From contig JAXGNU010000003.1 of the NCBI GenBank assembly GCA_040767805.1, positions 130,961 to 194,960 on the forward strand: a stretch of DNA of 64,000 nt. The letters run 5' to 3'. The notes beneath the pieces are model-generated. The model was not told the origin of the DNA, did not search any database, and saw nothing but the letters and a program-made list of their open reading frames with translations. The first letter of the stretch is position 1; every line of letters starts with the position of its first letter. Shown here piece by piece: positions 1-64,000 of the stretch. The translations under genes and the position numbers were made by a program. This DNA is from Thermovirgaceae bacterium. Lineage in GTDB: Bacteria; Synergistota; Synergistia; Synergistales; Thermovirgaceae.

Positions 1-2
1 AG

Positions 3-1340
3 GTGAGCAGGCTCGACGCCGTGATGGCGTCCGGCATGGAAGAAACGATCTCCTTTTATGAAAAGTCCGGCCGGTTCCCCCTCCAGGTCAAGGGGAGCAG
101 GTCGCTTGGCGTGGTCCTCCAGGTCTACAACCAGGACAAGTCCCTGATGTTTCATCTCCCCCCCGGCCTTTCGGCCCCCTTCATCCCCGAGGACCTGCTG
201 GAAAAGGCCTCTTTCGGGGTAAGGCCCCTCACCTTCGTACCGTCGAAGAACCGCTTCCTGCCGAGGTTTTGGTGGGTCCTGCCCTGGAGTTGCCTCTCGG
301 ACCGCGACCTCTGGAGGGCCCTGGTCGCCCCGGCGCCCTTCAGGGATGAAGATGTGATCCTCGTCGCCATGGCACCCATGGCGTGGCTCCTGGAATCCAG
401 GCAACTCCTTCTCTGGATGACGATCCTGGCCGGGGCCGCGGGCCTGGTCGCCTCCTTCGCGGCCGGGAGCCTCCTGGCCGCGGGGGCCATGAGACCCCTT
501 CAGGCCATCAACAGGGCTCTTGCGAGGGTTTCCATCGACAACATGTCCATCGACCCCGCCCCTTTCGGATCGGACCGTGAGATCGGCGAGATCGTGACCC
601 ATATCAACAGGATGCTAAAAAACCTGGAAAAAAGCATGAAATACCTGCAGCAGTTCACCTCCGACGCCAGCCACGAACTGAGGACCCCCCTGGCGGTCAT
701 GAGGGGAGCCGTGGACATCGCCCTACTCAAGAATAGAGACCCCGAATATTACGTCCAAAAGCTCCAGGAACTCACCTACCATATCGACGACATGCAGAAC
801 CTCGTGGGAGCCCTTCTCGAACTGGCCAGGCTGGACGACTTCAAGGGGCTCGACTCGAGGGAACCGGTGGACCTCCTCCTGGTCATGGAGGATGCCGTGG
901 CGAACATGGAGAGCATCACCCAGAGGAGGGGCCAGGTCGTCGAAAAGGACTTGAAACCGGCACCGACCCTCGGCCGCTATGTCATGGTCCTGAGGCTTGC
1001 CAACAACCTGGTGGAGAATGCCAGCAAGTATTCCCCCCCGGGCAGCAGAATAAAGGTCGCCACCTACAGCGACACCGGGAAAAACCAGGCGGTTTTGGAG
1101 GTCCGGGACAGGGGCTCTGGTCTCAATCCCGAGGAGATCAGCCGATGCTTCGATCGGTTCTGGAGGGTCGACAGTTCAAGAACCACGCCGGACTACGGCC
1201 TCGGCCTCCCCCTGGTCAAGAGGATCGCCCAGATCCATAACGCCTCCATCGAGGTGGAGTCCCAAAAAGGGGGAGGCTCCCTTTTCAGGGTCCGCTTCCC
1301 GCTGGACAAGGAAACCCTGGAGGGTTACGACCTCGAATAA
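3..1340 (+). CDS. Two-component sensor histidine kinase (HAMP-HisKA-HATPase), probably 5'-truncated by the window edge
   Basis: TM helix followed by HAMP; H-box FTSDASHELRTPL; N-box NNLVENASKYS; G1 DRGSG; F/G2 FDRFWR...YGLGLPLVK. Confidence 0.93.
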   Translation: MSRLDAVMASGMEETISFYEKSGRFPLQVKGSRSLGVVLQVYNQDKSLMFHLPPGLSAPFIPEDLLEKASFGVRPLTFVPSKNRFLPRFWWVLPWSCLSDRDLWRALVAPAPFRDEDVILVAMAPMAWLLESRQLLLWMTILAGAAGLVASFAAGSLLAAGAMRPLQAINRALARVSIDNMSIDPAPFGSDREIGEIVTHINRMLKNLEKSMKYLQQFTSDASHELRTPLAVMRGAVDIALLKNRDPEYYVQKLQELTYHIDDMQNLVGALLELARLDDFKGLDSREPVDLLLVMEDAVANMESITQRRGQVVEKDLKPAPTLGRYVMVLRLANNLVENASKYSPPGSRIKVATYSDTGKNQAVLEVRDRGSGLNPEEISRCFDRFWRVDSSRTTPDYGLGLPLVKRIAQIHNASIEVESQKGGGSLFRVRFPLDKETLEGYDLE

Positions 1341-1342
1341 CG

Positions 1343-1370
1343 AAAAAAGCGGGGGGCCTTAAGGCCCCCC
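1343..1370. terminator. Intrinsic terminator between the convergent kinase and degP genes
   Basis: Perfect palindrome GGGGGGCCTTAAGGCCCCCC (1351-1370) next to an A6 run, which is a U-tail on the minus strand. Confidence 0.7.
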
Positions 1371-2805
1371 CCAACCCCCAAAAAAAACCAAGAGGTTAGC
1401 TGACACGTAGAAGGTCCTGCCGTCCCTGGAGACCAGCATGGCGATAATCTTGAGGTCCCTGGAAAGGATCTCCTCGAGTTGGTCCGCGCTCTTCACGGTC
1501 TCCCCGTTGACCTCGAGGACCACGTCGCCTTCCCTGAGGCCCATCCTTTGACCGACCGAACCCGAGAGGACACCGGTGATGACGGCCCCGCCCGATTCCT
1601 CGATGCCGTACTTCTGCCTCAATTCCGGCGTCACCGGCGAGACCGATATGCCCAGTTTCGAGGAACTGACGGGCTCTTTCCCGGCGGGTGCCTCGGTTCC
1701 ATCGGAGGGCACCACCGAGAGGGTTACCATCCTCTTGACCTGGACGCCCTTGCTGAGGACCGTCAACTCGACCTTTTCACCGGCTAGGTGCTGGCGGATC
1801 GCCACGACGAGGTCGCCGGGATCCTTGACCTTTCGGCCGTCGATATCGAGAATGACATCGCCCCTCGCGATCCCGGCCTTCTCGGCGGGAGACCCCTTGA
1901 CCACGTCGGCCACGAGCGCCCCCTCACCGGTCTTTATCCCGTAGGCGCCGGTGAACTCCTTGGTGAGGGGCTGCAGGTACACCCCGAGCCAACCCCTGTT
2001 GACCTTCCCGTACTGGATGAGGTCATCCACGATCTGCTTGGCCATGTTCACCGGGACCGCGAAACCTATACCCTGGGCGTAGGGGACGATGGCCGTGTTG
2101 ATGCCGATGACCCTGCCGGAGAGGTCCAGGAGCGGCCCGCCGCTGTTGCCGGGGTTGATGGCGGCGTCGGTCTGGATGAAACCGTCGAAGTTGAGGTTCC
2201 TGGCCCGGACGGACCTGTTTTGCCGACACCACGCCGACGGTGACGCTGCTCTCGAAGCCGTAGGGGTTGCCGATGGCTATGACCCACTCCCCCACGTCCA
2301 CCTTGTCGGAATCACCCATGGGGACCGTGGGAAGCCCCTTGGCGTCGATCTTGATCACGGCGAGGTCGTAGGAGGGGTCCTTACCCACGATCTTCGCCGG
2401 GAAGGACCTCCCATCGGAGAGGGTCACCTCGATGGTCATGTTATCGGGGCCGTCCACGACATGGTTGTTGGTGAGGATATAACCGTCATGGGTCACGATG
2501 AACCCGGAGCCCTTGCCCCTCATGGGCACGTCACGGGTGAAACGTTCAAAGCGGTCGCCGAAAAACTCCCTGAAGAAAGGGTCGTCGGGGAAGGGCGATG
2601 ACGAACGTTGCACTATGGCCTCGGTGTCGATGTTGACCACCGCCGGCGCCGTCTCTTTCACTATCTTCGCGATGGGGTTGCCGGTGAAGACATCCTGCGC
2701 CGCGGCCGGGCCTGGGGAGAGGGAAAAGACAACGGCCGCCGAAAGGAGAAGCAGGAGCGCCGCCGTGAGGGTCCTGGTTCCTTTGGATCTATTCATTCGA
2801 ACCAC
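1359..2805 (-). pseudogene. degP: DegP/HtrA (Do family) serine endoprotease with two PDZ domains, split by a frameshift near 2220 (true lesion or homopolymer read error)
   Basis: ORF 2023-2805 has a signal peptide, GSGFIV, TNNHVV and YDLAV. After SAK the shifted frame reads [29 protein letters not shown] and joins ORF 1359-2051 (RGWLGV, PDZ). The shift lies in an A4 run. Confidence 0.88.
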
Positions 2806-2837
2806 CTCCTGAATTGCTTTGCACCGATTTTCCTCCT

Positions 2838-3660
2838 TCAGGGGCGGCCTGGAATCGTCAATTCTACGGAAATCGGGTCCCCGGGTTTGAACCCAAGCAT
2901 GTCGGAAGCCCTGCCCCTGTTCACAGCGATGGAGACGAAACCCCAGCTGTCCTCAAGGGCGACCATCTCCCCGGAATCCACGTCGGAGAAGGTCCGCCCC
3001 ACAGGGATGCTGAAAAGCCAGCCGCTGCTGATCTTGATCTCTGAATCACCCAGCTTCCCCAGGAGTTCCCAGGGGATATCGGTCCTGACGGTTCCGAAGG
3101 CGTCCACGAGGGTGACATGGCCGGAGACCTTGCCCGGTGAAGCGTGGGGCGCGGGCAGGGGGAAACGGTTGAGCTCCCCCAGGGTGATCTCCTGCCCACA
3201 TTCCTCGGGAGGTTTCCCGCCCACCAGGTCTGCCACCACCGGTGCCATGATGTCCCTAGCGTCAAAGGCCGGGAAGACATGCTCCGCCTCTCCCCTGGGC
3301 GCGCTCGATGGATCAGCACCGGCTGGTGCCTCCCGTCCGTTCCGCCGCCAGATGAGGAGCCCAAGAAGTATCGGGCCCAACGAAGAGGTCTCCCCTGCCG
3401 GATCGCAGGACAAGTATCCTCCTCTGGGTCCCGACGCCGGGGTCCACGACGGCCAGGTGGATGCCGACGGGCATGTAGAGGACCGCCCCGGCGAGCATCC
3501 AACCGCCGGAAATGATGTCAAAGGGGGGGACTTCGTGGCTTATGTCTATCACCGGCAAGGTAACCCCCCTCCTCAGAAGGAGCCCCTTGCAGCAGGCCAC
3601 GGTCTCATCGGCCAGGCCGAAGTCGGAAAGAAAGGTGACGCACCTGAATTCTCCGGTCAT
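2838..3660 (-). pseudogene. SAM hydrolase / SAM-dependent halogenase family (DUF62) gene, frameshifted around 3310-3380
   Basis: N-half FLSDFG...DISHEVPPFD...HLAVVDPGVGT.RR...FVGPD in ORF 3313-3660; C-half FDARDIMAP...VDAFG..RTDI...TFSDV..GE...IAVNRGRA in ORF 2838-3521. Confidence 0.82.
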
Positions 3661-3730
3661 TTCCGAACACCCCCGATAAATATAGCACCTGCGATTACAT
3701 CAAATAGTCATAGGCCCAAAGGTGGGCCGA

Positions 3731-4381
3731 TCAGGCCGACCCCTGGCCGCCTTTTTGGACGGGCGAGACCACCACTCTCCTCAAGGGTTCGGAACCGGTC
3801 GAGCAGGTAGAGACGTCCTCCCAGTCCTTGAGGGAGACATGGACGATCCTCCTCTCCCAACTGGTCATCGGCTCGAGCCGGATCGGCCGCCCCTTCCTCC
3901 GGGCTTCCCTGGCCGCGGCGAGGGCGATCTTCTCGATGCCCTCCTGCCGGCGGGCCTTGTAACCGCCGCTGTCGATCCTGACCCTTCGCCCCGGGTCCTT
4001 GCCGCGGAGGGCGACGTTGGTGAGGAACTCGACGGCCCTGAGGGTTTCGCCGGACCTGCCTATCACTATCGGGGCGTCCTCACCGTTCAAGTCGATGCTG
4101 TCGGGCCCCGTCATCTCCGGTTCGACGGAAAGGCCCATCCTCTCGAGGAGGCCCTCCAGGAAAGGTAACGACCCGGCGGGGCCTTGCGATCTCAGGGATA
4201 GGGCGACGTGCATCTTCTTGCCCAGGATCCCGAAAAGCCTTTTGCCCTCGTCCAGGACGTGGACCTCTATCTCGGAGGGGTCCACGGACCACCGGAGTGA
4301 CCCTATGTGACGGGCCTCATCGAGGGAGTTCACATCTACTTCGAAAGTCTCATGATCTTCCACGTTATTTACCCCTTTCAT
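3731..4381 (-). CDS. jag: RNA-binding protein Jag/KhpB (Jag_N, KH, R3H)
   Basis: VIGRSGETLRA (KH) and LEPMTSWERRIVH (R3H); canonical position after yidC. Confidence 0.93.
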   Translation of the reverse strand: MKGVNNVEDHETFEVDVNSLDEARHIGSLRWSVDPSEIEVHVLDEGKRLFGILGKKMHVALSLRSQGPAGSLPFLEGLLERMGLSVEPEMTGPDSIDLNGEDAPIVIGRSGETLRAVEFLTNVALRGKDPGRRVRIDSGGYKARRQEGIEKIALAAAREARRKGRPIRLEPMTSWERRIVHVSLKDWEDVSTCSTGSEPLRRVVVSPVQKGGQGSA

Positions 4382-4393
4382 GCCATCAGGGAA

Positions 4394-5194
4394 CTAGGGT
4401 CTGCCGCCTTCCTTCTTCTGGGGTTTTTCCTTGAGAAGGACCGGCTTGTCGCGCATCTCCACCTCGGTCTTTTTCTTGATGTGCCACTGCTGTCCCACGC
4501 CGATGAGCGAGGAGACCCCCCAGTAGAGCAGCACGCCCCCGGGGAGGCTGAGGCAGATAAAGGTGAGGAAGGCCGGCATGAACCAGTTCATGAACTGCAT
4601 TTGCGGGTTGCCGCTCCCGCTCAGTTGCTGCTGGAACCACGTGAGGAAACCCACGCCCAGCAGGAGGAGGAGGTTGGCGGCGTAAACGCCCACGTTGGCC
4701 AGCCCGGCGGGGTTGGCTGCTATCGCCGAAAAGGTCTGCCCCACCCCGCGGGTCGCGGCCGTAGAACCCACGGCCTCCCCCAGCGTGGAAAGGACGGAAC
4801 CCTCGAGGCTGATCCCCAGGAAGGTGGCCCCGCCCAGGTCCAGGTTCAATAGGACCCTAAAGAGCAGGATCAATATGGGAAGCTGCACCAGGAGTGGAAG
4901 GCAACCAGCGGCAGGGTTGACATTGTTCTCCTTGTAGAGCTTCATGATCTCCTTGTTCAGGGTGTCCTTATCGTGGGCCAACTTTTCTTGGAGGTTCTTG
5001 ATCCGGGGCTGCAGTTTCTGCATTTTCTGCATGCTCACAAGCTGCTTCTGCGAGAGGGGGTGCAGAAGTATCCTGATGAGGACGGTCAACAATATGATGG
5101 CGATGCCGTAGGAGTGGGAGAATGAGTAAAGGCTGTTCAGCACGAACAGCAGGAAATCGCCCGCCGCTTTCCAGAGTGCACTCAAAGGATCCAC
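4394..5194 (-). CDS. yidC: Membrane protein insertase YidC/Oxa1
   Basis: YGIAIILLTVLIR, LYKENNVNPAAGCLPLLVQLPI, LPGGVLLYW. Confidence 0.96.
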   Translation of the reverse strand: MDPLSALWKAAGDFLLFVLNSLYSFSHSYGIAIILLTVLIRILLHPLSQKQLVSMQKMQKLQPRIKNLQEKLAHDKDTLNKEIMKLYKENNVNPAAGCLPLLVQLPILILLFRVLLNLDLGGATFLGISLEGSVLSTLGEAVGSTAATRGVGQTFSAIAANPAGLANVGVYAANLLLLLGVGFLTWFQQQLSGSGNPQMQFMNWFMPAFLTFICLSLPGGVLLYWGVSSLIGVGQQWHIKKKTEVEMRDKPVLLKEKPQKKEGGRP

Positions 5195-5475
5195 CTTCCC
5201 TTGGGAGAATATTCTCTTCGATGGAAAACCCTGTCAAAAAACGACGGGAATTTGTCCGGAATGGGATCGTAGCCGCCGCTGTGCCAGGGACCGCATTTCA
5301 TTATACGTAAAAAAGCCAAGGCTGTGCCCCTTACCAGGCCGAACTTCTCGATCGCCTGGATGGTGTAACTCGAGCAGGAGGGATAGAACCTGCACCGGTC
5401 GCCGAGCAGGGGCGAGATGCATTTCTGGTAAAAGGTAATGGCCTTGATCGCGGCCCACGCGGGCAGTTTGGTCAT
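5182..5475 (-). CDS. yidD: Membrane protein insertion efficiency factor YidD
   Basis: ATG at 5475 (MTKLPAW...) overlaps the rnpA stop; YQKCISPLLGDRCRFYPSCSSY...RIMKCGPWHSGGYDP. Confidence 0.93.
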   Translation of the reverse strand: MTKLPAWAAIKAITFYQKCISPLLGDRCRFYPSCSSYTIQAIEKFGLVRGTALAFLRIMKCGPWHSGGYDPIPDKFPSFFDRVFHRREYSPKGRWIL

Positions 5476-5876
5476 CTTCGCCCTTGCCTCCTGTCGACAA
5501 ACCAGTTCGGGCCGGGCCATTCGCCTTTCAGCAGGCCGGCCTTCTTGAACAGCTTCGCCATGTCCTGGTAGACCTCTTTCGCGTCGCTCCCCAGGGCGTT
5601 GCTTTTGATCATGCAGACTATCCAGTAACCTTCCTTCACCCAGGGCCGGAGCCGCCTCAGGGATTCCCTCAACACCCTCTTCCCCCGGGAGCGGAGTGGC
5701 GAGGTCCCCTGCTGCTTGCCCACGGCCACGCCGAAACGGGTCTGCCCGTCCGGTGAGACCATAAACAGCAACCGCACCAACGCGCCACTTTCCCGGCGGC
5801 CGGTGCGGAAAACCTGGTCGAACTGCCAACCCTTTTTTAGCCTGTCCCCGGAAGGAAAAACGAAAAAAGCCCGCAA
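5472..5876 (-). CDS. rnpA: Ribonuclease P protein component
   Basis: F.FPSGDRLKK..QFDQVFRTG, RFGVAVGK, RSRGKRVLRE (RNR-like motif); lies between rpmH and yidD. Confidence 0.92.
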   Translation of the reverse strand: MRAFFVFPSGDRLKKGWQFDQVFRTGRRESGALVRLLFMVSPDGQTRFGVAVGKQQGTSPLRSRGKRVLRESLRRLRPWVKEGYWIVCMIKSNALGSDAKEVYQDMAKLFKKAGLLKGEWPGPNWFVDRRQGRR

Positions 5877-6011
5877 CTAGACCGCCAGGCGCTTTCTGCC
5901 CTTGTTTCTCCTGTTCTGGAGGATGCGCCGGCCGCTTGGGCTGCTCGATCGCTGCAGGAAGCCTAGCCTTCTTTTCCTTCTTCTATTGTGTGGCTGGAAG
6001 GTCTGTTTCAA
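5877..6011 (-). CDS. rpmH: 50S ribosomal protein L34 (not in the ORF track)
   Basis: Hand translation from TTG at 6011: MKQTFQPHNRRRKRRLGFLQRSSSPSGRRILQNRRNKGRKRLAV*; GAGGAGG RBS upstream. Confidence 0.96.
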   Translation of the reverse strand: MKQTFQPHNRRRKRRLGFLQRSSSPSGRRILQNRRNKGRKRLAV

Positions 6012-6101
6012 ATGATACACCTCCTCTTGCTATCGCGTGGGAACACCGGGAAAAAACCAGCCCGGATACTATAACATACCGGGTTATGGGCAACAAGGGA
6101 C

Positions 6102-6153
6102 CCCAGGGAGCGGGGATTTAGTCAAAAGTGTAGACCTGACCCCGCTCCCTGGG
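6102..6153. repeat. 14-bp inverted repeat whose loop and right arm contain a degenerate copy of the 22-bp island repeat
   Basis: CCCAGGGAGCGGGG (6102-6115) pairs with CCCCGCTCCCTGGG (6140-6153); minus strand 6122-6143 reads GGGGTCAGGTCTACACTTTTGA. Confidence 0.6.
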
Positions 6154-6161
6154 TTGCGGAG

Positions 6162-7052
6162 CTATTCCGTTACGAGCATGAGGGGGACGGGGACGTTATC
6201 GGGGATGGTCTCACCCCCAAGGTACTTGACGGCGTACTCGACGCCCAGGAGCCCCATCTCCTTCGGCTGCTGTGCCACGGTGGCGGCCAGCGTGCCGTCC
6301 TTCACGGCTTTAACGGCGTCGTCCACGGCGTCGAAACCGACGAACACGATGCCCTTCCGCCCGGCCGCCTCGGCGGCGGCGATGGCCCCGAGCACCATCT
6401 CGTCGTTGTGGGCGAAGACCCCGTCGATCTCGGGCTGCGCCTGGAGGATGTTCTCAAAGACAGCGAGCCCCCTGTCGCGGTTGAAATCCGCCGCCTGGGA
6501 GGCCACGATCTCTATGCCGGGAAACCCCTCCATCGCCTCGTGGAATCCCTTGCCCCTGTCACGGGCGGCCGACGTGCCGGGGATGCCCACCAGCTCCACC
6601 ACCTTGCCCTTGCCGCCGATCTTTTCCGCCAGGAACTCTCCCGCCATCTTGCCCCCGGCGACGTTGTCGCTGGCGATATGGGTGACCACCTCACCCGAGG
6701 TCGCCCCCCGGTCGATGGTGAATACCGGTATGCCCGCCGCGTTGGCTTTCAGGATCGACGGCACCACCGCATCGGCGTCGGTGGGGTTCACCAGTATGGC
6801 CCCCACCTTCTTCTGGATCAGGTCCTCCATGGAAGAGGTCATCTTGGCCGAGTCGTCCTGGGCGTCGTAGATGACCAGCTCCACCCCGAGTTCCCGGGCC
6901 TTCTCCTCGGCCCCGTCCTTGAGGGTCACGAAGAAGGGGTTGTTGAGCGTGGAGATGACCACGCCCAGGGTTTGAGAGGCCGCAGCCGCAAGGGGGAAGG
7001 AAAGGACCAGCAGAACCGCCATGGCCACTGACAACAAGCGCCTTCCTTTCAT
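6162..7052 (-). CDS. rbsB: Ribose ABC transporter substrate-binding protein
   Basis: Signal peptide; STLNNPFFVTLKDGA, HIASDNVAGG, GTSAARDRGKGF, FAHNDEM, VGFD. Confidence 0.9.
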   Translation of the reverse strand: MKGRRLLSVAMAVLLVLSFPLAAAASQTLGVVISTLNNPFFVTLKDGAEEKARELGVELVIYDAQDDSAKMTSSMEDLIQKKVGAILVNPTDADAVVPSILKANAAGIPVFTIDRGATSGEVVTHIASDNVAGGKMAGEFLAEKIGGKGKVVELVGIPGTSAARDRGKGFHEAMEGFPGIEIVASQAADFNRDRGLAVFENILQAQPEIDGVFAHNDEMVLGAIAAAEAAGRKGIVFVGFDAVDDAVKAVKDGTLAATVAQQPKEMGLLGVEYAVKYLGGETIPDNVPVPLMLVTE

Positions 7053-7102
7053 CGCTTTCCACCTCCGTTGATTTTATCCGTTCCCGGCCCGCCAGGGTTC
7101 AC

Positions 7103-8068
7103 CTAGGCCGGGCTCCCGGCCGATACCCGGCCGTAAAAGACGAGGGCCGCCGCGATCACGAGGCCCCTAACAACCTGCTCGTAGAAAGGGTTCACGTTCA
7201 GGACATTGATGCCGTTCCCGATGACCCCCATTATCAGGACCCCCATAATGGTCCCGAAGAGGGTCCCCTTCCCGCCGGAGAACTGGCTACCCCCCAGGAC
7301 GGCGGCGGCGATGGCCCCGAACTCGTAACCCAGCCCCGCCGTGGGCTGGGCGGCGTCGAGGCGCCCCGCCAGCACCAGCCCCGCCAGCCCGGCGAGGACC
7401 CCGCTGAGGACGAAGACCGATGCCGTGATCGCCGGGACCGGTATGGCGGACCCCCAGGCGGCCACGGGGTTGGATCCTATGGAGCGGACCTGTTCGCCCC
7501 AGGACGACAGTTCCAGCAGGACGAAAAGGACCGCGAAAACGCCGGCGAAGACCAGCACCGGCAGGGGGACCCCGACGAACCAGCCCGTCCCGGGCAACCG
7601 GAAGGCCTCGGGGAAACCGCTGATGGGGGCTCCCCCCGTGAAAAGCAGCGCCGCCCCCCTGGCCGCCCCCATCATCCCCAGGGTCACGATGAAGGGGGGC
7701 ACCCTCATCCATGCCACGGTGAACCCGTTCAGGGCTCCGCAGGCCCCCCCCGCCAGGAGGGCCGCGCCCCAGGCCGCGTAAAAGGGTACGCCTCCCTTCA
7801 CCAGGGACGCCCCCACCAGGGAGGACAGGGCCACCACGCTGCCTACCGACAGGTCTATACCCCTGACCAGGATCACGCAGGTCATGCCCAGGGCGATGAT
7901 CCCCAGTATCGACGACTGGCGCAGGATGTTCACGAAGTTGCTCACCGTCAGGAACCGGGGCTCCATCAGGGCGAGGACCGAGCAGAGGACGGCCAGGACC
8001 GACCCCAGGACCACGTAGGGGCTGAAGAGGACCTTTCTCGTGAGAAAACCGCCCTTGGCCGCCTTCAA
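7103..8068 (-). CDS. rbsC: Ribose-type ABC permease
   Basis: GIDLSVGS, PPFIVTLG, GYEFGAIAAAVLGG; TTG start overlaps the rbsD stop. Confidence 0.88.
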   Translation of the reverse strand: MKAAKGGFLTRKVLFSPYVVLGSVLAVLCSVLALMEPRFLTVSNFVNILRQSSILGIIALGMTCVILVRGIDLSVGSVVALSSLVGASLVKGGVPFYAAWGAALLAGGACGALNGFTVAWMRVPPFIVTLGMMGAARGAALLFTGGAPISGFPEAFRLPGTGWFVGVPLPVLVFAGVFAVLFVLLELSSWGEQVRSIGSNPVAAWGSAIPVPAITASVFVLSGVLAGLAGLVLAGRLDAAQPTAGLGYEFGAIAAAVLGGSQFSGGKGTLFGTIMGVLIMGVIGNGINVLNVNPFYEQVVRGLVIAAALVFYGRVSAGSPA

Positions 8069-8454
8069 AAAAAGACCCCCGACTGGAGTATCACGTTCGC
8101 GTAGGGCGTGCATTCCCCCGTGCGCACCACGAACCGTACGGTCCGCAGCATCGACTTCAACTCCTCGTGGGGGACCTCTTCCAGCGGGCAGCCCGGCCCG
8201 AGGACCTGCTTCAGCAAGCCCTTGAGTTCCGATGAGGCCTGGGCGGCGCAGAAGGCATGCTCCACCACGACGGCCTCCAGGACGGCCTCGAGCACATCCT
8301 GGAACGAAGGTCTGCCGGGGACGAAGGCGAGGTCGACCCTCGGGACCTCTTCCGGTATCGGAAGCCCCGCGTCGGCCACGCAAAACCTGTCCGTATGGCC
8401 CAGCATGGACACGAAAAAGTTCAGGTCCGGGTGCAGCAAACCTCCTCTTTTCAC
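8065..8454 (-). CDS. rbsD: D-ribose pyranase
   Basis: GTG start; KRGGLLH...LGHTD...DAGLPIP...HEELK...VRTGECTPYANVILQSGVFF. Confidence 0.93.
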   Translation of the reverse strand: MKRGGLLHPDLNFFVSMLGHTDRFCVADAGLPIPEEVPRVDLAFVPGRPSFQDVLEAVLEAVVVEHAFCAAQASSELKGLLKQVLGPGCPLEEVPHEELKSMLRTVRFVVRTGECTPYANVILQSGVFF

Positions 8455-8458
8455 GGCC

Positions 8459-9385
8459 TCACACCTCCCCTTGGGACTTCCCGGGCGGCCCACCCGAAGG
8501 GCCCCGCAGCAGCCCCTCCACCTGCTCCCTCGCGGGCAGGCCCGGTTGGGCCCCGACCACGGTGCAGGCCAGCGCTCCCGCCGCCGAGGCGAAAACGGCC
8601 GCCTTGTAAAGGGGATTCCCCTCGGCCAGCGAAACGGCCAAGGCGGCCGAGAAAGCGTCGCCCGCGCCGGTGGCGTCAACGGCCTCTACGGGGAAGGCCT
8701 CCACCCGTTTCACTTCCCGCCCGCGGCGGATCATCGCCCCCTCTGGGCCGAGGGTGACCACCACGGCCCCCGCCCCCTTTTCGAGCAGCCTCCCGGCGCC
8801 CTCCTCCAGGTCCCCCGTGCCGGTGAACCCGGCCAGTTCCAACCTGTTGGGGACGGCGATGTCCACGAAACCCCAGGCTTCATCGGGCAGCGCCCCGTAG
8901 GGGGCGGGGTCGAAGACCGTCAGCGCCCCCGAAGCCTTCCCGAGCCTCAGGGCCTCGATGGCGGTCTCCGGGGGTAGTTCCAGTTGGACGAGGAGCGCGT
9001 CGGCCCCCTCGAAAAGGGACCCGCCCTCCAGCAGGTCCCCGCCGGTGACCGTGGCGTTAGCCCCGGGCGCCACGATTATGGAGTTCTCACCCCCGGGGAA
9101 GACGGTGATCATGGCGACGCCTGTGGCTTCACCGTTCCTCGTGGCGACATGGCCGCAGTCGACGCCCTCTTCCTCCAGGGCCGACAGCATGATCTCCCCG
9201 AACCGGTCGCCCCCCACGGCCCCCACCATGGCCACCGACGCCCCCAGCCGGGCGGCCGCCACCGCCTGGTTGGCGCCCTTCCCGCCGCCGGCCATGCTGA
9301 AGCGCCCCCCCAGGAGCGTCTCCCCGGGGCGGGGCGGCCTTTCGGCCTCGACGATCAAGTCCATGTTCACCGACCCCACGACCAC
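8459..9385 (-). CDS. rbsK: Ribokinase (PfkB family)
   Basis: VVGSVNMDL, GGKGANQAVAAARLG, VDATGAGDAF. Confidence 0.95.
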   Translation of the reverse strand: MVVGSVNMDLIVEAERPPRPGETLLGGRFSMAGGGKGANQAVAAARLGASVAMVGAVGGDRFGEIMLSALEEEGVDCGHVATRNGEATGVAMITVFPGGENSIIVAPGANATVTGGDLLEGGSLFEGADALLVQLELPPETAIEALRLGKASGALTVFDPAPYGALPDEAWGFVDIAVPNRLELAGFTGTGDLEEGAGRLLEKGAGAVVVTLGPEGAMIRRGREVKRVEAFPVEAVDATGAGDAFSAALAVSLAEGNPLYKAAVFASAAGALACTVVGAQPGLPAREQVEGLLRGPSGGPPGKSQGEV

Positions 9386-9529
9386 TACCCTGACCAGGTC
9401 CCCTACCTCCTTTTTGAAGGGGCGCCCCTTCAGGCTTCACGAAAGGTTATACTTTACTGTGTCTATTATAAGCCTTTTTATCAGAATGGCATGGTTCACC
9501 GCCGCTCGGGGAGGGAAGGGGGCTTCTTT

Positions 9530-11032
9530 TTGGGTGAACTGATCAGTGCCAGGGGGATCCATAAATACTTTCCCGGCGTGCACGCCCTCAACGACGTGAC
9601 CTTCAACGTCGGGGCCGGCGAGATCCACGCCCTGGTCGGCGAGAACGGCGCCGGGAAGTCCACGCTGGTGAAGATCCTCTCAGGCATCCACACCCCTGAT
9701 TCGGGTGAAATACTCTTCGAAGGTCGGCGGGTGGACTGGAAGGGCCCCAGGGATGCACTCAAAGCGGGCATCGCCGTGATACACCAGGAACTAAGCCTGG
9801 CCCCGCACCTCTCGGTGGCGGAAAACATCTTCCTGGGGCGGGAGCCGCGGAAGGGACCCTTCCTGGACCGGGCGGCCCTTCGCGATGAGGCGCGCAGGAT
9901 ACTCGCCCGGGTTCACGCCGCCTTTGACGTAGACCGCGAGGTGCGGACCCTCATTCCCGGGGAGCGGCAACTGGTGGAGATCGCCAAGGCTCTTTCCCTC
10001 AACGTGAAGGTCCTGGCCATGGACGAGCCCACGTCGAGCCTTTCCGACAGGGAGACGGAGAACCTTTTCGGGCTCATGGGGGAACTTCGCCGTCAGGGCG
10101 TGGGGATGATCTACATCTCCCACCGCCTCGAGGAAGTATTCCGCATCGCCGACACCATCACCGTGCTCCGGGACGGCGCGAACGCCGGCGGCGGCCCCAT
10201 GGGCGACTTCGACCAGGAGGACGTCGTGCGCCTCATGGTCGGCCGCAGCGTCGACACCCTGTTCCCCAGGGAAAGACCCGCCCTTGGCGATACCGTACTT
10301 GAAGTGGAAGGCCTCTCCCGCGACGGGGTGCTGAAGGACATAAGCTTCAAGGTCAGGAAGGGTGAGATACTCGGCTTTTCGGGCCTCGTCGGGAGCGGCC
10401 GGAGCGACCTCGTCCGCTGCCTCTTCGGCCTTGAGCCCTATCAAAAGGGGACGATCAGTATAAAGGGGCGTACGGCCCGGGTCAGGCGGCCCTCAGAAGC
10501 GCTGGAGGAGGGGCTCTTCCTGGTCCCCGAGGACCGCAAGCTGCAAGGGCTTTTTCTCAACCGCTCCGTCGAGAGGAACGTGACGGTCCTCCAACTGCTG
10601 CGCCGCCTTTACGGGCTGTTCCTCGTCAACGGCGCCCTGAGGCGCAGGGAGGCCCTGCGCCTCCTGAAAGCACTCAACGTCCGGTTCGCCCGTCTTGACC
10701 AGGAAGTCCAGAACCTATCGGGCGGCAACCAGCAGAAGACCGTCATCGCCAAGGGACTCAGCGTCACGCCCGAGATACTCATCCTCGACGAACCGACCAG
10801 GGGCATCGACGTGGGCGCCAAGGCGGAGATCCACCACCTGATGAACCGCCTGACCCACGAGGGGATGGCGGTGATCATGGTCTCCTCGGAACTGCCGGAG
10901 GTACTCGGCATGAGCGACCGCGTAGCCGTGATGAGGGAAGGCCGCATAGCCGCCTTTTTTGAGAAGGAAGAGGCGACAAGCGAAAAGATCATGTTGGCTG
11001 CCGCGGGAGGGGTCGAAGTTGGCGCGCCTTAA
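9530..11032 (+). CDS. rbsA: Sugar ABC transporter ATP-binding protein (RbsA-like, two ABC domains)
   Basis: GENGAGKST, MDEPTSSL, PEDRK..GL, LSGGNQQK, LDEPTRGIDVGAK; TTG start after a GGAGGG RBS. Confidence 0.92.
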   Translation: MGELISARGIHKYFPGVHALNDVTFNVGAGEIHALVGENGAGKSTLVKILSGIHTPDSGEILFEGRRVDWKGPRDALKAGIAVIHQELSLAPHLSVAENIFLGREPRKGPFLDRAALRDEARRILARVHAAFDVDREVRTLIPGERQLVEIAKALSLNVKVLAMDEPTSSLSDRETENLFGLMGELRRQGVGMIYISHRLEEVFRIADTITVLRDGANAGGGPMGDFDQEDVVRLMVGRSVDTLFPRERPALGDTVLEVEGLSRDGVLKDISFKVRKGEILGFSGLVGSGRSDLVRCLFGLEPYQKGTISIKGRTARVRRPSEALEEGLFLVPEDRKLQGLFLNRSVERNVTVLQLLRRLYGLFLVNGALRRREALRLLKALNVRFARLDQEVQNLSGGNQQKTVIAKGLSVTPEILILDEPTRGIDVGAKAEIHHLMNRLTHEGMAVIMVSSELPEVLGMSDRVAVMREGRIAAFFEKEEATSEKIMLAAAGGVEVGAP

Positions 11033-11978
11033 CTGGAGAAGACACGGCAACCTGGCGGTGCTGGCCGCGCTCCTGGCCGTGCTGGCGTCCCGGGACCCCG
11101 GGGTCCTGTCGACGTCCAACATAACGAACGTCATCGGCCAGGCGGCCGTCATGGGCATCTGCGCCGTAGGGATGACCTTCGTCATCCTCACCGGCGGCAT
11201 AGACCTTTCGGTGGGGAGTATCGTGGCGCTTTCGGGTGCCCTGGGGGCATGGCTCAACGTCCACGCCGGCCTCCCCTGGCAGGCGGCCTGGGCCTCGGCG
11301 ATACTGGCCGGCACCGCTTGCGGCCTGGTCTCGGGGCTGCTGGTCCACTGGGGGCGCGTACCGCCCTTCATGGCGACCCTGGCCGTGATGGCCGCCGCCA
11401 GGGGCCTGACGCTCCTCCTTACCCAGGGGAGCCCCATCTCAGGCACCTCGCCGGCCTTCAACTACGCCGGCTGGGCCTCTCTTTCGGGGTTTCCCGTCTC
11501 GGGGATGATCCTTTTGGCCTGCGCCACGGCGGCATGGATACTGCTCCGCTTCACCCCCTTCGGCACCGGCGTCTACGCCCTGGGCGACAACCCCGAGGCC
11601 GCCCGCTTTGCCGGAATACCCACGGGCCGGGTCACCGTGTCCGTCTACGCCCTGAGCGGATCCACGGCGGGCCTCGCCGGTCTCCTGATGGTGGGCCGCC
11701 TCTGGAGCGCCCAGCCCGGCATCGGCATGGGCCTCGAACTGGACGTGATCGCCTCGGTCGTTCTCGGGGGCACCAGCCTCTTCGGCGGGGTTGGGACCAT
11801 ACGGGGGACGCTGACGGGCGTGCTCATCATGGGATTCCTGGACAACGGCCTGAGGATCCTCGGGATCTCCAGCTACCTGCAGCAGGTTATCAAGGGGATG
11901 GTCTTCATCGGGGCCGTCATCCTCGACATGTACTTCAAGGGCGCCTACCGGAAGGATCGAAGCCGCGATGCGCCATGA
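11019..11978 (+). CDS. Second ribose-type ABC permease
   Basis: GGIDLSVGS, PPFMATL, LGDNPEAARFAGI, ELDVIASVVLGG. Confidence 0.9.
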   Translation: MARLNWRRHGNLAVLAALLAVLASRDPGVLSTSNITNVIGQAAVMGICAVGMTFVILTGGIDLSVGSIVALSGALGAWLNVHAGLPWQAAWASAILAGTACGLVSGLLVHWGRVPPFMATLAVMAAARGLTLLLTQGSPISGTSPAFNYAGWASLSGFPVSGMILLACATAAWILLRFTPFGTGVYALGDNPEAARFAGIPTGRVTVSVYALSGSTAGLAGLLMVGRLWSAQPGIGMGLELDVIASVVLGGTSLFGGVGTIRGTLTGVLIMGFLDNGLRILGISSYLQQVIKGMVFIGAVILDMYFKGAYRKDRSRDAP

Positions 11979-12148
11979 CCAGGCTCCATTTTCCGGCCCA
12001 GGGGTTTTGTCGAAAGGCCGGGTGCTGGCGATCCCGCGTTTTTTAGAACCCTTTTGAGTTGTGGAAAGGGTCGATTTATGCAAATATGGCCTTGCCAAAG
12101 CCAACCGTGAAAACCCGAAGGCACAAAAGAGAGAAGGAGGGGTCTTTC

Positions 12149-15100
12149 TTGAGATCTCAACTCGTGGTCCGGTCAAGACTTAATTCTTCCCGCTGCAAAG
12201 CCTTCATCATGACAGCCCTGGCAATGCTGGTCGCTGTCTCCCTGTCGGCTCCCGCCGTTTTCGCCGCCGAGGGGGATGAACACTGGTCCCGACAGTTCCC
12301 AAAGCCAGTCCAGACGACCCAGATGTCGGCGGCTACGGGAATGTCCGACGGGACGGGGGCCCCGTCGGTGCGGCGGGTCAAATGGCACGACGGCAAACTG
12401 TGGTTCGCCGGCGCATGGGAGGCGGGCGTCGATGCCCGGGACTTCAGCAAGAAACTAACTAACCAGTCGTGGCATCTCTGGACGTGGTCGCCGGAAAGGG
12501 GCTACGAAGTGGTGGCCTTCTTCCACACCTCCCACGGCGGCGTTGGCCCCGACGGTGTCATCGATGACTTCGTCTTCCTCCCCGACGGGCGCATCGTGGT
12601 GGGCGGCGAATTCATGCGGCTCGACAACCCCGGCGGCAACCGCTACCACGGGGTCAACGCCCTGGCCGTCTTCGACCCCGGCGAGCCCGGCCCTGATCGG
12701 TGGCGTCCCCTGGGGCGGGTCCAGTACAACGGGACCATAAGCCCCGGCGGTTCCATCCAGTCCCTCGACTACGACCCGCGGGGCGACTGCCTGTACATCG
12801 GCGGCTCCTTCGCGGGCGCGCCCCTCGAACTGCCCATGAGGAGCAACGCTTTCCATCGCTTCAACTTCAAAACGGGCACCCACGAGATAATCCCCTCCGG
12901 GCCGGGCGGCGCCCACCCCCGGGTTCAAAGGATATTCGTCGACACCTCCACCGACCCGTCCACGATATACATCGGGGGGACCTGGCACTACCTCGGCGGT
13001 AACGGTATCGAGCCGGGCAGCACCCTCTCCACGGCCAGCTACTCCACAGGCTTCGCCGCGTGGCGCGAGGACACGGGCTGGATGCCCTACCCCGCCGACT
13101 TTCCCAGGGACGGCTCCGATAAGGCCGACGGGATCCTCCAGCGGGCCGGTGATTTCATCGCCTTCGATTCCGTCGTCGTTCGCGACTTCCTGGTCGACGG
13201 CGATGATATCTGGATAGTGGGGAGCTTCTCCGAGGGAAAGGACCAGGAGCCCCTCCGCGGCATAGCCCGTTGGGACCGCGAGAAGAACGCCTGGACCGAC
13301 CCCACCGGCCGCGGAGGGGTGGGTAGGGACGTCTTCAGCATAGAAAAGGCCGAGGACGGGCTCATCTACTTCTCCGGCGCTTTCGGGGGACGAAAGTCGG
13401 CAAGCGAGTTCTACGACGGCTTCAAGAACGGAGACCCCGCCCACTGCGTGGTGGCCTACGACCCGGCGGCCGATACCTGGCACACCCTCGGCTCGGGCCT
13501 CTCCTCGAAGGTGATGCCCGAGGTCCGCCTGGCTGTCAACGGCCGGGACATTTATTTCGTCGGCGATTTCAGCCACATCGGCCCCGAGAACTTCGGGGAC
13601 AAGGCCCCCGCCGACCAGCAGTCCCACTACATCGCCCGCTGGAACCCGACGGTGGACTTCACCGCTGACCCTCCGGCCGTAGAGAAGACCAACGCCCGGT
13701 ACGTGGAGCATGTCCCCACGACGGCGGCTCCCGCCGGGTCGGAGCACTGGTCCCGAGCCTTCACGGCCCCCGAGCGCAACGACGCCCGCAAGGTCACCGG
13801 CATGAACGACGGCATCGGCACGCCTGACATAGCCGGCATAGCCTGGATCGGCGACACCCTCTACTTCGGCGGGAGCTGGGAAGCGGAAAAGGGGACCCGC
13901 TGGTTCGCCTGGAGTCTCCACCCCGAGCGCGGCTACGAGCGGCTGGCCTGGTCGGGCGGCGAAGGGATCCAGAGCCCGCCGGAGGGCGTAAAAGCCATCC
14001 AAGGCAAACTTTACGCCTACGGTGCCATCAGCAGCCATAGCGGCATCGCTGTTTACGACCCCGCCGAGGGCAGCTGGTCCCAGGTGCGGGGGACCTACCG
14101 CGGGCAGGAGGTCGTGGGCAACTCGGCCCGCGGCGGTACGGGCGCGGTCAACGACATCGCCCTCGATGAGCGTACGGGCGACCTCTACCTGGTGGGCAAC
14201 TGGGCGCCGGCCCTGGAAATGCCCGACGTCGACCACCCGCTGGACATCGCCGCGGCCCTCCGCATCGACGCCGACGGCGAGTACCACATCATGGGCCGCG
14301 ACCTCAAGGCCGAGGACATGAACAAGCCCGTCAAGGGGATATACAGCATCGTCCTCGACACCACCAAGGACCCCGTCGGCATTTACGTGGCGGGGACCTT
14401 CAACTTCTACGGCCCCGTGCCGACCACCCACGCCCGGATGGCCTACAACGTGGCCCGCTGGGACTACGAAGCCGACGACTGGCGCCCCGTTGGGCACGGC
14501 AACTTCACCCACCTGAGCGAACTCGACGTTGGCCACTACCCGGAAGGTCTCCCCGGGCTGCCCGCGAAGACCCACGAACCGGGCTTCAACAACTACTCGG
14601 GGTTCCTGCAGGAAGGCTTCCCCCGGGTCCGCGCCCTGGCCCTCGACAAGGAGGGCAACCTCTACGCCGGCGGCACCCTTGGCATCGTCGACCGTGACCC
14701 CGACATCCTTTCGCGCCACTCAAGGGAGACCTACGGGCTGGCCCGGTACGACGCCAAAAGAGGCACCTGGGGTCCCGCCGACACCTCGGGGGGCGTCTCC
14801 CGCGACGTCGTCCAGATGACCTGGCTCGACGAGAACCGCCTCCTGTTGACCGGCAGCTTCATCTACGATGAAAAGTGGAACCAGCTGCACAACGTCGCCA
14901 TCCTCGATATCCGTACCGGTGAGTTGAGCCCTGTAGGCGGCGGTCTCCTCCGGGAAGGCCGGGCCCACGTGGTGGGCTCCGAGGTGGTCCACGCCGTGAG
15001 GGGCGAGGAGCTCTGGTTCGCGGGGCTCTTTGACCACGTCGGCGTCAACGGCAACGCCATGCACACCGCCCCGATCGTGTCGAAGTACATCGCTCTCTAC

Positions 15101-15412
15101 GATCCGACCCGTGTCCTCGACCCGAACCACTACCTGGTGGTCGAGCCCGTCGAGCCGATCAAGGCCCCGACGGGTTCCAGTTCGGAATCCAAAACGGTCG
15201 AGCTCAAGGCGAGCCTAAGCGAAGGCGAGGGAGCGATAACCTGGTACGAGCGCCGCGCCGACGGGACCTTCGTCAAGAAGGCTTCCGGCGAGAGCTGCAA
15301 GGCCACCCTTCGCGTCGCCCCCGGCAGCGGCGACCTTTTCTACTACGTGAGCGTGACGGGGCCCGACGGCGTCGAAGGGGGCAAGGCGCCGGTCAGGATC
15401 CCGGTCCAGTGA
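12149..15412 (+). CDS. Large secreted hypothetical protein with two homologous predicted beta-propeller halves and a C-terminal Ig-like domain
   Basis: AAGGAGG RBS before TTG at 12149; signal peptide (…APAVFA); repeated lyxGGxF/ARWD blade motifs; internal duplication. Confidence 0.7.
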   Translation: MRSQLVVRSRLNSSRCKAFIMTALAMLVAVSLSAPAVFAAEGDEHWSRQFPKPVQTTQMSAATGMSDGTGAPSVRRVKWHDGKLWFAGAWEAGVDARDFSKKLTNQSWHLWTWSPERGYEVVAFFHTSHGGVGPDGVIDDFVFLPDGRIVVGGEFMRLDNPGGNRYHGVNALAVFDPGEPGPDRWRPLGRVQYNGTISPGGSIQSLDYDPRGDCLYIGGSFAGAPLELPMRSNAFHRFNFKTGTHEIIPSGPGGAHPRVQRIFVDTSTDPSTIYIGGTWHYLGGNGIEPGSTLSTASYSTGFAAWREDTGWMPYPADFPRDGSDKADGILQRAGDFIAFDSVVVRDFLVDGDDIWIVGSFSEGKDQEPLRGIARWDREKNAWTDPTGRGGVGRDVFSIEKAEDGLIYFSGAFGGRKSASEFYDGFKNGDPAHCVVAYDPAADTWHTLGSGLSSKVMPEVRLAVNGRDIYFVGDFSHIGPENFGDKAPADQQSHYIARWNPTVDFTADPPAVEKTNARYVEHVPTTAAPAGSEHWSRAFTAPERNDARKVTGMNDGIGTPDIAGIAWIGDTLYFGGSWEAEKGTRWFAWSLHPERGYERLAWSGGEGIQSPPEGVKAIQGKLYAYGAISSHSGIAVYDPAEGSWSQVRGTYRGQEVVGNSARGGTGAVNDIALDERTGDLYLVGNWAPALEMPDVDHPLDIAAALRIDADGEYHIMGRDLKAEDMNKPVKGIYSIVLDTTKDPVGIYVAGTFNFYGPVPTTHARMAYNVARWDYEADDWRPVGHGNFTHLSELDVGHYPEGLPGLPAKTHEPGFNNYSGFLQEGFPRVRALALDKEGNLYAGGTLGIVDRDPDILSRHSRETYGLARYDAKRGTWGPADTSGGVSRDVVQMTWLDENRLLLTGSFIYDEKWNQLHNVAILDIRTGELSPVGGGLLREGRAHVVGSEVVHAVRGEELWFAGLFDHVGVNGNAMHTAPIVSKYIALYDPTRVLDPNHYLVVEPVEPIKAPTGSSSESKTVELKASLSEGEGAITWYERRADGTFVKKASGESCKATLRVAPGSGDLFYYVSVTGPDGVEGGKAPVRIPVQ

Positions 15413-15431
15413 AGGAACCCCAAAGACAAGC

Positions 15432-15467
15432 AAGAGGCCGGGCGGGATGGGATCCGTCCGGCCTCTT
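15432..15467 (+). terminator. Stem-loop after the large secreted protein gene
   Basis: AAGAGGCCGGGCGG pairs with CCGTCCGGCCTCTT. Confidence 0.6.
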
Positions 15468-15597
15468 AAAACCGCCGCTCCCCCTTGGTTTGCGAAGAAG
15501 CGCCCTTGACTTGATTTCATGAAGTCGTCCAGAATGTACCCGGGCGCTGGAAACCCCGATCGAAGGGCGAGAAAGCCCCGAAAGAAGTGAAAGATCC

Positions 15598-18138
15598 ATG
15601 GGCCGTTCTTTGGGCGAGGCACCGGAAAAATACTGGAGTAAGACCCGGCAGGAATTGCTGTTCGCCCTCGACAGCAGTCCCAAGGGGCTGAGTTCGCAGT
15701 CGGCCCGGGACCGGCTTGAAAAATACGGCCTCAACCTTCCCGCCCCTTCGACGGTGACGGGCCCCCTGAGAATGTTCCTGGAAAAGTTCCGTAACCCCCT
15801 CATCCTCATCCTGGTCTTCGCCTCCGCCGTATCGCTCTTCGCCCGCAACTGGCTGGAGTCCTTCATCGTCCTTGCCATCATCCTGGGCAGCACCATCCTG
15901 AGCTTCGCCTCGGAATACCGCGCCTCCCAGGCCGTGAAGAAGCTCCGCCAGCGTGTTCGGATAAAGGCCCTGGTTCTCCGCGACGGCGAGGCGGTATCTC
16001 GCCCCGTCGAGGAGATCGTCCCCGGTGATGTAGTCCTGGTATCGGCCGGCAGCCTCATCCCAGCCGACGGCGTCCTGCTCGAGTCCAGCGATCTTTTCGT
16101 ATCCCAGGCGATCCTCACCGGCGAGACCTTCCCCGCGGAAAAGGAGCCCGGCGAGGCGCCCGAGGATGCCACGCCGGCCGAACGGCCCAACTGCCTCTTC
16201 ATGGGCACCTCCGTCAGGAGCGGCACGGGGACCTTCCTCGTCGTCAAGACCGGCAGCGGAACGACCTTCGGCGAGATCGCCGGGCGCCTGCAGGAGGCCC
16301 CCCTGGAGACTGAGTTCGAGAGGGGGCTCCGCCGCTTCGGAGGCCTGCTCCTTCAAGTCATGGTCCTCATAGTCTTTGCCATCTTTTTCACCAACGTGGT
16401 CCGACAAAGGCCCCTCATCGAGACCATGCTTTTCGCCGTCGCCATCGCCGTGGGACTTTCACCGGAAATGCTCCCCGTCATACTCAGCGTCACCCTTTCC
16501 CGGGGGGCCCAGAACATGGCGGGGCACGGGGTGATCGTCAAAAGGCTTAACGCCATCGAAAACCTCGGGAGCATGGACATGCTCTGTTCGGACAAGACCG
16601 GCACCCTCACCGAGGGCGTCATGAAGGTAGAAGGCGCTCTCGACGCTGAGGGCGGCCCGTCGGGGGAGGTCTTCCAGTGGGCTTTCCTGAACTCCTTTTT
16701 CCAGTCGGGGCTCACCAACCCCCTCGATGAGGCCGTCCTGGCGGCACCCGCGGCCGAGGGAACCTCGGCGGAAGGTTACGAAAAACTCGACGAGATCCCC
16801 TACGACTTCGTGCGCAAGAGACTCAGCGTCCTTGTGGCCTCGCCCGACGGCGGCCGCTTCCTGGTGACCAAGGGCGCGCTGAAGAACGTGCTCGACGCCT
16901 GCACCAGCGTGAACAGGAGGGGCACCTCCGCCGCTCTGGATGACGCCACGAAACGTGATATCCTGGAGCGCTTCGCCTCGTGGAGCACCGAGGGGTACCG
17001 CGTCATAGGCGTCGCCCGGAAAGCCGTCGAGGACGCCGGGAAGAGGCAGGATGAGTCAGACCTGGAATTCCTGGGCTTCCTGCGGTTTTCCGACCCGCCA
17101 TCGGAAGGGGTCTCGAAGGAACTGGAGGAACTCCGCTCCCTCGGGGTCCGCCTCAAGCTGATCACGGGGGACAACCGCTACGTGGCCCGCCATGTCGCCG
17201 CCTCGGTGGGGATCAAGGCCGCCCGGATCCTCACCGGCCCGGAACTGGCGGTCATGAGGGACGAGGCTCTGTGGCACCTCGTGGGCCACGTCGACATCTT
17301 CGCCGAGGTCGATCCCAACCAGAAGGAACGGATCATCCGGGCGCTGCAGAGGATGGGTTCCGTCGTGGGCTTCCTGGGTGACGGCATCAACGACGCGCCG
17401 GCGCTCCACGCCGCCGACGTGGGCATCTCGGTGGACAAGGCCGTCGACGTCGCCAAGGAGGCGGCCGACTTCGTCCTGATGGAACACAGCCTGGCCATGG
17501 TCCGCCAGGGGATACAGATCGGCCGCCGGACCTTCGCCAATACGATAAAATACATCTTCATCACCACCAGCGCCAACTTCGGGAACATGATCAGCATGGC
17601 GGCGGGGTCGCTCTTCCTCCCCTTCCTTCCCCTCCTGGCCAAGCAGGTGCTCCTCAACAACTTCATGTCGGACATCCCCTCCGTGGGGATCGCCGGCGAC
17701 AGAGTGGACCCCGAGTGGGAGAGGGAACCCCACCGGTGGAACATCAGGATAATCAGGGACTTCATGGTCATCTTCGGGCTCGTGAGCACCGCCTTCGACC
17801 TGCTGACCTTCTACGCCCTCATCAGGCTGGCGGGCAGCGCGGCAAGCGCGTTCCGGACCGGGTGGTTCATCGAATCCCTGCTGACCGAACTGCTGGTGCT
17901 GTTCGTGGTGAGGACCTACAGGCCCTTCTACCGTAGCCGACCCGGCACCTTCATCCTCGCTTCCTCCGCCTTGCTGGGGCTCCTCGCCGTGGCGCTTCCC
18001 TACCTCCCGGCGGGCCGTGTCTTCGGCTTCGTCCCCCTCCCTTGGCCCGTCCTGGCGGCCGTCCTGGCCATTACCCTCCTCTACCTGGTCGTCTCGGAAT
18101 CGACCAAGAGGGCCTTTTTCCGCTTCCTGCGATTATGA
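15598..18138 (+). CDS. mgtA: Magnesium-translocating P-type ATPase
   Basis: LTGETFPAEK, LSPEMLP, CSDKTGTLT, EIPYDFVRKR, LITGDN, GDGINDAPAL, SANFGNM. Confidence 0.93.
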   Translation: MGRSLGEAPEKYWSKTRQELLFALDSSPKGLSSQSARDRLEKYGLNLPAPSTVTGPLRMFLEKFRNPLILILVFASAVSLFARNWLESFIVLAIILGSTILSFASEYRASQAVKKLRQRVRIKALVLRDGEAVSRPVEEIVPGDVVLVSAGSLIPADGVLLESSDLFVSQAILTGETFPAEKEPGEAPEDATPAERPNCLFMGTSVRSGTGTFLVVKTGSGTTFGEIAGRLQEAPLETEFERGLRRFGGLLLQVMVLIVFAIFFTNVVRQRPLIETMLFAVAIAVGLSPEMLPVILSVTLSRGAQNMAGHGVIVKRLNAIENLGSMDMLCSDKTGTLTEGVMKVEGALDAEGGPSGEVFQWAFLNSFFQSGLTNPLDEAVLAAPAAEGTSAEGYEKLDEIPYDFVRKRLSVLVASPDGGRFLVTKGALKNVLDACTSVNRRGTSAALDDATKRDILERFASWSTEGYRVIGVARKAVEDAGKRQDESDLEFLGFLRFSDPPSEGVSKELEELRSLGVRLKLITGDNRYVARHVAASVGIKAARILTGPELAVMRDEALWHLVGHVDIFAEVDPNQKERIIRALQRMGSVVGFLGDGINDAPALHAADVGISVDKAVDVAKEAADFVLMEHSLAMVRQGIQIGRRTFANTIKYIFITTSANFGNMISMAAGSLFLPFLPLLAKQVLLNNFMSDIPSVGIAGDRVDPEWEREPHRWNIRIIRDFMVIFGLVSTAFDLLTFYALIRLAGSAASAFRTGWFIESLLTELLVLFVVRTYRPFYRSRPGTFILASSALLGLLAVALPYLPAGRVFGFVPLPWPVLAAVLAITLLYLVVSESTKRAFFRFLRL

Positions 18139-19184
18139 CGTCGCCGCCCGCCCCCCAAGACCGGGTACCCGTAACGGAGGCGAATGATACGGTGCCCTGG
18201 TGGAAAAGGAACAAAAAGGCCATTAAGCGGGGCATCCTGGGCGCCCTGCTCCTGCTGGGGCTCGTCACCGCCGTAGCCCACCTCGGCGAGATAGGCCGCT
18301 TCCTGGGGATCCTCCGGGAGGCGAAACCCGCCTGGGTGGCCGCCGGCCTGTCCTTCCAGGCCCAGACTTACCTCTGCGCGGCCCTGGTCTGGAAGGCGGC
18401 CATGGCGAACATCGGCATCCACTTTCCCCTTTCCCAACTGGTCCCGCTGAGCGTGGCCAAGCTATTCTCCGACCAGGTCCTCCCCAGCGGAGGCCTCAGC
18501 GGTTCCGCCTTTTTCACCGTGGCCCTCAAGCACCGGGGGGTAGCGGTCCTGGACGGCCTCGTGGCCCTGGTGGCCAGCCTCACCGGTTACTACGCCTCCT
18601 ACATGATCATGGCGGTGGCGAGCCTCGCCTTGCTGGCTTTCCGCCACGACATCCACCCCTGGATCCTCACGGCGTCGGTGCTGTTCTTCGTCGTCGCCCT
18701 CGCCGTCCCCGCCGTGGTGATCCTGGCCAGCCTTTACGGGGGGGAAAGGATACCGGCAGCCTTCAAGCGCCGCTTCCCCATCCCCGTCATGGAGGACGCC
18801 CTGGGGAAGGTCTCCGCCCGGGTCATATTCGACCCTCTGGTGCTGGCCCAGGTGACCTTACTCCAGGGCGCGGTGTTCCTGCTCGACGCGGCCACCCTCT
18901 GGGCCATGCTCCTGGCGGTGGGGCAGAAGGCCGCCTTCCTGGAGGCCCTGCCCAGCTTCGTCGTAGCCTCGATGGTGGCGACCATCGGCGTGGTCCCCCT
19001 CGGCCTGGGGACCTTCGAGACCACCTGCGTCGTCCTGCTGGGGAGCCTCAAGGTCCCTTTCGAAGCGGCCCTGGCCGCCACGCTCCTCCTTCGGGGCTTG
19101 ACCCTTTGGCTGCCCATGCTTCCCGGCATGTGGCTGGCTCGGAAGGAATTGTCCAGGGACCCTGCCCCTTTGCCGAAGGGTTAA
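18135..19184 (+). CDS. Lysylphosphatidylglycerol synthase TM-domain (flippase-like, UPF0104) membrane protein
   Basis: ATG overlaps the mgtA stop; multi-TM; LPSGGLSG and PLGLGTFE...AATLLLR motifs. Confidence 0.82.
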   Translation: MTSPPAPQDRVPVTEANDTVPWWKRNKKAIKRGILGALLLLGLVTAVAHLGEIGRFLGILREAKPAWVAAGLSFQAQTYLCAALVWKAAMANIGIHFPLSQLVPLSVAKLFSDQVLPSGGLSGSAFFTVALKHRGVAVLDGLVALVASLTGYYASYMIMAVASLALLAFRHDIHPWILTASVLFFVVALAVPAVVILASLYGGERIPAAFKRRFPIPVMEDALGKVSARVIFDPLVLAQVTLLQGAVFLLDAATLWAMLLAVGQKAAFLEALPSFVVASMVATIGVVPLGLGTFETTCVVLLGSLKVPFEAALAATLLLRGLTLWLPMLPGMWLARKELSRDPAPLPKG

Positions 19185-19208
19185 AATTTTACGCGGGGGT
19201 GATGACCT

Positions 19209-20474
19209 ATGAGCGGTGACCACCGGGGAGGGATCGCGGTGAACGCGGGGGACGTCAAAAAAGCGGTAAAAGCCCGGGAACGGGAGATCGTCAGTTTCCT
19301 TTCCAAGGTCCTTCAGACTCCAAGCGTGACGGGCTACGAAGCCGCGGTGGCGGAAGTGATCGCCCGGGAGATCGAAGGGATAGGTCTCAGGCCGCGGATC
19401 GAAGAAGCCGAAAAAGGAAGGCCCAATCTTTTGGCGGAATGGGAGGGCCTGCCGGGGCCGCGGTTTGTCTTTAACGGCCACATGGATGTATTCCCCCCGC
19501 CGGCAGGTTCAGAAGAGGAATACGGCGGACCCTGGTCGGGGCGGGTGGAAGGCGGCTGGATCTTCGGAAGCGGTGCCAACGACATGAAAGCAGGCCTCTG
19601 TGGCTCGATCATGGCCGTCCGAGTACTAAAGGAAATGGGATTCGTGCCGAAGGGGAGCGTCCTGCTGACCTGTACCTGCGATGAAGAGAACGGCGGCTGG
19701 CTCGGAGTGAAACACCTCTTGGGAAAAGGGTTGATAAAGGGCGATCTCGGGCTGAACATGGAACCAACATCGCTGAAACTTCTCCTTGACCACAGCGGCA
19801 TTTTCAGGGCACGTTTCATCATTGAGGGAAAGGGTGCTCACGCGAGCAACCCCAGCGAAGGGATCGACGCCCTGGAAAAATCTATCGGGGTCATCCAGGG
19901 GCTTTACGAACTGGGTAAGCGGCTGGAAAAACGATCCATCCCCGGCTGGGGAAGCCCTACCTTGAACGTGACCACCCTCCATGCGGGGACAGCGACAAAT
20001 GTCATTGCCGACCGAAGCACCTTTTCCATTGACCGAAGGCTGGTCCCCGGGGAAAGCCATGATGAGGCGGAAGCGGAAATAATGGCTGTCCTTGAAGAGC
20101 AGAGGAAAAAAGACCCGGACCTGCGCCTCGTCCGTGAGATCATCTCCGACCGGCCGGCGCTGGAGATCCCGCCCGATTCGGCCATCGTGAAAGCGATAGA
20201 GAAGGGTTTCAAGGACCTCCAGGGCAAGCCTCTGGAAAGAATGAAGGCGCGCTTCGGCTCCGATGCCGCCGACATCGTGAAAAACACCGGCATGCCAATG
20301 CCAATCCTCGGTCCGGGGAATGAGGATGAAGCCACATCGGTTGGCGAAAAATTAAGTATCGAAGAATACCTAGCCGCTGTCGAGATTTACGCCCTTACCG
20401 TCGCCAGGCTGTTATCTACCAGGGCGGGGTCAGATCCACACGGATCTTCGCCCCGGGCCTCGTCTACCACTTAA
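19209..20474 (+). CDS. M20 family metallopeptidase (ArgE/DapE-like)
   Basis: FNGHMDV, GSGANDMKAG, CDEENGG, MEPT, GKGAHAS, GSDA. Confidence 0.9.
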   Translation: MSGDHRGGIAVNAGDVKKAVKAREREIVSFLSKVLQTPSVTGYEAAVAEVIAREIEGIGLRPRIEEAEKGRPNLLAEWEGLPGPRFVFNGHMDVFPPPAGSEEEYGGPWSGRVEGGWIFGSGANDMKAGLCGSIMAVRVLKEMGFVPKGSVLLTCTCDEENGGWLGVKHLLGKGLIKGDLGLNMEPTSLKLLLDHSGIFRARFIIEGKGAHASNPSEGIDALEKSIGVIQGLYELGKRLEKRSIPGWGSPTLNVTTLHAGTATNVIADRSTFSIDRRLVPGESHDEAEAEIMAVLEEQRKKDPDLRLVREIISDRPALEIPPDSAIVKAIEKGFKDLQGKPLERMKARFGSDAADIVKNTGMPMPILGPGNEDEATSVGEKLSIEEYLAAVEIYALTVARLLSTRAGSDPHGSSPRASSTT

Positions 20475-20667
20475 GCCACCGCCCTGGAAGGGCAGGCTCC
20501 ATTCCAGCTTGCGCCAGCGGACGACATAAAAAATGACGGAGGCGGCATTTCAGAGCCAAGTAAGACCGGATAACCGGCCTACGGACCCCAGGAGCCACTC
20601 CTCCGCCAACAACATAGTAAACAAAATCATGGGGCCTGTCTAACTCAAGAATTCAAGGGTAGGCCCC
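20426..20667 (+). mobile_element. Probable decayed mini-element of a divergent Y1/HUH repeat family
   Basis: Left end GGGGTCAGATCCACAC; 20441-20470 translates RIFAPGLVYH (compare RIEYPGAFYH of the Y1 transposase); right end 20645-20667 on the minus strand reads GGGGCCTACCCTTGAATTCTTGA. Confidence 0.45.
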
Positions 20668-20674
20668 GCTGGGC

Positions 20675-21982
20675 TTAAAAGCCTTCGAGCTCCAGAGTGT
20701 CCAGCGTCGTCACGGCGCCTTCGTGCGAGTATTGGTAGAGCCCGGCGTGCCGTACGGAACTTTTCGGGGCGATCGCGACGAACGTCATCGTAGGTGTCGC
20801 GTTCTTGTCGATCCATGTTCCGGAGTTCACATATACGGCGCTCTTCCCGTCGTGCGTCTCCGAGGGGATGATCCTGGATTCGTGGGTGTGGCCGAAGACC
20901 ACGATACGCTTGTCGGACGCCGGGTTTCGGAAGTACTGCACAACGGCTTGATTGTCCGTTTCAGCCGAAGAAGCCGCCTTGGCGAGCGCGTCCCTGGCGG
21001 TAATTTTGACGGCAACCCTGTTGAGTGCCTGCCGTTCGTCCCACGTGTCCTGTATCCCTTTGAACAAATTCACGTCGATGACGCCGCCCTCCTCCGCCTG
21101 ACGGGGTATGAGGTCGCTCATCGCATAGGTTTTAGTGAAGCCGTCGATGTTGGTCCTGATGATCTTCTCCTCGAAGTCTTCTTTTATGGGCAGCTCGTCC
21201 ATCAGTGCTTCCCATACCTGCCAGTAGAGAAATTCGAGATCCTGGCTTTCGCCGAGGGAATTCGGAATGACGACCGGTCTGATCTTGCTCGGCTTGGGCT
21301 TGCCTTCGACGACGGAGAGCGCCGCGATGCGGGTGAAGAAGTACCCGGGAGGCAGGATTGAACCTGGAGCGACCTCTTTGTTCGAGATGGGATCCGGCGC
21401 ACAGAAGAAATTGTAGCGGTGCCCGTGCTCGATGGCGATCTCGGGATGGCCGTCCGGAGAATAGGTCCCGAGCCCCCGGACATCGCGCGCTTCCGCCATT
21501 CCGGGGAAGATGGTCTGGATGCTCTCGGAGGAGATCAGCAGGTCGTGATTCCCCGGCACGTAGACCACCTTGATCGTTCCGTCCCGGATAATGTCGTTGA
21601 ACGCGTCGACCACGTCCTTGTTGTTCGCGGCGACGCGCTGCACGAACTCCTTCTGGGTCTTTCCGGCGTACGTGTCCGTGCCGGCGGGGATGAACCACTC
21701 GTCGACGAGGTCGCCTGCGACGACTAGTTCCTTGATGTTCGGAGCGCACCGGACCTTCCGAAGAAAGTCGGCAAGCGGAGCGCGGTTACGCTGAATCTCC
21801 GCGTACCGGTCGTCCATCCCCAGATGTATGTCGCTGATGACGACGATGACGGAGCGTTCGCCGCCGAGCGCTGGAACGCCGCTCTCATCGAGAGTGAAGG
21901 CATAGTCCGACGCGAAGCAGAGGGGCGCAGTGCACAACAGTAAAAACAACAGAATGATGCTCTTGATACCCGTTCTTCTCAT
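20675..21982 (-). CDS. Secreted calcineurin-like metallophosphoesterase
   Basis: Signal peptide MRRTGIKS...LCFA; ISDIHLG, AGDLVD, VPGNHD, EHGH, FGHTH, YVNSGTW. Confidence 0.88.
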   Translation of the reverse strand: MRRTGIKSIILLFLLLCTAPLCFASDYAFTLDESGVPALGGERSVIVVISDIHLGMDDRYAEIQRNRAPLADFLRKVRCAPNIKELVVAGDLVDEWFIPAGTDTYAGKTQKEFVQRVAANNKDVVDAFNDIIRDGTIKVVYVPGNHDLLISSESIQTIFPGMAEARDVRGLGTYSPDGHPEIAIEHGHRYNFFCAPDPISNKEVAPGSILPPGYFFTRIAALSVVEGKPKPSKIRPVVIPNSLGESQDLEFLYWQVWEALMDELPIKEDFEEKIIRTNIDGFTKTYAMSDLIPRQAEEGGVIDVNLFKGIQDTWDERQALNRVAVKITARDALAKAASSAETDNQAVVQYFRNPASDKRIVVFGHTHESRIIPSETHDGKSAVYVNSGTWIDKNATPTMTFVAIAPKSSVRHAGLYQYSHEGAVTTLDTLELEGF

Positions 21983-22105
21983 GGTCTCATTCCCTTTCGT
22001 GTGCGAAGTGATCGGTTGATGCGCGCAACTCCGCTTTATCGTAATAAAGTTAAGTGGCGGTATGGGCTGCTCTGTGCGAACAATACCACGAATTTCTCCC
22101 TTATA

Positions 22106-22127
22106 GGTGTCAGACCTACACAATTGA
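22106..22127 (+). repeat. 22-bp island repeat, perfect copy
   Basis: GGTGTCAGACCTACACAATTGA. Confidence 0.95.
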
Positions 22128-22131
22128 TGAA

Positions 22132-22158
22132 ACGCCCCTCTGCCCTTCAGAGGGGCGT
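22132..22158 (-). terminator. Hairpin downstream of the 93-aa gene, adjacent to the repeat
   Basis: ACGCCCCTCTG pairs with CAGAGGGGCGT. Confidence 0.6.
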
Positions 22159-22212
22159 GACCCGACCTCGGCTGATCACTGCCAGGGGATCCCAAGTTCC
22201 CCAGGGCCGCCT

Positions 22213-22494
22213 TCAGGCCTCGTCGGTCTCGTCGATCTCGGTATAGGTGAAAAGGGGACCCTCCATTTTTTCCAGTTCCCTCAGCGACTCCTCGTCGCCC
22301 TTCTGCCTTAGCCTCCCGGCGCGCATCCAGTCGTCGGACTCCAGGGTGGCAGGGATCTTCATCCCGTCGATCTCCGCCATGATAGCGACCTCCCGGCAGT
22401 AGAGCTTGCCCCCCTCCCGGATGATCTCCCACAGGGGGTATTCTTTGCCCCCCACCTCGATGAGCTCATCGCTCTTCTTTATGACTTCCCTCAA
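22213..22494 (-). CDS. Hypothetical acidic 93-aa protein
   Basis: GGAGG RBS upstream, host-like codon usage, downstream hairpin; no recognisable family. Confidence 0.6.
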   Translation of the reverse strand: MREVIKKSDELIEVGGKEYPLWEIIREGGKLYCREVAIMAEIDGMKIPATLESDDWMRAGRLRQKGDEESLRELEKMEGPLFTYTEIDETDEA

Positions 22495-22888
22495 GGCTGG
22501 TCGCCTCCCCCGCGTCCGGCCAGGCCTCTCTTTTTCGCCGAGTCACGGAACGAGACCGATCCCTTAATAAGAACCGTCTACGGAGCCTCTCTCCCCTTGA
22601 GACGGCGCTGGTCCGAGTTCGTGGTTTCGCCCAAAACGATTTCTTGCTGATTATCCCACGATCATTACGTACTCATCCATTTTAGTAACTGACTACAAAG
22701 GGACCGACAAGCAATAAATTTACTCAATTGGCGCCCAAATTGGGAGCAAGCCGGGCATCACGGGTTGCCTTTTCACCTCTTCCGAAGCCGGATGATCAAA
22801 AGCGAAGACAGAACCTCATCTCTTCATTGCTTTATCGGGAATGTTATGCTATCTCTTAACATATAGTTTCGAGGAAGGAGGGGTGCTT

Positions 22889-24820
22889 TTGTTCGAAAGG
22901 CTGAGAAGCGAGGGCAGGATAGGTCGCTTGACCATCCCCAACCGCGTGGTAATGCCCGCGATGGGGACAAACCTGTCGGCCACGGGAGGCGGCGTGACCG
23001 ATGACATCATCGCCTTCTACGAGGCGAGGGCAAAGGGCGGCGTCGGTCTCATCATCACCGAGGTGACCAGAATCGAAGGGGGCCGGGGCATCAGCGACCC
23101 GTGCCAGCTCGCAGCTTACCGGTACTCCGATATCGCTGACCTCCAGCGGCTGACCGGCGCAGTTCAGAAGTACGGCACGAGGATCTTCATCCAGCTTCAG
23201 CACCCCGGCCGCATGGCCTCCCCCTTGGTGGCGGGCGAAACCCCGGTGGCCCCTTCCCCGGTGGCCGACCCATCGAGCCCGGGCAACGTGCCGCGTGAGT
23301 TGACCGAGGACGAGTGCACCGAGATGGTCGGCAAGTTCGTCTTCGCCGCCTACGTGGCGAAGTCCGCGGGCGCGGACGGAGTGGAGCTTCACGGCGCGCA
23401 CGGCTACCTGATCAACGAGTTCCTCTCCCCCGCCATGAACTTCCGCACCGACCGGTACGGGGGGTCCTTCGAGAATCGCATGAGGTTCGTCGAGGAGATA
23501 ATCGCCGGGATAAAGAGCGGCTGCGGGAAGCACTTCCCCATCTCGGTGCGCATCAACGCCGAGGAGAGCCTCCCGGGGGGGATCGACCCCGAAGAGGCCG
23601 CCCGGATCGCCGCCGCTTTGGAGAGAGCCGGTGCGGACGCGATCAACGTGAGCTGCTACAACCTCGGCTGCATCGAACCCGGGTCTTACGAGCAGGGGTG
23701 GAAGAAGTACATGGCGGCGGCCGTCAAGAAGGCCGTCTCCATCCCCGTGATAGCCGTGAGCAACATCAAGGACCCGTCCGTTGCCGAAGCCCTGCTCGAA
23801 GAGGGGGTCTGCGACTTCGCAGGGGTCGGCCGCGGCCTGCTGGCGGATCCGGAATGGGCCGCCAAGACCTTCTCCGGCGGTGATAGCGTCATTCGAAGGT
23901 GTATAGGCTGCCTCAGCTGCTTCGCTGAGATCGCCAACCTCAGGCAGGTGCGGTGCGCGGTGAACCCGAAGACCGGTCGCGAGCGCGAGTACCTGTACCC
24001 GGTCCGCGACGGCGAGGGGCGCGCCGTTGCCGTGATCGGCGGTGGCCCCGCGGGTATCGAGGCCGCCCTTGTTCTCAAGGAGCGCGGATTTGCCCCGGTC
24101 ATATTCGACGGCGGGGAGCGGCTGGGCGGGACCCTGAACACCGCCGACAGGGGTTACGGCAAGGACAAGATCACAAAATACGTCGACTCCCTGGTCGCCC
24201 AGGTCGAGAATGCCGGGATAGAGGTCCGGCTGGGGCTGGAGGTCACCCCCGAGGACGTCGGGGGCCTGGACCCCTGCAGCGTATTCCTGGCGTGCGGCGG
24301 GGAACCCTGCATCCCGCCCGTCCCCGGAACGGATCTTGACTTCGTCTGCACCGCGGAGGACGTGTTGCTGGGGCGTGCCTGTCCGGAGGGGAGGATCGTA
24401 GTAGTAGGATCGGGCATGACCGGGCTTGAGACGGCTGAGACGCTGGCCCTCAAGGGGTGCGGGGTCACCATGGTGGAGATGCTCGGCGAGGTCGGCCCGG
24501 GCATGTACTACCTCGTGGTGTTGGACGTGATGAGCCGCATCGGGCCCCACGATCCCGTGATACTGACCGGTCACAGGCTGGAGCGGATCGTCCCCGGCGG
24601 CGTGGAGCTTTCGCGGCTGTCGGACGGAGAGAAGGTAGCGGTACAGGCGGACAGCGTTGTGCTGGCGGTGGGTGTCGCCCCGCGCAAGGGCGTGACGGAG
24701 CCCTTCAAGGCCGCCTTTCCCGACGCCGTGGTCATAGGCGACGCTAGGTGCTGCGGGCGCATACTCGAGGCCACGCAGGACGCTCGCGGAAGGGCCTTCA
24801 CGTTTGAACCGCAAGCATAG
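22889..24820 (+). CDS. NADH:flavin oxidoreductase (Old Yellow Enzyme plus FAD domain; FadH/BaiCD-like)
   Basis: NRVVMPAM, ELHGAHGYLINEFLSP, RTDRYGGS, CIGCLSC Fe-S motif, VIGGGPAG. Confidence 0.9.
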   Translation: MFERLRSEGRIGRLTIPNRVVMPAMGTNLSATGGGVTDDIIAFYEARAKGGVGLIITEVTRIEGGRGISDPCQLAAYRYSDIADLQRLTGAVQKYGTRIFIQLQHPGRMASPLVAGETPVAPSPVADPSSPGNVPRELTEDECTEMVGKFVFAAYVAKSAGADGVELHGAHGYLINEFLSPAMNFRTDRYGGSFENRMRFVEEIIAGIKSGCGKHFPISVRINAEESLPGGIDPEEAARIAAALERAGADAINVSCYNLGCIEPGSYEQGWKKYMAAAVKKAVSIPVIAVSNIKDPSVAEALLEEGVCDFAGVGRGLLADPEWAAKTFSGGDSVIRRCIGCLSCFAEIANLRQVRCAVNPKTGREREYLYPVRDGEGRAVAVIGGGPAGIEAALVLKERGFAPVIFDGGERLGGTLNTADRGYGKDKITKYVDSLVAQVENAGIEVRLGLEVTPEDVGGLDPCSVFLACGGEPCIPPVPGTDLDFVCTAEDVLLGRACPEGRIVVVGSGMTGLETAETLALKGCGVTMVEMLGEVGPGMYYLVVLDVMSRIGPHDPVILTGHRLERIVPGGVELSRLSDGEKVAVQADSVVLAVGVAPRKGVTEPFKAAFPDAVVIGDARCCGRILEATQDARGRAFTFEPQA

Positions 24821-24838
24821 ACGAAAGGAGAGTTTATT

Positions 24839-25687
24839 ATGGACAGAGGCTACCAGATTCCGGAGGAAAAAATCGAGGACTTCATGAAGGATGGCGCGAT
24901 GAACGACCAGTACGGCATCCAGCTTTTTTTCAACACCGACCCGAAAAGGGCGAAGGAACTGCTGCCGCCGCCCCTGGTGCCGGCGGACCCTTCAAACCCG
25001 ATGGCATACGCCTACATCGTGAACATCCGCCAGCCCACCTTCTCCCCATGGTACATGGAGGGTGGGCTCGGGATAATGGCGCGCCTGGGAGATTACGAGG
25101 GCGTCTACTTCCTGGGGCTGATGCTTAGCGGCCCCGGCTCACTGATGGGAGCCTTCTCTGGGCGCGAGGGGTCCGGGCTTGCCAAGAAGCTGTGCGAAAG
25201 GATCCTCGTCGAGAGGACGGGCGACGAGGGAAGATGCCTTATACGTCGCGGCGGGGTCGATCTGATAGACGTGAAACTGAAGATAGGATCCTACAACCAG
25301 AAAGGCTTCAGGATGGAGCAGGAGGGGTGCTCAAGGGAGAGACCGGCAGTTATCGGCGGCGGTTGCCTCAACCACAGGTACGATATAGAGCACGGAGGCT
25401 TCGCGAATCTCAGGGTGATCAACTACGACAGCCCCAGCCGCATCTACTCATGGGAACCTGCAACGGCGGAGATGTCGCTGGCCTCCTCCGTAGACGACAG
25501 GTGGGGGGAGCTGCCTGTGACCAACGTTATCGGAGCGGGCTGGATGGTCAGCGACAACTGGGTCACAAGTCAGGAGAAGATCTACGACTACAAGGACGAG
25601 CAGGAAATCCAGCGGGCCGTGTGTCTTCTGCTTCCGGGCCGCTACGATCGTTGCACGTTCCTAAAGGACCACCAGTCCTACGAATAG
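24839..25687 (+). CDS. Acetoacetate decarboxylase family protein
   Basis: TDP...KELLPPPL, Y.EGG, GREGSGLAKK (compare GRExxGxPKK). Confidence 0.75.
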   Translation: MDRGYQIPEEKIEDFMKDGAMNDQYGIQLFFNTDPKRAKELLPPPLVPADPSNPMAYAYIVNIRQPTFSPWYMEGGLGIMARLGDYEGVYFLGLMLSGPGSLMGAFSGREGSGLAKKLCERILVERTGDEGRCLIRRGGVDLIDVKLKIGSYNQKGFRMEQEGCSRERPAVIGGGCLNHRYDIEHGGFANLRVINYDSPSRIYSWEPATAEMSLASSVDDRWGELPVTNVIGAGWMVSDNWVTSQEKIYDYKDEQEIQRAVCLLLPGRYDRCTFLKDHQSYE

Positions 25688-25709
25688 ACAAGAAAGGCGG
25701 GATGCACCG

Positions 25710-26570
25710 ATGGAATTAGATAAAGGCTACTACAAAGGCAAGACCGCCGTCGTCACCGGGGCGGCGTCGGGCATAGGGCTGGCCCTCATTGAGGAGCTGC
25801 TGGCCTACGGGGCGGAGAAGGTCGTGCTCGCGGACTTTAACGCTGTGAACCTGAAAAAGCATACCGACCGTCTTTCGGCCGAATATCCCGGGAGAGTTAA
25901 GGGCATCCTCTGCGACGTGACGAAGGAGAACGAGGTCGTGGACATGATCGCCGAGGCCGCGGAGTTCTTCGGCGGGAGGATCGACCTGCTGATCAACAAC
26001 GCCGGGGCGGGAGTTATGGGGATGTTCACCGAGTCGTACCCCCCCATACCCGAGAAGGATCGCCACGGGATGATCGTCCAGACCAACAAGGACTGGGAAA
26101 AGGCCTTCGCCCTCAACTTCTACGGGGCGCTGTACGGTTGCCGCGAGGTTATTCCCATAATGCAGAAGAACGGAGGCGGGCAAGTGATCAACGTGATCTC
26201 GGGCATAGCCTTCTACCCCATGGCTTACCAGTCGATGTACGCGGCCACCAAGGCGGCCCTGAACGGCCTGACCCTTTCCCTGCGCTACGAGTACTGGGAC
26301 GATAACATCAAGTTCAACTCCGCCACGCCCGGCACGACGGCCACGGCTATCTGGGGCGATATGGCCCCGCCGCCGACCGCCCAGACCCCCCAGCAGTCGG
26401 CAAGGCGCATCCTGGCCCAGGCCGCGAAAAACAGGCGGGTCATATTCGGCGACGACCCGGACGAGGCGGGGGCGAAAAACTGCTTCCACCCGGATCACGA
26501 GGATATACCGGACACCTACCTTCTGGAGGTGGCAAGGGCCAGAAGGAGCGGCGAGTCCACCCGGGTCTAG
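25710..26570 (+). CDS. Short-chain dehydrogenase/reductase
   Basis: TGAASGIG, NNAG, YAATK. Confidence 0.92.
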   Translation: MELDKGYYKGKTAVVTGAASGIGLALIEELLAYGAEKVVLADFNAVNLKKHTDRLSAEYPGRVKGILCDVTKENEVVDMIAEAAEFFGGRIDLLINNAGAGVMGMFTESYPPIPEKDRHGMIVQTNKDWEKAFALNFYGALYGCREVIPIMQKNGGGQVINVISGIAFYPMAYQSMYAATKAALNGLTLSLRYEYWDDNIKFNSATPGTTATAIWGDMAPPPTAQTPQQSARRILAQAAKNRRVIFGDDPDEAGAKNCFHPDHEDIPDTYLLEVARARRSGESTRV

Positions 26571-26601
26571 AGGCACGGCCCGGTTTCCTAGCAACGCGGA
26601 C

Positions 26602-26637
26602 AGGGTGGGCGAGCCCCAGGGGCCGCCCACCCTCTTT
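26602..26637. terminator. Terminator between the convergent SDR and yedF genes
   Basis: AGGGTGGGCG pairs with CGCCCACCCT, followed by CTTT. Confidence 0.6.
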
Positions 26638-26678
26638 GCAGGGTGCTGTCCGGGCTGGGAGAAGATCTCCCCGTGCGG

Positions 26679-27296
26679 TCAGATGCTGATGGTATTACTC
26701 GCCCTGGCCATCTTTTCCGTTATTCCATACATGTCGGCTACGCTGCCGACGGCCAGTTTGCCCTGCAGCTCGAAGTAATTGATGCAGGTCCCGCAGGACA
26801 GGATATTCGTCCCGGCGGCTTCCAGTCTTTTCAGGTCATCGATCGCATTGGAGCCTTCGGCCGTCAAGAACACCCCTGAGTTTAAGAATAATATCGATTC
26901 GGGAGGTGTCTTGAGCTCCGTCAGGGAGTAAATGAATCCCTTGACCAGGATCTTGCCCAGTTCGTCGGAACCAGCCCCCATGCCGTCCTTGCCGATCACG
27001 ACGACCATTCTTTCGGGAGCCGCGGAAGGGCGGACCTCGCCTTGTTCGCTCCTCTCCTCTTCAACAGCGGGGGCCGCGGCGCCGCTTTTAACGATAAGGA
27101 CATCGAAAAGGCCCGACGAAACCTCCTGGTAAGAAAAATCGTACCCGTAGCCCCTGGCCATTTTCTCAAGATTCTGCACCGCCACGATGTTGTCCACTTT
27201 CACGGTGACGGCCTCCACGTCCCCTTGCCCCAGCGCTTTTTTGGCTTTTATGACCGGTATGGGACACGGCTGCCCCAAGACATCGATAGTTTTCAT
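26679..27296 (-). CDS. yedF: Sulfurtransferase-like selenium metabolism protein YedF (TusA + DsrE domains)
   Basis: IDVLGQPCPIPVIKAKK; G.GSDELGKILVKGF; FLNSGV; SCGTC. Confidence 0.9.
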   Translation of the reverse strand: MKTIDVLGQPCPIPVIKAKKALGQGDVEAVTVKVDNIVAVQNLEKMARGYGYDFSYQEVSSGLFDVLIVKSGAAAPAVEEERSEQGEVRPSAAPERMVVVIGKDGMGAGSDELGKILVKGFIYSLTELKTPPESILFLNSGVFLTAEGSNAIDDLKRLEAAGTNILSCGTCINYFELQGKLAVGSVADMYGITEKMARASNTISI

Positions 27297-27315
27297 GGCC
27301 GACCTCCTCTTCCTG

Positions 27316-28620
27316 CTAGAACAGGATGATATCCCTGTCCCGGGTGACTATCTCCCCAATGACCCTCGCGGCGGGGTCTCCGGTCTGTATCTCCGCCAGT
27401 AATGCGGCCGCCTGGCCCTCGTCTACGGCGACGAGCAGCCCGCCGGAGGTCTGGGGGTCAAAGAGCAGTTCCTGCAGGGCGAAGGGCAAACCGGAGACGT
27501 CGGCCTTGCCCGCCAGGAAGTTTCGGTTCCGCTGGCCCGCGGCGGTGACCAGGTACTCCTCGGCGTACTGGTAGGCCTCTTCGAAATAGGGGATCTCCCC
27601 CGGGTAGAGCAGGATGGAAACTTTGTCCGAAGCCATCTCCAGCATGTGCGCCATCAGGCCGAAACCAGTGATATCGGTGCAGGCGCTGACCGTATAGTTC
27701 CGCATCTTTTCCGCCGCGTATTTGTTCAGGCGCTCCATCGCGGCCACGGCCTTGTCGACGGCTGCCCCGCTGGCGACCTCACCCCGCAGGGCCGCCATGA
27801 TGATCCCGGTGCCGAGGGGCTTCGTCAGTATGAGTTTATGACCCCGTTCCGGCGTGTCGTTCCTGATAATACGGCCGTTATCGATGATCCCCGTCACGGC
27901 CAGGCCGTACTTCGGCTCCTTGTCGTATATAGAATGCCCGCCCGCCAGGACGGCACCCGCCTCCATGACTTTTTCCGCGCCGCCCGTCAGTATCTCGTTC
28001 AGGATCTCCAGGTCCAGGGACTCAGGGAAACAAACCAGGTTCAGGGCCGTTAAAGGTTCGCCTCCCATGGCGTAGATGTCACTAAGAGCGTTCGTCGCCG
28101 CTATCCTGCCAAAGGTGCGCGGCTCATCCACCATGGGCGGGAAGAAATCCGCCGTCATCACCAGGGAGCGGTGGTCGTCGATCCTGTAGACCGCGGCGTC
28201 GTCGGAGGAACCGTAGCCGACAAGCAGGTTGGCGTCACTCCGCACGGGCAGACTTGTCAGCAGCTTGGACAGCTCTCCGGGGCTGATCTTCGCACCGCAG
28301 CCGCCGCTGGTGCAGTTATCTAAAAGCGAATGGAGCTTTTTCCCCTTCAGTGTGTTCAGATCTTCCACCTTCTTGAAGGAGACGTCGCTTTTCGCCCCTT
28401 CCATTGAATATACGCCTATATCATGGACTTCATTGGTCGTCAGCGCCGAAAGCGCGGGCTCGATGTCTTCCGCCCGGAGTTTCAGGCATATCCCACAGCC
28501 AGCGCGGATCTTCGACGGCAGCGGGAGCACCGTCACCTTAAGGCCCCGCTCCTCCAGGCACCTTTCTGCCTTTATGGCCTGGTTGGTGTTTTTGAAGGTA
28601 ATTAAGTATCCCATCTTCAT
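27316..28620 (-). CDS. selD: Selenide,water dikinase SelD with a fused N-terminal DUF3343-like domain
   Basis: GGCGAK, DDAAV, TADFFPP, NALSDIYAMGG, GGHS, TKPLGTG, TDITGFGL, DPQTSGGLL; N-terminal ~90 aa TF..T..AIKAE...PLPSKIRAGCG. Confidence 0.93.
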   Translation of the reverse strand: MKMGYLITFKNTNQAIKAERCLEERGLKVTVLPLPSKIRAGCGICLKLRAEDIEPALSALTTNEVHDIGVYSMEGAKSDVSFKKVEDLNTLKGKKLHSLLDNCTSGGCGAKISPGELSKLLTSLPVRSDANLLVGYGSSDDAAVYRIDDHRSLVMTADFFPPMVDEPRTFGRIAATNALSDIYAMGGEPLTALNLVCFPESLDLEILNEILTGGAEKVMEAGAVLAGGHSIYDKEPKYGLAVTGIIDNGRIIRNDTPERGHKLILTKPLGTGIIMAALRGEVASGAAVDKAVAAMERLNKYAAEKMRNYTVSACTDITGFGLMAHMLEMASDKVSILLYPGEIPYFEEAYQYAEEYLVTAAGQRNRNFLAGKADVSGLPFALQELLFDPQTSGGLLVAVDEGQAAALLAEIQTGDPAARVIGEIVTRDRDIILF

Positions 28621-29748
28621 CTACCCCAAGGACTGGACGATACTTTGGATCGCCTCGACGCCCCGCCGGATCTCGTCCCGCGTATTGAAGTAGGAAAAGG
28701 AAAAGCGGACCATGCCCCGGTCAACGGTACCGAAGCGCTGATGCAGCAAGGGCGCGCAATGGCTGCCTGCCCTGGTCGCTATTCCATGGTCCTCCCAAAG
28801 CCTTGCCGCGAGGTCGGAGGAGTCCAGCCCCTCGACATTCAGCGCGAATACCGCCAAATGACCGGGCGTGGCGGGGTTTCCGTAAAAGGTTACCGGCTTC
28901 AGGTTCTTCAGGCTGCCGTAAAAAAGGGTCGCCAGGCTCCTCTCCTTGGCCCGGATCTTGTCAAGGCCCAGGGCGTTTATGAACTGGACCCCCTTTTGCA
29001 GCCCGAAGATGCCGTGGCTGTTCGGCGTTCCCGCTTCGAACACGTCGGGCATTTCAGTGGACTGGGAGCGCTCGAAGCTGTTCACGCCGGCTCCCCCGGT
29101 CTTCACGACGGCAAACTCGATCGGCCCCTTCGCGATGATACCACCCGTCCCCTGGGGACCGAAGAGCGCTTTGTGCCCGGTAAAGCAAAGGATATCGGCC
29201 ATATCAGCCGTGACGGGGATCGCCCCGAAAGTCTGCGACACGTCAAGGATCAGGGTGATGCCGTGGCGCTTGCACTTGGCGTAAAGCGTCCCGATATCGG
29301 TGACGTTCCCTATGACATTTGAGCCGTGGGTGCAGACACAAAACTTGGTGGAAGGCTTCGCCAGGCTCTCAAAGGTATCCAGCAACAGGTCGCCCTTATC
29401 GTCGCACTCCAAAATGCTAAGATCACATCCGGTCAAATATAAGGGGCGTAACACGGAATTATGCTCCAGGACCGTTGTGATCACGTGGTCCTCTTTTTTG
29501 ACCAGTCCGCGGATCACGAGGTTGAGGCTCTCCGTCGATGACGATGTGAATGCCACCCGGAGCGGGTCCTCGAGCTCCGCGAGGTCGGCGATCTCCTTGC
29601 GCGTCCGGTATATTTCCCTGTTGGCCAGCATGACCGCGCCGTAAAAGGAGCGCCCGGCGTTGCCGAAATGATCGATGGCGTACTTTACGGCCTTGGCCAC
29701 CTCGGGCGGCTTGATCAGCGTTGTCGCGCTGTTGTCGAAATAGATCAT
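28621..29748 (-). CDS. Cysteine desulfurase / selenocysteine lyase-like class V aminotransferase
   Basis: IYFDNSATT, EHNSVLRP, HGSNV.G, FTGHKAL.GP.GTG, FEAGTPN, RAGSHCAPL. Confidence 0.92.
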   Translation of the reverse strand: MIYFDNSATTLIKPPEVAKAVKYAIDHFGNAGRSFYGAVMLANREIYRTRKEIADLAELEDPLRVAFTSSSTESLNLVIRGLVKKEDHVITTVLEHNSVLRPLYLTGCDLSILECDDKGDLLLDTFESLAKPSTKFCVCTHGSNVIGNVTDIGTLYAKCKRHGITLILDVSQTFGAIPVTADMADILCFTGHKALFGPQGTGGIIAKGPIEFAVVKTGGAGVNSFERSQSTEMPDVFEAGTPNSHGIFGLQKGVQFINALGLDKIRAKERSLATLFYGSLKNLKPVTFYGNPATPGHLAVFALNVEGLDSSDLAARLWEDHGIATRAGSHCAPLLHQRFGTVDRGMVRFSFSYFNTRDEIRRGVEAIQSIVQSLG

Positions 29749-29768
29749 CCTCTTTACCCTTCCTCCTA

Positions 29769-29790
29769 GGTGTCAGACCTACACAATTGA
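29769..29790 (+). repeat. 22-bp island repeat, perfect copy, between the AbiEii stop and the desulfurase RBS
   Basis: GGTGTCAGACCTACACAATTGA. Confidence 0.95.
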
Positions 29791-29796
29791 CAGATC

Positions 29797-30678
29797 CTAA
29801 CCGGGATAAGGCTCACCGAGAAGCGTTTTAACCAGGGGCTTTAACTCCTCAAGTACCTGGTCAAATCCAGGAAGGCCCATGACGAAAGCACTAAGGCTAT
29901 TATCCCAGTTTCGATACGCCTCGGAAACAAGCTCTTGGCTAAAAAAATCATCGGGGCTACTAAAGGACACGTTTCTATGCTCATTCTTGAGATACAGTAT
30001 CTCCACCACTTTTTCGGGTTTGAAAGCATACCCTAGTTTCGTAAGGATCTGCCACAAGTCGTAGTAATCCCTGGAGCGGGGACGGTTCCATCCCCTGGTG
30101 ATCAGCTTTTCATGTGTTTGCAGTAAGGTTCTCAGTTTTTCAGCGATGATCTCCTCAAGGCAATAACAGGTCACTTCTCTCCGAAGGTTCTCTTCATAAT
30201 ATCCGTGCAAAAGAGGACGCTTTTCCGGTGCAAGAAGAATGGGCTCATCATGGCTGATCTCCATTTTTACACGACATAAAGGCCGGGGATGCCACTGAAA
30301 CTGAACCCTGATGATGAACGCCTCCTGGCCATGGGGATGAGGATCACGCTCCTGATATTTTTCCAGAAGAAGAGAAAAAAGACCCTGTTCCAGGAGGAGG
30401 CTTCGTGAAAGTTCGATTGCCTCTGCTACGCACCTCTCCAACTCATCGCCTTTTGGTGCGCCCATACCCGAAAAATCCAGATCCTCGGAAAACCTGTATT
30501 CCCCGAAAAACACCTTTTTAAGGGCTGTCCCACCTTTGAAGACCAGCGTATCCTTCAGAATCGGGTGGCTTGATACCCCTGCAAGAATGTAACTCAAGGC
30601 ATAGTCCTTTTCGACCACTTCTTGCGGGATCCCCAATGCTTGGGAAGTCTGTCGAACCCGGACTCGCAGGGGTTTCAT
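29797..30678 (-). CDS. abiEii: Type IV toxin-antitoxin AbiEii nucleotidyltransferase toxin
   Basis: VEKDY, FKGGTAL, RFSEDLDF, AEKLR, RDYYD; ATG overlaps the abiEi stop. Confidence 0.92.
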   Translation of the reverse strand: MKPLRVRVRQTSQALGIPQEVVEKDYALSYILAGVSSHPILKDTLVFKGGTALKKVFFGEYRFSEDLDFSGMGAPKGDELERCVAEAIELSRSLLLEQGLFSLLLEKYQERDPHPHGQEAFIIRVQFQWHPRPLCRVKMEISHDEPILLAPEKRPLLHGYYEENLRREVTCYCLEEIIAEKLRTLLQTHEKLITRGWNRPRSRDYYDLWQILTKLGYAFKPEKVVEILYLKNEHRNVSFSSPDDFFSQELVSEAYRNWDNSLSAFVMGLPGFDQVLEELKPLVKTLLGEPYPG

Positions 30679-31532
30679 GGGGCCTTGCGCCCCGCAAGGT
30701 TCACTCGGATATTCCATCGCCTATCGAAAACTCCTTCCTGTCGCCCTGCGGGGTCCAGCAAATGATATCCCGTGGCAGGTATCGCCAGGAGGGGGTCAAG
30801 GACTCTCTCGGGGACAGAAAGACGCTCAAGCAGCCACCCCAATCTCTTGGCCGGGGCTATCTTTCCGTATCTGAGGGCGTAACCGGTAAGTTTTTCAATT
30901 TCCAGCGAAAAAAGGTGTTCCTCCATTATTCCAAGCACCTCGCCCATTCCTCCAAAACTTTTTGGCGATACGAAAAGCTCCAGCACCGTCCGTTCACGAT
31001 CAGTAATAGGTATTCTGGAGTACTGGTCGATCCAAATCCTTTCTATACCGAAAAAATGTTCTTTACTAACCCTTTTGTATTGAAATCGAACACCATCGAC
31101 TAACCATCCATGACGCTGGAAATCCTTTCCCGTGGGACTATCCCGCCGCATGCTCGGTGTGACGACATTCTTTGGGGTTATTGAAGTGATAATTCTCGGG
31201 ACTTGCCCTGTTAACCCATAATGGTGTAGGGCTGACCAATTGCTTATCGCGGAAGGTACTACCAAATTTGTGGCAATGGCGAAGGAGTGTAACTGGACAT
31301 CTCCTGATAACGCCCCGATACGGGCATACAGGCCGCGCTTCAGGCGGGTTATCCATCCATCCCGGGTCAGAAAGGACAGAAATTTATTTATATATGATCC
31401 GGGTATCCCGCTCTCTTCCGCAATTCGTCTTGCATCGGAAGTGGAAAAGACAGTCAGGCCTTCTTCAGAGAGTGACTTTAGAAATCTTATCCTATAATTA
31501 TTCTCCTGGTCCTTTTGCATCGATCTGCTCAT
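30675..31532 (-). CDS. abiEi: Type IV toxin-antitoxin AbiEi antitoxin / transcriptional regulator
   Basis: N-terminal wHTH with RLKRGLY; S.WSALHHYGL..QVP; TDRERT; KRLGWLLE; WNIRVN. Confidence 0.88.
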   Translation of the reverse strand: MSRSMQKDQENNYRIRFLKSLSEEGLTVFSTSDARRIAEESGIPGSYINKFLSFLTRDGWITRLKRGLYARIGALSGDVQLHSFAIATNLVVPSAISNWSALHHYGLTGQVPRIITSITPKNVVTPSMRRDSPTGKDFQRHGWLVDGVRFQYKRVSKEHFFGIERIWIDQYSRIPITDRERTVLELFVSPKSFGGMGEVLGIMEEHLFSLEIEKLTGYALRYGKIAPAKRLGWLLERLSVPERVLDPLLAIPATGYHLLDPAGRQEGVFDRRWNIRVNLAGRKAP

Positions 31533-31547
31533 AACGGAAACTCCATT

Positions 31548-31600
31548 ATAAAAATCACTACGAAAATACTAAAAAATGGTATTTATGCAGTGTATTTTAT
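31548..31600 (-). promoter_or_regulatory. Imperfect 22-bp inverted repeat upstream of abiEi (candidate autorepression operator)
   Basis: ATAAAAATCACTACGAAAATAC-9 bp-GTATTTATGCAGTGTATTTTAT, 17/22 paired. Confidence 0.55.
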
Positions 31601-31643
31601 AACGAGTTCTGGTAATGTGCAACCCCGGACGATAGTACTTTTA

Positions 31644-32603
31644 TCAATGTGTTCGCCTTTGCGCCATTGGCAGATTCAGCTTACGAGCCACTTCAAGGAC
31701 TTTCTTTTCCAAGACCTTGTCCTTTTTCATGACCTCGTCGAACCGCTTCCTCGCCTGGGTCACCCCCGAGGGCGTGAGATCGAAAAGGTTCCCGATCTCC
31801 TGCAGCTTAGCCCCGCTGAAACGATGGCAAAGGTAGACCCCCGCCACCCTGGCCAGCCTGCCGCTGTCGGGGAACGCCTCTCCTGCCGCCGCCTTGATCT
31901 TCCCAATGTCGGGCCTCCCCTGCAGCTCCCGCAGGGCGGGGATATCCCTGTCGGGCGCCATCCCCTCGAGGTAGGTCTCCTTGATGTACCTGACGAAATC
32001 ATCGCTGCCGAGAATGGTCGAGGCGATCGAGCCGGAAAGAAGGTCAGGGCTCTTTTTTCCGATGGCCTCCAGGATGTAGTCCCTGTAATGTATCCTTTGC
32101 TTGGCAGGGTCCGTTCCGAAATACCCCAGGACAAAACCGGTGGAAATCCACGGGGACGCTGTCCTCTCCTGGTAGAACCGGTAACTGCTCCACTTGTACT
32201 CTTCCGGCAAGGCCACCATCTTAGCCCTCACGGGGTTAAGGTGTATATAGCGGGACAGTTCAGCGGCGTAGGCGTCCGCCTCGACAAGGATGGCCCTGTA
32301 GCGGCCCTGCAGGAGATGGCCCGCCCTCTTCCGTTTCACGTTGAAGTAGTTCGTGTAGGAGTTGTTGATATGCTTCATGATCCTGGAAAGGTTGCCCTCG
32401 GGGGTTTCGATCATCAGGTGGTAGTGATTGCTCATGAGGCAGTAGGCGTGGAATACGGCCCCGTACCTCTCCGCCGCCGACTCCAGGTAGGTCAGGAATT
32501 TCTCCCTGTCGCCTTCGCTTTTGAAGATATCCTTTTGCTCGTTACCCCTGGATGTGACATGATAGAAAGCTCCCGGGTATTCGATCCTCAAGGGTCTGCC
32601 CAT
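31644..32603 (-). CDS. Y1/HUH transposase (RAYT/TnpA-REP-like) with a C-terminal DnaA-like HTH, copy 1 (intact)
   Basis: RPLRIEYPGAFYHVTSRGN, YCLMSNHYHL (HUH), GHLLQGRY, YIHLNPVRA (catalytic Tyr), YKWSSY; C-terminal YLCHRFSGAKLQEIG. Confidence 0.93.
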   Translation of the reverse strand: MGRPLRIEYPGAFYHVTSRGNEQKDIFKSEGDREKFLTYLESAAERYGAVFHAYCLMSNHYHLMIETPEGNLSRIMKHINNSYTNYFNVKRKRAGHLLQGRYRAILVEADAYAAELSRYIHLNPVRAKMVALPEEYKWSSYRFYQERTASPWISTGFVLGYFGTDPAKQRIHYRDYILEAIGKKSPDLLSGSIASTILGSDDFVRYIKETYLEGMAPDRDIPALRELQGRPDIGKIKAAAGEAFPDSGRLARVAGVYLCHRFSGAKLQEIGNLFDLTPSGVTQARKRFDEVMKKDKVLEKKVLEVARKLNLPMAQRRTH

Positions 32604-32639
32604 CGTCAAACCTCCGTCCCCGGCAGGGTTCATTTACCC

Positions 32640-32669
32640 CATTCTGGATCGAAAAACCCGGTTCGTCAA
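32640..32669 (-). promoter_or_regulatory. Predicted sigma70 promoter of the Y1 transposase; the -35 box is formed by the end of the repeat
   Basis: Minus strand TTGACG-17 bp-CAGAAT; copy 2 has TTGATG-17 bp-CAGAAT. Confidence 0.6.
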
Positions 32670-32687
32670 TTGTGTAGGTCTGACACC
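32666..32687 (-). repeat. 22-bp island repeat, perfect copy, upstream of Y1 transposase copy 1
   Basis: TCAATTGTGTAGGTCTGACACC. Confidence 0.95.
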
Positions 32688-32718
32688 ATCTGGATTTTGT
32701 TGACACCATCTGGGTTTT

Positions 32719-33645
32719 TTAGGATTGATTTGGCAGAAAACTGTTCAGTGATCCATCGGTGAAAACATGCTTCGGAAACTTCATGTAAAAAGTATAATTC
32801 TGATCTGATTCAGCCCATTGACCAAAATGAACATCGCCACAAGCCGAAATCAATAGGTTGGCTTCTTCAAGTGAGATTCCGGTTCTAGAGCAAAGAAATT
32901 CTGCCATCCTCACAGATAGATCGAAAAGACCTACCGAACCACTTGAAGCTTCGGAATAAGCTATCCAGTGGGTAGACGTTTCAAGCATAGGAGCCCTAAG
33001 GTAGACAGAGGGGAATACCTTTTCTATCGAGATGGTCACGTCAGCTCCGGTTTCTACTCCAATACATATCTCTCCATTCCCCATGTTTGCATGCACGTCT
33101 CCCAGGGAAACCATTGTTCCATTCACGAATACCGGAAAATAAATTGTCGTTCCGACTCCTAGTTCAGGTATGTCCATATTCCCTCCGTGTATTCCTGTTT
33201 GGCCTGTGGGGAATGGAAGGTTGGGACAAGAGCCTATTGTCCCAACATGAGGTCTTAAGTCCACCTTAATGTTATCAGCGAATTCAATATAGTTTTTATC
33301 TTGGAAAATTTTAACGATCTTTGTTTTCGGCGACTGGACCAACCGTTGCATGACTCCTTCTCGGGGAATTAAGGTAAGGACTCCCCAATCTCTGAGTCGA
33401 ATATCTTGCACTTTTAATGCTACAACATCCCCAGGTCTTGTGTTTTCAATGAAGAGCGGACCAGTGCAGGGATTGATGTGGGTCATATCGAGGTCCGTGA
33501 AGAGATCTTCTTCTTTCTGGAGTTCATCAGAAAAGCAATCCAACGTCTCGAAAACAACCCAGTCCCCTAGCTTGGCTCTTTCTGCTGGTTCTTTAAATGG
33601 ATCGAACCTGTAGTGATGGTTTTTTTTAGATATTCTTTTATGCAT
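32719..33645 (-). CDS. Acetamidase/formamidase family protein
   Basis: ETLDCF, NPCTGP...PGD, HGGNMD, YFPV...G..SLGDVHA.MG.GE. Confidence 0.88.
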   Translation of the reverse strand: MHKRISKKNHHYRFDPFKEPAERAKLGDWVVFETLDCFSDELQKEEDLFTDLDMTHINPCTGPLFIENTRPGDVVALKVQDIRLRDWGVLTLIPREGVMQRLVQSPKTKIVKIFQDKNYIEFADNIKVDLRPHVGTIGSCPNLPFPTGQTGIHGGNMDIPELGVGTTIYFPVFVNGTMVSLGDVHANMGNGEICIGVETGADVTISIEKVFPSVYLRAPMLETSTHWIAYSEASSGSVGLFDLSVRMAEFLCSRTGISLEEANLLISACGDVHFGQWAESDQNYTFYMKFPKHVFTDGSLNSFLPNQS

Positions 33646-33663
33646 TGGAACCTCCCCAAATCA

Positions 33664-34710
33664 TCAATCATTTGTTTTTAAAAAACGACTTAAAGCCTTG
33701 ATTCCCAATTCCTTTTCGCCCATGATGCCTTCCGGTTTTTTGATTAGAACGATTATAAATAGGATACCAAGCAGGATGGTAGTAAAACCGAGGAACGGAG
33801 GGATTTGAAGTCCGAAAAGAGTGAAACCCTCCTCGATAGGAGCAAGCACTTCCAGGAAAAAAGTGATTACTCCTGCTCCTATAACGGCACCTGAGATACT
33901 ACCCATTCCTCCAATCACCATCATAGCGACAATATCGAACATGAAGGTCAGGCCGAAAGTGCTCGGGGATACAGTTCTGATAAGGTGAACCCAAAGAATG
34001 CCTCCACAAGTAGCGATGAAACCACTGAGGGCAAAGGCAATTATTTTATATTTCAGTAGATTAATTCCCATATGTTCAGCCAAGTCCTGGTCACGCCCTA
34101 TAGCAATAAAAGCCCGACCTAAAGCGCTTTTTTTCAACATTAATATCAAATAAACAACGACAGCCGCTATTCCCCAAACCCACCAGATGCTGGTATACGC
34201 AGGGAATTGCCAAAGGCCAGCGGGACCATTCGTGATCGATCGTATATTTTCTGCTATATTTGTGACAATAATCGCAAATCCTAATGAGCCAGCACAAAAA
34301 TAAAAACTTTTTAGACGGAGAGCTGGAAAAGCTAACAATACAGCGACGAGTGCACCAAACAAACTCCCTACCAACAGAGCCGGCAACAAGGTCCATTGGG
34401 TGTTAAGAACATATTCTGGAAGGTGGAGATGAACAATACCGTTCTTGAAAGCAGGCGGGAGAGTGAAAAAAGCTGCGAAATAAATACCTGCTAGGATAAT
34501 TCCTCCATGGCCTATTGAGAAAAAGTTTATCCAACTATTGGTGATATTCAAGGAGACAGCGAAAATAACGTTTATGCCAAAAAGCATAAGCAGTGTTTTC
34601 CAAAAACCCGATACGTATCCGTCAACAAAATACATCGCTGCAACTAAGATAATCACGATGCCCAACAAAGATGCTCTTTTGGTCCGAATGTGGTTTTTAA
34701 GATTGTTCAT
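33664..34710 (-). CDS. Branched-chain amino acid-type ABC permease (LivM-like)
   Basis: SIGHG, PALRLK..Y, TNGPAG, IGGMGSISG, KPEGI. Confidence 0.9.
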   Translation of the reverse strand: MNNLKNHIRTKRASLLGIVIILVAAMYFVDGYVSGFWKTLLMLFGINVIFAVSLNITNSWINFFSIGHGGIILAGIYFAAFFTLPPAFKNGIVHLHLPEYVLNTQWTLLPALLVGSLFGALVAVLLAFPALRLKSFYFCAGSLGFAIIVTNIAENIRSITNGPAGLWQFPAYTSIWWVWGIAAVVVYLILMLKKSALGRAFIAIGRDQDLAEHMGINLLKYKIIAFALSGFIATCGGILWVHLIRTVSPSTFGLTFMFDIVAMMVIGGMGSISGAVIGAGVITFFLEVLAPIEEGFTLFGLQIPPFLGFTTILLGILFIIVLIKKPEGIMGEKELGIKALSRFLKTND

Positions 34711-34722
34711 TGCTCCATCCCC

Positions 34723-35613
34723 TCATTTAATGTTCGCCCTGAACAACCCACTAGGTTTAAGAAAGAGGATTAGGAAGAACACCAGCCATAAAAACAGCGG
34801 TCTCAAGCCAACAAGATCAGGTGGGAGAAATGCAACGAAAAGAGCCCCGCCTATTCCCAGGATGTAACCGCTAGCAATGGCCCCGTTGATATTTCCGATA
34901 CCCCCCACCACCGAGGCAATAAAGGCAGCTACTACCGCCTCAACACCTATACTGGACGAAACATAACCGTAGAGTAAACCCCAGAATACCGCTGCAATGC
35001 CGCAGAGAATGGATGAAAGAATAAAAGTAAACACGATGATTTTCTCGGTATTGATTCCCATTGCCTGGGAGAGGGAACTATCGTAGGAGACACTTCTCAT
35101 AGCAACACCAAATTTGGTCTTACGTACAAAAGTGGCAAGGGCCACCCCGATTATGACCGTAAGGGAAAAGATAATTATGTTCTTTTTGAAGATGTAAAGG
35201 TTCCCAAAGGTAAAGATACCGGCGAAATAATCAGGAACCAAAAAGGGTTTCAATTGATCACCAAGAGTCAAAATAGAAAGATTTCTCAAAATGATGGAGG
35301 CACCTAAGGAAACAATGAAAAGAGTAATCATGCCGACGTTCCTGACGGGCTTAAAACATACTCTTTCAATAATCAAGCCTATGGCAACAGAACCAGCAAT
35401 GCTAGCAATCACCCCTGCCCAGAAAGGCAATCCTAACACGCTCATAGCAATATAGGCGGCAATGGCACCAGCCATAAGGACTTCTCCATGAGCGAAGTTG
35501 ACTAAGCCGATAATCCCAAAGGTCATTGTGTATCCTGCTCCCAGTAGAGCCATAACACTACCCCAACCAAGAGCATTTATGGATTGTTGGAGGATGTACT
35601 CCATTGAACTCAC
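34723..35613 (-). CDS. Branched-chain amino acid-type ABC permease (LivH-like)
   Basis: G.VNFAHGE, TKFGVAMR, MGIN, VVGGIG. Confidence 0.9.
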   Translation of the reverse strand: MSSMEYILQQSINALGWGSVMALLGAGYTMTFGIIGLVNFAHGEVLMAGAIAAYIAMSVLGLPFWAGVIASIAGSVAIGLIIERVCFKPVRNVGMITLFIVSLGASIILRNLSILTLGDQLKPFLVPDYFAGIFTFGNLYIFKKNIIIFSLTVIIGVALATFVRKTKFGVAMRSVSYDSSLSQAMGINTEKIIVFTFILSSILCGIAAVFWGLLYGYVSSSIGVEAVVAAFIASVVGGIGNINGAIASGYILGIGGALFVAFLPPDLVGLRPLFLWLVFFLILFLKPSGLFRANIK

Positions 35614-35626
35614 CCCTTGAGTTAAT

Positions 35627-36349
35627 TCACATAATTCCTAGATATACATCCTTAACCTGTTCGTTATCCTTTATTTCCATCGCTGTCCCCTCAAAAGCTA
35701 TACTGCCTTTTTTAATTAGATACCCATAATCGGCCAAATCAAGTGCCATATGGGCATTCTGTTCGACAAGAAGTACCGTCACACCTTGTTCGTTAATAGT
35801 TTTTAATGTTTCTTTGATTTGTTGAATCAACTGCGGAGCCAGGCCCAACGACGGTTCATCCAGAAGAAGAAGCTTCGGTGAACTCATTAGCGCTCTTCCA
35901 ATTGCGAGCATCTCTTGTTCTCCTCCGCTTAGGGATTCAGCAAGCTGATTGGTACGCTCTTCCAGAATAGGGAAAAGTGAATAAACCCTATCCAAATTCT
36001 CTTGATACCGCCTTTTATCTTTCAGGGTGAAAGCCCCGGCTTGCAAATTTTCCTTGCAGGTAAGGTTCCCAAACACTGCTCGACCTTCAGGACAATAACC
36101 TATTCCCAATGAAGCCCTGAAATAGGTGGGTTTTTTCGAAATGTCTTCGCCGTAGAAAAAAATCTGTCCACTTGTGAGCACAGTCTGTCCTAAGATCGTT
36201 CTTAAAATAGTTGTTTTGCCGACACCGTTGGCTCCAAGAAGAGTGACGATGGACTTCTCCTCTAACGCGATAGTCACATCGTGAATTACCGTCATTTTTC
36301 CGTAGCCTGCACTGACCTGCCTCATCTCGAGAAGAAAATTTTCATTCAT
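35627..36349 (-). CDS. ABC ATP-binding protein (LivF-like)
   Basis: GANGVGKTT, PEGR..F, LSGGEQEM, LDEPSLGLAP. Confidence 0.92.
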   Translation of the reverse strand: MNENFLLEMRQVSAGYGKMTVIHDVTIALEEKSIVTLLGANGVGKTTILRTILGQTVLTSGQIFFYGEDISKKPTYFRASLGIGYCPEGRAVFGNLTCKENLQAGAFTLKDKRRYQENLDRVYSLFPILEERTNQLAESLSGGEQEMLAIGRALMSSPKLLLLDEPSLGLAPQLIQQIKETLKTINEQGVTVLLVEQNAHMALDLADYGYLIKKGSIAFEGTAMEIKDNEQVKDVYLGIM

Positions 36350-37146
36350 TCGGCGCCTCCCAAATACGCTCTAATCACTTCTGGGTTCTTTCTAATTTCC
36401 TCTGGAACCCCCTCACCAATTTTTGCTCCATAATTGATCGCTATAACGCTATCGCAGGCCTCCATGATTACTGACATATCGTGTTCAATTAAAACAACTG
36501 TAAGAGAGAAAATATCTTTAATTCGGAAGAGAGTCGTTATGAATTCTTTTGTCTCCTTGGGGTTAAGTCCACTGGCCGGTTCATCTAGCAAAAGGAGTCG
36601 AGGATTGAGTGCGAGGCTCCGTGCAAGGCTGACCTTCCTTTGGATTCCAAATGGCAGGTCTTCAGAGGCCTCTTCAGCGAAATCGGTAATCCCCAGGATC
36701 TCGAGAATTTCCAAAGCCTTGTATATTTTTTCCTGTTCCTCACTGAAGAAACGAGAAGATTGAAGTATTATGTCGAAAATTGAATAACGCGTCTGGAGGA
36801 AAAAGGCTGTATTGATTTCCTCTAGCACAGACATCCCTTTGCTCATTCTGATTTGTTGGAATGTCCTTGCTATCCCACGGGCTACCCGCTTATCCGCTTT
36901 TTCGTTAGTAATAACGTTGCCCTCAAAAAGAATCTGACCAGAATTAGGTCGATAGAAACCTGAGATTAGATTTACAATCGTGGTTTTACCTGCACCATTG
37001 GGGCCAATAAGGCCTTTAATCTCCCCTGAATGCACATCCATAGAGAAATCAGAAACGGCAACCAAACCGCCAAAGGTCTTCGTAAGACCCTTAATGGTAA
37101 GGAGAGGGTAAGACCCTTTAGGGGTAGCTTGAATATCAATCATCAT
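36346..37146 (-). CDS. ABC ATP-binding protein (LivG-like)
   Basis: FGGLVAV, GPNGAGKTT, ARTFQ, LDEPASGLN, IEHDM, AYLG. Confidence 0.92.
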   Translation of the reverse strand: MMIDIQATPKGSYPLLTIKGLTKTFGGLVAVSDFSMDVHSGEIKGLIGPNGAGKTTIVNLISGFYRPNSGQILFEGNVITNEKADKRVARGIARTFQQIRMSKGMSVLEEINTAFFLQTRYSIFDIILQSSRFFSEEQEKIYKALEILEILGITDFAEEASEDLPFGIQRKVSLARSLALNPRLLLLDEPASGLNPKETKEFITTLFRIKDIFSLTVVLIEHDMSVIMEACDSVIAINYGAKIGEGVPEEIRKNPEVIRAYLGGAE

Positions 37147-37235
37147 TTCCCTCCACCAAAGGCTCTAGTAAATTATCCAAGTAGAAAAAAAAGGGCAGAG
37201 GGTCTGATCACACCCCCTGCCCTATTTGGAAGAGT

Positions 37236-38477
37236 TTACTTAAGCGGGTCAGTGTTGATGCCTTCGGGCGTATAGTCCGAATAGGGCAAGAAATCGGCAA
37301 ACACTCTATTCCCGTCTTTCACTACCCTCCAGACAAGCCCTCTTTTTGCATAACCTTCCTCGCTAAAGCTCAGTGTTTGGGAAGTCCCCGTCGTCTCAAC
37401 CTTAACCATCGCATTTCTCAGCGCAAGACGTTTGTCTGCAAGAGAAGCAGCCTTCCACCAATCATCGCCTTTTTCGTTGATGACGTACCCCACAGATTCA
37501 GAGGCTGTAACAAGGGCATCGAATGCGAGGGCCCCAAAAGCTCCTGGGTATTCTCCAAAACGTTCCTTATGCAACTCGGCGAATTCCTCAAACAATGGGC
37601 TAAGCGTTTCCATTTCAATATCGAAATGGGTTGCAAGGAGCATTCCTTCTACTGCATTCCCTCCGACTTGAGTAAGTACTTCTGTATCAGCTCCGTCTGT
37701 CCCAATGAAAGGTAGTTTAATTCCCAAGTCTCGGCATTGCTTCGCTATTAGAGGTGCTTCATCCGGCCAGGTTGGAAGAATGATCACTTCAATATTGTTC
37801 TTTGATATTTCCGGTTTTAACCTTGTAATCTGAGAACTGAAGTCGGTATCACCGAGATTGTAGGAAGGGATGTAGGGTACAGCATTCTTATCACCCGTAA
37901 ATTCTTTGAGGTAATAGGTCAAATAATCTGTAAGTACAGTTCCATAAGTCGAGCCTACGTCTTTAAAGATCGTGAATTTCTTATAACCAAGGGTATCAAC
38001 GGCGTATTTTGCAATTGCTCGTGCTTGGTCATTATCAGGCATGGGGTTCATAAAAACGAAATCCCCCACTAGAGCAATCGCAGGCGTAGTACCGGCCAGA
38101 TCAATAAATACAGTTTTGCCTTCTTCAAATACTTGGCCTGCCGCCGCAACAAAACTAATATCTTCTCCGCCAATAGCGGCTAGAACATTTTCTTCCAGGA
38201 GGCGGTTGGCCCTCACTGCAAAGGCCTCCGGCTTACTCTGACCATCAACGATTAATAGTTCAACGGGATGGCCTTTTATCCCTCCTTTTGAGTTTAGCAA
38301 TTCTACTCCTACATCAAAAGCTCTCTTTTCTTCCTCACCAAGTGGAGCATCACCGCCTATCATACTTACTATGGCTCCGAATTTGACTGTTTCAGCGCTT
38401 GCTGCAAATGCTTGAGTGTTCAATGAAAAAACGAACGATACAGACAAAAGAAATAGTAAAAATCTAAACTTTCTCAT
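37236..38477 (-). CDS. ABC substrate-binding protein (LivK-like)
   Basis: Signal peptide MRKFRF...AFA; N.KGGIKG, DFSSQIT, type I periplasmic-binding motifs. Confidence 0.88.
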   Translation of the reverse strand: MRKFRFLLFLLSVSFVFSLNTQAFAASAETVKFGAIVSMIGGDAPLGEEEKRAFDVGVELLNSKGGIKGHPVELLIVDGQSKPEAFAVRANRLLEENVLAAIGGEDISFVAAAGQVFEEGKTVFIDLAGTTPAIALVGDFVFMNPMPDNDQARAIAKYAVDTLGYKKFTIFKDVGSTYGTVLTDYLTYYLKEFTGDKNAVPYIPSYNLGDTDFSSQITRLKPEISKNNIEVIILPTWPDEAPLIAKQCRDLGIKLPFIGTDGADTEVLTQVGGNAVEGMLLATHFDIEMETLSPLFEEFAELHKERFGEYPGAFGALAFDALVTASESVGYVINEKGDDWWKAASLADKRLALRNAMVKVETTGTSQTLSFSEEGYAKRGLVWRVVKDGNRVFADFLPYSDYTPEGINTDPLK

Positions 38478-38644
38478 TTCGCTCACCCCCAAAAAATTTT
38501 TCATGGAACAAATACACAAACAAGTTTTCTCATTCTGGCCTTTTTTGAAAAATAAAAACAATCGTCATTGCATACTTGGTATACTACGTATACCAGTAGC
38601 TTCTATCATACTCTCCTACATTTGTCAAATAAAGGAGTATCGTG

Positions 38645-38955
38645 TGTGACCGGACAGGGATAATGTCACCCCTTAAGGGGACAGGGAAAATGTCACCCCC
38701 CCTGGGTTTTGTTAGAGAATGTATCCCATGAAGAACGAGGGTGACATCAGGTTGTCCATCAAGCAGGCGCGGAGACTTCATGTTCTTGAAGAGGTGACGG
38801 GCGGGGTGATAACCAACAGGGAGGCTTCAGCCGCTTTGGGGCTGTCGGTGCGGCAGAAACAAAGGACAAAGACTGGCTTTAAGGAGACGGGGGCGTCATA
38901 CCTGGTCCACAGCAATACTGACCGCAAACCTTCCGACTTCATCCCCACGACATAA
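38645..38955 (+). mobile_element. Truncated IS1202/ISNCY-like element: left end plus the N-terminal fragment of the transposase (38719-38955)
   Basis: End TGTGACCGGACAGGG with repeated AATGTCACCCC boxes; ORF RRLHVLEEV...EASAALGLSVRQ..R...G...LVHSN..RKP. Confidence 0.7.
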
Positions 38956-38974
38956 GGATGACTTTAATAGCAGA

Positions 38975-39020
38975 TGTCAATTTACATCCAAATCCCCGCA
39001 GTAAATTTGCGCCCACTTTT
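38975..39020 (+). repeat. IS-like end (possibly IS21-type); inverted partner at 45103-45147
   Basis: TGTCAATTTACATCCAAATCCCCGCAGTAAATTTGCGCCCACTTT versus reverse complement of 45103-45147, GTCAATTTACACCCAGATTCCCGCAGTAAATTTACATCCACTTT. Confidence 0.65.
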
Positions 39021-39535
39021 CAGCAGGTGTACACATTCTCTCTTGACCGGATTGGTGTGATTCGTGAACTGAAATGATTGATGGTCCCCGATCTCCTGTC
39101 CTGGTAGAACCGGTAACTGCTCCACTTGTACTCTTCCGGCAAGGTCACCATCTTAGCCCTCACGGGGTTAAGGTGTATATAGCGGGACAGTTCCGCGGCG
39201 TAGGCGTCCGCCTCAACAAGGACGGCCTTGTAGCGGCCCTGCAGGAGATGGCCCGCCCTCTTTCGCTTCACGTTGAAGTAGTTCGTGTAGGAGTTGTTGA
39301 TATGCTTCATGATCCTGGAAAGGTTGCCCTCGGGGGTTCCGATCATCAGGTGGTAGTGATTGCTCATGAGGCAGTAGGCGTGGAATACGGCTCCATATCT
39401 CTCCGCCGCCGACTCCAGGTAGGTCAGGAATTTCTCCCTGTCGCCTTCGCTTTTGAAGATATCCTTTTGCTCGTTACCCCTGGATGTGACATGATAGAAA
39501 GCTCCCAGGTATTCGATCCTCAAGGGTCTGCCCAT
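39020..39535 (-). pseudogene. Y1/HUH transposase copy 2, C-terminally truncated after YKWSSYRFYQ
   Basis: Near-identical to copy 1 over the HUH/Y1 core; diverges near 39100. Confidence 0.88.
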
Positions 39536-39597
39536 CGTCAAACCTCCGTCCCCGGCAGGGTAAATCTACCCCATTCTGGATCGAAAAACCCGGTCCA

Positions 39598-39619
39598 TCA
39601 ATTGTGTAGGTCTGACACC
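39598..39619 (-). repeat. 22-bp island repeat, perfect copy, upstream of Y1 transposase copy 2
   Basis: TCAATTGTGTAGGTCTGACACC. Confidence 0.95.
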
Positions 39620-39673
39620 TTTCCTTTAAAAGGATATAATAGCGACTGTTAATTAGGGGGTGCAGTACATACA

Positions 39674-40402
39674 ATGAGATTCGGAAAAAGAACGGACTTC
39701 GACAGGGACTTCCTGATGGCGAACATGATGGGACCCAACTGCGTCAGGTTAGCAGCTGAAATTTTGCAAAAGGTATCCCTGAAACCGGGCATGCGGGTCC
39801 TTGACCTGGGCTGCGGAAAGGGCCTTACCTCCATATTCCTGGCAAGAGAGTTCGACGTCCAGGTCTTTGCCACCGACCTCTGGATAGAAGCGACGGAGAA
39901 CTACGGTCGCTTCAAGGACCTCGGCCTCGAAGAGGAGATCATCCCCATACATGCCGACGCAAGGGCCCTGCCCTTCGCCCACGGTTACTTTGACGCGGTT
40001 GTCAGCATAGACTCTTACCACTACTTCGGGAACACCCCTGACTATCTCGACACCCATCTCGTCCCCCTGCTGAAAAGGGGGGGCACTATTGCCGTTTCGG
40101 TCCCCGGTCTTATCAGGGACTTCACCGACGGTGTGCCTGCTGTGCTTAAACCTTTCTGGGAAAAGTGGGAAAAGGAACTGCAGGGAGAAATGAATATTTA
40201 CTCCTCTGAATGGTGGACCCGTCTTTGGGGACGTTCTTCAAATATCACCCTTGAGGAATGTTTCTCCCACACTTGTCATAAACAGGCATGGGAGGAATGG
40301 CTTGAATGTGACAACCCCTACGCGAAGGAAGACATCGAAATGATGAAAGCCGAGAACGGGCAATACTTCAACACCATCGGCCTTGTCGCCAGGAAGAACT
40401 GA
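39674..40402 (+). CDS. Class I SAM-dependent methyltransferase
   Basis: MMGPN, RVLDLGCGKGLTS, DARALPF...FD. Confidence 0.9.
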   Translation: MRFGKRTDFDRDFLMANMMGPNCVRLAAEILQKVSLKPGMRVLDLGCGKGLTSIFLAREFDVQVFATDLWIEATENYGRFKDLGLEEEIIPIHADARALPFAHGYFDAVVSIDSYHYFGNTPDYLDTHLVPLLKRGGTIAVSVPGLIRDFTDGVPAVLKPFWEKWEKELQGEMNIYSSEWWTRLWGRSSNITLEECFSHTCHKQAWEEWLECDNPYAKEDIEMMKAENGQYFNTIGLVARKN

Positions 40403-40447
40403 TCCATTTGCAATGAACTGCACATCCCTGTAACGGAGGAAGAAAAC

Positions 40448-41230
40448 ATGCCGAAAGAGATCATCTTTGAAAGAATGTCCTGGCCAAAGGTCGAAAAAGC
40501 AATTGAAGAGGGATACGATACGGCAGTCTTCGCCTGTGGGGCAACAGAGCAGCACGGCCTCCACCTGCCCCTCTTTGTCGACGCTGAACACGGTGAGCGC
40601 ATGGCCCTGGAAGTTGCCCGAAGGCTGAGGAAAGCCCTTGTAGCCCCATCAATAAGGGTGGGCTGTTCGGAGCATCACATGACCTTTCCGGGAACCATAT
40701 CGATACTTCCCGAAACTCTTGAAGCACTTGTACGCGACTATTGCGTCAGCCTCTCCAGGCACGGCTTCAGGAATATCTGCATAATTCCAACCCACGGAGG
40801 CAATTTTGCGCCGATTGCAGTGATGCTGGACCGCCTCCGGGAAGCCGTGGAACCCGGGACCGGCGTATTCGCGTTTACCGACCTGGAGGGCATGATGAAG
40901 GCCTGGCGAAATGCGGTGCAAGAGGAAAGCGGGCTCGGCGACAGGGTGGGGGGGCACGCTGACATCGCCGAAAGCTCGATAATGATGGTGCTTCATCCTG
41001 AACTGGTCGATAAAAACATTGCTGAGCCTGGGTTTACAGACCCTGTCACGCCTGAAGTTCTCGACCGCATGTTCAAGGAGGGATTGCAGAACCTCACCCC
41101 TAACGGTATCATGGGGGACCCTCGGGGGATGTCGGTCTCGATCGGGCTCAGATGTATAGACACCTTCGCGGGGTTGATCTCCGATTTCTTTGCCGACCAG
41201 ATCAGGGAGGTTACAGAAGATCCCTGCTGA
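40448..41230 (+). CDS. Creatininase / MftE family amidohydrolase
   Basis: GATEQHGLHLP..VD, SEHHM.FPGT, HGGN, HAD..ESS, NG.MGDP. Confidence 0.9.
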   Translation: MPKEIIFERMSWPKVEKAIEEGYDTAVFACGATEQHGLHLPLFVDAEHGERMALEVARRLRKALVAPSIRVGCSEHHMTFPGTISILPETLEALVRDYCVSLSRHGFRNICIIPTHGGNFAPIAVMLDRLREAVEPGTGVFAFTDLEGMMKAWRNAVQEESGLGDRVGGHADIAESSIMMVLHPELVDKNIAEPGFTDPVTPEVLDRMFKEGLQNLTPNGIMGDPRGMSVSIGLRCIDTFAGLISDFFADQIREVTEDPC

Positions 41231-41282
41231 ACCCTGTTATCTACCCTCTTTTATCTTCTATCTTTAAGGTGTCAGACCTACA

Positions 41283-43004
41283 CGGGTTGTTGCTCAATTG
41301 AGCCCTCTAAGTTCTACAAAAGGCGGATCAGGCGGGACAGGTGATCGGTCTTCCCTTGCGAGCAAAGTTGAATCGTTTGAGAATTTTTGAAAAAAGAACA
41401 AAGGACCTGGTATGAGCCACCTCCAGGACCCGGGCAATCATGGCTGGGTCCTTCACGGGCCCTCCGCCCCGCTTCAACAGCACCTGGATGTTCTGTACGG
41501 CACAGACCAGGTATTCCTGGATGCTCACCCTCCATAACCTCCTCCAGCGGGCGCGGTCATAACCGTAACGCTTGCCCCTGGCGAAGGAGCGTTCCATGAG
41601 GTGCTGCCTCTTCTTTATGTCCTTCTTAGAAGCTTTGCTTCGGCTTTCCTCCAGCATCACGTCCAGGTCTTCCTGACGGCAGTGCCGCTTTACGGTCCTG
41701 CCCGCTTTGTTGGTGGTGCAACCGGACCGGAGCGGGCAGGCCTCGCAGTCGGCCCTGGAAGCCCCGTAGTCGATGCTGCCCCGGCCCCTGTGAAGGCTCT
41801 TGGGTTTCAGTTCCTTCCCCGCAGGGCAGAGGTAGATGTCCCTTTCACGGTCGTACCGGAAGTGAGCCTCGGTGAATATGCCTCGCTTCTCTTCCCGGAC
41901 CGACGCGGACCGGCAAAGGTCCGGCATGTGCGCCTTTATCCCCTGGTCGTAAAGGGACAGGAAATTGTCTATCGTTCCGTACTTGCTGTCGGCCACCACC
42001 GTGGAGGCCGGCTTGCCCGTCGTATTGCGGTGCCTTCGAAGCAGCTCTTCCAGCATGTGACCTTCGCTTACGTCACCGGGGGTGACGGCCGTGGCGGTGA
42101 TGATCTCGTGGGCTTCATCCACCGACCGGTGGACCTGGTAGAAGAGGTCCGGCTTGCCCCTGCCCACTATGGCCGCGTCAGGGTCTGTGCTGGATATGTA
42201 CCGGCCGTTGACCTTGCGGTATCTGCCGCCCCGGGCGGGCTTTTCTTCGCCTCCGCCTCCGCCTCCCCCGAACCCGCTGTCACCATCGCTCTCTTCGCTC
42301 TTTTCATCCTCTTCATCCTCTTCATCCTCTTCGTTCTCTTCGCTCCCGTAGCTCTTTTGCCGTTCTGCGAGCCGGGCTTCAAGTTCCCTGTAATTCTTCT
42401 TGAGCTGGTGCTTCAGGGACTGGGTGTCTATTACGGAGTTGTTCGATGCGTCGGCCTCAACAAGGCTGGAGTCGACAAAGATCTTGCCGCCGTCCACCAA
42501 CCCCGCCTCAACGCACTGGATTACTATCCGCTCGAAGAAGTTCCTGAACACCTCCGCACCCCAGCGCTTCCGAGCCTTGGAGAGGACGCTGTGGTCGGGG
42601 ATCTTCGCGTCGAGGTCGTAACCCAGGAACCAGAGCCAGTCCAGCCTCTCCGGAAGGGTAGCCATGAGCTCACGCTCGGACCGCACGTTGTAAAAGACCA
42701 AAAGAAGCATCAGCTTCAGTATCACCGGGGGAGGAACCGATACGTAGCCCCTCGTCCCGTACTTGTCCAATACTTCGCGGTAGATGAAGTCAAAGTCCAC
42801 CCTCGCCGCTATCTTCCGGAGCGGGTGGTCCCTGCGGACCCTTTCAGCGATGCTTATGTTGGTGTAAAAGAATTTGCCGCCGTCGGGCTCCTGAATACCC
42901 ATCATGGAGAGCACCCCCTTGCGCTGCCTACACCTATTTTAAGGGTATTCAGGTGCTTCCTCAGGCACTTCCACCTCAAGAAACGCTATTTGGGCAACAG
43001 GCCG
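41283..43004 (-). mobile_element. IS1182-family insertion sequence, copy 1, with 4-bp target duplication TACA
   Basis: Terminal IRs CGGGTTGTTGCTCAA and TTGGGCAACAGGCCG; TACA on both flanks. Confidence 0.9.
41328..42914 (-). CDS. IS1182-family DDE transposase
   Basis: DHPLRKI, SVPP, SERELM, IPDHSVLS, FVDSS, STDPDA, ADSKYG, CPAG...C..CPLR..C, MERSF. Confidence 0.92.
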   Translation of the reverse strand: MLSMMGIQEPDGGKFFYTNISIAERVRRDHPLRKIAARVDFDFIYREVLDKYGTRGYVSVPPPVILKLMLLLVFYNVRSERELMATLPERLDWLWFLGYDLDAKIPDHSVLSKARKRWGAEVFRNFFERIVIQCVEAGLVDGGKIFVDSSLVEADASNNSVIDTQSLKHQLKKNYRELEARLAERQKSYGSEENEEDEEDEEDEKSEESDGDSGFGGGGGGGEEKPARGGRYRKVNGRYISSTDPDAAIVGRGKPDLFYQVHRSVDEAHEIITATAVTPGDVSEGHMLEELLRRHRNTTGKPASTVVADSKYGTIDNFLSLYDQGIKAHMPDLCRSASVREEKRGIFTEAHFRYDRERDIYLCPAGKELKPKSLHRGRGSIDYGASRADCEACPLRSGCTTNKAGRTVKRHCRQEDLDVMLEESRSKASKKDIKKRQHLMERSFARGKRYGYDRARWRRLWRVSIQEYLVCAVQNIQVLLKRGGGPVKDPAMIARVLEVAHTRSFVLFSKILKRFNFARKGRPITCPA

Positions 43005-43248
43005 TACACAATTGACAGAATCGGAAGTACAGTCCAGGATCTGGAGGGAGAACTCCCGCCAAGGGTACCACTCCCTTTTCGGGCTGAAAATAAGGTCCGG
43101 CATCGAAACGATCAAGGTAGAGATAAATGAAGCGTCCCCCGAAGCAGCCAGCCAGCGTGAAGATAGTGTTCTGTCTTCACCCATATTTAAATTATCAATT
43201 GTGTAGGTCTGACACCTTTGAGAATCATTGAGGATCCACGTTTGAGAA

Positions 43249-44715
43249 TCAAAAGATCTGCGGAAGCGCATATTTCTCAGGGATCTCTTCGGGGATCTTC
43301 AACTTCAGGGTCGTCTGTTCCCCGTTTCTCTCTACGATAACATCAACGGTCTTCCCCAGGTTTTCGATGATCACGGACTTGAAGTCCTCCATAGACCCTT
43401 CCGCATCGAATTTTGACCCCGCTGCGGAAAGGATCTTATCGCCGGCTTTCAGACCGAGCGCTTCCCCGAATGTTTTATGATATAACACGATCAGGCGGAA
43501 GGGTTCTCCAATGGTCGTGACAGCCCCGATCGCAAAGGGAGCCAGCCGTTTCTCGATACCGAGGTAGTACTTGATATCCCTGTGCATCTTTTCTTTTAAC
43601 ACTGTCGATCGTCCGTAAAGTTCATGTATCGCCGGAAGCTCTGACTTTAGCACCTCCCCGGCTATATCGATGGCAGCCTTGGAGCGTTTGTTCAGATCCT
43701 GGGACTGGGCCCCCCAATCCTTGGCCCCTTGCCCTGCCACCACGGCCTGAATAAAGTAATTCGCTGAGGCTACCTGTTGGCTCCCTGCCTCCTGGAGGTT
43801 CATTATTATCTTTTTCCGAAGAGGGTCATCGATACTGGCTCTGCCCAGTTTTTTTATGGCCAGCTCGAGCTTCGTCTGATAGTGGTAAACAGCCTCCGGT
43901 ACTCCTTGCAGGTAACCCTGTCCATTGGTAGTCTCTTGCCCCCATCGGTAAATACTGTCATGGTCATAGAGAATGACAAGGAAATCTAGAAGGGCCTTGT
44001 CTATCTCGTCCATTGGCCCTGGACCCGGATCTGCCTGGGGGGCATCGACAGTTTCAGGTACTTCACCTCCCCATGACTTGAGCGGGGAAGATGCGTCGAT
44101 GGCAGCAACGAAAGCCGAGGGTACAAGAAGCCTGCCTTCGGTTGTCTCGATAACCACACCTGTGACGTTCCCCTTCTGATCCAGGGCAGGAGAGCCGCTG
44201 TTCCCCGAAGGGGCCTCTCCGGAGAGGGCGTACCTTTCCACACCCGAGGCACCCTGGTGGACCTCGGAGACTGAGAGCTGCACAAACCCGAAAGTGCCAT
44301 CTCTCACCGCACCACAGTGGACCGTCGTCCCTGGGGTGATGCTCGTCTGTACCAACGTGAGACCTTCCCTCCCGGAGGCCGGTACATCTATCATTGCCAG
44401 GCTCCGTTTTTCATCGACGGCAATGATACCCGGAGAGAGGAGCTCGGTCCCGTCCTGGAAACGGAGCGTGACCTTTGAAGCGTTCTTGATAAGATGAGCC
44501 GCCGTCACAGCCCTTCCTCCTCCAGCCGTCAGAAATGCCAGGCCTCTGCTTTCCTTCCCATCTTTCGTCTCAGCAATGAGTTCGGCAACGGACTTCATCG
44601 CCCTCGAAAGAGCGGCGGCATCAACCTGGGCCTCCGCAGGCTCGAACTGTGATAAGACCATCCCTGACAGCAAGAGTACAAAAAGCAAAACAGAACCTGG
44701 GCGTCGGTTAGTCAT
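43249..44715 (-). CDS. Secreted trypsin-like (S1) peptidase-domain protein with a C-terminal PDZ-like domain
   Basis: Signal peptide; VTAAHLI; SGNSGSPAL..KGNV.GV; GLKAGDKIL...VERNG. Confidence 0.78.
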   Translation of the reverse strand: MTNRRPGSVLLFVLLLSGMVLSQFEPAEAQVDAAALSRAMKSVAELIAETKDGKESRGLAFLTAGGGRAVTAAHLIKNASKVTLRFQDGTELLSPGIIAVDEKRSLAMIDVPASGREGLTLVQTSITPGTTVHCGAVRDGTFGFVQLSVSEVHQGASGVERYALSGEAPSGNSGSPALDQKGNVTGVVIETTEGRLLVPSAFVAAIDASSPLKSWGGEVPETVDAPQADPGPGPMDEIDKALLDFLVILYDHDSIYRWGQETTNGQGYLQGVPEAVYHYQTKLELAIKKLGRASIDDPLRKKIIMNLQEAGSQQVASANYFIQAVVAGQGAKDWGAQSQDLNKRSKAAIDIAGEVLKSELPAIHELYGRSTVLKEKMHRDIKYYLGIEKRLAPFAIGAVTTIGEPFRLIVLYHKTFGEALGLKAGDKILSAAGSKFDAEGSMEDFKSVIIENLGKTVDVIVERNGEQTTLKLKIPEEIPEKYALPQIF

Positions 44716-44865
44716 CACTCCAACCAATCCAGTCTTCCCGGTCCCTGGGACGGAACCAGACGGGATACGCTACCTAAAAATCTTACATCAGATCGGTACA
44801 ATAAAACACCAGCCAGTAGCACGCACGGAGATTTTTTCTGCTGACCGAGGACCAAAAAATCTTTT

Positions 44866-45088
44866 GGGGTCAGATCTACGAAATTGATAGAACCGCAGTC
44901 CCAGTCCACGATTTGGAGGGAGAACTCCCGACAGGGGTATTCACACCCTTTTCGAGCTGAAAATAAAGTCAGGTATCGAAACAATCGAGGTAGGGATTAA
45001 TAAAGCACCCCTGAAGCAACCAGCCGGCGGGAAGATGGGGTTCTGTCTTCACCTAGATATAATTCATCAATTATGTAGGTCTGACACC
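44866..45088 (+). mobile_element. 223-bp repeat-bounded mini-element, copy 2
   Basis: GGGGTCAGATCTACGAAATTGA ... TCAATTATGTAGGTCTGACACC; interior homologous to 43016-43194. Confidence 0.9.
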
Positions 45089-45418
45089 TTTGAGGATCAC
45101 AGGAAAGTGGATGTAAATTTACTGCGGGAATCTGGGTGTAAATTGACTGGTGTACCCGGATCCAAATTTACACCTGTTAAGGGGCTTGACTGAAATACTC
45201 GATCAGATTTTCTAACGTTCTTTCTCCAAAAGTATTTGGTATTATCTTTCGCCACCTAATGTCCTTTTCTTCTTGTGGACCATTTCTAATAACGTGCCCC
45301 TCTTTGTCATATTCTACCCATTCAATTGATGCATATTCTTTTGTTCTTATATTAAGTTTATAAAGGGTAAGACTATGTGTAGGGTTGTTTTGATCTGGAT
45401 CATAGTAATCATCTTTGT

Positions 45419-45640
45419 TTACCTTAACAAACCAAAATTCGATAGTCCACCACTTTTTTTTGCTGTCAGAGTGTCAATAAAACCATACATTTCGGCCGAC
45501 TCAGTTAAAAGAAACCACCTCCCCCCAGATTCGCTTCCCTTTGGCCAAACAGGCTTCTCTTCCGTTGCGCCCACATGCCCTGCAATAAATAAAAAAAGGG
45601 CCGTGGCAAGTATGAACGATAGGCAGGTTTTCCTAAACAC
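45419..45640 (-). CDS. Small hypothetical exported protein or gene remnant (AT-rich)
   Basis: GAAGGGA RBS; signal-peptide-like N-terminus; 73 aa. Confidence 0.4.
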   Translation of the reverse strand: MFRKTCLSFILATALFLFIAGHVGATEEKPVWPKGSESGGRWFLLTESAEMYGFIDTLTAKKSGGLSNFGLLR

Positions 45641-45706
45641 TTGAATCCATCCCTTCCATCACAGAAATAAGGAACAACGAAGACAGCATATTACATTGAA
45701 TCGGCA

Positions 45707-45800
45707 TGTCAACGGACGGGGACAAGGTCCCCTTCCTTTAGGGAGGGGGAAATGTCAAGGGTTAGGTACCAGAATGGGACAGGAAAAATGACTTCCCTCC
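45707..45800 (+). repeat. Decayed IS1202-like left end
   Basis: TGTCAACGGACGGGGACAAGGTCCCC...GGAAATGTCA...GGGACAGGAAAAATGAC, resembling 38645-38700. Confidence 0.45.
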
Positions 45801-45884
45801 TAGGGTATCCGCTCAAGACAATGCCCACGAATCCTCTTGCGAATAGCCATCCTTTCATGAGGGGCTAAGGGTGTCAAATCTGTA

Positions 45885-47617
45885 CGGCCTGTTGCCCAAA
45901 TAGTGTTTCTTGAGGTGGAAGTGCCTGAGGAAGCACCTGAATACCCTTAAAATAAGTGTAGGCAGCGCGAGGGGGTGCTCTCCATGATGGGTATTCAGGA
46001 GCCCGACGGCGGCAAATTCTTTTACACCAACATAAGCATCGCTGAAAGGGTCCGCAGGGACCACCCGCTCCGGAAGATAGCGGCGAGGGTGGACTTTGAC
46101 TTCATCTACCGCGAAGTATTGGACAAGTACGGGACGAGGGGCAACGTATCGGTTCCTCCCCCGGTGATACTGAAGCTGATGCTTCTTTTGGTCTTTTACA
46201 ACGTCCGGTCCGAGCGCGAGCTCATGGCCACCCTTCCGGAGAGGCTGGACTGGCTCTGGTTCCTGGGTTACGACCTCGACACGAAGATCCCCGACCACAG
46301 CGTCCTCTCCAAGGCTCGTAAGCGCTGGGGTGCGGAGGTGTTCAGGAACTTCTTCGAGCGGATAGTGATCCAGTGCGTCGAGGCGGGGTTGGTGGACGGC
46401 GGCAAGATCTTTGTCGACGCCAGCCTTGTCGAGGCCGACGCATCGAACAACTCCGTAATAGACACCCAGTCCCTGAAGCACCAGCTCAAGAAGAATTACA
46501 GGGAACTTGAAGCCCGGCTCGCGGAGCGGCAAAGGAGTTACGGGAGCGAAGAGAACGAAGAGAGCGAAGAGAGCGAAGAGAATGAAGAGGATGAAGAGGA
46601 TGAAAAGGGCGAAGAGAGCGGTGATGACATCGGGTTCGGGGGAGGCGGTGGCGAAGTAAGTCCCGCCCGCAGCGGCAGATACCGCAAGGTCAACGGCCGG
46701 TACATATCCAGCACGGACCCCGACGCGGCCATAGTGGGCAGGGGCAAGCCGGACCTCTTCTACCAGGTCCACCGGTCGGTGGATGAAGCCCACGAGATCA
46801 TCACCGCCACGGCCGTCACCCCCGGTGACGTAAGCGAGGGTCACATGCTGGAAGAACTGCTTCGAAGGCACCGCGAAACGACGGGCAAGCCGGCCTCCAC
46901 GGTGGTGGCCGACAGCAAGTACGGCACGATAGACAATTTCCTGTCCCTTTACGACCAGGGGATAAAGGCGCACATGCCGGACCTTTGCCGGTCCGCGTCG
47001 GTCCGGGAAGAGAAGCGGGGCATATTCACCGAGGCCCACTTCCGGTACGACCGTGAAAGGGACATCTACCTCTGCCCTGCGGGGAAGGAACTGAAACCGA
47101 AGAGCCTTCACCGGGGCCGTGGCAGCATCGACTACGGGGCTTCCAGGGCCGACTGCGAGGTCTGCCCCCTTCGGTCCGGTTGCACCACCAACAAAGCGGG
47201 CAGGACCGTAAAGCGGCATTGCCGTCAGGAAGACCTGGACGTGATGCTGGAGGAAAGCCGAAGCAAAGCTTCGAAGAAGGACATAAAGAAGAGGCAGCAC
47301 CTCATGGAGCGCTCCTTCGCCAGGGGCAAGCGTTACGGCTATGACCGCGCCCGCTGGAGGAGGTTATGGAGGGTGAGCATCCAGGAATACCTGGTCTGTG
47401 CCGTACAGAACATCCAGGTGCTGTTGAAGCGGGGCGGCGGACCCGTTAAGGACCCGGCGGTGATAGCCCGGGTCCTGAAGGTGGCTCATACCAGGTCCTT
47501 TGTTCTTTTTTCAAAGATTCTCAAACGATTCAGCTTTGCTCGCAAGGGACAAGCGATCACCTGTTCAGCCTGACCCGCCTTTTACAGAACTCAGGGGCTT
47601 AATTGAGCAACAGACCG
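45885..47617 (+). mobile_element. IS1182-family insertion sequence, copy 2, inserted in a variant repeat (GGTGTCAAATCTGTA, 45870-45884); no target duplication retained
   Basis: Ends CGGCCTGTTGCCCAA and TTGAGCAACAGACCG; near-identical to copy 1. Confidence 0.88.
45975..47573 (+). CDS. IS1182-family DDE transposase
   Basis: Near-identical to 41328-42914. Confidence 0.92.
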   Translation: MLSMMGIQEPDGGKFFYTNISIAERVRRDHPLRKIAARVDFDFIYREVLDKYGTRGNVSVPPPVILKLMLLLVFYNVRSERELMATLPERLDWLWFLGYDLDTKIPDHSVLSKARKRWGAEVFRNFFERIVIQCVEAGLVDGGKIFVDASLVEADASNNSVIDTQSLKHQLKKNYRELEARLAERQRSYGSEENEESEESEENEEDEEDEKGEESGDDIGFGGGGGEVSPARSGRYRKVNGRYISSTDPDAAIVGRGKPDLFYQVHRSVDEAHEIITATAVTPGDVSEGHMLEELLRRHRETTGKPASTVVADSKYGTIDNFLSLYDQGIKAHMPDLCRSASVREEKRGIFTEAHFRYDRERDIYLCPAGKELKPKSLHRGRGSIDYGASRADCEVCPLRSGCTTNKAGRTVKRHCRQEDLDVMLEESRSKASKKDIKKRQHLMERSFARGKRYGYDRARWRRLWRVSIQEYLVCAVQNIQVLLKRGGGPVKDPAVIARVLKVAHTRSFVLFSKILKRFSFARKGQAITCSA

Positions 47618-47721
47618 TTAAGCAATCACCAATAATAATTAAGGAATGGCTGTACGGCAAAAATAAATGTCAGATTATGCTATGCTAATGTCCTGCCGTA
47701 CAGCCCTTTTTAACATGCCAA

Positions 47722-48738
47722 CTATTTGTTATATTGCATTGCTAAATCGATTAATTCTTCGCCATATTGTTTAGCATATTCCTCATAGAGGGGGCCAGCT
47801 GCCTCCCTAAACTTCGATTTTTGCTCTAAGGTTAAATCATTAATCTTCATACCCAAAGCTTTCAGCTCATCAATTAGCTCGGTATCTTGCTGATATGCCA
47901 CTTCTCTCTGTGCTTTTTCCCATGATTTTCCAGCCTCAATTACGATAGTTTGATATTCCTTAGGCAAGCTATCAAGAAAAGATTTACTAAAGAATAGTAC
48001 CGCTGTGCCATACACATGACCTGTGAGAGAACAATAATCTTGAACTTCGTTTAACTTGGATGTATAGATTATTGAGATTGGATTTTCTTGTGCGTCAACT
48101 GTTCCCTGTTGTAAAGCAGTATAAAGCTCTCCAAAAGACATTGGTGTGGGATTCGCGCCCCAAAGTTTAAAAGCACGGACGTGATAAGGAGTTTCCATTG
48201 TCCTAATCTTAAGTCCCTTCAAATCTTCTGGCTTATATACCGGCCCTCTGTTATTGGTGACGTTACGGAAACCATTTTCTCCCCAGGCAAGAATAACCAT
48301 GTTATTTTTTAAACATATTTCATTGAACTTTTCGCCGAAATCGCCGTCGAAAGCTGCCCGTGCTGCTTTATGGGTGTCAAACAAATAAGGTAGATCCATA
48401 ACGGATGCCCTATCATCATAATTTAATAATGTAGAGCCTATTGCAACCGAGGCCTCTAGCGTGCCAATACTGACCGACTCTACTGTTTGCCTATCTGATC
48501 CCAACTGCGCATTGGCATACAGTTCGACGACGATATCACCATTTGTCTTTTCCTCAATTTGTTTTTTAAAAGCCTCTTCCAAGGTAAGGTGAGAAGCATG
48601 AGTTTCAGCGAGCACATGACCGAGGCGTATCGTGTACTTAGCCGCTTTTGCTTCCACTGGCATGGAGGAAAGAACCACTAAACTTAATAGGGCAATAGCA
48701 CATATTGACACAACCCTTTTCATCATTGTTACATACAC
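47722..48738 (-). CDS. dctP: TRAP transporter substrate-binding protein DctP
   Basis: Signal peptide; QLGSD, ENGFR, DLKGLKIR, ELYTALQQGTVDAQENP. Confidence 0.93.
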   Translation of the reverse strand: MYVTMMKRVVSICAIALLSLVVLSSMPVEAKAAKYTIRLGHVLAETHASHLTLEEAFKKQIEEKTNGDIVVELYANAQLGSDRQTVESVSIGTLEASVAIGSTLLNYDDRASVMDLPYLFDTHKAARAAFDGDFGEKFNEICLKNNMVILAWGENGFRNVTNNRGPVYKPEDLKGLKIRTMETPYHVRAFKLWGANPTPMSFGELYTALQQGTVDAQENPISIIYTSKLNEVQDYCSLTGHVYGTAVLFFSKSFLDSLPKEYQTIVIEAGKSWEKAQREVAYQQDTELIDELKALGMKINDLTLEQKSKFREAAGPLYEEYAKQYGEELIDLAMQYNK

Positions 48739-48891
48739 CTCTCTTCAATGGATTTTACCCTCTCTTAAAGACGCTACTACTTTAAACACAGTGGCCTCAA
48801 TCTGTCAATCTAAAGCTCCCCTCCCCCCCTTTTAATAAAATTACCGCTACCTATTATTACTACCACGACACTTGAGTTACAATACTTTTTT

Positions 48892-50303
48892 CAGACTTGT
48901 CCAAAATAGCTTTTTACAGAAATTAGAAGTGCCTCCCGCAACCTTGGAATATTATTATTTTGCCAACACAACAAACCCCTTAGAGGAGGCAAACCAATGC
49001 TGAAGGTTGCAAGCCTGTTCAGTTAAACACTTGGTCAAGTTACGCGTGTCGATTTTAAGAAATTGGTTGTCAAACACGGTGCCGAGCGTCATTCAAAAGG
49101 CTTTCGTTCCTGGACTCAGTTTGTTTCAATGCTTTTTTGTTATCTTGCAAGGTCTGATTCCTCGCGTTAGATATGCCACGGTCTACAAAGTTGCAACGGA
49201 AAGCTCGTACATCTGGGTGTAAACAGGAATCCTAACAAATCGACTCTCTCTTATTCCAATGAACATCGCCCCAGCGAACTCTTCGTGGATCTTTTCTGGG
49301 ACCTTCTGGGCAAGTTCAGGGCATCGGCCAATCTGGGGGGCATGAACAAAACCAGGTTCAGGTTCAAGAACAAGCTACTTCTTTTCGATTCGATAACGCT
49401 CTGTCTATCCCTTTTCCCATGGGCCAAAGTCAGACATCAAAAGGGGAGGTATCAAGCTCCAAGTCCTTCTGGATAGCAACGACAATATGCCTTCTTTTGT
49501 CCATATAACCGAAGCAAAGATGCGCGACAGCAACGTAACGCAACTTCTTTCACTGCCTGCGGAATCTATAATCGCTCTGGATCTGGCTTATATCGACTTC
49601 GACCTCTTCAGGAAATGGAACGAAAAAAGGCCTTCTTCGTGACGAGGACGAAAAAGAATGCATCATACGTTGTCACGGAACGACTAAGGATCCCCCAGAA
49701 CAGCAATGTGCTCAAAGACGAGATCGTCTGTCCCTCGGGCATGGGAATCTGGGAGAAATATCCGCTCCCCTTGGGAAGGGCCGTGGTATGGGACGACAAG
49801 AATAAAACAGGGATCACCCTTCTCACCAATCATCTGAGGTTCGGATCCACCACAATAAGTTCTATCTACTAAGAGCGATGGCAGAAAGAGGTCTTCCTCA
49901 AGACCCTGAAACAGAACCTCAAGGTCTAAACCTTTATAGGGGTGAGTAAGAACGCTCTTCGCATCCAGATTTGGACAGCTCTTATTGCTCTACTGGTTAT
50001 CAAGTGGATGTACCATTGTTTAAAGGCTGGCTGGTCGTTCTCGAATATGGCAGTAATGTTTAGTCTGAATCTCTTTACCTACAGGGATTTAGACAAATGG
50101 CGAGGGCGAATCCTACGCCGCACTGCCTTTGATACCTGAGCCTGAAGAGTTGCGACTGGCCCTGCGTTGATTTGGACAGCCTGTTTAATTTCAAGGTTCA
50201 AAAGAAAAGAGAGACCAGGTTTCAAGCTTGCCTAATTTTGCCTCCAGAACCGTTGCGGTTACTGGATTATGTTTTCTATTTCAGTTTATTTTGGACAACT
50301 GTG
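48892..50303 (+). mobile_element. Decayed IS4-family element (transposase pseudogene with stops and frameshifts) between dctM and dctP
   Basis: IRs CAGACTTGTCCAAAATA and TTATTTTGGACAACTGTG; fragments KSTLSYSN..RP, FFVTR.K, LLTNHL, Y*ERW..E.F.K.LKQNL, SKNALRIQIW. Confidence 0.8.
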
Positions 50304-50351
50304 ATTGCTCCTGGTTTGTATCAACCCATGAACCCTGACAATGCACCTCGG

Positions 50352-51632
50352 TTACTGAAACAATCCGGGTAAAAACATTGAAAGCTGCGGGATATAAGTA
50401 ACAAATACTAAAGCAATCATCATAGCTAAAATTAACGGCCAGACAAAACGATAAATTTTATACACGCTTATACCTGAAATGGCTGATGCAATAAACAGGT
50501 TTGAACCGTAAGGTGGGGTCACAAAACCAATTGAAAGGTTAATAGTGAGGAAAATCCCAAAATGAATTGGGTCTACTCCCAATGCCATGACGACGGGGAG
50601 AAAAATAGGTGCTAAAATGACGCAGGACGAAATATTATCAATAAAACAACCTACAATTAATAAAAAAATGTTTATCAGGATAAGAATCACAAAAGGGCTC
50701 ACATCTAAATTTATAAGGTATTTGCCTACAAGGGCAGGTACTTGCTTCATGGTCACAAGGTGGGCAAATGATACTGATAATCCTAAAATAAAAGTCACGG
50801 CACCATTCACAAGCATCGTATCCCGAAACGAAGCATAAAGGTTTTTAAGGTCCAATTCTTTATAAACGAAACATCCGATAATAACTGCGTATACTGCTGC
50901 TACAACAGCCGCTTCTGTAGGTGTAAAAACACCACCATAAATGCCACCTAGAATGATAACAGGGACAAGAATCGCCCATATGGCATCAATCAATGAATGC
51001 ATTATCATTTTAAAAGAAGCCTTCTCACTTTTCCCTCGGTACCCGTGTTTTTTACAAATTATGTAATTAGCTAGCATAAGCAAAAAAGTCATAAGGATTC
51101 CAGGTATGATCCCTGCAATAAAAAGTGCCCCTATCGATGTACCTGTTACAACTCCATAAATAACAAAAGGAATGCTCGGAGGAATAATTACTCCTATCGA
51201 CCCAGCAGCTGCTGTGAGGGCTGCAGCATAGCCCTCAGGATAATTCTTGTCTCGCATTTCCGGAATCATAAAAGAGCCTATCGCAGATACTGTAGCATTA
51301 GCAGAACCTGAAATAGCACCAAAAAACATGCATGCCAGAGTTGTTACCATAGCAAGTCCCCCGGTTAGATGTCCAACGAGCGTATCCGCTAGATCCAATA
51401 AACGCCTTGAAATTCCTCCATAACGCATCAAGTTACCTGCAAGAATAAAGAAAGGTATTGCCATAAGCGGGAACGAATCCAATCCTGCAAACGCGTTCTG
51501 TGCGACCATCAGCGTAGGTATCTGCGAAAATATGGTGAGCGTCAACACCGTCGTTACTCCAATAGCTATACCTATAGGGACACTTAAAGACAACAATGTA
51601 AGCAGAAGAACGAAAAGAGAAAAAATCATCAT
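50352..51632 (-). CDS. dctM: TRAP transporter large permease DctM
   Basis: SFPLMAIPFFILAG, FGAISGS, IIPPSIP, FTPTEA, TPPYG. Confidence 0.94.
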   Translation of the reverse strand: MMIFSLFVLLLTLLSLSVPIGIAIGVTTVLTLTIFSQIPTLMVAQNAFAGLDSFPLMAIPFFILAGNLMRYGGISRRLLDLADTLVGHLTGGLAMVTTLACMFFGAISGSANATVSAIGSFMIPEMRDKNYPEGYAAALTAAAGSIGVIIPPSIPFVIYGVVTGTSIGALFIAGIIPGILMTFLLMLANYIICKKHGYRGKSEKASFKMIMHSLIDAIWAILVPVIILGGIYGGVFTPTEAAVVAAVYAVIIGCFVYKELDLKNLYASFRDTMLVNGAVTFILGLSVSFAHLVTMKQVPALVGKYLINLDVSPFVILILINIFLLIVGCFIDNISSCVILAPIFLPVVMALGVDPIHFGIFLTINLSIGFVTPPYGSNLFIASAISGISVYKIYRFVWPLILAMMIALVFVTYIPQLSMFLPGLFQ

Positions 51633-52129
51633 TAATCATCATCTCCTTCCGATGACAAGCCAAGTCCAAGTACCATTCTCTGACAAAGACGAAAGGACAT
51701 AAGAATGCATCCCACTGGGACAGAAAGATAGGCCCAACCCATGGGAAGGCGAAGAGCAGATGATAATTGCATACTTTGGAATAATCTACTTGTTAATTCC
51801 GATGATTTAACTGTAAGAAAAATACAGAAAGTAATCCATATAATAAAAACCAACCAATCAAGTTTTCTCTGCGCCTTTTTACTTAAATATACCTTAATTG
51901 CCTCAATACGAATATGAGATGCTTCTCTGACAGCAAGACTTGCACCTAGCCACGTTTGCCAGACAAACAGATATCTTGCTAATTCTTCACTCCAATATAA
52001 AGATGACTGAAAGACGTACCTCATGACTACTTGACTGAATACAAGAATAACAGTAAATACAAGAGATGGCACAAGAATCAACTCTTCAAATCTTTTATTA
52101 AGAAATCTCAAAAAAGCCATTTGTCTCAT
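51632..52129 (-). CDS. dctQ: TRAP transporter small permease DctQ
   Basis: QVVMRY, WSEELAR, HIRI; four TM segments. Confidence 0.92.
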   Translation of the reverse strand: MRQMAFLRFLNKRFEELILVPSLVFTVILVFSQVVMRYVFQSSLYWSEELARYLFVWQTWLGASLAVREASHIRIEAIKVYLSKKAQRKLDWLVFIIWITFCIFLTVKSSELTSRLFQSMQLSSALRLPMGWAYLSVPVGCILMSFRLCQRMVLGLGLSSEGDDD

Positions 52130-52187
52130 TGATCATCTCACCCTTTCATTAAGGCCTTATCATAAAATAATTAAAAACCGTTAAGGT

Positions 52188-53468
52188 TTATTCATCTCCC
52201 TCGTCAGAAAATGTTAATGGAGCTAAATCTGAAATAAGTTTAATTTTATTGTTTCTCTTTACTTCTCCCAAGATTGATTCTGACACTTGTATTTCTTTTA
52301 ATTCCATTGTATTTTTTATTCGAACTAATCTTGTTTCCTCAGGAGATGTCCTTTTTGAACATAAGATTGCGAACATAATTGCATCTCGTTCATTGTTTAG
52401 GACCATTGGCAACTTGGCTCCTTCTGGAGACGCTACAGCAATAGAATTAGTATATACTTTTCCATAATCAATCGCGTTAGCTACTTTTCTAGTAGTAATA
52501 TCTGCCATTGATAACCCCGTAGCATGCCCCTTAGTCGCTTTTGATAAACCCAATACAACAATTCTATTTATTTTAATAAAATCGAATCCTTTTACATTGA
52601 GAACGGTCCTGCCTATTACATTTGGATCCATTCCCGCTCCACTGATATCTTTGCCTATCTCATCAACAACCAATACATCAATGTCGTCAAAAAAAATTTT
52701 AGCCATATTCTTTTTTGCAATTTCTAACAATTTTGGTTCCGCTGATATAATTTCATTCTTTTTCAGAATAGTAATTCTTGCAGTATTGTGGTAAGCATTA
52801 TCAACGATACCTAACGCAAACAAAATTGGAGTTCTTGCAATGCACAATTCAGCTATTTCAGGCAAGAGCCACGGAAAGTTTTGCATACCTTCTTTATGAA
52901 TCGCACAAGCACCTTTGTGGTTACCAAGCCCAATCGCTAACATCTTACAAAGGCCACTTTCAATATCAGCTCGAAAATCCGTATGAGGCTTTATCCGGTT
53001 ACAAACAACAATACCGTCAGCTTCTAAAGCATATTTATCAAAATAAACTGGTATTTTACCTCGCACATGACCAAGGCATACTGTGTCTAAAGAGGACTCG
53101 ATTTTCATTTTAACATTTTTTTCTGTAACCCCTAAATTTTCTAATACTTCTACTTGTCCTAATGATGAGGCATTTCCATGACTCCCCATCGCGGGGATCA
53201 CAAACGGTTCTGCTCCTTTGGATTTAAGAAACTCGCCTAACGCGAATATTATTCTAGCGATATTTGGGATACCCCTGCTCCCAGCAGTTATTGCAATGCG
53301 TTTTCCGTTAAAGTCCATCATCCTGACTTTCGTAAACTCTGCCCTTAGGGCGTCGGTAATGTCTTCAACTTTTTCCTGGGGAAAAGACTGCTCAACGCTA
53401 GCCATAAGAGGGAAAACAAATTGATGACACATTGGGATACGATAATCAATTTTTTTTAACCAGGACAT
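52188..53468 (-). CDS. Lactate racemase (LarA)-superfamily / DUF2088-like protein
   Basis: AITAGSRGI, PAMGSHG, NRIKPHT.F, ESGL.KM.AIGLG.H.GA, GKDISG.GMD. Confidence 0.78.
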   Translation of the reverse strand: MSWLKKIDYRIPMCHQFVFPLMASVEQSFPQEKVEDITDALRAEFTKVRMMDFNGKRIAITAGSRGIPNIARIIFALGEFLKSKGAEPFVIPAMGSHGNASSLGQVEVLENLGVTEKNVKMKIESSLDTVCLGHVRGKIPVYFDKYALEADGIVVCNRIKPHTDFRADIESGLCKMLAIGLGNHKGACAIHKEGMQNFPWLLPEIAELCIARTPILFALGIVDNAYHNTARITILKKNEIISAEPKLLEIAKKNMAKIFFDDIDVLVVDEIGKDISGAGMDPNVIGRTVLNVKGFDFIKINRIVVLGLSKATKGHATGLSMADITTRKVANAIDYGKVYTNSIAVASPEGAKLPMVLNNERDAIMFAILCSKRTSPEETRLVRIKNTMELKEIQVSESILGEVKRNNKIKLISDLAPLTFSDEGDE

Positions 53469-54214
53469 AGAAATCTCCTTGAAATTAATTATTAATCCGA
53501 CGAAACATAGTAAAAGGGTACCGGCTTAGACAAATATTAAAAACCATTGTGACATCGAAAAGAATTTGGAAAATACCCGAGAATTATTTGAAGCCATATT
53601 TCGGTAACTAGTTAAGAATCCCCATTGGATTTAAGATTGAAAACCTGGACATATCAAGCATCAACTATTTAAATCGATACACCATAGCAATCCGTTCTCG
53701 CACTACTTTTTAATTCAAAGTCGAATCTCCTTTCTAAGAAGAAGCACAAGTCGGCGAAAGTATCTTAGGAGCTCAAAGATTTAAAGGCCTGTTGTTTTTA
53801 AGCCTTCTAGAAGACCACAGTATTCGGAATCTTTATACACAACGGCAGAGCCAATGCTGAGGTCGTATCCAATTGCAAGAAAACGGCTCTACAAGCAGTC
53901 ATACAGTGGCGAGTCGACTCTCGGACGGGTTATAAAGCGATAAATGGCAAAGTTGCGATGAACTCGTCGATCTTGAGTGCAAGATATATTTTTGTGTGGA
54001 CCTGGTCATAATGAATACGCCCTAGTCAGAACCCATATAAAACAAAATCAAAACCTATTGATGTTTTGCTAAAATGCGATTGTCAAAGTGCAGAGGTATG
54101 AGCCACAAAAATTTCTCCTTGCAACTGGAACAATGCGATTTGCGGTTCAATAATCGCGATTAGGGCCACTACTAGCTCTTGGATAATATATTTCAATAAA
54201 ACCTCCAACATTAA

Positions 54215-55408
54215 TCATTTTACAAGCTTACCCCCTCTACCTAGGCATTCGTTGTAGTAGACAACGAACAGTTCCATAGCCCGCTTGATTTGCTCTATGT
54301 CAATCGTGTAGGCGATCCTCACTCTGTTCTTAATGCCGAAGGCATCGCCAGGAGTCACAGCTACACCGAATTTGTTCATAAGGCCAACCGCGAACTCAAC
54401 GGGGGTCATTTCAAGTTTTTCAATGGATGGCAAAACATAGAACGCTCCTTTTGGGGAGGGGAAATCCGCTCCGGGGCATTGTCTCAATGCAGCAACAACA
54501 ACATCCCGCCGCTTTTTAAATTCGTCACAAATCAAAGATGTATAACCTGAACTCTTACGGAATGCCTCCGCAGCTCCATATTGGGAAAATGACGGTGCGC
54601 AGCTGGTAAGCATCAGATGGGACTTGGCGATGTAAGGGACTACTTGTGGTGGCATACTGGCGTAACCTATACGCCAACCCGTCATTGCAAAAGTCTTCGA
54701 TACAGAGTTGACATAGAGAACCTGGTTACTGATCTGCGGATACTTTAGCGGGCTGACATGTTTTTCCTCGTAAATTATCGCCGAGTAACATTCATCGGTC
54801 AAAAGCCAGATATCTTTTCCCTTGATGAACTCCACTAGTTTTTCCAAATCAGACTTGTTGACAACACACCCCGAAGGATTATTGGGTGAGTTGATTATGA
54901 TCATTTTTGTTTTTTCTGTGACCGCAGCAGATATCCTATCAATGTCCAATCCATAGTATTCACCCAGGTCAGCGGGCACTTCCACAGGAATCACACCAGC
55001 AAAGAAGCACTGTTCCTTGTAGGCCACATAACATGGGGTCAGCAAAATGACTTCATCTCCATGGTCCAGCAGCCCAAGCAACAACGCCATAAGTGCCTCT
55101 TCGGCACCGCATGTAACAACGATATTTTCCGAATCCAGAAACACTCCTCTTTTAGCTTCATGATCAACTATCGCCTTTCTGAGCTCCAGGATACCGTTCA
55201 TCGAAGTGTAGTGGGTCCGGCCGGAGTTTATCGCCTTAATACACGCTTGTCTGGCTTCAATGGGCGAGTCGAAATCCGGTTCACCTATCTCAAGGTGGAA
55301 TACCTTCTTGCCTTCAGATTGAAGTTTAAGGGCTGCCTCAAAAATATCTCTTATACCACCTTCAAACGAGCATTGCGATATCCGACTGCTCTTTTTATAA
55401 ATATTCAT
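54215..55408 (-). CDS. PLP-dependent class I/II aminotransferase (AspC-like)
   Basis: IGEPDF, NSPNNPSG, DECY, SKTFAMTGWRIG. Confidence 0.93.
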   Translation of the reverse strand: MNIYKKSSRISQCSFEGGIRDIFEAALKLQSEGKKVFHLEIGEPDFDSPIEARQACIKAINSGRTHYTSMNGILELRKAIVDHEAKRGVFLDSENIVVTCGAEEALMALLLGLLDHGDEVILLTPCYVAYKEQCFFAGVIPVEVPADLGEYYGLDIDRISAAVTEKTKMIIINSPNNPSGCVVNKSDLEKLVEFIKGKDIWLLTDECYSAIIYEEKHVSPLKYPQISNQVLYVNSVSKTFAMTGWRIGYASMPPQVVPYIAKSHLMLTSCAPSFSQYGAAEAFRKSSGYTSLICDEFKKRRDVVVAALRQCPGADFPSPKGAFYVLPSIEKLEMTPVEFAVGLMNKFGVAVTPGDAFGIKNRVRIAYTIDIEQIKRAMELFVVYYNECLGRGGKLVK

Positions 55409-56415
55409 CGATCTACTTTTCCCTTACCTTTCCATTGATTTTTTTCGATTGCGTTAAGTTGACCGACAGGTCTTTTACCCAGATATACGTCCCTGACTTC
55501 CTCTGCCGCGATTATCCTTAGTTTCTTAAGAGAGGAATTTGAATACCAAGCCGTGTGAGGGGTTATTAGGCACCCGGGTTCGTCAAATATGGGGTGGGTC
55601 ATGTCCGGTATGGGTTCCCCCTCTACTACATCCAGGGCGGCTCCTGCAATAATTCCGTGTTGAAGAGCATATGAAAGATCATCCAGATTTACAAGACCAC
55701 CCCGTGAGGTATTGATGATATTTGCAGTGGGTTTCATAAGTTTTAATTTCCTGATGTCAACAAAATATCGAGTTTTATCGTTGAGAGGGACGTGAATACT
55801 GACGACATCGGCAGTACGGAAAACATCGTCCATGTCCTCAATGACCTTCACGCCTATCTCTTCGCTTTTCTGCCTATTAATAAAGGGGTCATAAACAATA
55901 ACGTCCCCGAAGAGGCTCTTTGACTTTCTAGCCAATATCTGTCCTATCTGCCCAAAACCCAGAATGCCCAGGATTAGTTCCTGGAACTGATCAGTCGGAG
56001 GAAAATCCTCGAGTTTCCATGATTTGTCCCTGGTCACCCTCCAGGTATAATGCGGTAATTTCCTCACTAGTGATAATGCACAAGCAAGGGCATGGTCGGA
56101 GACCTCCTCAAGATTGAAGGCGGGAACGTTGCATACTATTATCCCTTTTGCTGTAGCTGCAGGAATATTGATATTCTCGACACCCATGCCGTGTCTTACA
56201 ATAATTCTACATTTTCTCATCAGCGATATTCTTTCTGCGGTTATTGGGGTAATATCACAAATAAGTCCGTCAATTTTTGGCAAATTTCTCTCGAATTCTT
56301 CTACGCTTCTAAGATGCAATACCTCAGATCCAACAGTTTTAAGGACCTCTGTCTCAATATCAATATCTTTGTAGTTAACGACACTGTATATTCCAGTTTT
56401 GAACTCGCTCATCAC
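55405..56415 (-). CDS. D-2-hydroxyacid dehydrogenase (SerA/CtBP-like)
   Basis: GFGQIG, SIHVPL, INTSRG, ALDV, TPHTAW. Confidence 0.92.
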   Translation of the reverse strand: MMSEFKTGIYSVVNYKDIDIETEVLKTVGSEVLHLRSVEEFERNLPKIDGLICDITPITAERISLMRKCRIIVRHGMGVENINIPAATAKGIIVCNVPAFNLEEVSDHALACALSLVRKLPHYTWRVTRDKSWKLEDFPPTDQFQELILGILGFGQIGQILARKSKSLFGDVIVYDPFINRQKSEEIGVKVIEDMDDVFRTADVVSIHVPLNDKTRYFVDIRKLKLMKPTANIINTSRGGLVNLDDLSYALQHGIIAGAALDVVEGEPIPDMTHPIFDEPGCLITPHTAWYSNSSLKKLRIIAAEEVRDVYLGKRPVGQLNAIEKNQWKGKGKVDR

Positions 56416-56424
56416 GACACACTC

Positions 56425-58044
56425 CTATATAAAGCCTTCCCAGCCATGGATTCGACCAAACGACAGTTTGCCATTCATAATGGTCTTCACAATCTTGGCA
56501 TCCCGGAGTTCCATTGAAGGAATAGCGAACAAATCCCTGTCAAAGATCACGAGATCTGCTGCCTTTCCTGGCGTTATGCTCCCGTTCCAGTCCCATGTGG
56601 CATGTGCCTTGGCAGGGTTGGTGGTGTATATGTTCAGGGCTTCATCTAATGTAAGTTTCTGCTCTGGACGCCAAGTCCTTTTCCCGTCATAACTGGTTCG
56701 GTTTACGAGGGCCCAGATCCCACATATAGGGTTCAGGGATTCTATCGGTGCATCACTGGAACCACAGAGCATCAATCCTGCATTAACCAAATCTTTCCAT
56801 ACACAAGCATACTTCTGGTTATCTCCAAGCCGGGTGGGTACCATATCTATATCAGAAGGAACATAACTCGGCTGGATAACGCATGCCACCGGCAGTTTTC
56901 TCATTCTCTCGATCTGGTCGGGCCTGATAATTTCAATATGGTTCAACAGGTAGGGATACCTCGGTTCCGGGTAAATTGAGCGTGTCTTCTCTATAGCATC
57001 GAGAATCTGGTCGATCGCCCTGTCGCCGATGGCGTGAACAAGGATATGATCTTCGCGACGTGTCGATTCACAGAGTTTTTCAACAAGTTCATCAAACTGA
57101 TGTATCAACAGGCCGTTTGTATCCGGATCATCAGCATATGGAAAGGAAATGGCAGCAGTACGGGAACCCAAACTTCCATCTAGAAAAATTTTGAAACCCT
57201 CAAAACGCACAAAATCATTTCCCAGGATACCACCCATGGAAGGCACGGACAGTTCATCATGGGTGATATAGATCCGACATGGAAGTCGGTTTTGCTCCAT
57301 CAAGTTCTGATAAAGTCCAAGCTCCTCCTCCATTCCAAGGCTGGAGGCGCTACAGGAATGAAGAGTGGTAAGACCATGGCTGGCTGCATGTTTAAGATAT
57401 ACGTCCAGATTATTCAGAAGTGTTTCTTTGTTGTTGTATAGCTCATTTTTTAAAACCGCGTAAACTGGAAGTTGGGCCCCTTCTAAAAGAATTCCTGTTG
57501 GGTTTCCTGAGGCATCTCTACATATTCCTGGCAGGTCCATTTCGGAGATCCCCGACAGCTCAAGGGCTTTTGAATTGGCTACAGAGGCGTGAGTGCAGAT
57601 CCTATGTATAATGACAGGATTATCGATCCCCGCCTTATCAAGGTCATTGGCATTCGGTAGCACGGAACTGCCCCAGTTGTTTTCGTTCAGCATGGTTCCG
57701 TATATCCAGGATCCAGGTGCGACTTTCGATGAGCGTTCCTGAAGTTTTTCGATCACGTCTTGGTAGGATTTTGTGGAAGACATATCGATGGACTGCATTC
57801 CTTTTGCACAGGTAAGAACATGGAGGTGGCAGTCACTCATACCTGGTATTACGCTAACCCCTTCCAATTCGAAGCGGACAGCATCTTCAATGAATGGATG
57901 AACATCCAGATCCACTGTTTTTCCTAAGGCTATGATCTTCCCGTCCCCTATTATCAACGACTCAACTTTCGGATTTGCAGCATCTCCGGTCCATACGCTG
58001 CCATTTCTTAGATAGAGATATTTCCCTCTTGGCAAAGTATTCAT
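56425..58044 (-). CDS. Amidohydrolase_3 (YtcJ-like) metal-dependent hydrolase
   Basis: PGMSDCHLH, KIFLDGSLGSRTA, HAIGDRA, GSSDAP, GKAADL; ATG at 58044 after a GGAGG RBS. Confidence 0.9.
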   Translation of the reverse strand: MNTLPRGKYLYLRNGSVWTGDAANPKVESLIIGDGKIIALGKTVDLDVHPFIEDAVRFELEGVSVIPGMSDCHLHVLTCAKGMQSIDMSSTKSYQDVIEKLQERSSKVAPGSWIYGTMLNENNWGSSVLPNANDLDKAGIDNPVIIHRICTHASVANSKALELSGISEMDLPGICRDASGNPTGILLEGAQLPVYAVLKNELYNNKETLLNNLDVYLKHAASHGLTTLHSCSASSLGMEEELGLYQNLMEQNRLPCRIYITHDELSVPSMGGILGNDFVRFEGFKIFLDGSLGSRTAAISFPYADDPDTNGLLIHQFDELVEKLCESTRREDHILVHAIGDRAIDQILDAIEKTRSIYPEPRYPYLLNHIEIIRPDQIERMRKLPVACVIQPSYVPSDIDMVPTRLGDNQKYACVWKDLVNAGLMLCGSSDAPIESLNPICGIWALVNRTSYDGKRTWRPEQKLTLDEALNIYTTNPAKAHATWDWNGSITPGKAADLVIFDRDLFAIPSMELRDAKIVKTIMNGKLSFGRIHGWEGFI

Positions 58045-58051
58045 AACCTCC

Positions 58052-58786
58052 TTAGTCATTGTAAATGTTTTTACTCCCATACTCCCAGAAAGCCGCCCTA
58101 AGATGCGCCTCAAGTTTACTTCTAACCTCCTGAGGAGTACCTCTTTCAAGCATTTGAAGCAGTTCCCTGTGGTCATCCAGGCTCCTGTTAATGGAAAAGT
58201 TGTTTGTCGGCCAGATCTTCTCAATTTCCCAACGGTCAAGTCCTGTAAGGTTTATGAATTTTTTCATTATTTCAAATAAAACCTGGTTGCCGGAGGACTT
58301 TGCGAGTTGCAGATGAAAAGAAATATCCAGTTCCCGGTATCCATCAAAATCATTCTCACCTATCGCATTCTGCATTCTTTTCAATATTGTTTTCAGCGAC
58401 CTCAGATCTTTGGGTTTGATCCTTCCCGCGGTATATTCCCAAATGATCGGTTCAATAATGAGCCTGGCAATGTATGCATCCAAGGAACCTGCTCCCTGGA
58501 TTTCTTCCCAGAATGATGCGGACTGGGCAACCATAGGCGCAAAAGACCTCTCTTGCTGCTGAACAAAGGTCCCTGTGCCTGGTACTCTTTTAATAACACC
58601 CATTGCGACCAGCCCCGATGTAGCTTCCCTTATGACTGAACGGCTGACCCCGAACTGTTTGGCAAGGTTCAGCTCGTTTGGGAGTTTGTCGGATTCCTTA
58701 AGCCGTCCTTCTTCAATGGCTTCAAGGATCTGCTTCATAACGCTAGATGATTTTTTCCCACTGCTCAACTTGTTAAACATTTGCAT
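58052..58786 (-). CDS. GntR/FadR-family transcriptional regulator
   Basis: LPNE..LAKQFGVSRSVIREA...GTGTFV; FCD motifs D.SFH, SGN. Confidence 0.93.
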   Translation of the reverse strand: MQMFNKLSSGKKSSSVMKQILEAIEEGRLKESDKLPNELNLAKQFGVSRSVIREATSGLVAMGVIKRVPGTGTFVQQQERSFAPMVAQSASFWEEIQGAGSLDAYIARLIIEPIIWEYTAGRIKPKDLRSLKTILKRMQNAIGENDFDGYRELDISFHLQLAKSSGNQVLFEIMKKFINLTGLDRWEIEKIWPTNNFSINRSLDDHRELLQMLERGTPQEVRSKLEAHLRAAFWEYGSKNIYND

Positions 58787-58798
58787 GCCTCCCGTTTG

Positions 58799-58838
58799 CT
58801 TGACATAAATAATATGTCTGACATATTATTTTGTCAAG
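58799..58838 (-). promoter_or_regulatory. Promoter of the gntR operon embedded in a 40-bp near-perfect palindrome (candidate operator)
   Basis: CTTGACATAAATAATATGTC-T-GACATATTATTTTGTCAAG; minus strand TTGACA-17 bp-TATTAT. Confidence 0.75.
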
Positions 58839-58855
58839 TTAGTTTTTCATGCGAT

Positions 58856-58896
58856 TGTGACCGGACAGGGATAATGTCACCCCTTAAGGGGACAGG
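58856..58896 (+). repeat. Isolated IS1202-like end, 41 bp identical to 38645-38685
   Basis: TGTGACCGGACAGGGATAATGTCACCCCTTAAGGGGACAGG. Confidence 0.88.
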
Positions 58897-59152
58897 CACA
58901 ATGAAAAGGGACAATCAATAAATGCGTCAAGCATTTATTAAGACTTAGCGAAGTAATACCTTTATCTCTTTTGAGTAATTTTTTTGCTTGCGATTTTGCC
59001 TTTGATTACACCATTTAGCTCTTCTCCTTTTCGAGAGGGAGAGCGTTTTGATGTTCTTGCTCATTGCCAGGGAATCTAGGCTGTTTTTTGCAAGTTAGAA
59101 TTCCCCAATGTTGCAAAACTTTTTCCCCAGTGCAGGGTGGGAGCAGATCAAA

Positions 59153-59373
59153 GGGGTCAGACCTACAAATTGATGAATTATATCTAGGTGAAGACAGAAC
59201 CCCATCTTCCCGCCGGCTGGCTGCTTCGGGGGACGCTTAGTTTATCGCTACCTTTATCGTTTCATTACCGAACCTTATTTTCAGTCCGAAAAGGGCCTGG
59301 ATATCCCTGTCGGGAGTCCTTTCCTGCGGGTTCTGCTCTGCTCATCTCGTTTCCGTCAATTAGTTTTGACAAC
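59153..59373 (-). mobile_element. Repeat-bounded mini-element, copy 3 (inverted), at the island's right border
   Basis: GGGGTCAGACCTACAAATTGA, then the reverse complement of the mini-element interior, then degenerate TCAATTAGTTTTGACAAC, 24 bp before the dinG stop. Confidence 0.85.
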
Positions 59374-59397
59374 TTTGATCTCTCTCGTTTGCCACCT

Positions 59398-61329
59398 TCA
59401 CGCCTTTTTGCCCAGTTCCACCTCGACCCTCCTGTACTTCACGCCGGGCAGGGCGTCGGTTATCTTCCACCCCCTCTTGGAGAGGACTCGCCCGTCCAGG
59501 ATCACCACCCTGCCGCGGTCGCTTTTGCTCCTGATGAGCCTGCCGGCGGCCTGCTTCAGCAGCAGTTTGGCCCGTGGTAGAACGATGTCGAAGAACATGT
59601 CGGGCCCCTCGAGGATCTTCCTGGTGACCAGCACGGGGTCGGCGGGGTGCGGAAAGGGTATCCGGTCGATGATGACCTGGGTCAACCCCTCGCCGGGGAC
59701 GTCGATGCCCTCCCGGAAAGAGACGCTCCCCACGAGGACCGAGGAGAGGTCCTGGCGGAAGAGCCTCAGCAGTTCGCTCCGGGGGAGTTCGCCCTGCTCG
59801 AGGACGCGGTAGGGGTGCTCCTTCGACCTCAACCGCTCCGATACGGCCCGGAGGAGCCTCAGGGAGCTCAGCAGGACCAGGGTGCTCCCGTCGTTGTCGT
59901 CGCAGAGCTGTTCGGCGATCCTGGCGACGAGGTCGTCATAGCCGTCGTCGGTCACGGCGAGGCCCAGGTCGACGACCCAGATGGACATCTGCTCGCCCAG
60001 GTCGAAGGGCGAGTCGAGGACGAGCCTCTCAGTGGCCTGAAGCCCCGTCTCCTGCTCCCAGAAGGAGAAGTCCTCCCCTATGGCCATGGTCGCCGACACC
60101 GCCACCAGGGCCTCCAGGGGCTTGGCGAAGAACCAGTCGCTTATGAGGTCGCCGCAAAAGGTGGGCGAGCTGTTGATGCCCCGGCCGTCCCACCAGTAGG
60201 CCCAGAGCGGAAAGCGGTCCACCCTGGCGCACCAGGCGGTGCGGTGCGACAGGTTCGCCACGCTGTCTTTCCACTGGTGAAGGAGGGCCGCTGACTCCCT
60301 GTCGTCGGCGCCGTTCTTCTCAGGCGGCTCACCGGCTGCTTCGAGGATCTCCCCGGCGAGGCCCTGGAGCGGGCCGGGACCGTCGGGGGGGCCGGCTTCG
60401 TCGGTGAATATCCGGCCCGCGGGGACCTCCTTCTTCCAGAGGTGGAAGAGCCTTTCGGACTCCTTTTTCACCTCGTCGGCCAGGAGGGCCAGCCGCTGGC
60501 GGTCGTGGTCGGAGGCCCAGTCCATCCTGGGGAAGACGCGGGCCTTGGCGAAGTCCATGATCCTGGCCCACTCCTCCCCGGTGGCCCGTAGCGAGGCGGC
60601 CGACCGGGCGGCCTCGGTGAGCCGGTGGGCCTCGTCGCAGAGGATGGCGTCGTAGGGCACCGGGAAGCCCCTCCCGGTGGAGGCGGAGTAGGAGAAGAAG
60701 AGGTGGTAGTTGGCAACGATGATGTCCCACTCCTGGGCCTGCTGCAGGACCCTCCGGAGGAAGCAGCTCTCCCTGAAGGGGCAGCCGTTGCCCCGGCACG
60801 TATCCGAGGCGGCCGACAGGGCGGATATGACGGGGTGACCCGGCGGGAGGGCCAGCTCGGAGAAGTCGCCCGTCTCGGTCTTTTCCATCCAGGCGACGAG
60901 CTCAAGGACCAGTTCCGGCTCCAGGTGGGCCAGCAGTTCCCTCTCGCTCATCTCCTTGCCACGGAGCCTGCAGAGGTAGTTGGCCTTTCCCTTGATGAGG
61001 CCGTAGGAGAGGTCCTCCACGCCCAGGCAGTCGCAGAGGTCGGGGAGGTCCCTTTTTACGATCTGTTCCTGTAGGGGGATGCCCGAGGTGAGGAAGAGAA
61101 TTTTTCGGTCGTCCTCGAGGCACCAGTAGACGGCCGGCACGAGGAGGGCGTGGGTCTTGCCCGTACCGGTAGGGGCCTCGGCCAGCAGGACGCCGCCCCC
61201 GCCGAAATCGAGGCAGGCCATGACCCTTTCCGCCAGGGCCTCCTGCTGGGGCCGGTGCTCGAAACCGGGGAACCGCTGCGAGAGCAGGCCTTTCCTGGAA
61301 AAAACGTCCTTCATGGAGGGCTTTTTCAA
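59398..61329 (-). CDS. DinG/YoaA-family ATP-dependent DNA helicase
   Basis: RPQQ (Q motif), EAPTGTGKT, KG..NYLC, Fe-S cysteines, DEAH, SAT, SPF, EGID, QAAGRLIR. Confidence 0.93.
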   Translation of the reverse strand: MKKPSMKDVFSRKGLLSQRFPGFEHRPQQEALAERVMACLDFGGGGVLLAEAPTGTGKTHALLVPAVYWCLEDDRKILFLTSGIPLQEQIVKRDLPDLCDCLGVEDLSYGLIKGKANYLCRLRGKEMSERELLAHLEPELVLELVAWMEKTETGDFSELALPPGHPVISALSAASDTCRGNGCPFRESCFLRRVLQQAQEWDIIVANYHLFFSYSASTGRGFPVPYDAILCDEAHRLTEAARSAASLRATGEEWARIMDFAKARVFPRMDWASDHDRQRLALLADEVKKESERLFHLWKKEVPAGRIFTDEAGPPDGPGPLQGLAGEILEAAGEPPEKNGADDRESAALLHQWKDSVANLSHRTAWCARVDRFPLWAYWWDGRGINSSPTFCGDLISDWFFAKPLEALVAVSATMAIGEDFSFWEQETGLQATERLVLDSPFDLGEQMSIWVVDLGLAVTDDGYDDLVARIAEQLCDDNDGSTLVLLSSLRLLRAVSERLRSKEHPYRVLEQGELPRSELLRLFRQDLSSVLVGSVSFREGIDVPGEGLTQVIIDRIPFPHPADPVLVTRKILEGPDMFFDIVLPRAKLLLKQAAGRLIRSKSDRGRVVILDGRVLSKRGWKITDALPGVKYRRVEVELGKKA

Positions 61330-61345
61330 GAGCGTGGCTCCTCCG

Positions 61346-62029
61346 TCACGAGCAGGTGCGGGACCGGTGGATCATCCTGAAACCGCCGATCCACATGGCC
61401 GCTACGATCCAGGTGGCCGCCATGAACCCGCCGAGGGTGTTCGTCAGCAGCAGGTAGTTGAACGCCCCGTGGGCGATGACGGGGAGGGTCAGTATCCTGG
61501 TGAGGACGAAGGGGGGCCCGGCGGTCATCTTCTGGCGGGCCGCCTCGTAGCCCATGGCGAGGCCGCAGAGGGCGTGAAGGGGCACCGAGACGAGGGCCCT
61601 CCACCCGGCCACGGCCCAGGGGTTGATGGAGCCCACCACGTAGAAGAGGTTTTCCATGGTGGCGAACCCCAGGGCCACGCTGGTCCCGTAGACGATGCCG
61701 TCGTAGCACTCGTCGCATTCGCTCGACAGGATGTACCTCTTGAGCGCCAGCCACTTACAGCCCTCCTCGATGAGGGCCACGCCGAAGAAGGCCGTCACCA
61801 GCGGCGAGAAGGAGAGGGGGCCGCTGATGATCTTCTCCACGAGGCCGGCGGGGAAGACGAAGAGCATCCCCCTGAAAAAGGCGGAGAAGACCAGGGAGAG
61901 CGGTTCCGGTTCGAGGTAGTCTTTGTTGTAGAACCACCACAGGAGGGCGAGGCCCGGCGCCACGGCGACGGCCGCCACGAGTCCCTTCCCTATCTCCAAG
62001 CCCGTTCCCTCCCCTCGCGGCCGTTTCAT
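61346..62029 (-). CDS. prsW: PrsW-family intramembrane glutamic protease
   Basis: EPEP, IEEGCK, DGIVY, GFATMEN, PLHA, HGAFN. Confidence 0.88.
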   Translation of the reverse strand: MKRPRGEGTGLEIGKGLVAAVAVAPGLALLWWFYNKDYLEPEPLSLVFSAFFRGMLFVFPAGLVEKIISGPLSFSPLVTAFFGVALIEEGCKWLALKRYILSSECDECYDGIVYGTSVALGFATMENLFYVVGSINPWAVAGWRALVSVPLHALCGLAMGYEAARQKMTAGPPFVLTRILTLPVIAHGAFNYLLLTNTLGGFMAATWIVAAMWIGGFRMIHRSRTCS

Positions 62030-62129
62030 GATAGAATGTCCTGGTTCGGCCCACGGTCATTATATTCCACGCTAGTTGCGGATAAGGCAACAGCCATGGT
62101 AAAATACGGCCTGCTGTAAAGGGGGTGAA

Positions 62130-62405
62130 ATGATGGCTAACACGAGATCCGCCCGCAAGAGAGTGCGGACATCGGAGAAGAACAGGATCTACAACCGCTA
62201 CTGGACCACCCGGTGCAAGACCAGCGCCAAGAAGGTCCTGGAGGCGATAAACAGCAACGACCCCGAACTCGCCCTGAAGAGGTTCAACGACGCCCAGTCG
62301 GCCCTCGACAAGGCGGTGGTCAAGGGCGTCATCCACCGGAACATGGCCGCCCGGAAGAAGTCAAGGCTCACCAAGGCCATCCGCAAAATCCAGGAGCAGG
62401 CCTAG
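62130..62405 (+). CDS. rpsT: 30S ribosomal protein S20
   Basis: MANTRSARKR...DKAVVKGVIHRNMAARKKSRL. Confidence 0.97.
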   Translation: MMANTRSARKRVRTSEKNRIYNRYWTTRCKTSAKKVLEAINSNDPELALKRFNDAQSALDKAVVKGVIHRNMAARKKSRLTKAIRKIQEQA

Positions 62406-62447
62406 GGTCCTTCTGCGGTTTTTCACACTCCCCCTTTAAAACTCTTC

Positions 62448-62485
62448 GGGCCACGGGTGATCCTTCCCGCGGCCTTTTTTCATTT
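62448..62485 (+). terminator. Intrinsic terminator after rpsT
   Basis: GGCCACGGG pairs with CCCGCGGCC, followed by a T run. Confidence 0.6.
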
Positions 62486-63412
62486 TCCCGGGAGGGCCGA
62501 GAGCAGCCTGAAGACCTCCAGCTCGATGCCGTCCCATCCGCGCCCCACCCCGCTCTTAGCGGAGGCGCTCTGGACAGCCATGGCTACGACGAAGTCCCGT
62601 AGCGCCCTCCTGGGGAAAAGGGACGCCGCCTTCGTGGCCTGCCTCACCTGGAAGGGCGTCGCCTCCAGCGCCGACTCGACCCTACGGGCGTGCTCCGGGG
62701 TCGCGCCGGAGAGGTAAAGGGCCAGGCGCATCCTCTTGTGGAGGGCGCTGATCATCTTAAGGGGCTCCTCCCTTTTTCGGAGGAAGGCGAGGGCACCGAT
62801 CACGGCGGGGACGTCGCCCTGGCAGAGGCCGTCCAGCAGGGAGAGCATCTGCCGCCCCCCCTCGTCCACAACGAGGTCACCCACCAGTTCGGCCCCGATG
62901 GTCCCGCCGCCGGAGGCGACGGCCAGTTTTTCAAGTTCCGAGAGGATCTCCACCCCGTCCTCGGTCCACTCAATGAGCAGCTGGGCGGCCTCCCGGGAGA
63001 TCGCGACCCCCCGCTTTTTCGCCTCCCTCTCGAGCCAGGACACCCGCTCCTTCGGCCAGAAGGGGACCCTGGCCGGCTTTCGCACGGTCAGGAGGTCCTT
63101 GGGGAGCGAGCTGAGCCCCGCGGGAAGGTCCTTATCGAAGACCAGCAGGCAGACCGTGGCGGGACCGGACCGGAAGAGGTCTTCGAAGGAGCCCTCGGGG
63201 AAGGGCCCCAGGAGTTCGGCCTCTTCCACCACGACGGCGCGCTTTTCCTCGAAGAGTCCCCCCGTGCTGAGCGCCCCGAACAGGTCCTGCCACTCCTCGC
63301 CGGTGAAGCGCTCGAAGGTCTCGTAGCCCTTTTCGGCCAGTTCACCCTTGCACTCAGCCAGGAGATCCCTCTGGGACGGCCCCGATCCGGTGACAGCGAT
63401 GAAGTGTGTCAC
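62480..63412 (-). CDS. holA: DNA polymerase III delta subunit
   Basis: GLF..KRAVVV, ELEKL, KSG; lies between leuS and the convergent rpsT. Confidence 0.82.
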   Translation of the reverse strand: MTHFIAVTGSGPSQRDLLAECKGELAEKGYETFERFTGEEWQDLFGALSTGGLFEEKRAVVVEEAELLGPFPEGSFEDLFRSGPATVCLLVFDKDLPAGLSSLPKDLLTVRKPARVPFWPKERVSWLEREAKKRGVAISREAAQLLIEWTEDGVEILSELEKLAVASGGGTIGAELVGDLVVDEGGRQMLSLLDGLCQGDVPAVIGALAFLRKREEPLKMISALHKRMRLALYLSGATPEHARRVESALEATPFQVRQATKAASLFPRRALRDFVVAMAVQSASAKSGVGRGWDGIELEVFRLLSALPGK

Positions 63413-64000
63413 GCCTGCCCCTTCACCACCACGTTGACCAGTTTGTCCGGCACGGCGATGACCCGGACGATCTCCTTGTCGGCCAGGCGCCTTTTGACGG
63501 CGTCGGCTTCCAGGACGGCCTGCTGCATCTCATCGAGGGTCATGCCGGCCGGGAGCTCCACCTGCTCCCTCACCTTGCCGTTGACCTGGAACACCACGGT
63601 GACCCGGTCGGGCGCCAGGGCAGACTCGTCCAGGGAGGGCCAAGGCCGTTCCGAAACGAAGCCCTCGTTGCCCGTCATTTCCCACAGTTCCTCGCAGATG
63701 TGGGGGGCGATGGGGGTGAGCAGCGTCAGCAGGACTTCCACGCCCTCCCTGAAGAGGCGCCACTCCCGCTCCGAGGAGGGCGAGTAGGAGCCCAGGTCGT
63801 TGGACAGCTCCATGAGCCGGGCCACGGCCGTGTTGAACTGCTTCTCCTCTTCGATATCCCTGGTCACGCGGTCTATGGTGTAGTGGATCCTCCTTTTGAG
63901 GTCCCTGTCCTTTTTCTCCCTGAGGTGTTCCATGGGGAGCTTCTCCGCGGAAGCCTCCCGGAGTCCGTCGAGGTGGCTCTCGACGAGCCTGTAGACCCTC
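63409..64000 (-). CDS. leuS: Leucyl-tRNA synthetase, C-terminal part (runs off the window)
   Basis: QFNTAVARLMEL, PIAPHICEELW, VFQVNGKVR, VPDKLVNVV. Confidence 0.95.
   Translation of the reverse strand, partial: RVYRLVESHLDGLREASAEKLPMEHLREKKDRDLKRRIHYTIDRVTRDIEEEKQFNTAVARLMELSNDLGSYSPSSEREWRLFREGVEVLLTLLTPIAPHICEELWEMTGNEGFVSERPWPSLDESALAPDRVTVVFQVNGKVREQVELPAGMTLDEMQQAVLEADAVKRRLADKEIVRVIAVPDKLVNVVVKGQA

What the first reader, a model, noticed from the sequence alone, without database searches (positions are those of the whole stretch)
20426..59373. Candidate HUH (Y1)-transposase-driven, integron-like gene-cassette array built on a 22-bp repeat
Seen in sequence: GGTGTCAGACCTACACAATTGA or its complement occurs at 22106, 29769, 32666, 39598, 41268 (split by an IS), 43195, 44866, 45067 and 59153. 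Degenerate copies lie at 20426, 20645, ~31649, 45870 and 59356. All intact copies are intergenic and at module junctions. Inward-facing pairs enclose the Y1 transposase or 223-bp remnants of it. Outward-facing pairs enclose cargo: phosphoesterase (20667-22106), methyltransferase+creatininase (39619-41268) and protease-PDZ (43216-44866). Neighbouring modules differ visibly in GC content. Established: Y1/HUH enzymes (IS200/IS605 TnpA, RAYT/TnpA-REP) cut and join ssDNA at short structured repeats, and short repeats beside chromosomal Y1 genes are known. Inference: here the repeats act as cassette joints that accumulate and shuffle unrelated accessory genes over ~39 kb without a tyrosine integrase or attC sites, so the region behaves like an integron analogue.
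Basis: partly seen in the sequence, partly recalled or inferred. Interest (0 to 1): 0.9.

Follow-up and report, generated by a model that had tools for sequence, protein, structure and literature searches.

The report
Y1 transposase repeats mark variable DNA
The 22-bp repeat is the terminal inverted repeat of a little-studied, already named class of tyrosine (HUH) transposase gene, and in this digester bacterium its copies sit where related strains have gained, lost or duplicated DNA, but it is not shown to be an integron-like cassette system.

Summary
The repeat is real and non-random: 6 matches in the window against 0 expected, and 29 family copies in the 1.65-Mb genome against 0-3 in shuffles. 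It is the terminal inverted repeat (TIR) of a "TIRtron". A TIRtron is a RAYT-like Y1/HUH gene (TIRYT; TnpA_Y1 subclass 2.1) with a DnaA-DBD-like C-terminal domain, as described by Di Nocera 2013 and Quentin 2018.

In other genomes, 47 of 54 testable homologue loci across many phyla carry the same ~1.04-kb TIR-gene-TIR unit with a GGGGTCAGRYCT core. Three things are unusual here:
- The unit carries an AbiE toxin-antitoxin pair inside its TIRs.
- Solo TIRs and ~223-bp TIR doublets cluster around it.
- Strain comparisons and independent assemblies show indels and duplications flush (2-12 nt) with TIR edges.

A DDE insertion sequence also inserts specifically into the repeat.

The integron analogy is not shown. 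Events look one-ended or driven by homology, cargo includes conserved multigene blocks, IS debris is involved, and TIR doublets elsewhere (contig C15) are stable. The 223-bp elements are not Y1 remnants, and single repeats form no hairpin. Verdict: new variant of a known kind, of moderate interest.

The parts
29769..32687 (-). Cargo-bearing TIRtron: a 2.9-kb unit bounded by perfect 22-bp inverted repeats (29769-29790 and 32666-32687). It holds AbiEii, AbiEi and the Y1 gene.
   Evidence: The same unit occurs at 95% identity in G004. G001 and the metagenome contigs L168 and L180 have the 1.04-kb form without AbiE.
31644..32633 (-). Y1-A gene (P0001). The ORF is 329 aa; the likely start is M11 at 32603. 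It has a RAYT-like HUH/Y1 domain plus a DnaA-DBD-like C-terminal domain.
   Evidence: Pfam Y1_Tnp 51 bits. NCBIfam REP_Tyr_transpos 78.4 bits against a cut-off of 80. Invariant H70, H72, Y129, N133, P134 in 25 sequences. Model pLDDT 85. Foldseek 4er8_A TMt 0.73 and 3pvp_A TMt 0.74.
29797..31532 (-). AbiEii (29797-30717) and AbiEi (30675-31532) type IV toxin-antitoxin pair, carried inside the TIR pair. The module 29798-31665 is absent in G001, L168 and L180.
   Evidence: Pfam. Junctions.
31648..31669 (+). Possible decayed inner TIR copy overlapping the Y1 3' end. It lies where G001 has its intact left TIR.
   Evidence: About half of 22 positions match, so the call rests on position only.
22106..22127 (+). 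Solo TIR, 16 nt upstream of the phosphoesterase start and followed on its inner side by a hairpin.
   Evidence: L140 lacks window 19153-22097; that junction lies 8 nt from this TIR's outer edge.
39094..39619 (-). Truncated second Y1 copy (5' 448 bp) plus its TIR (39598-39619), 96.6% identical to 32162-32687.
   Evidence: Metagenome contig L164 has this copy complete with its own left TIR.
41268..43216 (+). A ~223-bp TIR doublet interrupted by IS copy 1 (41283-43004). The 4-bp target duplication TACA lies at 41279-41282 and 43005-43008. The right TIR is at 43195-43216.
   Evidence: IS-free forms occur in G001 and L151.
44866..45088 (+). ~223-bp TIR doublet. The left TIR has 4 mismatches and the right TIR has 1.
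59153..59377 (-). ~223-bp TIR doublet, inverted relative to the other two. Its far TIR is degenerate.
   Evidence: G004 has one copy beside the same helicase gene.
45886..47597 (+). IS copy 2 (DDE_Tnp_1 / DUF772), inverted and ~95% identical to copy 1. It abuts the motif-like 45870-45885 and has no matching target duplication.
32688..38644 (-). Low-GC block 1 (GC 0.43-0.45): an FmdA-like amidase and a Liv-type ABC transporter. It starts 1-2 nt past the TIR outer edge.
   Evidence: Absent in G004, G001 and L175/L176. Contigs of 4 runs span the junction.
38645..39081 (+). IS debris: the 5' fragment of an rve-type IS (38645-38957) and the first 108 bp of a 2.3-kb IS (38974-39081). Another 46 bp of the latter lies inverted at 45102-45147.
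45148..59152 (-). Low-GC block 2 (GC 0.35-0.47): TRAP transporter, LarA-like isomerase, aminotransferase, 2-hydroxyacid dehydrogenase, amidohydrolase, GntR. It includes IS copy 2.
   Evidence: The stretch 54243-58846 is 90% identical to G005:C63. Its junctions were not checked independently.
26632..29756 (-). TusA / SelD-like / cysteine desulfurase module. It is absent in G004 and in L171/L177/L149, with the right junction about 12 nt from the TIR outer edge.
39674..41230 (+). Methyltransferase plus creatininase, lying between outward-facing TIRs.
   Evidence: A 983-bp duplicate of the creatininase part, flanked by TIR elements, occurs in L177.
6121..6143 (-).

Best explanation
The 22-bp repeat is the terminal inverted repeat (TIR) of a TIRtron. 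A TIRtron is a RAYT-like Y1/HUH gene (TIRYT, TnpA_Y1 subclass 2.1) with a DnaA-DBD-like C-terminal domain, flanked by inverted TIRs whose core is GGGGTCAGRYCT. The genome has two diverged paralogues, each with its own TIR variant. It also has non-autonomous relatives of the unit: solo TIRs and TIR doublets of 60-230 bp.

The 39-kb region around paralogue A is a strain-variable zone. TIR edges there coincide with junctions of deletions, insertions and duplications. I infer three processes acting together:
1. Breakage and joining at TIR ends, probably by the Y1 enzyme. This gives one-ended events such as adjacent deletions and duplications that start at a TIR and end anywhere.
2. Homologous recombination between TIRtron copies, which brought in or removed low-GC block 1.
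3. A DDE insertion sequence that targets the TIR, plus other IS debris.

Shown: the identity of the gene and repeat, the conserved unit across phyla, the clustering, the breakpoint positions and the IS targeting. Inferred: that the Y1 enzyme makes the cuts, and the direction of each event.
For: Identity of the gene.
- Pfam Y1_Tnp; NCBIfam REP_Tyr_transpos 78.4 bits against a cut-off of 80.
- HUH histidines and the YxxxNP tyrosine are invariant in 25 sequences.
- The model (pLDDT 85) matches TnpA-REP 4er8_A best (E 2.6e-6, TMt 0.73), and its C-terminus matches DnaA-DBD 3pvp_A (TMt 0.74, rmsd 2.3).
- Passages read in PMC3733652 and PMC6006769 define TIRYT/TIRtrons. They describe TIRs sharing GGGGWSAS, TIR families as singles, dimers or clusters, and Bac_DnaA_C-like C-termini.

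The unit.
- Paralogue B on C5 is flanked by GGGGTCAGGTCTACACTTTTGA: one copy at its 3' end and 4 tandem copies at its 5' end.
- 47 of 54 testable homologue loci carry flanking inverted repeats; nearly all units are 1.0-1.06 kb.

Clustering.
- 29 copies in the genome at PWM >=14 bits against 0-3 in 5 shuffles. Family A lies only in this window plus C12.

Breakpoints at TIR edges.
- G004 lacks 26632-29756 (about 12 nt from a TIR).
- G001, L168 and L180 lack AbiE, 29798-31665 (7 nt inside the TIR).
- L175/L176 is 100% identical over 14106-32689 and then switches 2 nt past the TIR to methyltransferase-creatininase at 96.4%.
- L140 lacks 19153-22097 (8 nt from a TIR).
- G001 and G004 differ from the window just beyond their 223-bp element.
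- The C12 solo TIR truncates a DUF6884 gene.
- These rest.

Duplications that begin at a TIR.
- L177: 983 bp. L114: 560 bp, ending 12 nt before the next TIR.

The junctions are real.
- Logan contigs of 4 runs from 4 studies span 32600/32633 into block 1 without a difference.
- Block-1 depth tracks the flank: 9.2-9.6 vs 12.4, 71.8 vs 66.4, 26.1 vs 30.5, 15.6 vs about 25.
- L164 independently joins block 1 to a complete second TIRtron and the methyltransferase.

IS targeting.
- 3 insertions have a matching 4-bp duplication right after GTCAGRYC (window copy 1, L024, L025).
- A motif half lies on at least one side of nearly all the other ends examined.
Against: - No activity of the Y1 enzyme is shown, and no circular or excised form appeared among the joints. 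Those contigs are unitig-like and cannot show rare forms.
- TIR doublets on C15 are at conserved positions between G000 and G004 (94-96% collinear). The paralogue-B locus is syntenic too. So most copies are stable.
- Block 1 is flanked by 526-948 bp direct repeats, which host homologous recombination explains without any Y1 action.
- IS fragments sit at the edges of both low-GC blocks.
- Intergenic gaps here are short, so a gene-level indel may end near a TIR by position alone.
- Breakpoints defined by alignment ends at a repeated element are partly circular evidence.
- The genome is a draft of 29 contigs (80.6% complete). The junctions of block 2 (45.1 and 59.15 kb) have no independent support.
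- Family A begins GGTG, not the published GGGG.
Confidence: 0.6

Rival explanations
1. The repeats are recombination sites of an integron-like platform: the Y1 enzyme excises and inserts discrete repeat-bounded cassettes, building a shuffled array of accessory genes.
For: - Modules that vary between strains are bounded by repeats: AbiE between a TIR and a decayed TIR, and block 1 between two same-orientation TIRs.
- A whole creatininase gene is duplicated between TIR elements in L177.
- L114 has 7 same-orientation TIR-plus-hairpin units separated by unrelated genes, with no Y1 in the 12 kb fetched.
- Toxin-antitoxin-like or defence-like genes sit between TIR copies beside Y1 in G005:C18 and L031.
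- Only 18 of 72 metagenome loci holding the exact TIR also hold a Y1 gene.
Against: - Most variable segments are flush with a TIR on one side only and end inside or beside unrelated DNA on the other.
- Cargo ranges from 1 to 14 kb, includes operons with their own regulators, and runs in both orientations.
- Repeat orientations are mixed.
- 22.1-26.6 kb is collinear with G004.
- Most of the 47 homologue loci with flanking repeats show only those two TIRs in up to 20 kb.
- No same cassette was found in two different arrays, and no circular junction was seen.
- Single TIRs have no fold like attC.
Confidence: 0.13
2. Passive repeats. The Y1 gene is domesticated or inactive. The TIRs are only short dispersed homologies and IS targets, and all variation comes from host recombination, IS activity and horizontal transfer in a region that tolerates change.
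For: - Both Y1 loci are syntenic and look vertically inherited between G000 and G004.
- C15 doublets are stable.
- Block 1 has long direct repeats.
- Two IS copies, three IS fragments and one IS without a target duplication lie in the region.
- Passages of PMC5581495 describe RAYT groups with housekeeping-like, single-copy behaviour.
Against: - A 22-bp homology is short for RecA-type recombination, yet junctions lie 2-12 nt outside the TIR rather than within it.
- The other side of these junctions has no repeat.
- The TIR core is conserved across phyla while the protein falls to 34-40% identity, which argues for a maintained protein-DNA interaction.
Confidence: 0.22
3. Assembly artefact. The mosaic, with its GC jumps at repeats, arose because a metagenome assembler joined different organisms or strains through shared repeats.
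For: - GC jumps coincide with repeats.
- L175/L176 is 100% identical up to the TIR and different beyond it.
- In run X3 the methyltransferase-creatininase-protease part has depth 7.7-9.9 against 66-72 for its neighbours, so several strains coexist.
- The junctions of block 2 are unverified.
Against: - Contigs from 4 runs of 4 studies span TIR-to-block-1 and TIR-to-methyltransferase, each with its own Y1 variant and no differences. Block-1 depth follows the high-GC flank over an 8-fold range.
- L164, L152 and L151 support further junctions independently.
- G005 carries 4.6 kb of block 2 at 90% identity.
- 22 bp is shorter than usual assembly k-mers. This last point is my own knowledge, not a call.
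Confidence: 0.05

Closest known systems
TIRtron / TIRYT (Di Nocera et al. 2013, PMC3733652), equated with TnpA_Y1 subclass 2.1 (Quentin et al. 2018, PMC6006769)
   Same: A RAYT-like Y1 gene flanked by terminal inverted repeats that begin with a GGGGWSAS-type motif. It has a C-terminal Bac_DnaA_C-like HTH domain. The TIRs also occur as a modest repeat family of singles, dimers and clusters.
   Different: - Here one unit carries a toxin-antitoxin pair inside its TIRs.
- TIR edges coincide with strain-level indels and duplications.
- A DDE IS targets the TIR.
- One TIR variant starts GGTG.
- In the passages I read, neither paper reports cargo or structural variation. A search for 'TIRYT' found only 3 papers holding the term, 2 listed.
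REP-RAYT / REPIN systems (E. coli TnpA-REP, PDB 4ER8; Pseudomonas REPINs)
   Same: Best structural match of the N-terminal domain. The gene is flanked by its own repeats in inverted orientation, repeats form doublets, and each paralogue has its own repeat variant.
   Different: Single repeats are not palindromic hairpins. The copy number is tens, not hundreds. An extra DnaA-like domain is present. The NCBIfam score is 1.6 bits under the cut-off.
IS200/IS605 insertion sequences (IS608, ISDra2)
   Same: HUH/Y1 catalytic fold.
   Different: Those elements have unlike subterminal hairpins at the two ends and no TIRs. Here the ends are perfect inverted repeats without hairpins.
Integrons
   Same: Unrelated accessory genes separated by copies of one short repeat; content varies between strains.
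   Different: - No IntI-type tyrosine recombinase among the 33 ORFs scanned.
- Nothing attC-like in the single repeat copies.
- No common cassette orientation, and cargo spans several genes.
- Events are flush with a repeat on one side only.
One-ended transposition and adjacent deletion by element ends (IS91/ISCR rolling-circle HUH elements; classical IS adjacent deletions). Recalled, not tested.
   Same: It resembles these in outcome: variable lengths of DNA next to one element end are deleted, duplicated or moved.
   Different: Membership is not claimed. IS91-type enzymes have a different architecture and ori/ter ends. No rolling-circle signature was tested here.
REP-targeting insertion sequences (ISPpu9 in REPs, PMC8450116 abstract; IS1397 and ISKpn1 recalled)
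   Same: A DDE IS inserts at a fixed position in a short chromosomal repeat.
   Different: Here the target is a TIRYT TIR. The IS carries DDE_Tnp_1, DDE_Tnp_1_6 and DUF772 domains.

Membership tests
TIRYT / TIRtron | Y1 enzyme with HUH motif and catalytic tyrosine | tested here: met
   Pfam Y1_Tnp. H70, H72, Y129 are invariant in 25 sequences. Foldseek matches TnpA structures.
TIRYT / TIRtron | Gene flanked by terminal inverted repeats rather than REP hairpins | tested here: met
   Perfect 22-bp inverted pair at 29769/32666. G001 has the 1037-bp unit. Paralogue B is flanked likewise. 47 of 54 testable homologue loci have flanking inverted repeats. Single copies form no hairpin.
TIRYT / TIRtron | TIR shares the motif GGGGWSAS | tested here: inconclusive
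   Family B (GGGGTCAG) fits exactly. Family A (GGTGTCAG) differs at position 3.
TnpA_Y1 subclass 2.1 | C-terminal Bac_DnaA_C / HTH-like domain | tested here: met
   Foldseek 3pvp_A DnaA-DBD, TMt 0.74, rmsd 2.3 over 92 columns. Pfam Bac_DnaA_C is weak only, E 0.044. No tree was built against the paper's subclasses.
REP-RAYT / REPIN | Repeat is a short imperfect palindrome (a REP) forming a hairpin on its own | tested here: not met
   dG -1.3 to -3.2 kcal/mol, z -0.78 to +0.63, for 6 of 6 copies.
REP-RAYT / REPIN | Curated RAYT protein model | tested here: inconclusive
   NF047646 scores 78.4 bits against a cut-off of 80 and covers profile positions 4-146 of 146.
REP-RAYT / REPIN | Repeats dispersed in high copy number as inverted doublets | tested here: inconclusive
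   Doublets are present on C5, C15 and in G025. But there are only 29 copies in 1.65 Mb, and family A is confined to one region.
Integron | IntI tyrosine recombinase next to the array | tested here: not met
   No Phage_integrase-type hit among the 33 ORFs of 19-61 kb. Only a fragment of an rve-type IS is present.
Integron | attC sites and co-oriented, mostly promoterless single-gene cassettes | tested here: not met
   Repeats lie in both orientations. Cargo includes operons with regulators (GntR) and runs on both strands. No attC covariance model was run.
IS200/IS605 | Unlike subterminal hairpins at left and right ends, no TIRs | tested here: not met
   The ends are identical inverted repeats without hairpins.

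The most novel reading that the evidence does not exclude
TIRYT enzymes are active in vivo, and their TIRs act as portable recombination joints. A TIR end can capture, duplicate or delete any neighbouring DNA. Clusters of TIRs would then grow into strain-specific arrays of accessory genes (toxin-antitoxin pairs, transporters, enzymes). This would be an HUH-driven, single-strand counterpart of the integron, and the first function assigned to the large subclass 2.1 of Y1 proteins.
Probability: 0.2. Interest if true: 0.85.

Novelty: new variant of a known kind. Interest (0 to 1): 0.5.

Why it matters
TIR-associated Y1 proteins are very common. More than 5,600 relatives scored E <= 0.001, and Quentin 2018 calls subclass 2.1 the largest. 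Yet no function or activity was found for them in the two papers that the search on 'TIRYT' listed.

This locus, with at least six comparators from close relatives and independent assemblies, gives natural-variation evidence that their TIR ends take part in DNA rearrangement. It also gives concrete substrates for a bench test: a 22-bp TIR, about 7 nt of outer flank, a 1.04-kb minimal unit and a 223-bp doublet.

If the enzyme is shown to act at these ends, it would explain how accessory operons are brought into small Synergistota genomes in digesters. It would also add a new way of building gene arrays. If it is not, the case is an ordinary plasticity zone decorated with a known repeat family.

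Tried and rejected
- Rfam at gathering thresholds over the whole window: no match, so the 223-bp element is no known RNA.
- RNAalifold on 5 copies of the 223-bp element: only 2 of 63 predicted pairs have a compensatory change. No case for a structured RNA.
- Sequence search of P0001 against PDB: only spurious His-tag-like hits. The fold search was needed instead.
- Pfam on the C-terminal 170 aa: Bac_DnaA_C at E 0.044 only.
- Looser motif scans for decayed copies: at <=2 mismatches to the 16-nt core the genome gives 47 hits against 31-41 in shuffles. Such hits, including 20426, cannot be trusted singly.
- Idea that 20449-20670 is another TIR doublet: it is a conserved ~220-bp intergenic element (82% to G005:C63). 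It has no TIRs in the relative and no likeness to the 223-bp element. Rejected.
- Idea that the central hexamers AGACCT and AGGTCT of the two families are an inversion: relatives also carry AGGCCT and AGATCT, so these are plain transitions.
- Idea that the motif-like 16-mer is part of the IS ends: rejected, because three insertions restore a whole TIR with a 4-bp duplication.
- Joints in the laid contigs (38692/45072, 46453/38704, 41283/43192): they have short sides of 30-43 nt and fit other copies of IS or TIR elements. They are not circle junctions.
- Not used: complex prediction, the 1.84-billion-protein profile search, and the phage and plasmid collections.

Full report
**Observation.**
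- The 22-mer GGTGTCAGACCTACACAATTGA is exact at 22106(+), 29769(+), 32666(-), 39598(-) and 43195(-), and has one mismatch at 45067(-). That is 6 matches at <=3 mismatches against none in 100 shuffles.
- At 41268 its first part is followed by a 1.72-kb IS. The remainder resumes at 43005 with a 4-bp duplication TACA.
- 59356 and 45870 are supported by their position. ~31649 is supported by position only. 20426 may be chance. 20645 is not supported.
- GC per kb runs from 0.35 to 0.68 and changes at the repeats.

**The repeat family in the genome.**
- The window is C3:130961-194960 of a 1.65-Mb, 29-contig draft that is 80.6% complete. Names given to close homologues place it in Synergistota (Synergistales, Thermovirgaceae). 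The runs that hold the locus are mostly anaerobic digesters.
- A position-weight scan finds 29 copies, against 0-3 in 5 shuffles. Family A (...AGACCTACACAATTGA) lies only in this window and once on C12. Family B (GGGGTCAGGTCTACACTTTTGA) and a hybrid form lie on C3, C4, C5, C6 and C15, often as inverted doublets 70-260 bp apart.
- The degenerate pattern occurs in 11 of 41 related genomes, counting G000 (9 of 18 others in the same family). The reversed-pattern control gave 0. In G025 most copies are about 60-bp palindromic doublets.

**The gene.**
- ORF 31644-32633(-) has Pfam Y1_Tnp and NCBIfam REP_Tyr_transpos at 78.4 bits against a cut-off of 80.
- In an alignment of 25 homologues (35-92% identity) H70, H72, Y129, N133 and P134 are invariant.
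- An AlphaFold2 model (pLDDT 85.1, pTM 0.71) matches E. coli TnpA-REP 4er8_A best (E 2.6e-6, TMt 0.73), then the ISDra2, IS608 and IS200 transposases. Its C-terminus matches the DnaA DNA-binding domain 3pvp_A (TMt 0.74, rmsd 2.3, 92 columns).
- A second paralogue (328 aa, 73% nucleotide identity) on C5 is flanked by family-B repeats, one at its 3' end and four tandem copies at its 5' end.

**What is in print.**
- Passages read in Di Nocera et al. 2013 (PMC3733652) define TIRYTs and TIRtrons. These are RAYT-like tyrosine transposase genes flanked by terminal inverted repeats, many sharing GGGGWSAS. Some of those TIRs form moderately abundant families of singles, dimers or clusters.
- Passages read in Quentin et al. 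2018 (PMC6006769) equate these with TnpA_Y1 subclass 2.1, which has Bac_DnaA_C / HTH-like C-termini.
- Passages of Bertels et al. 2017 (PMC5581495) describe RAYT groups with low-copy flanking 16-mers.
- A full-text search for 'TIRYT' found 3 papers holding the term, 2 listed. A search on Y1 transposase / integron / gene cassette / HUH listed nothing resembling a Y1-driven cassette array among the 10 shown.

**The unit is conserved across phyla.** Of 80 loci encoding relatives, 54 had a near-full-length match and enough flank. Of these, 47 carry flanking inverted repeats of 17-30 nt, and nearly all form a unit of 1.0-1.06 kb. Nearly all share a GGGGTCAGRYCT-like core even where protein identity is only 34-40%. 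Seven had no inverted repeat of >=13 nt; one of them is the AbiE-bearing unit L030. Most loci show only the two flanking copies in up to 20 kb. A few show clusters (L034, L047, L051, L052). Single copies do not fold, so these are TIRs, not REP hairpins.

**Anatomy of the window.**
- 29769-32687 is a 2.9-kb TIR-bounded unit holding AbiEii, AbiEi and Y1-A.
- 39094-39619 repeats the Y1 5' part and TIR at 96.6% identity.
- Three ~223-bp TIR doublets (41268/43005-43216, 44866-45088, and 59153-59377 inverted) share a conserved interior (81% mean column identity with the copies in G001 and G004). They share nothing with the Y1 unit beyond the termini.
- Two inverted IS copies (~95% identical) lie at 41283-43004 and 45886-47597.
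- 38645-38957 is the 5' end of an rve-type IS. 38974-39081 and 45102-45147 are terminal pieces of a 2.3-kb IS with four full copies elsewhere in the genome.
- Low-GC blocks carry an amidase with a Liv-type ABC transporter (32.7-38.6 kb), and a TRAP transporter, LarA-like isomerase and amino-acid enzymes with a GntR regulator (47.7-58.8 kb).

**Comparators.**
- G004 (same genus, 94-97% identity) is collinear over 10446-26631. It lacks 26632-29756, keeps the AbiE unit, and passes straight from the right TIR into the methyltransferase.
- G001:C108 has cysteine desulfurase, TIR, Y1, TIR, methyltransferase-creatininase, then a 223-bp element. It has no AbiE, no block 1 and no IS. Its Y1 stop codon lies inside the left TIR.
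- L175/L176/L125 (a 298-kb contig) is 100% identical over 14106-32689. Two nt past the TIR it continues into methyltransferase-creatininase at 96.4%.
- L140/L168 lacks AbiE. It also lacks 19153-22097 (M20 peptidase and phosphoesterase), with the junction 8 nt outside TIR 22106.
- L164 joins the methyltransferase, a complete second TIRtron with its own left TIR variant, the two IS fragments and block 1. So block 1 once lay between two whole TIRtrons in the same orientation, and the window carries a later deletion at 39081/39094.
- L177 carries 11 TIR copies in 14 kb and a 983-bp creatininase duplicate (96%) lying between an IS-split TIR and a 223-like element.
- L114 has 7 same-orientation TIR-plus-hairpin units within 8 kb, separated by unrelated genes. 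It also has a 560-bp duplicate that begins 9 nt before one TIR and ends 12 nt before another.
- On C12 the solo TIR cuts a DUF6884 gene at profile position 79 of 135. The three genes to its left are missing from G001, G002 and G004, apart from 305 bp that in G004 lie 20 nt beyond its 223-bp element.
- In G005:C18 and L031, toxin-antitoxin-like or defence-like genes lie between TIR copies beside a Y1 gene.

**Against a general cassette reading.**
- The doublet cluster on C15 is collinear with G004 at 94-96%.
- The paralogue-B locus is syntenic at 93-94%, differing only in tandem repeat number, 4 against 1.
- Variable segments are usually flush with a TIR on one side only.
- Block 1 has 526-948-bp direct repeats, as expected for homologous recombination.
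- IS debris is involved at the edges of both low-GC blocks.

**Is the mosaic real?**
- 18 of 24 listed runs hold at least half the words of 31000-40900; the holders come from 12 studies.
- I laid the Logan contigs of 4 runs from 4 studies. In all four, contigs run from 32600/32633 into block 1 without a difference. In X1 and X4, contigs run from 39532 into methyltransferase-creatininase. Block-1 depth follows the high-GC flank in all four runs.
- In X3 the methyltransferase-to-protease part is about 8 times rarer than its neighbours, so strains with different right-hand sides coexist.
- These contigs are short and cannot phase the whole region. Block 2's junctions are untested.

**IS targeting.**
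- The ends of 13 IS copies or fragments were examined in G000, G002 and G004.
- Three copies show a clean 4-bp duplication directly after GTCAGRYC: TACA, TTGA and TGTA.
- Nearly all other ends abut a motif half.
- Some copies have mismatched flanks, which suggests IS-IS recombination.

**Conclusion.**
- The finding is a TIRtron/TIRYT system with its TIR family: a known but barely studied kind.
- The pattern fits TIR ends as active or fragile joints, combined with homologous recombination and IS activity, better than an integron-like cassette exchanger.

Noticed in passing
window 41283-43004 and 45886-47597; L021-L029; C5:52752-62489: A 1.6-1.7-kb DDE IS (DDE_Tnp_1, DDE_Tnp_1_6, DUF772; ends CGGGYTGTTGC) inserts directly after GTCAGRYC of the TIR family with a 4-bp duplication (TACA or TTGA). 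This resembles REP-targeting ISs. Several copies have mismatched flanks.
   Followed up: partly
G000:C5:32424-32550 (L020): Paralogue B has four tandem copies of a 32-bp unit (TIR plus 10 nt) upstream of the gene. The syntenic locus in G004 has one.
   Followed up: partly
window 27316-28620 and G000:C5, upstream of 31393: Both Y1 paralogues lie directly upstream of, and co-oriented with, a SelD-like (AIR synthase-related) gene. The TIR sits 18-20 nt before that operon's first start codon (CsdA in the window, SelD-like on C5). This suggests an old block duplication or co-transcription.
   Followed up: no
window 20449-20670: A ~220-bp conserved intergenic element between the M20 peptidase and the phosphoesterase. 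Copies occur at 95% in G001:C12 and 82% in G005:C63. It has no Rfam match and no TIRs.
   Followed up: partly
TIR outer flanks, e.g. window 22096-22105 and 29759-29768; L114, L154: The 7-10 nt outside the TIR are semi-conserved (ccTyAtA or gccaga). Read on the opposite strand they look like a ribosome-binding site pointing outward. In the window four intact or near-intact copies (22106, 29769, 39598, 44866) have a gene starting 16-140 nt outside the TIR and reading away from it, and 59153 has one 367 nt away.
   Followed up: no
G000:C15:5732-20160 (L015, L016): Doublets here pair a family-B arm with a hybrid arm (family-A core, family-B tail). Their positions are conserved in G004:C3.
   Followed up: partly
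window 52188-53468: A nickel-pincer-cofactor isomerase (NCBIfam group 22, 498 bits), next to the TRAP transporter genes in low-GC block 2.
   Followed up: no
window 59085-59139 and G000:C12:20054-20107: A 55-nt stretch, 87% alike, lies beside a TIR at both loci but on opposite sides of it. The C12 copy is about 130 nt from a tRNA gene end.
   Followed up: no
L031 (contig of a bin labelled Methanomethylovorans): A Y1 unit 75% identical in protein, with the same TIR, sits in a bin labelled as an archaeon. This is either transfer or a binning error.
   Followed up: no
window 39952-44599 in run X3: Depth is 7.7-9.9 against 66-72 for 28000-38600. The dominant strain of that sample has block 1 but a different right-hand neighbour.
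   Followed up: no
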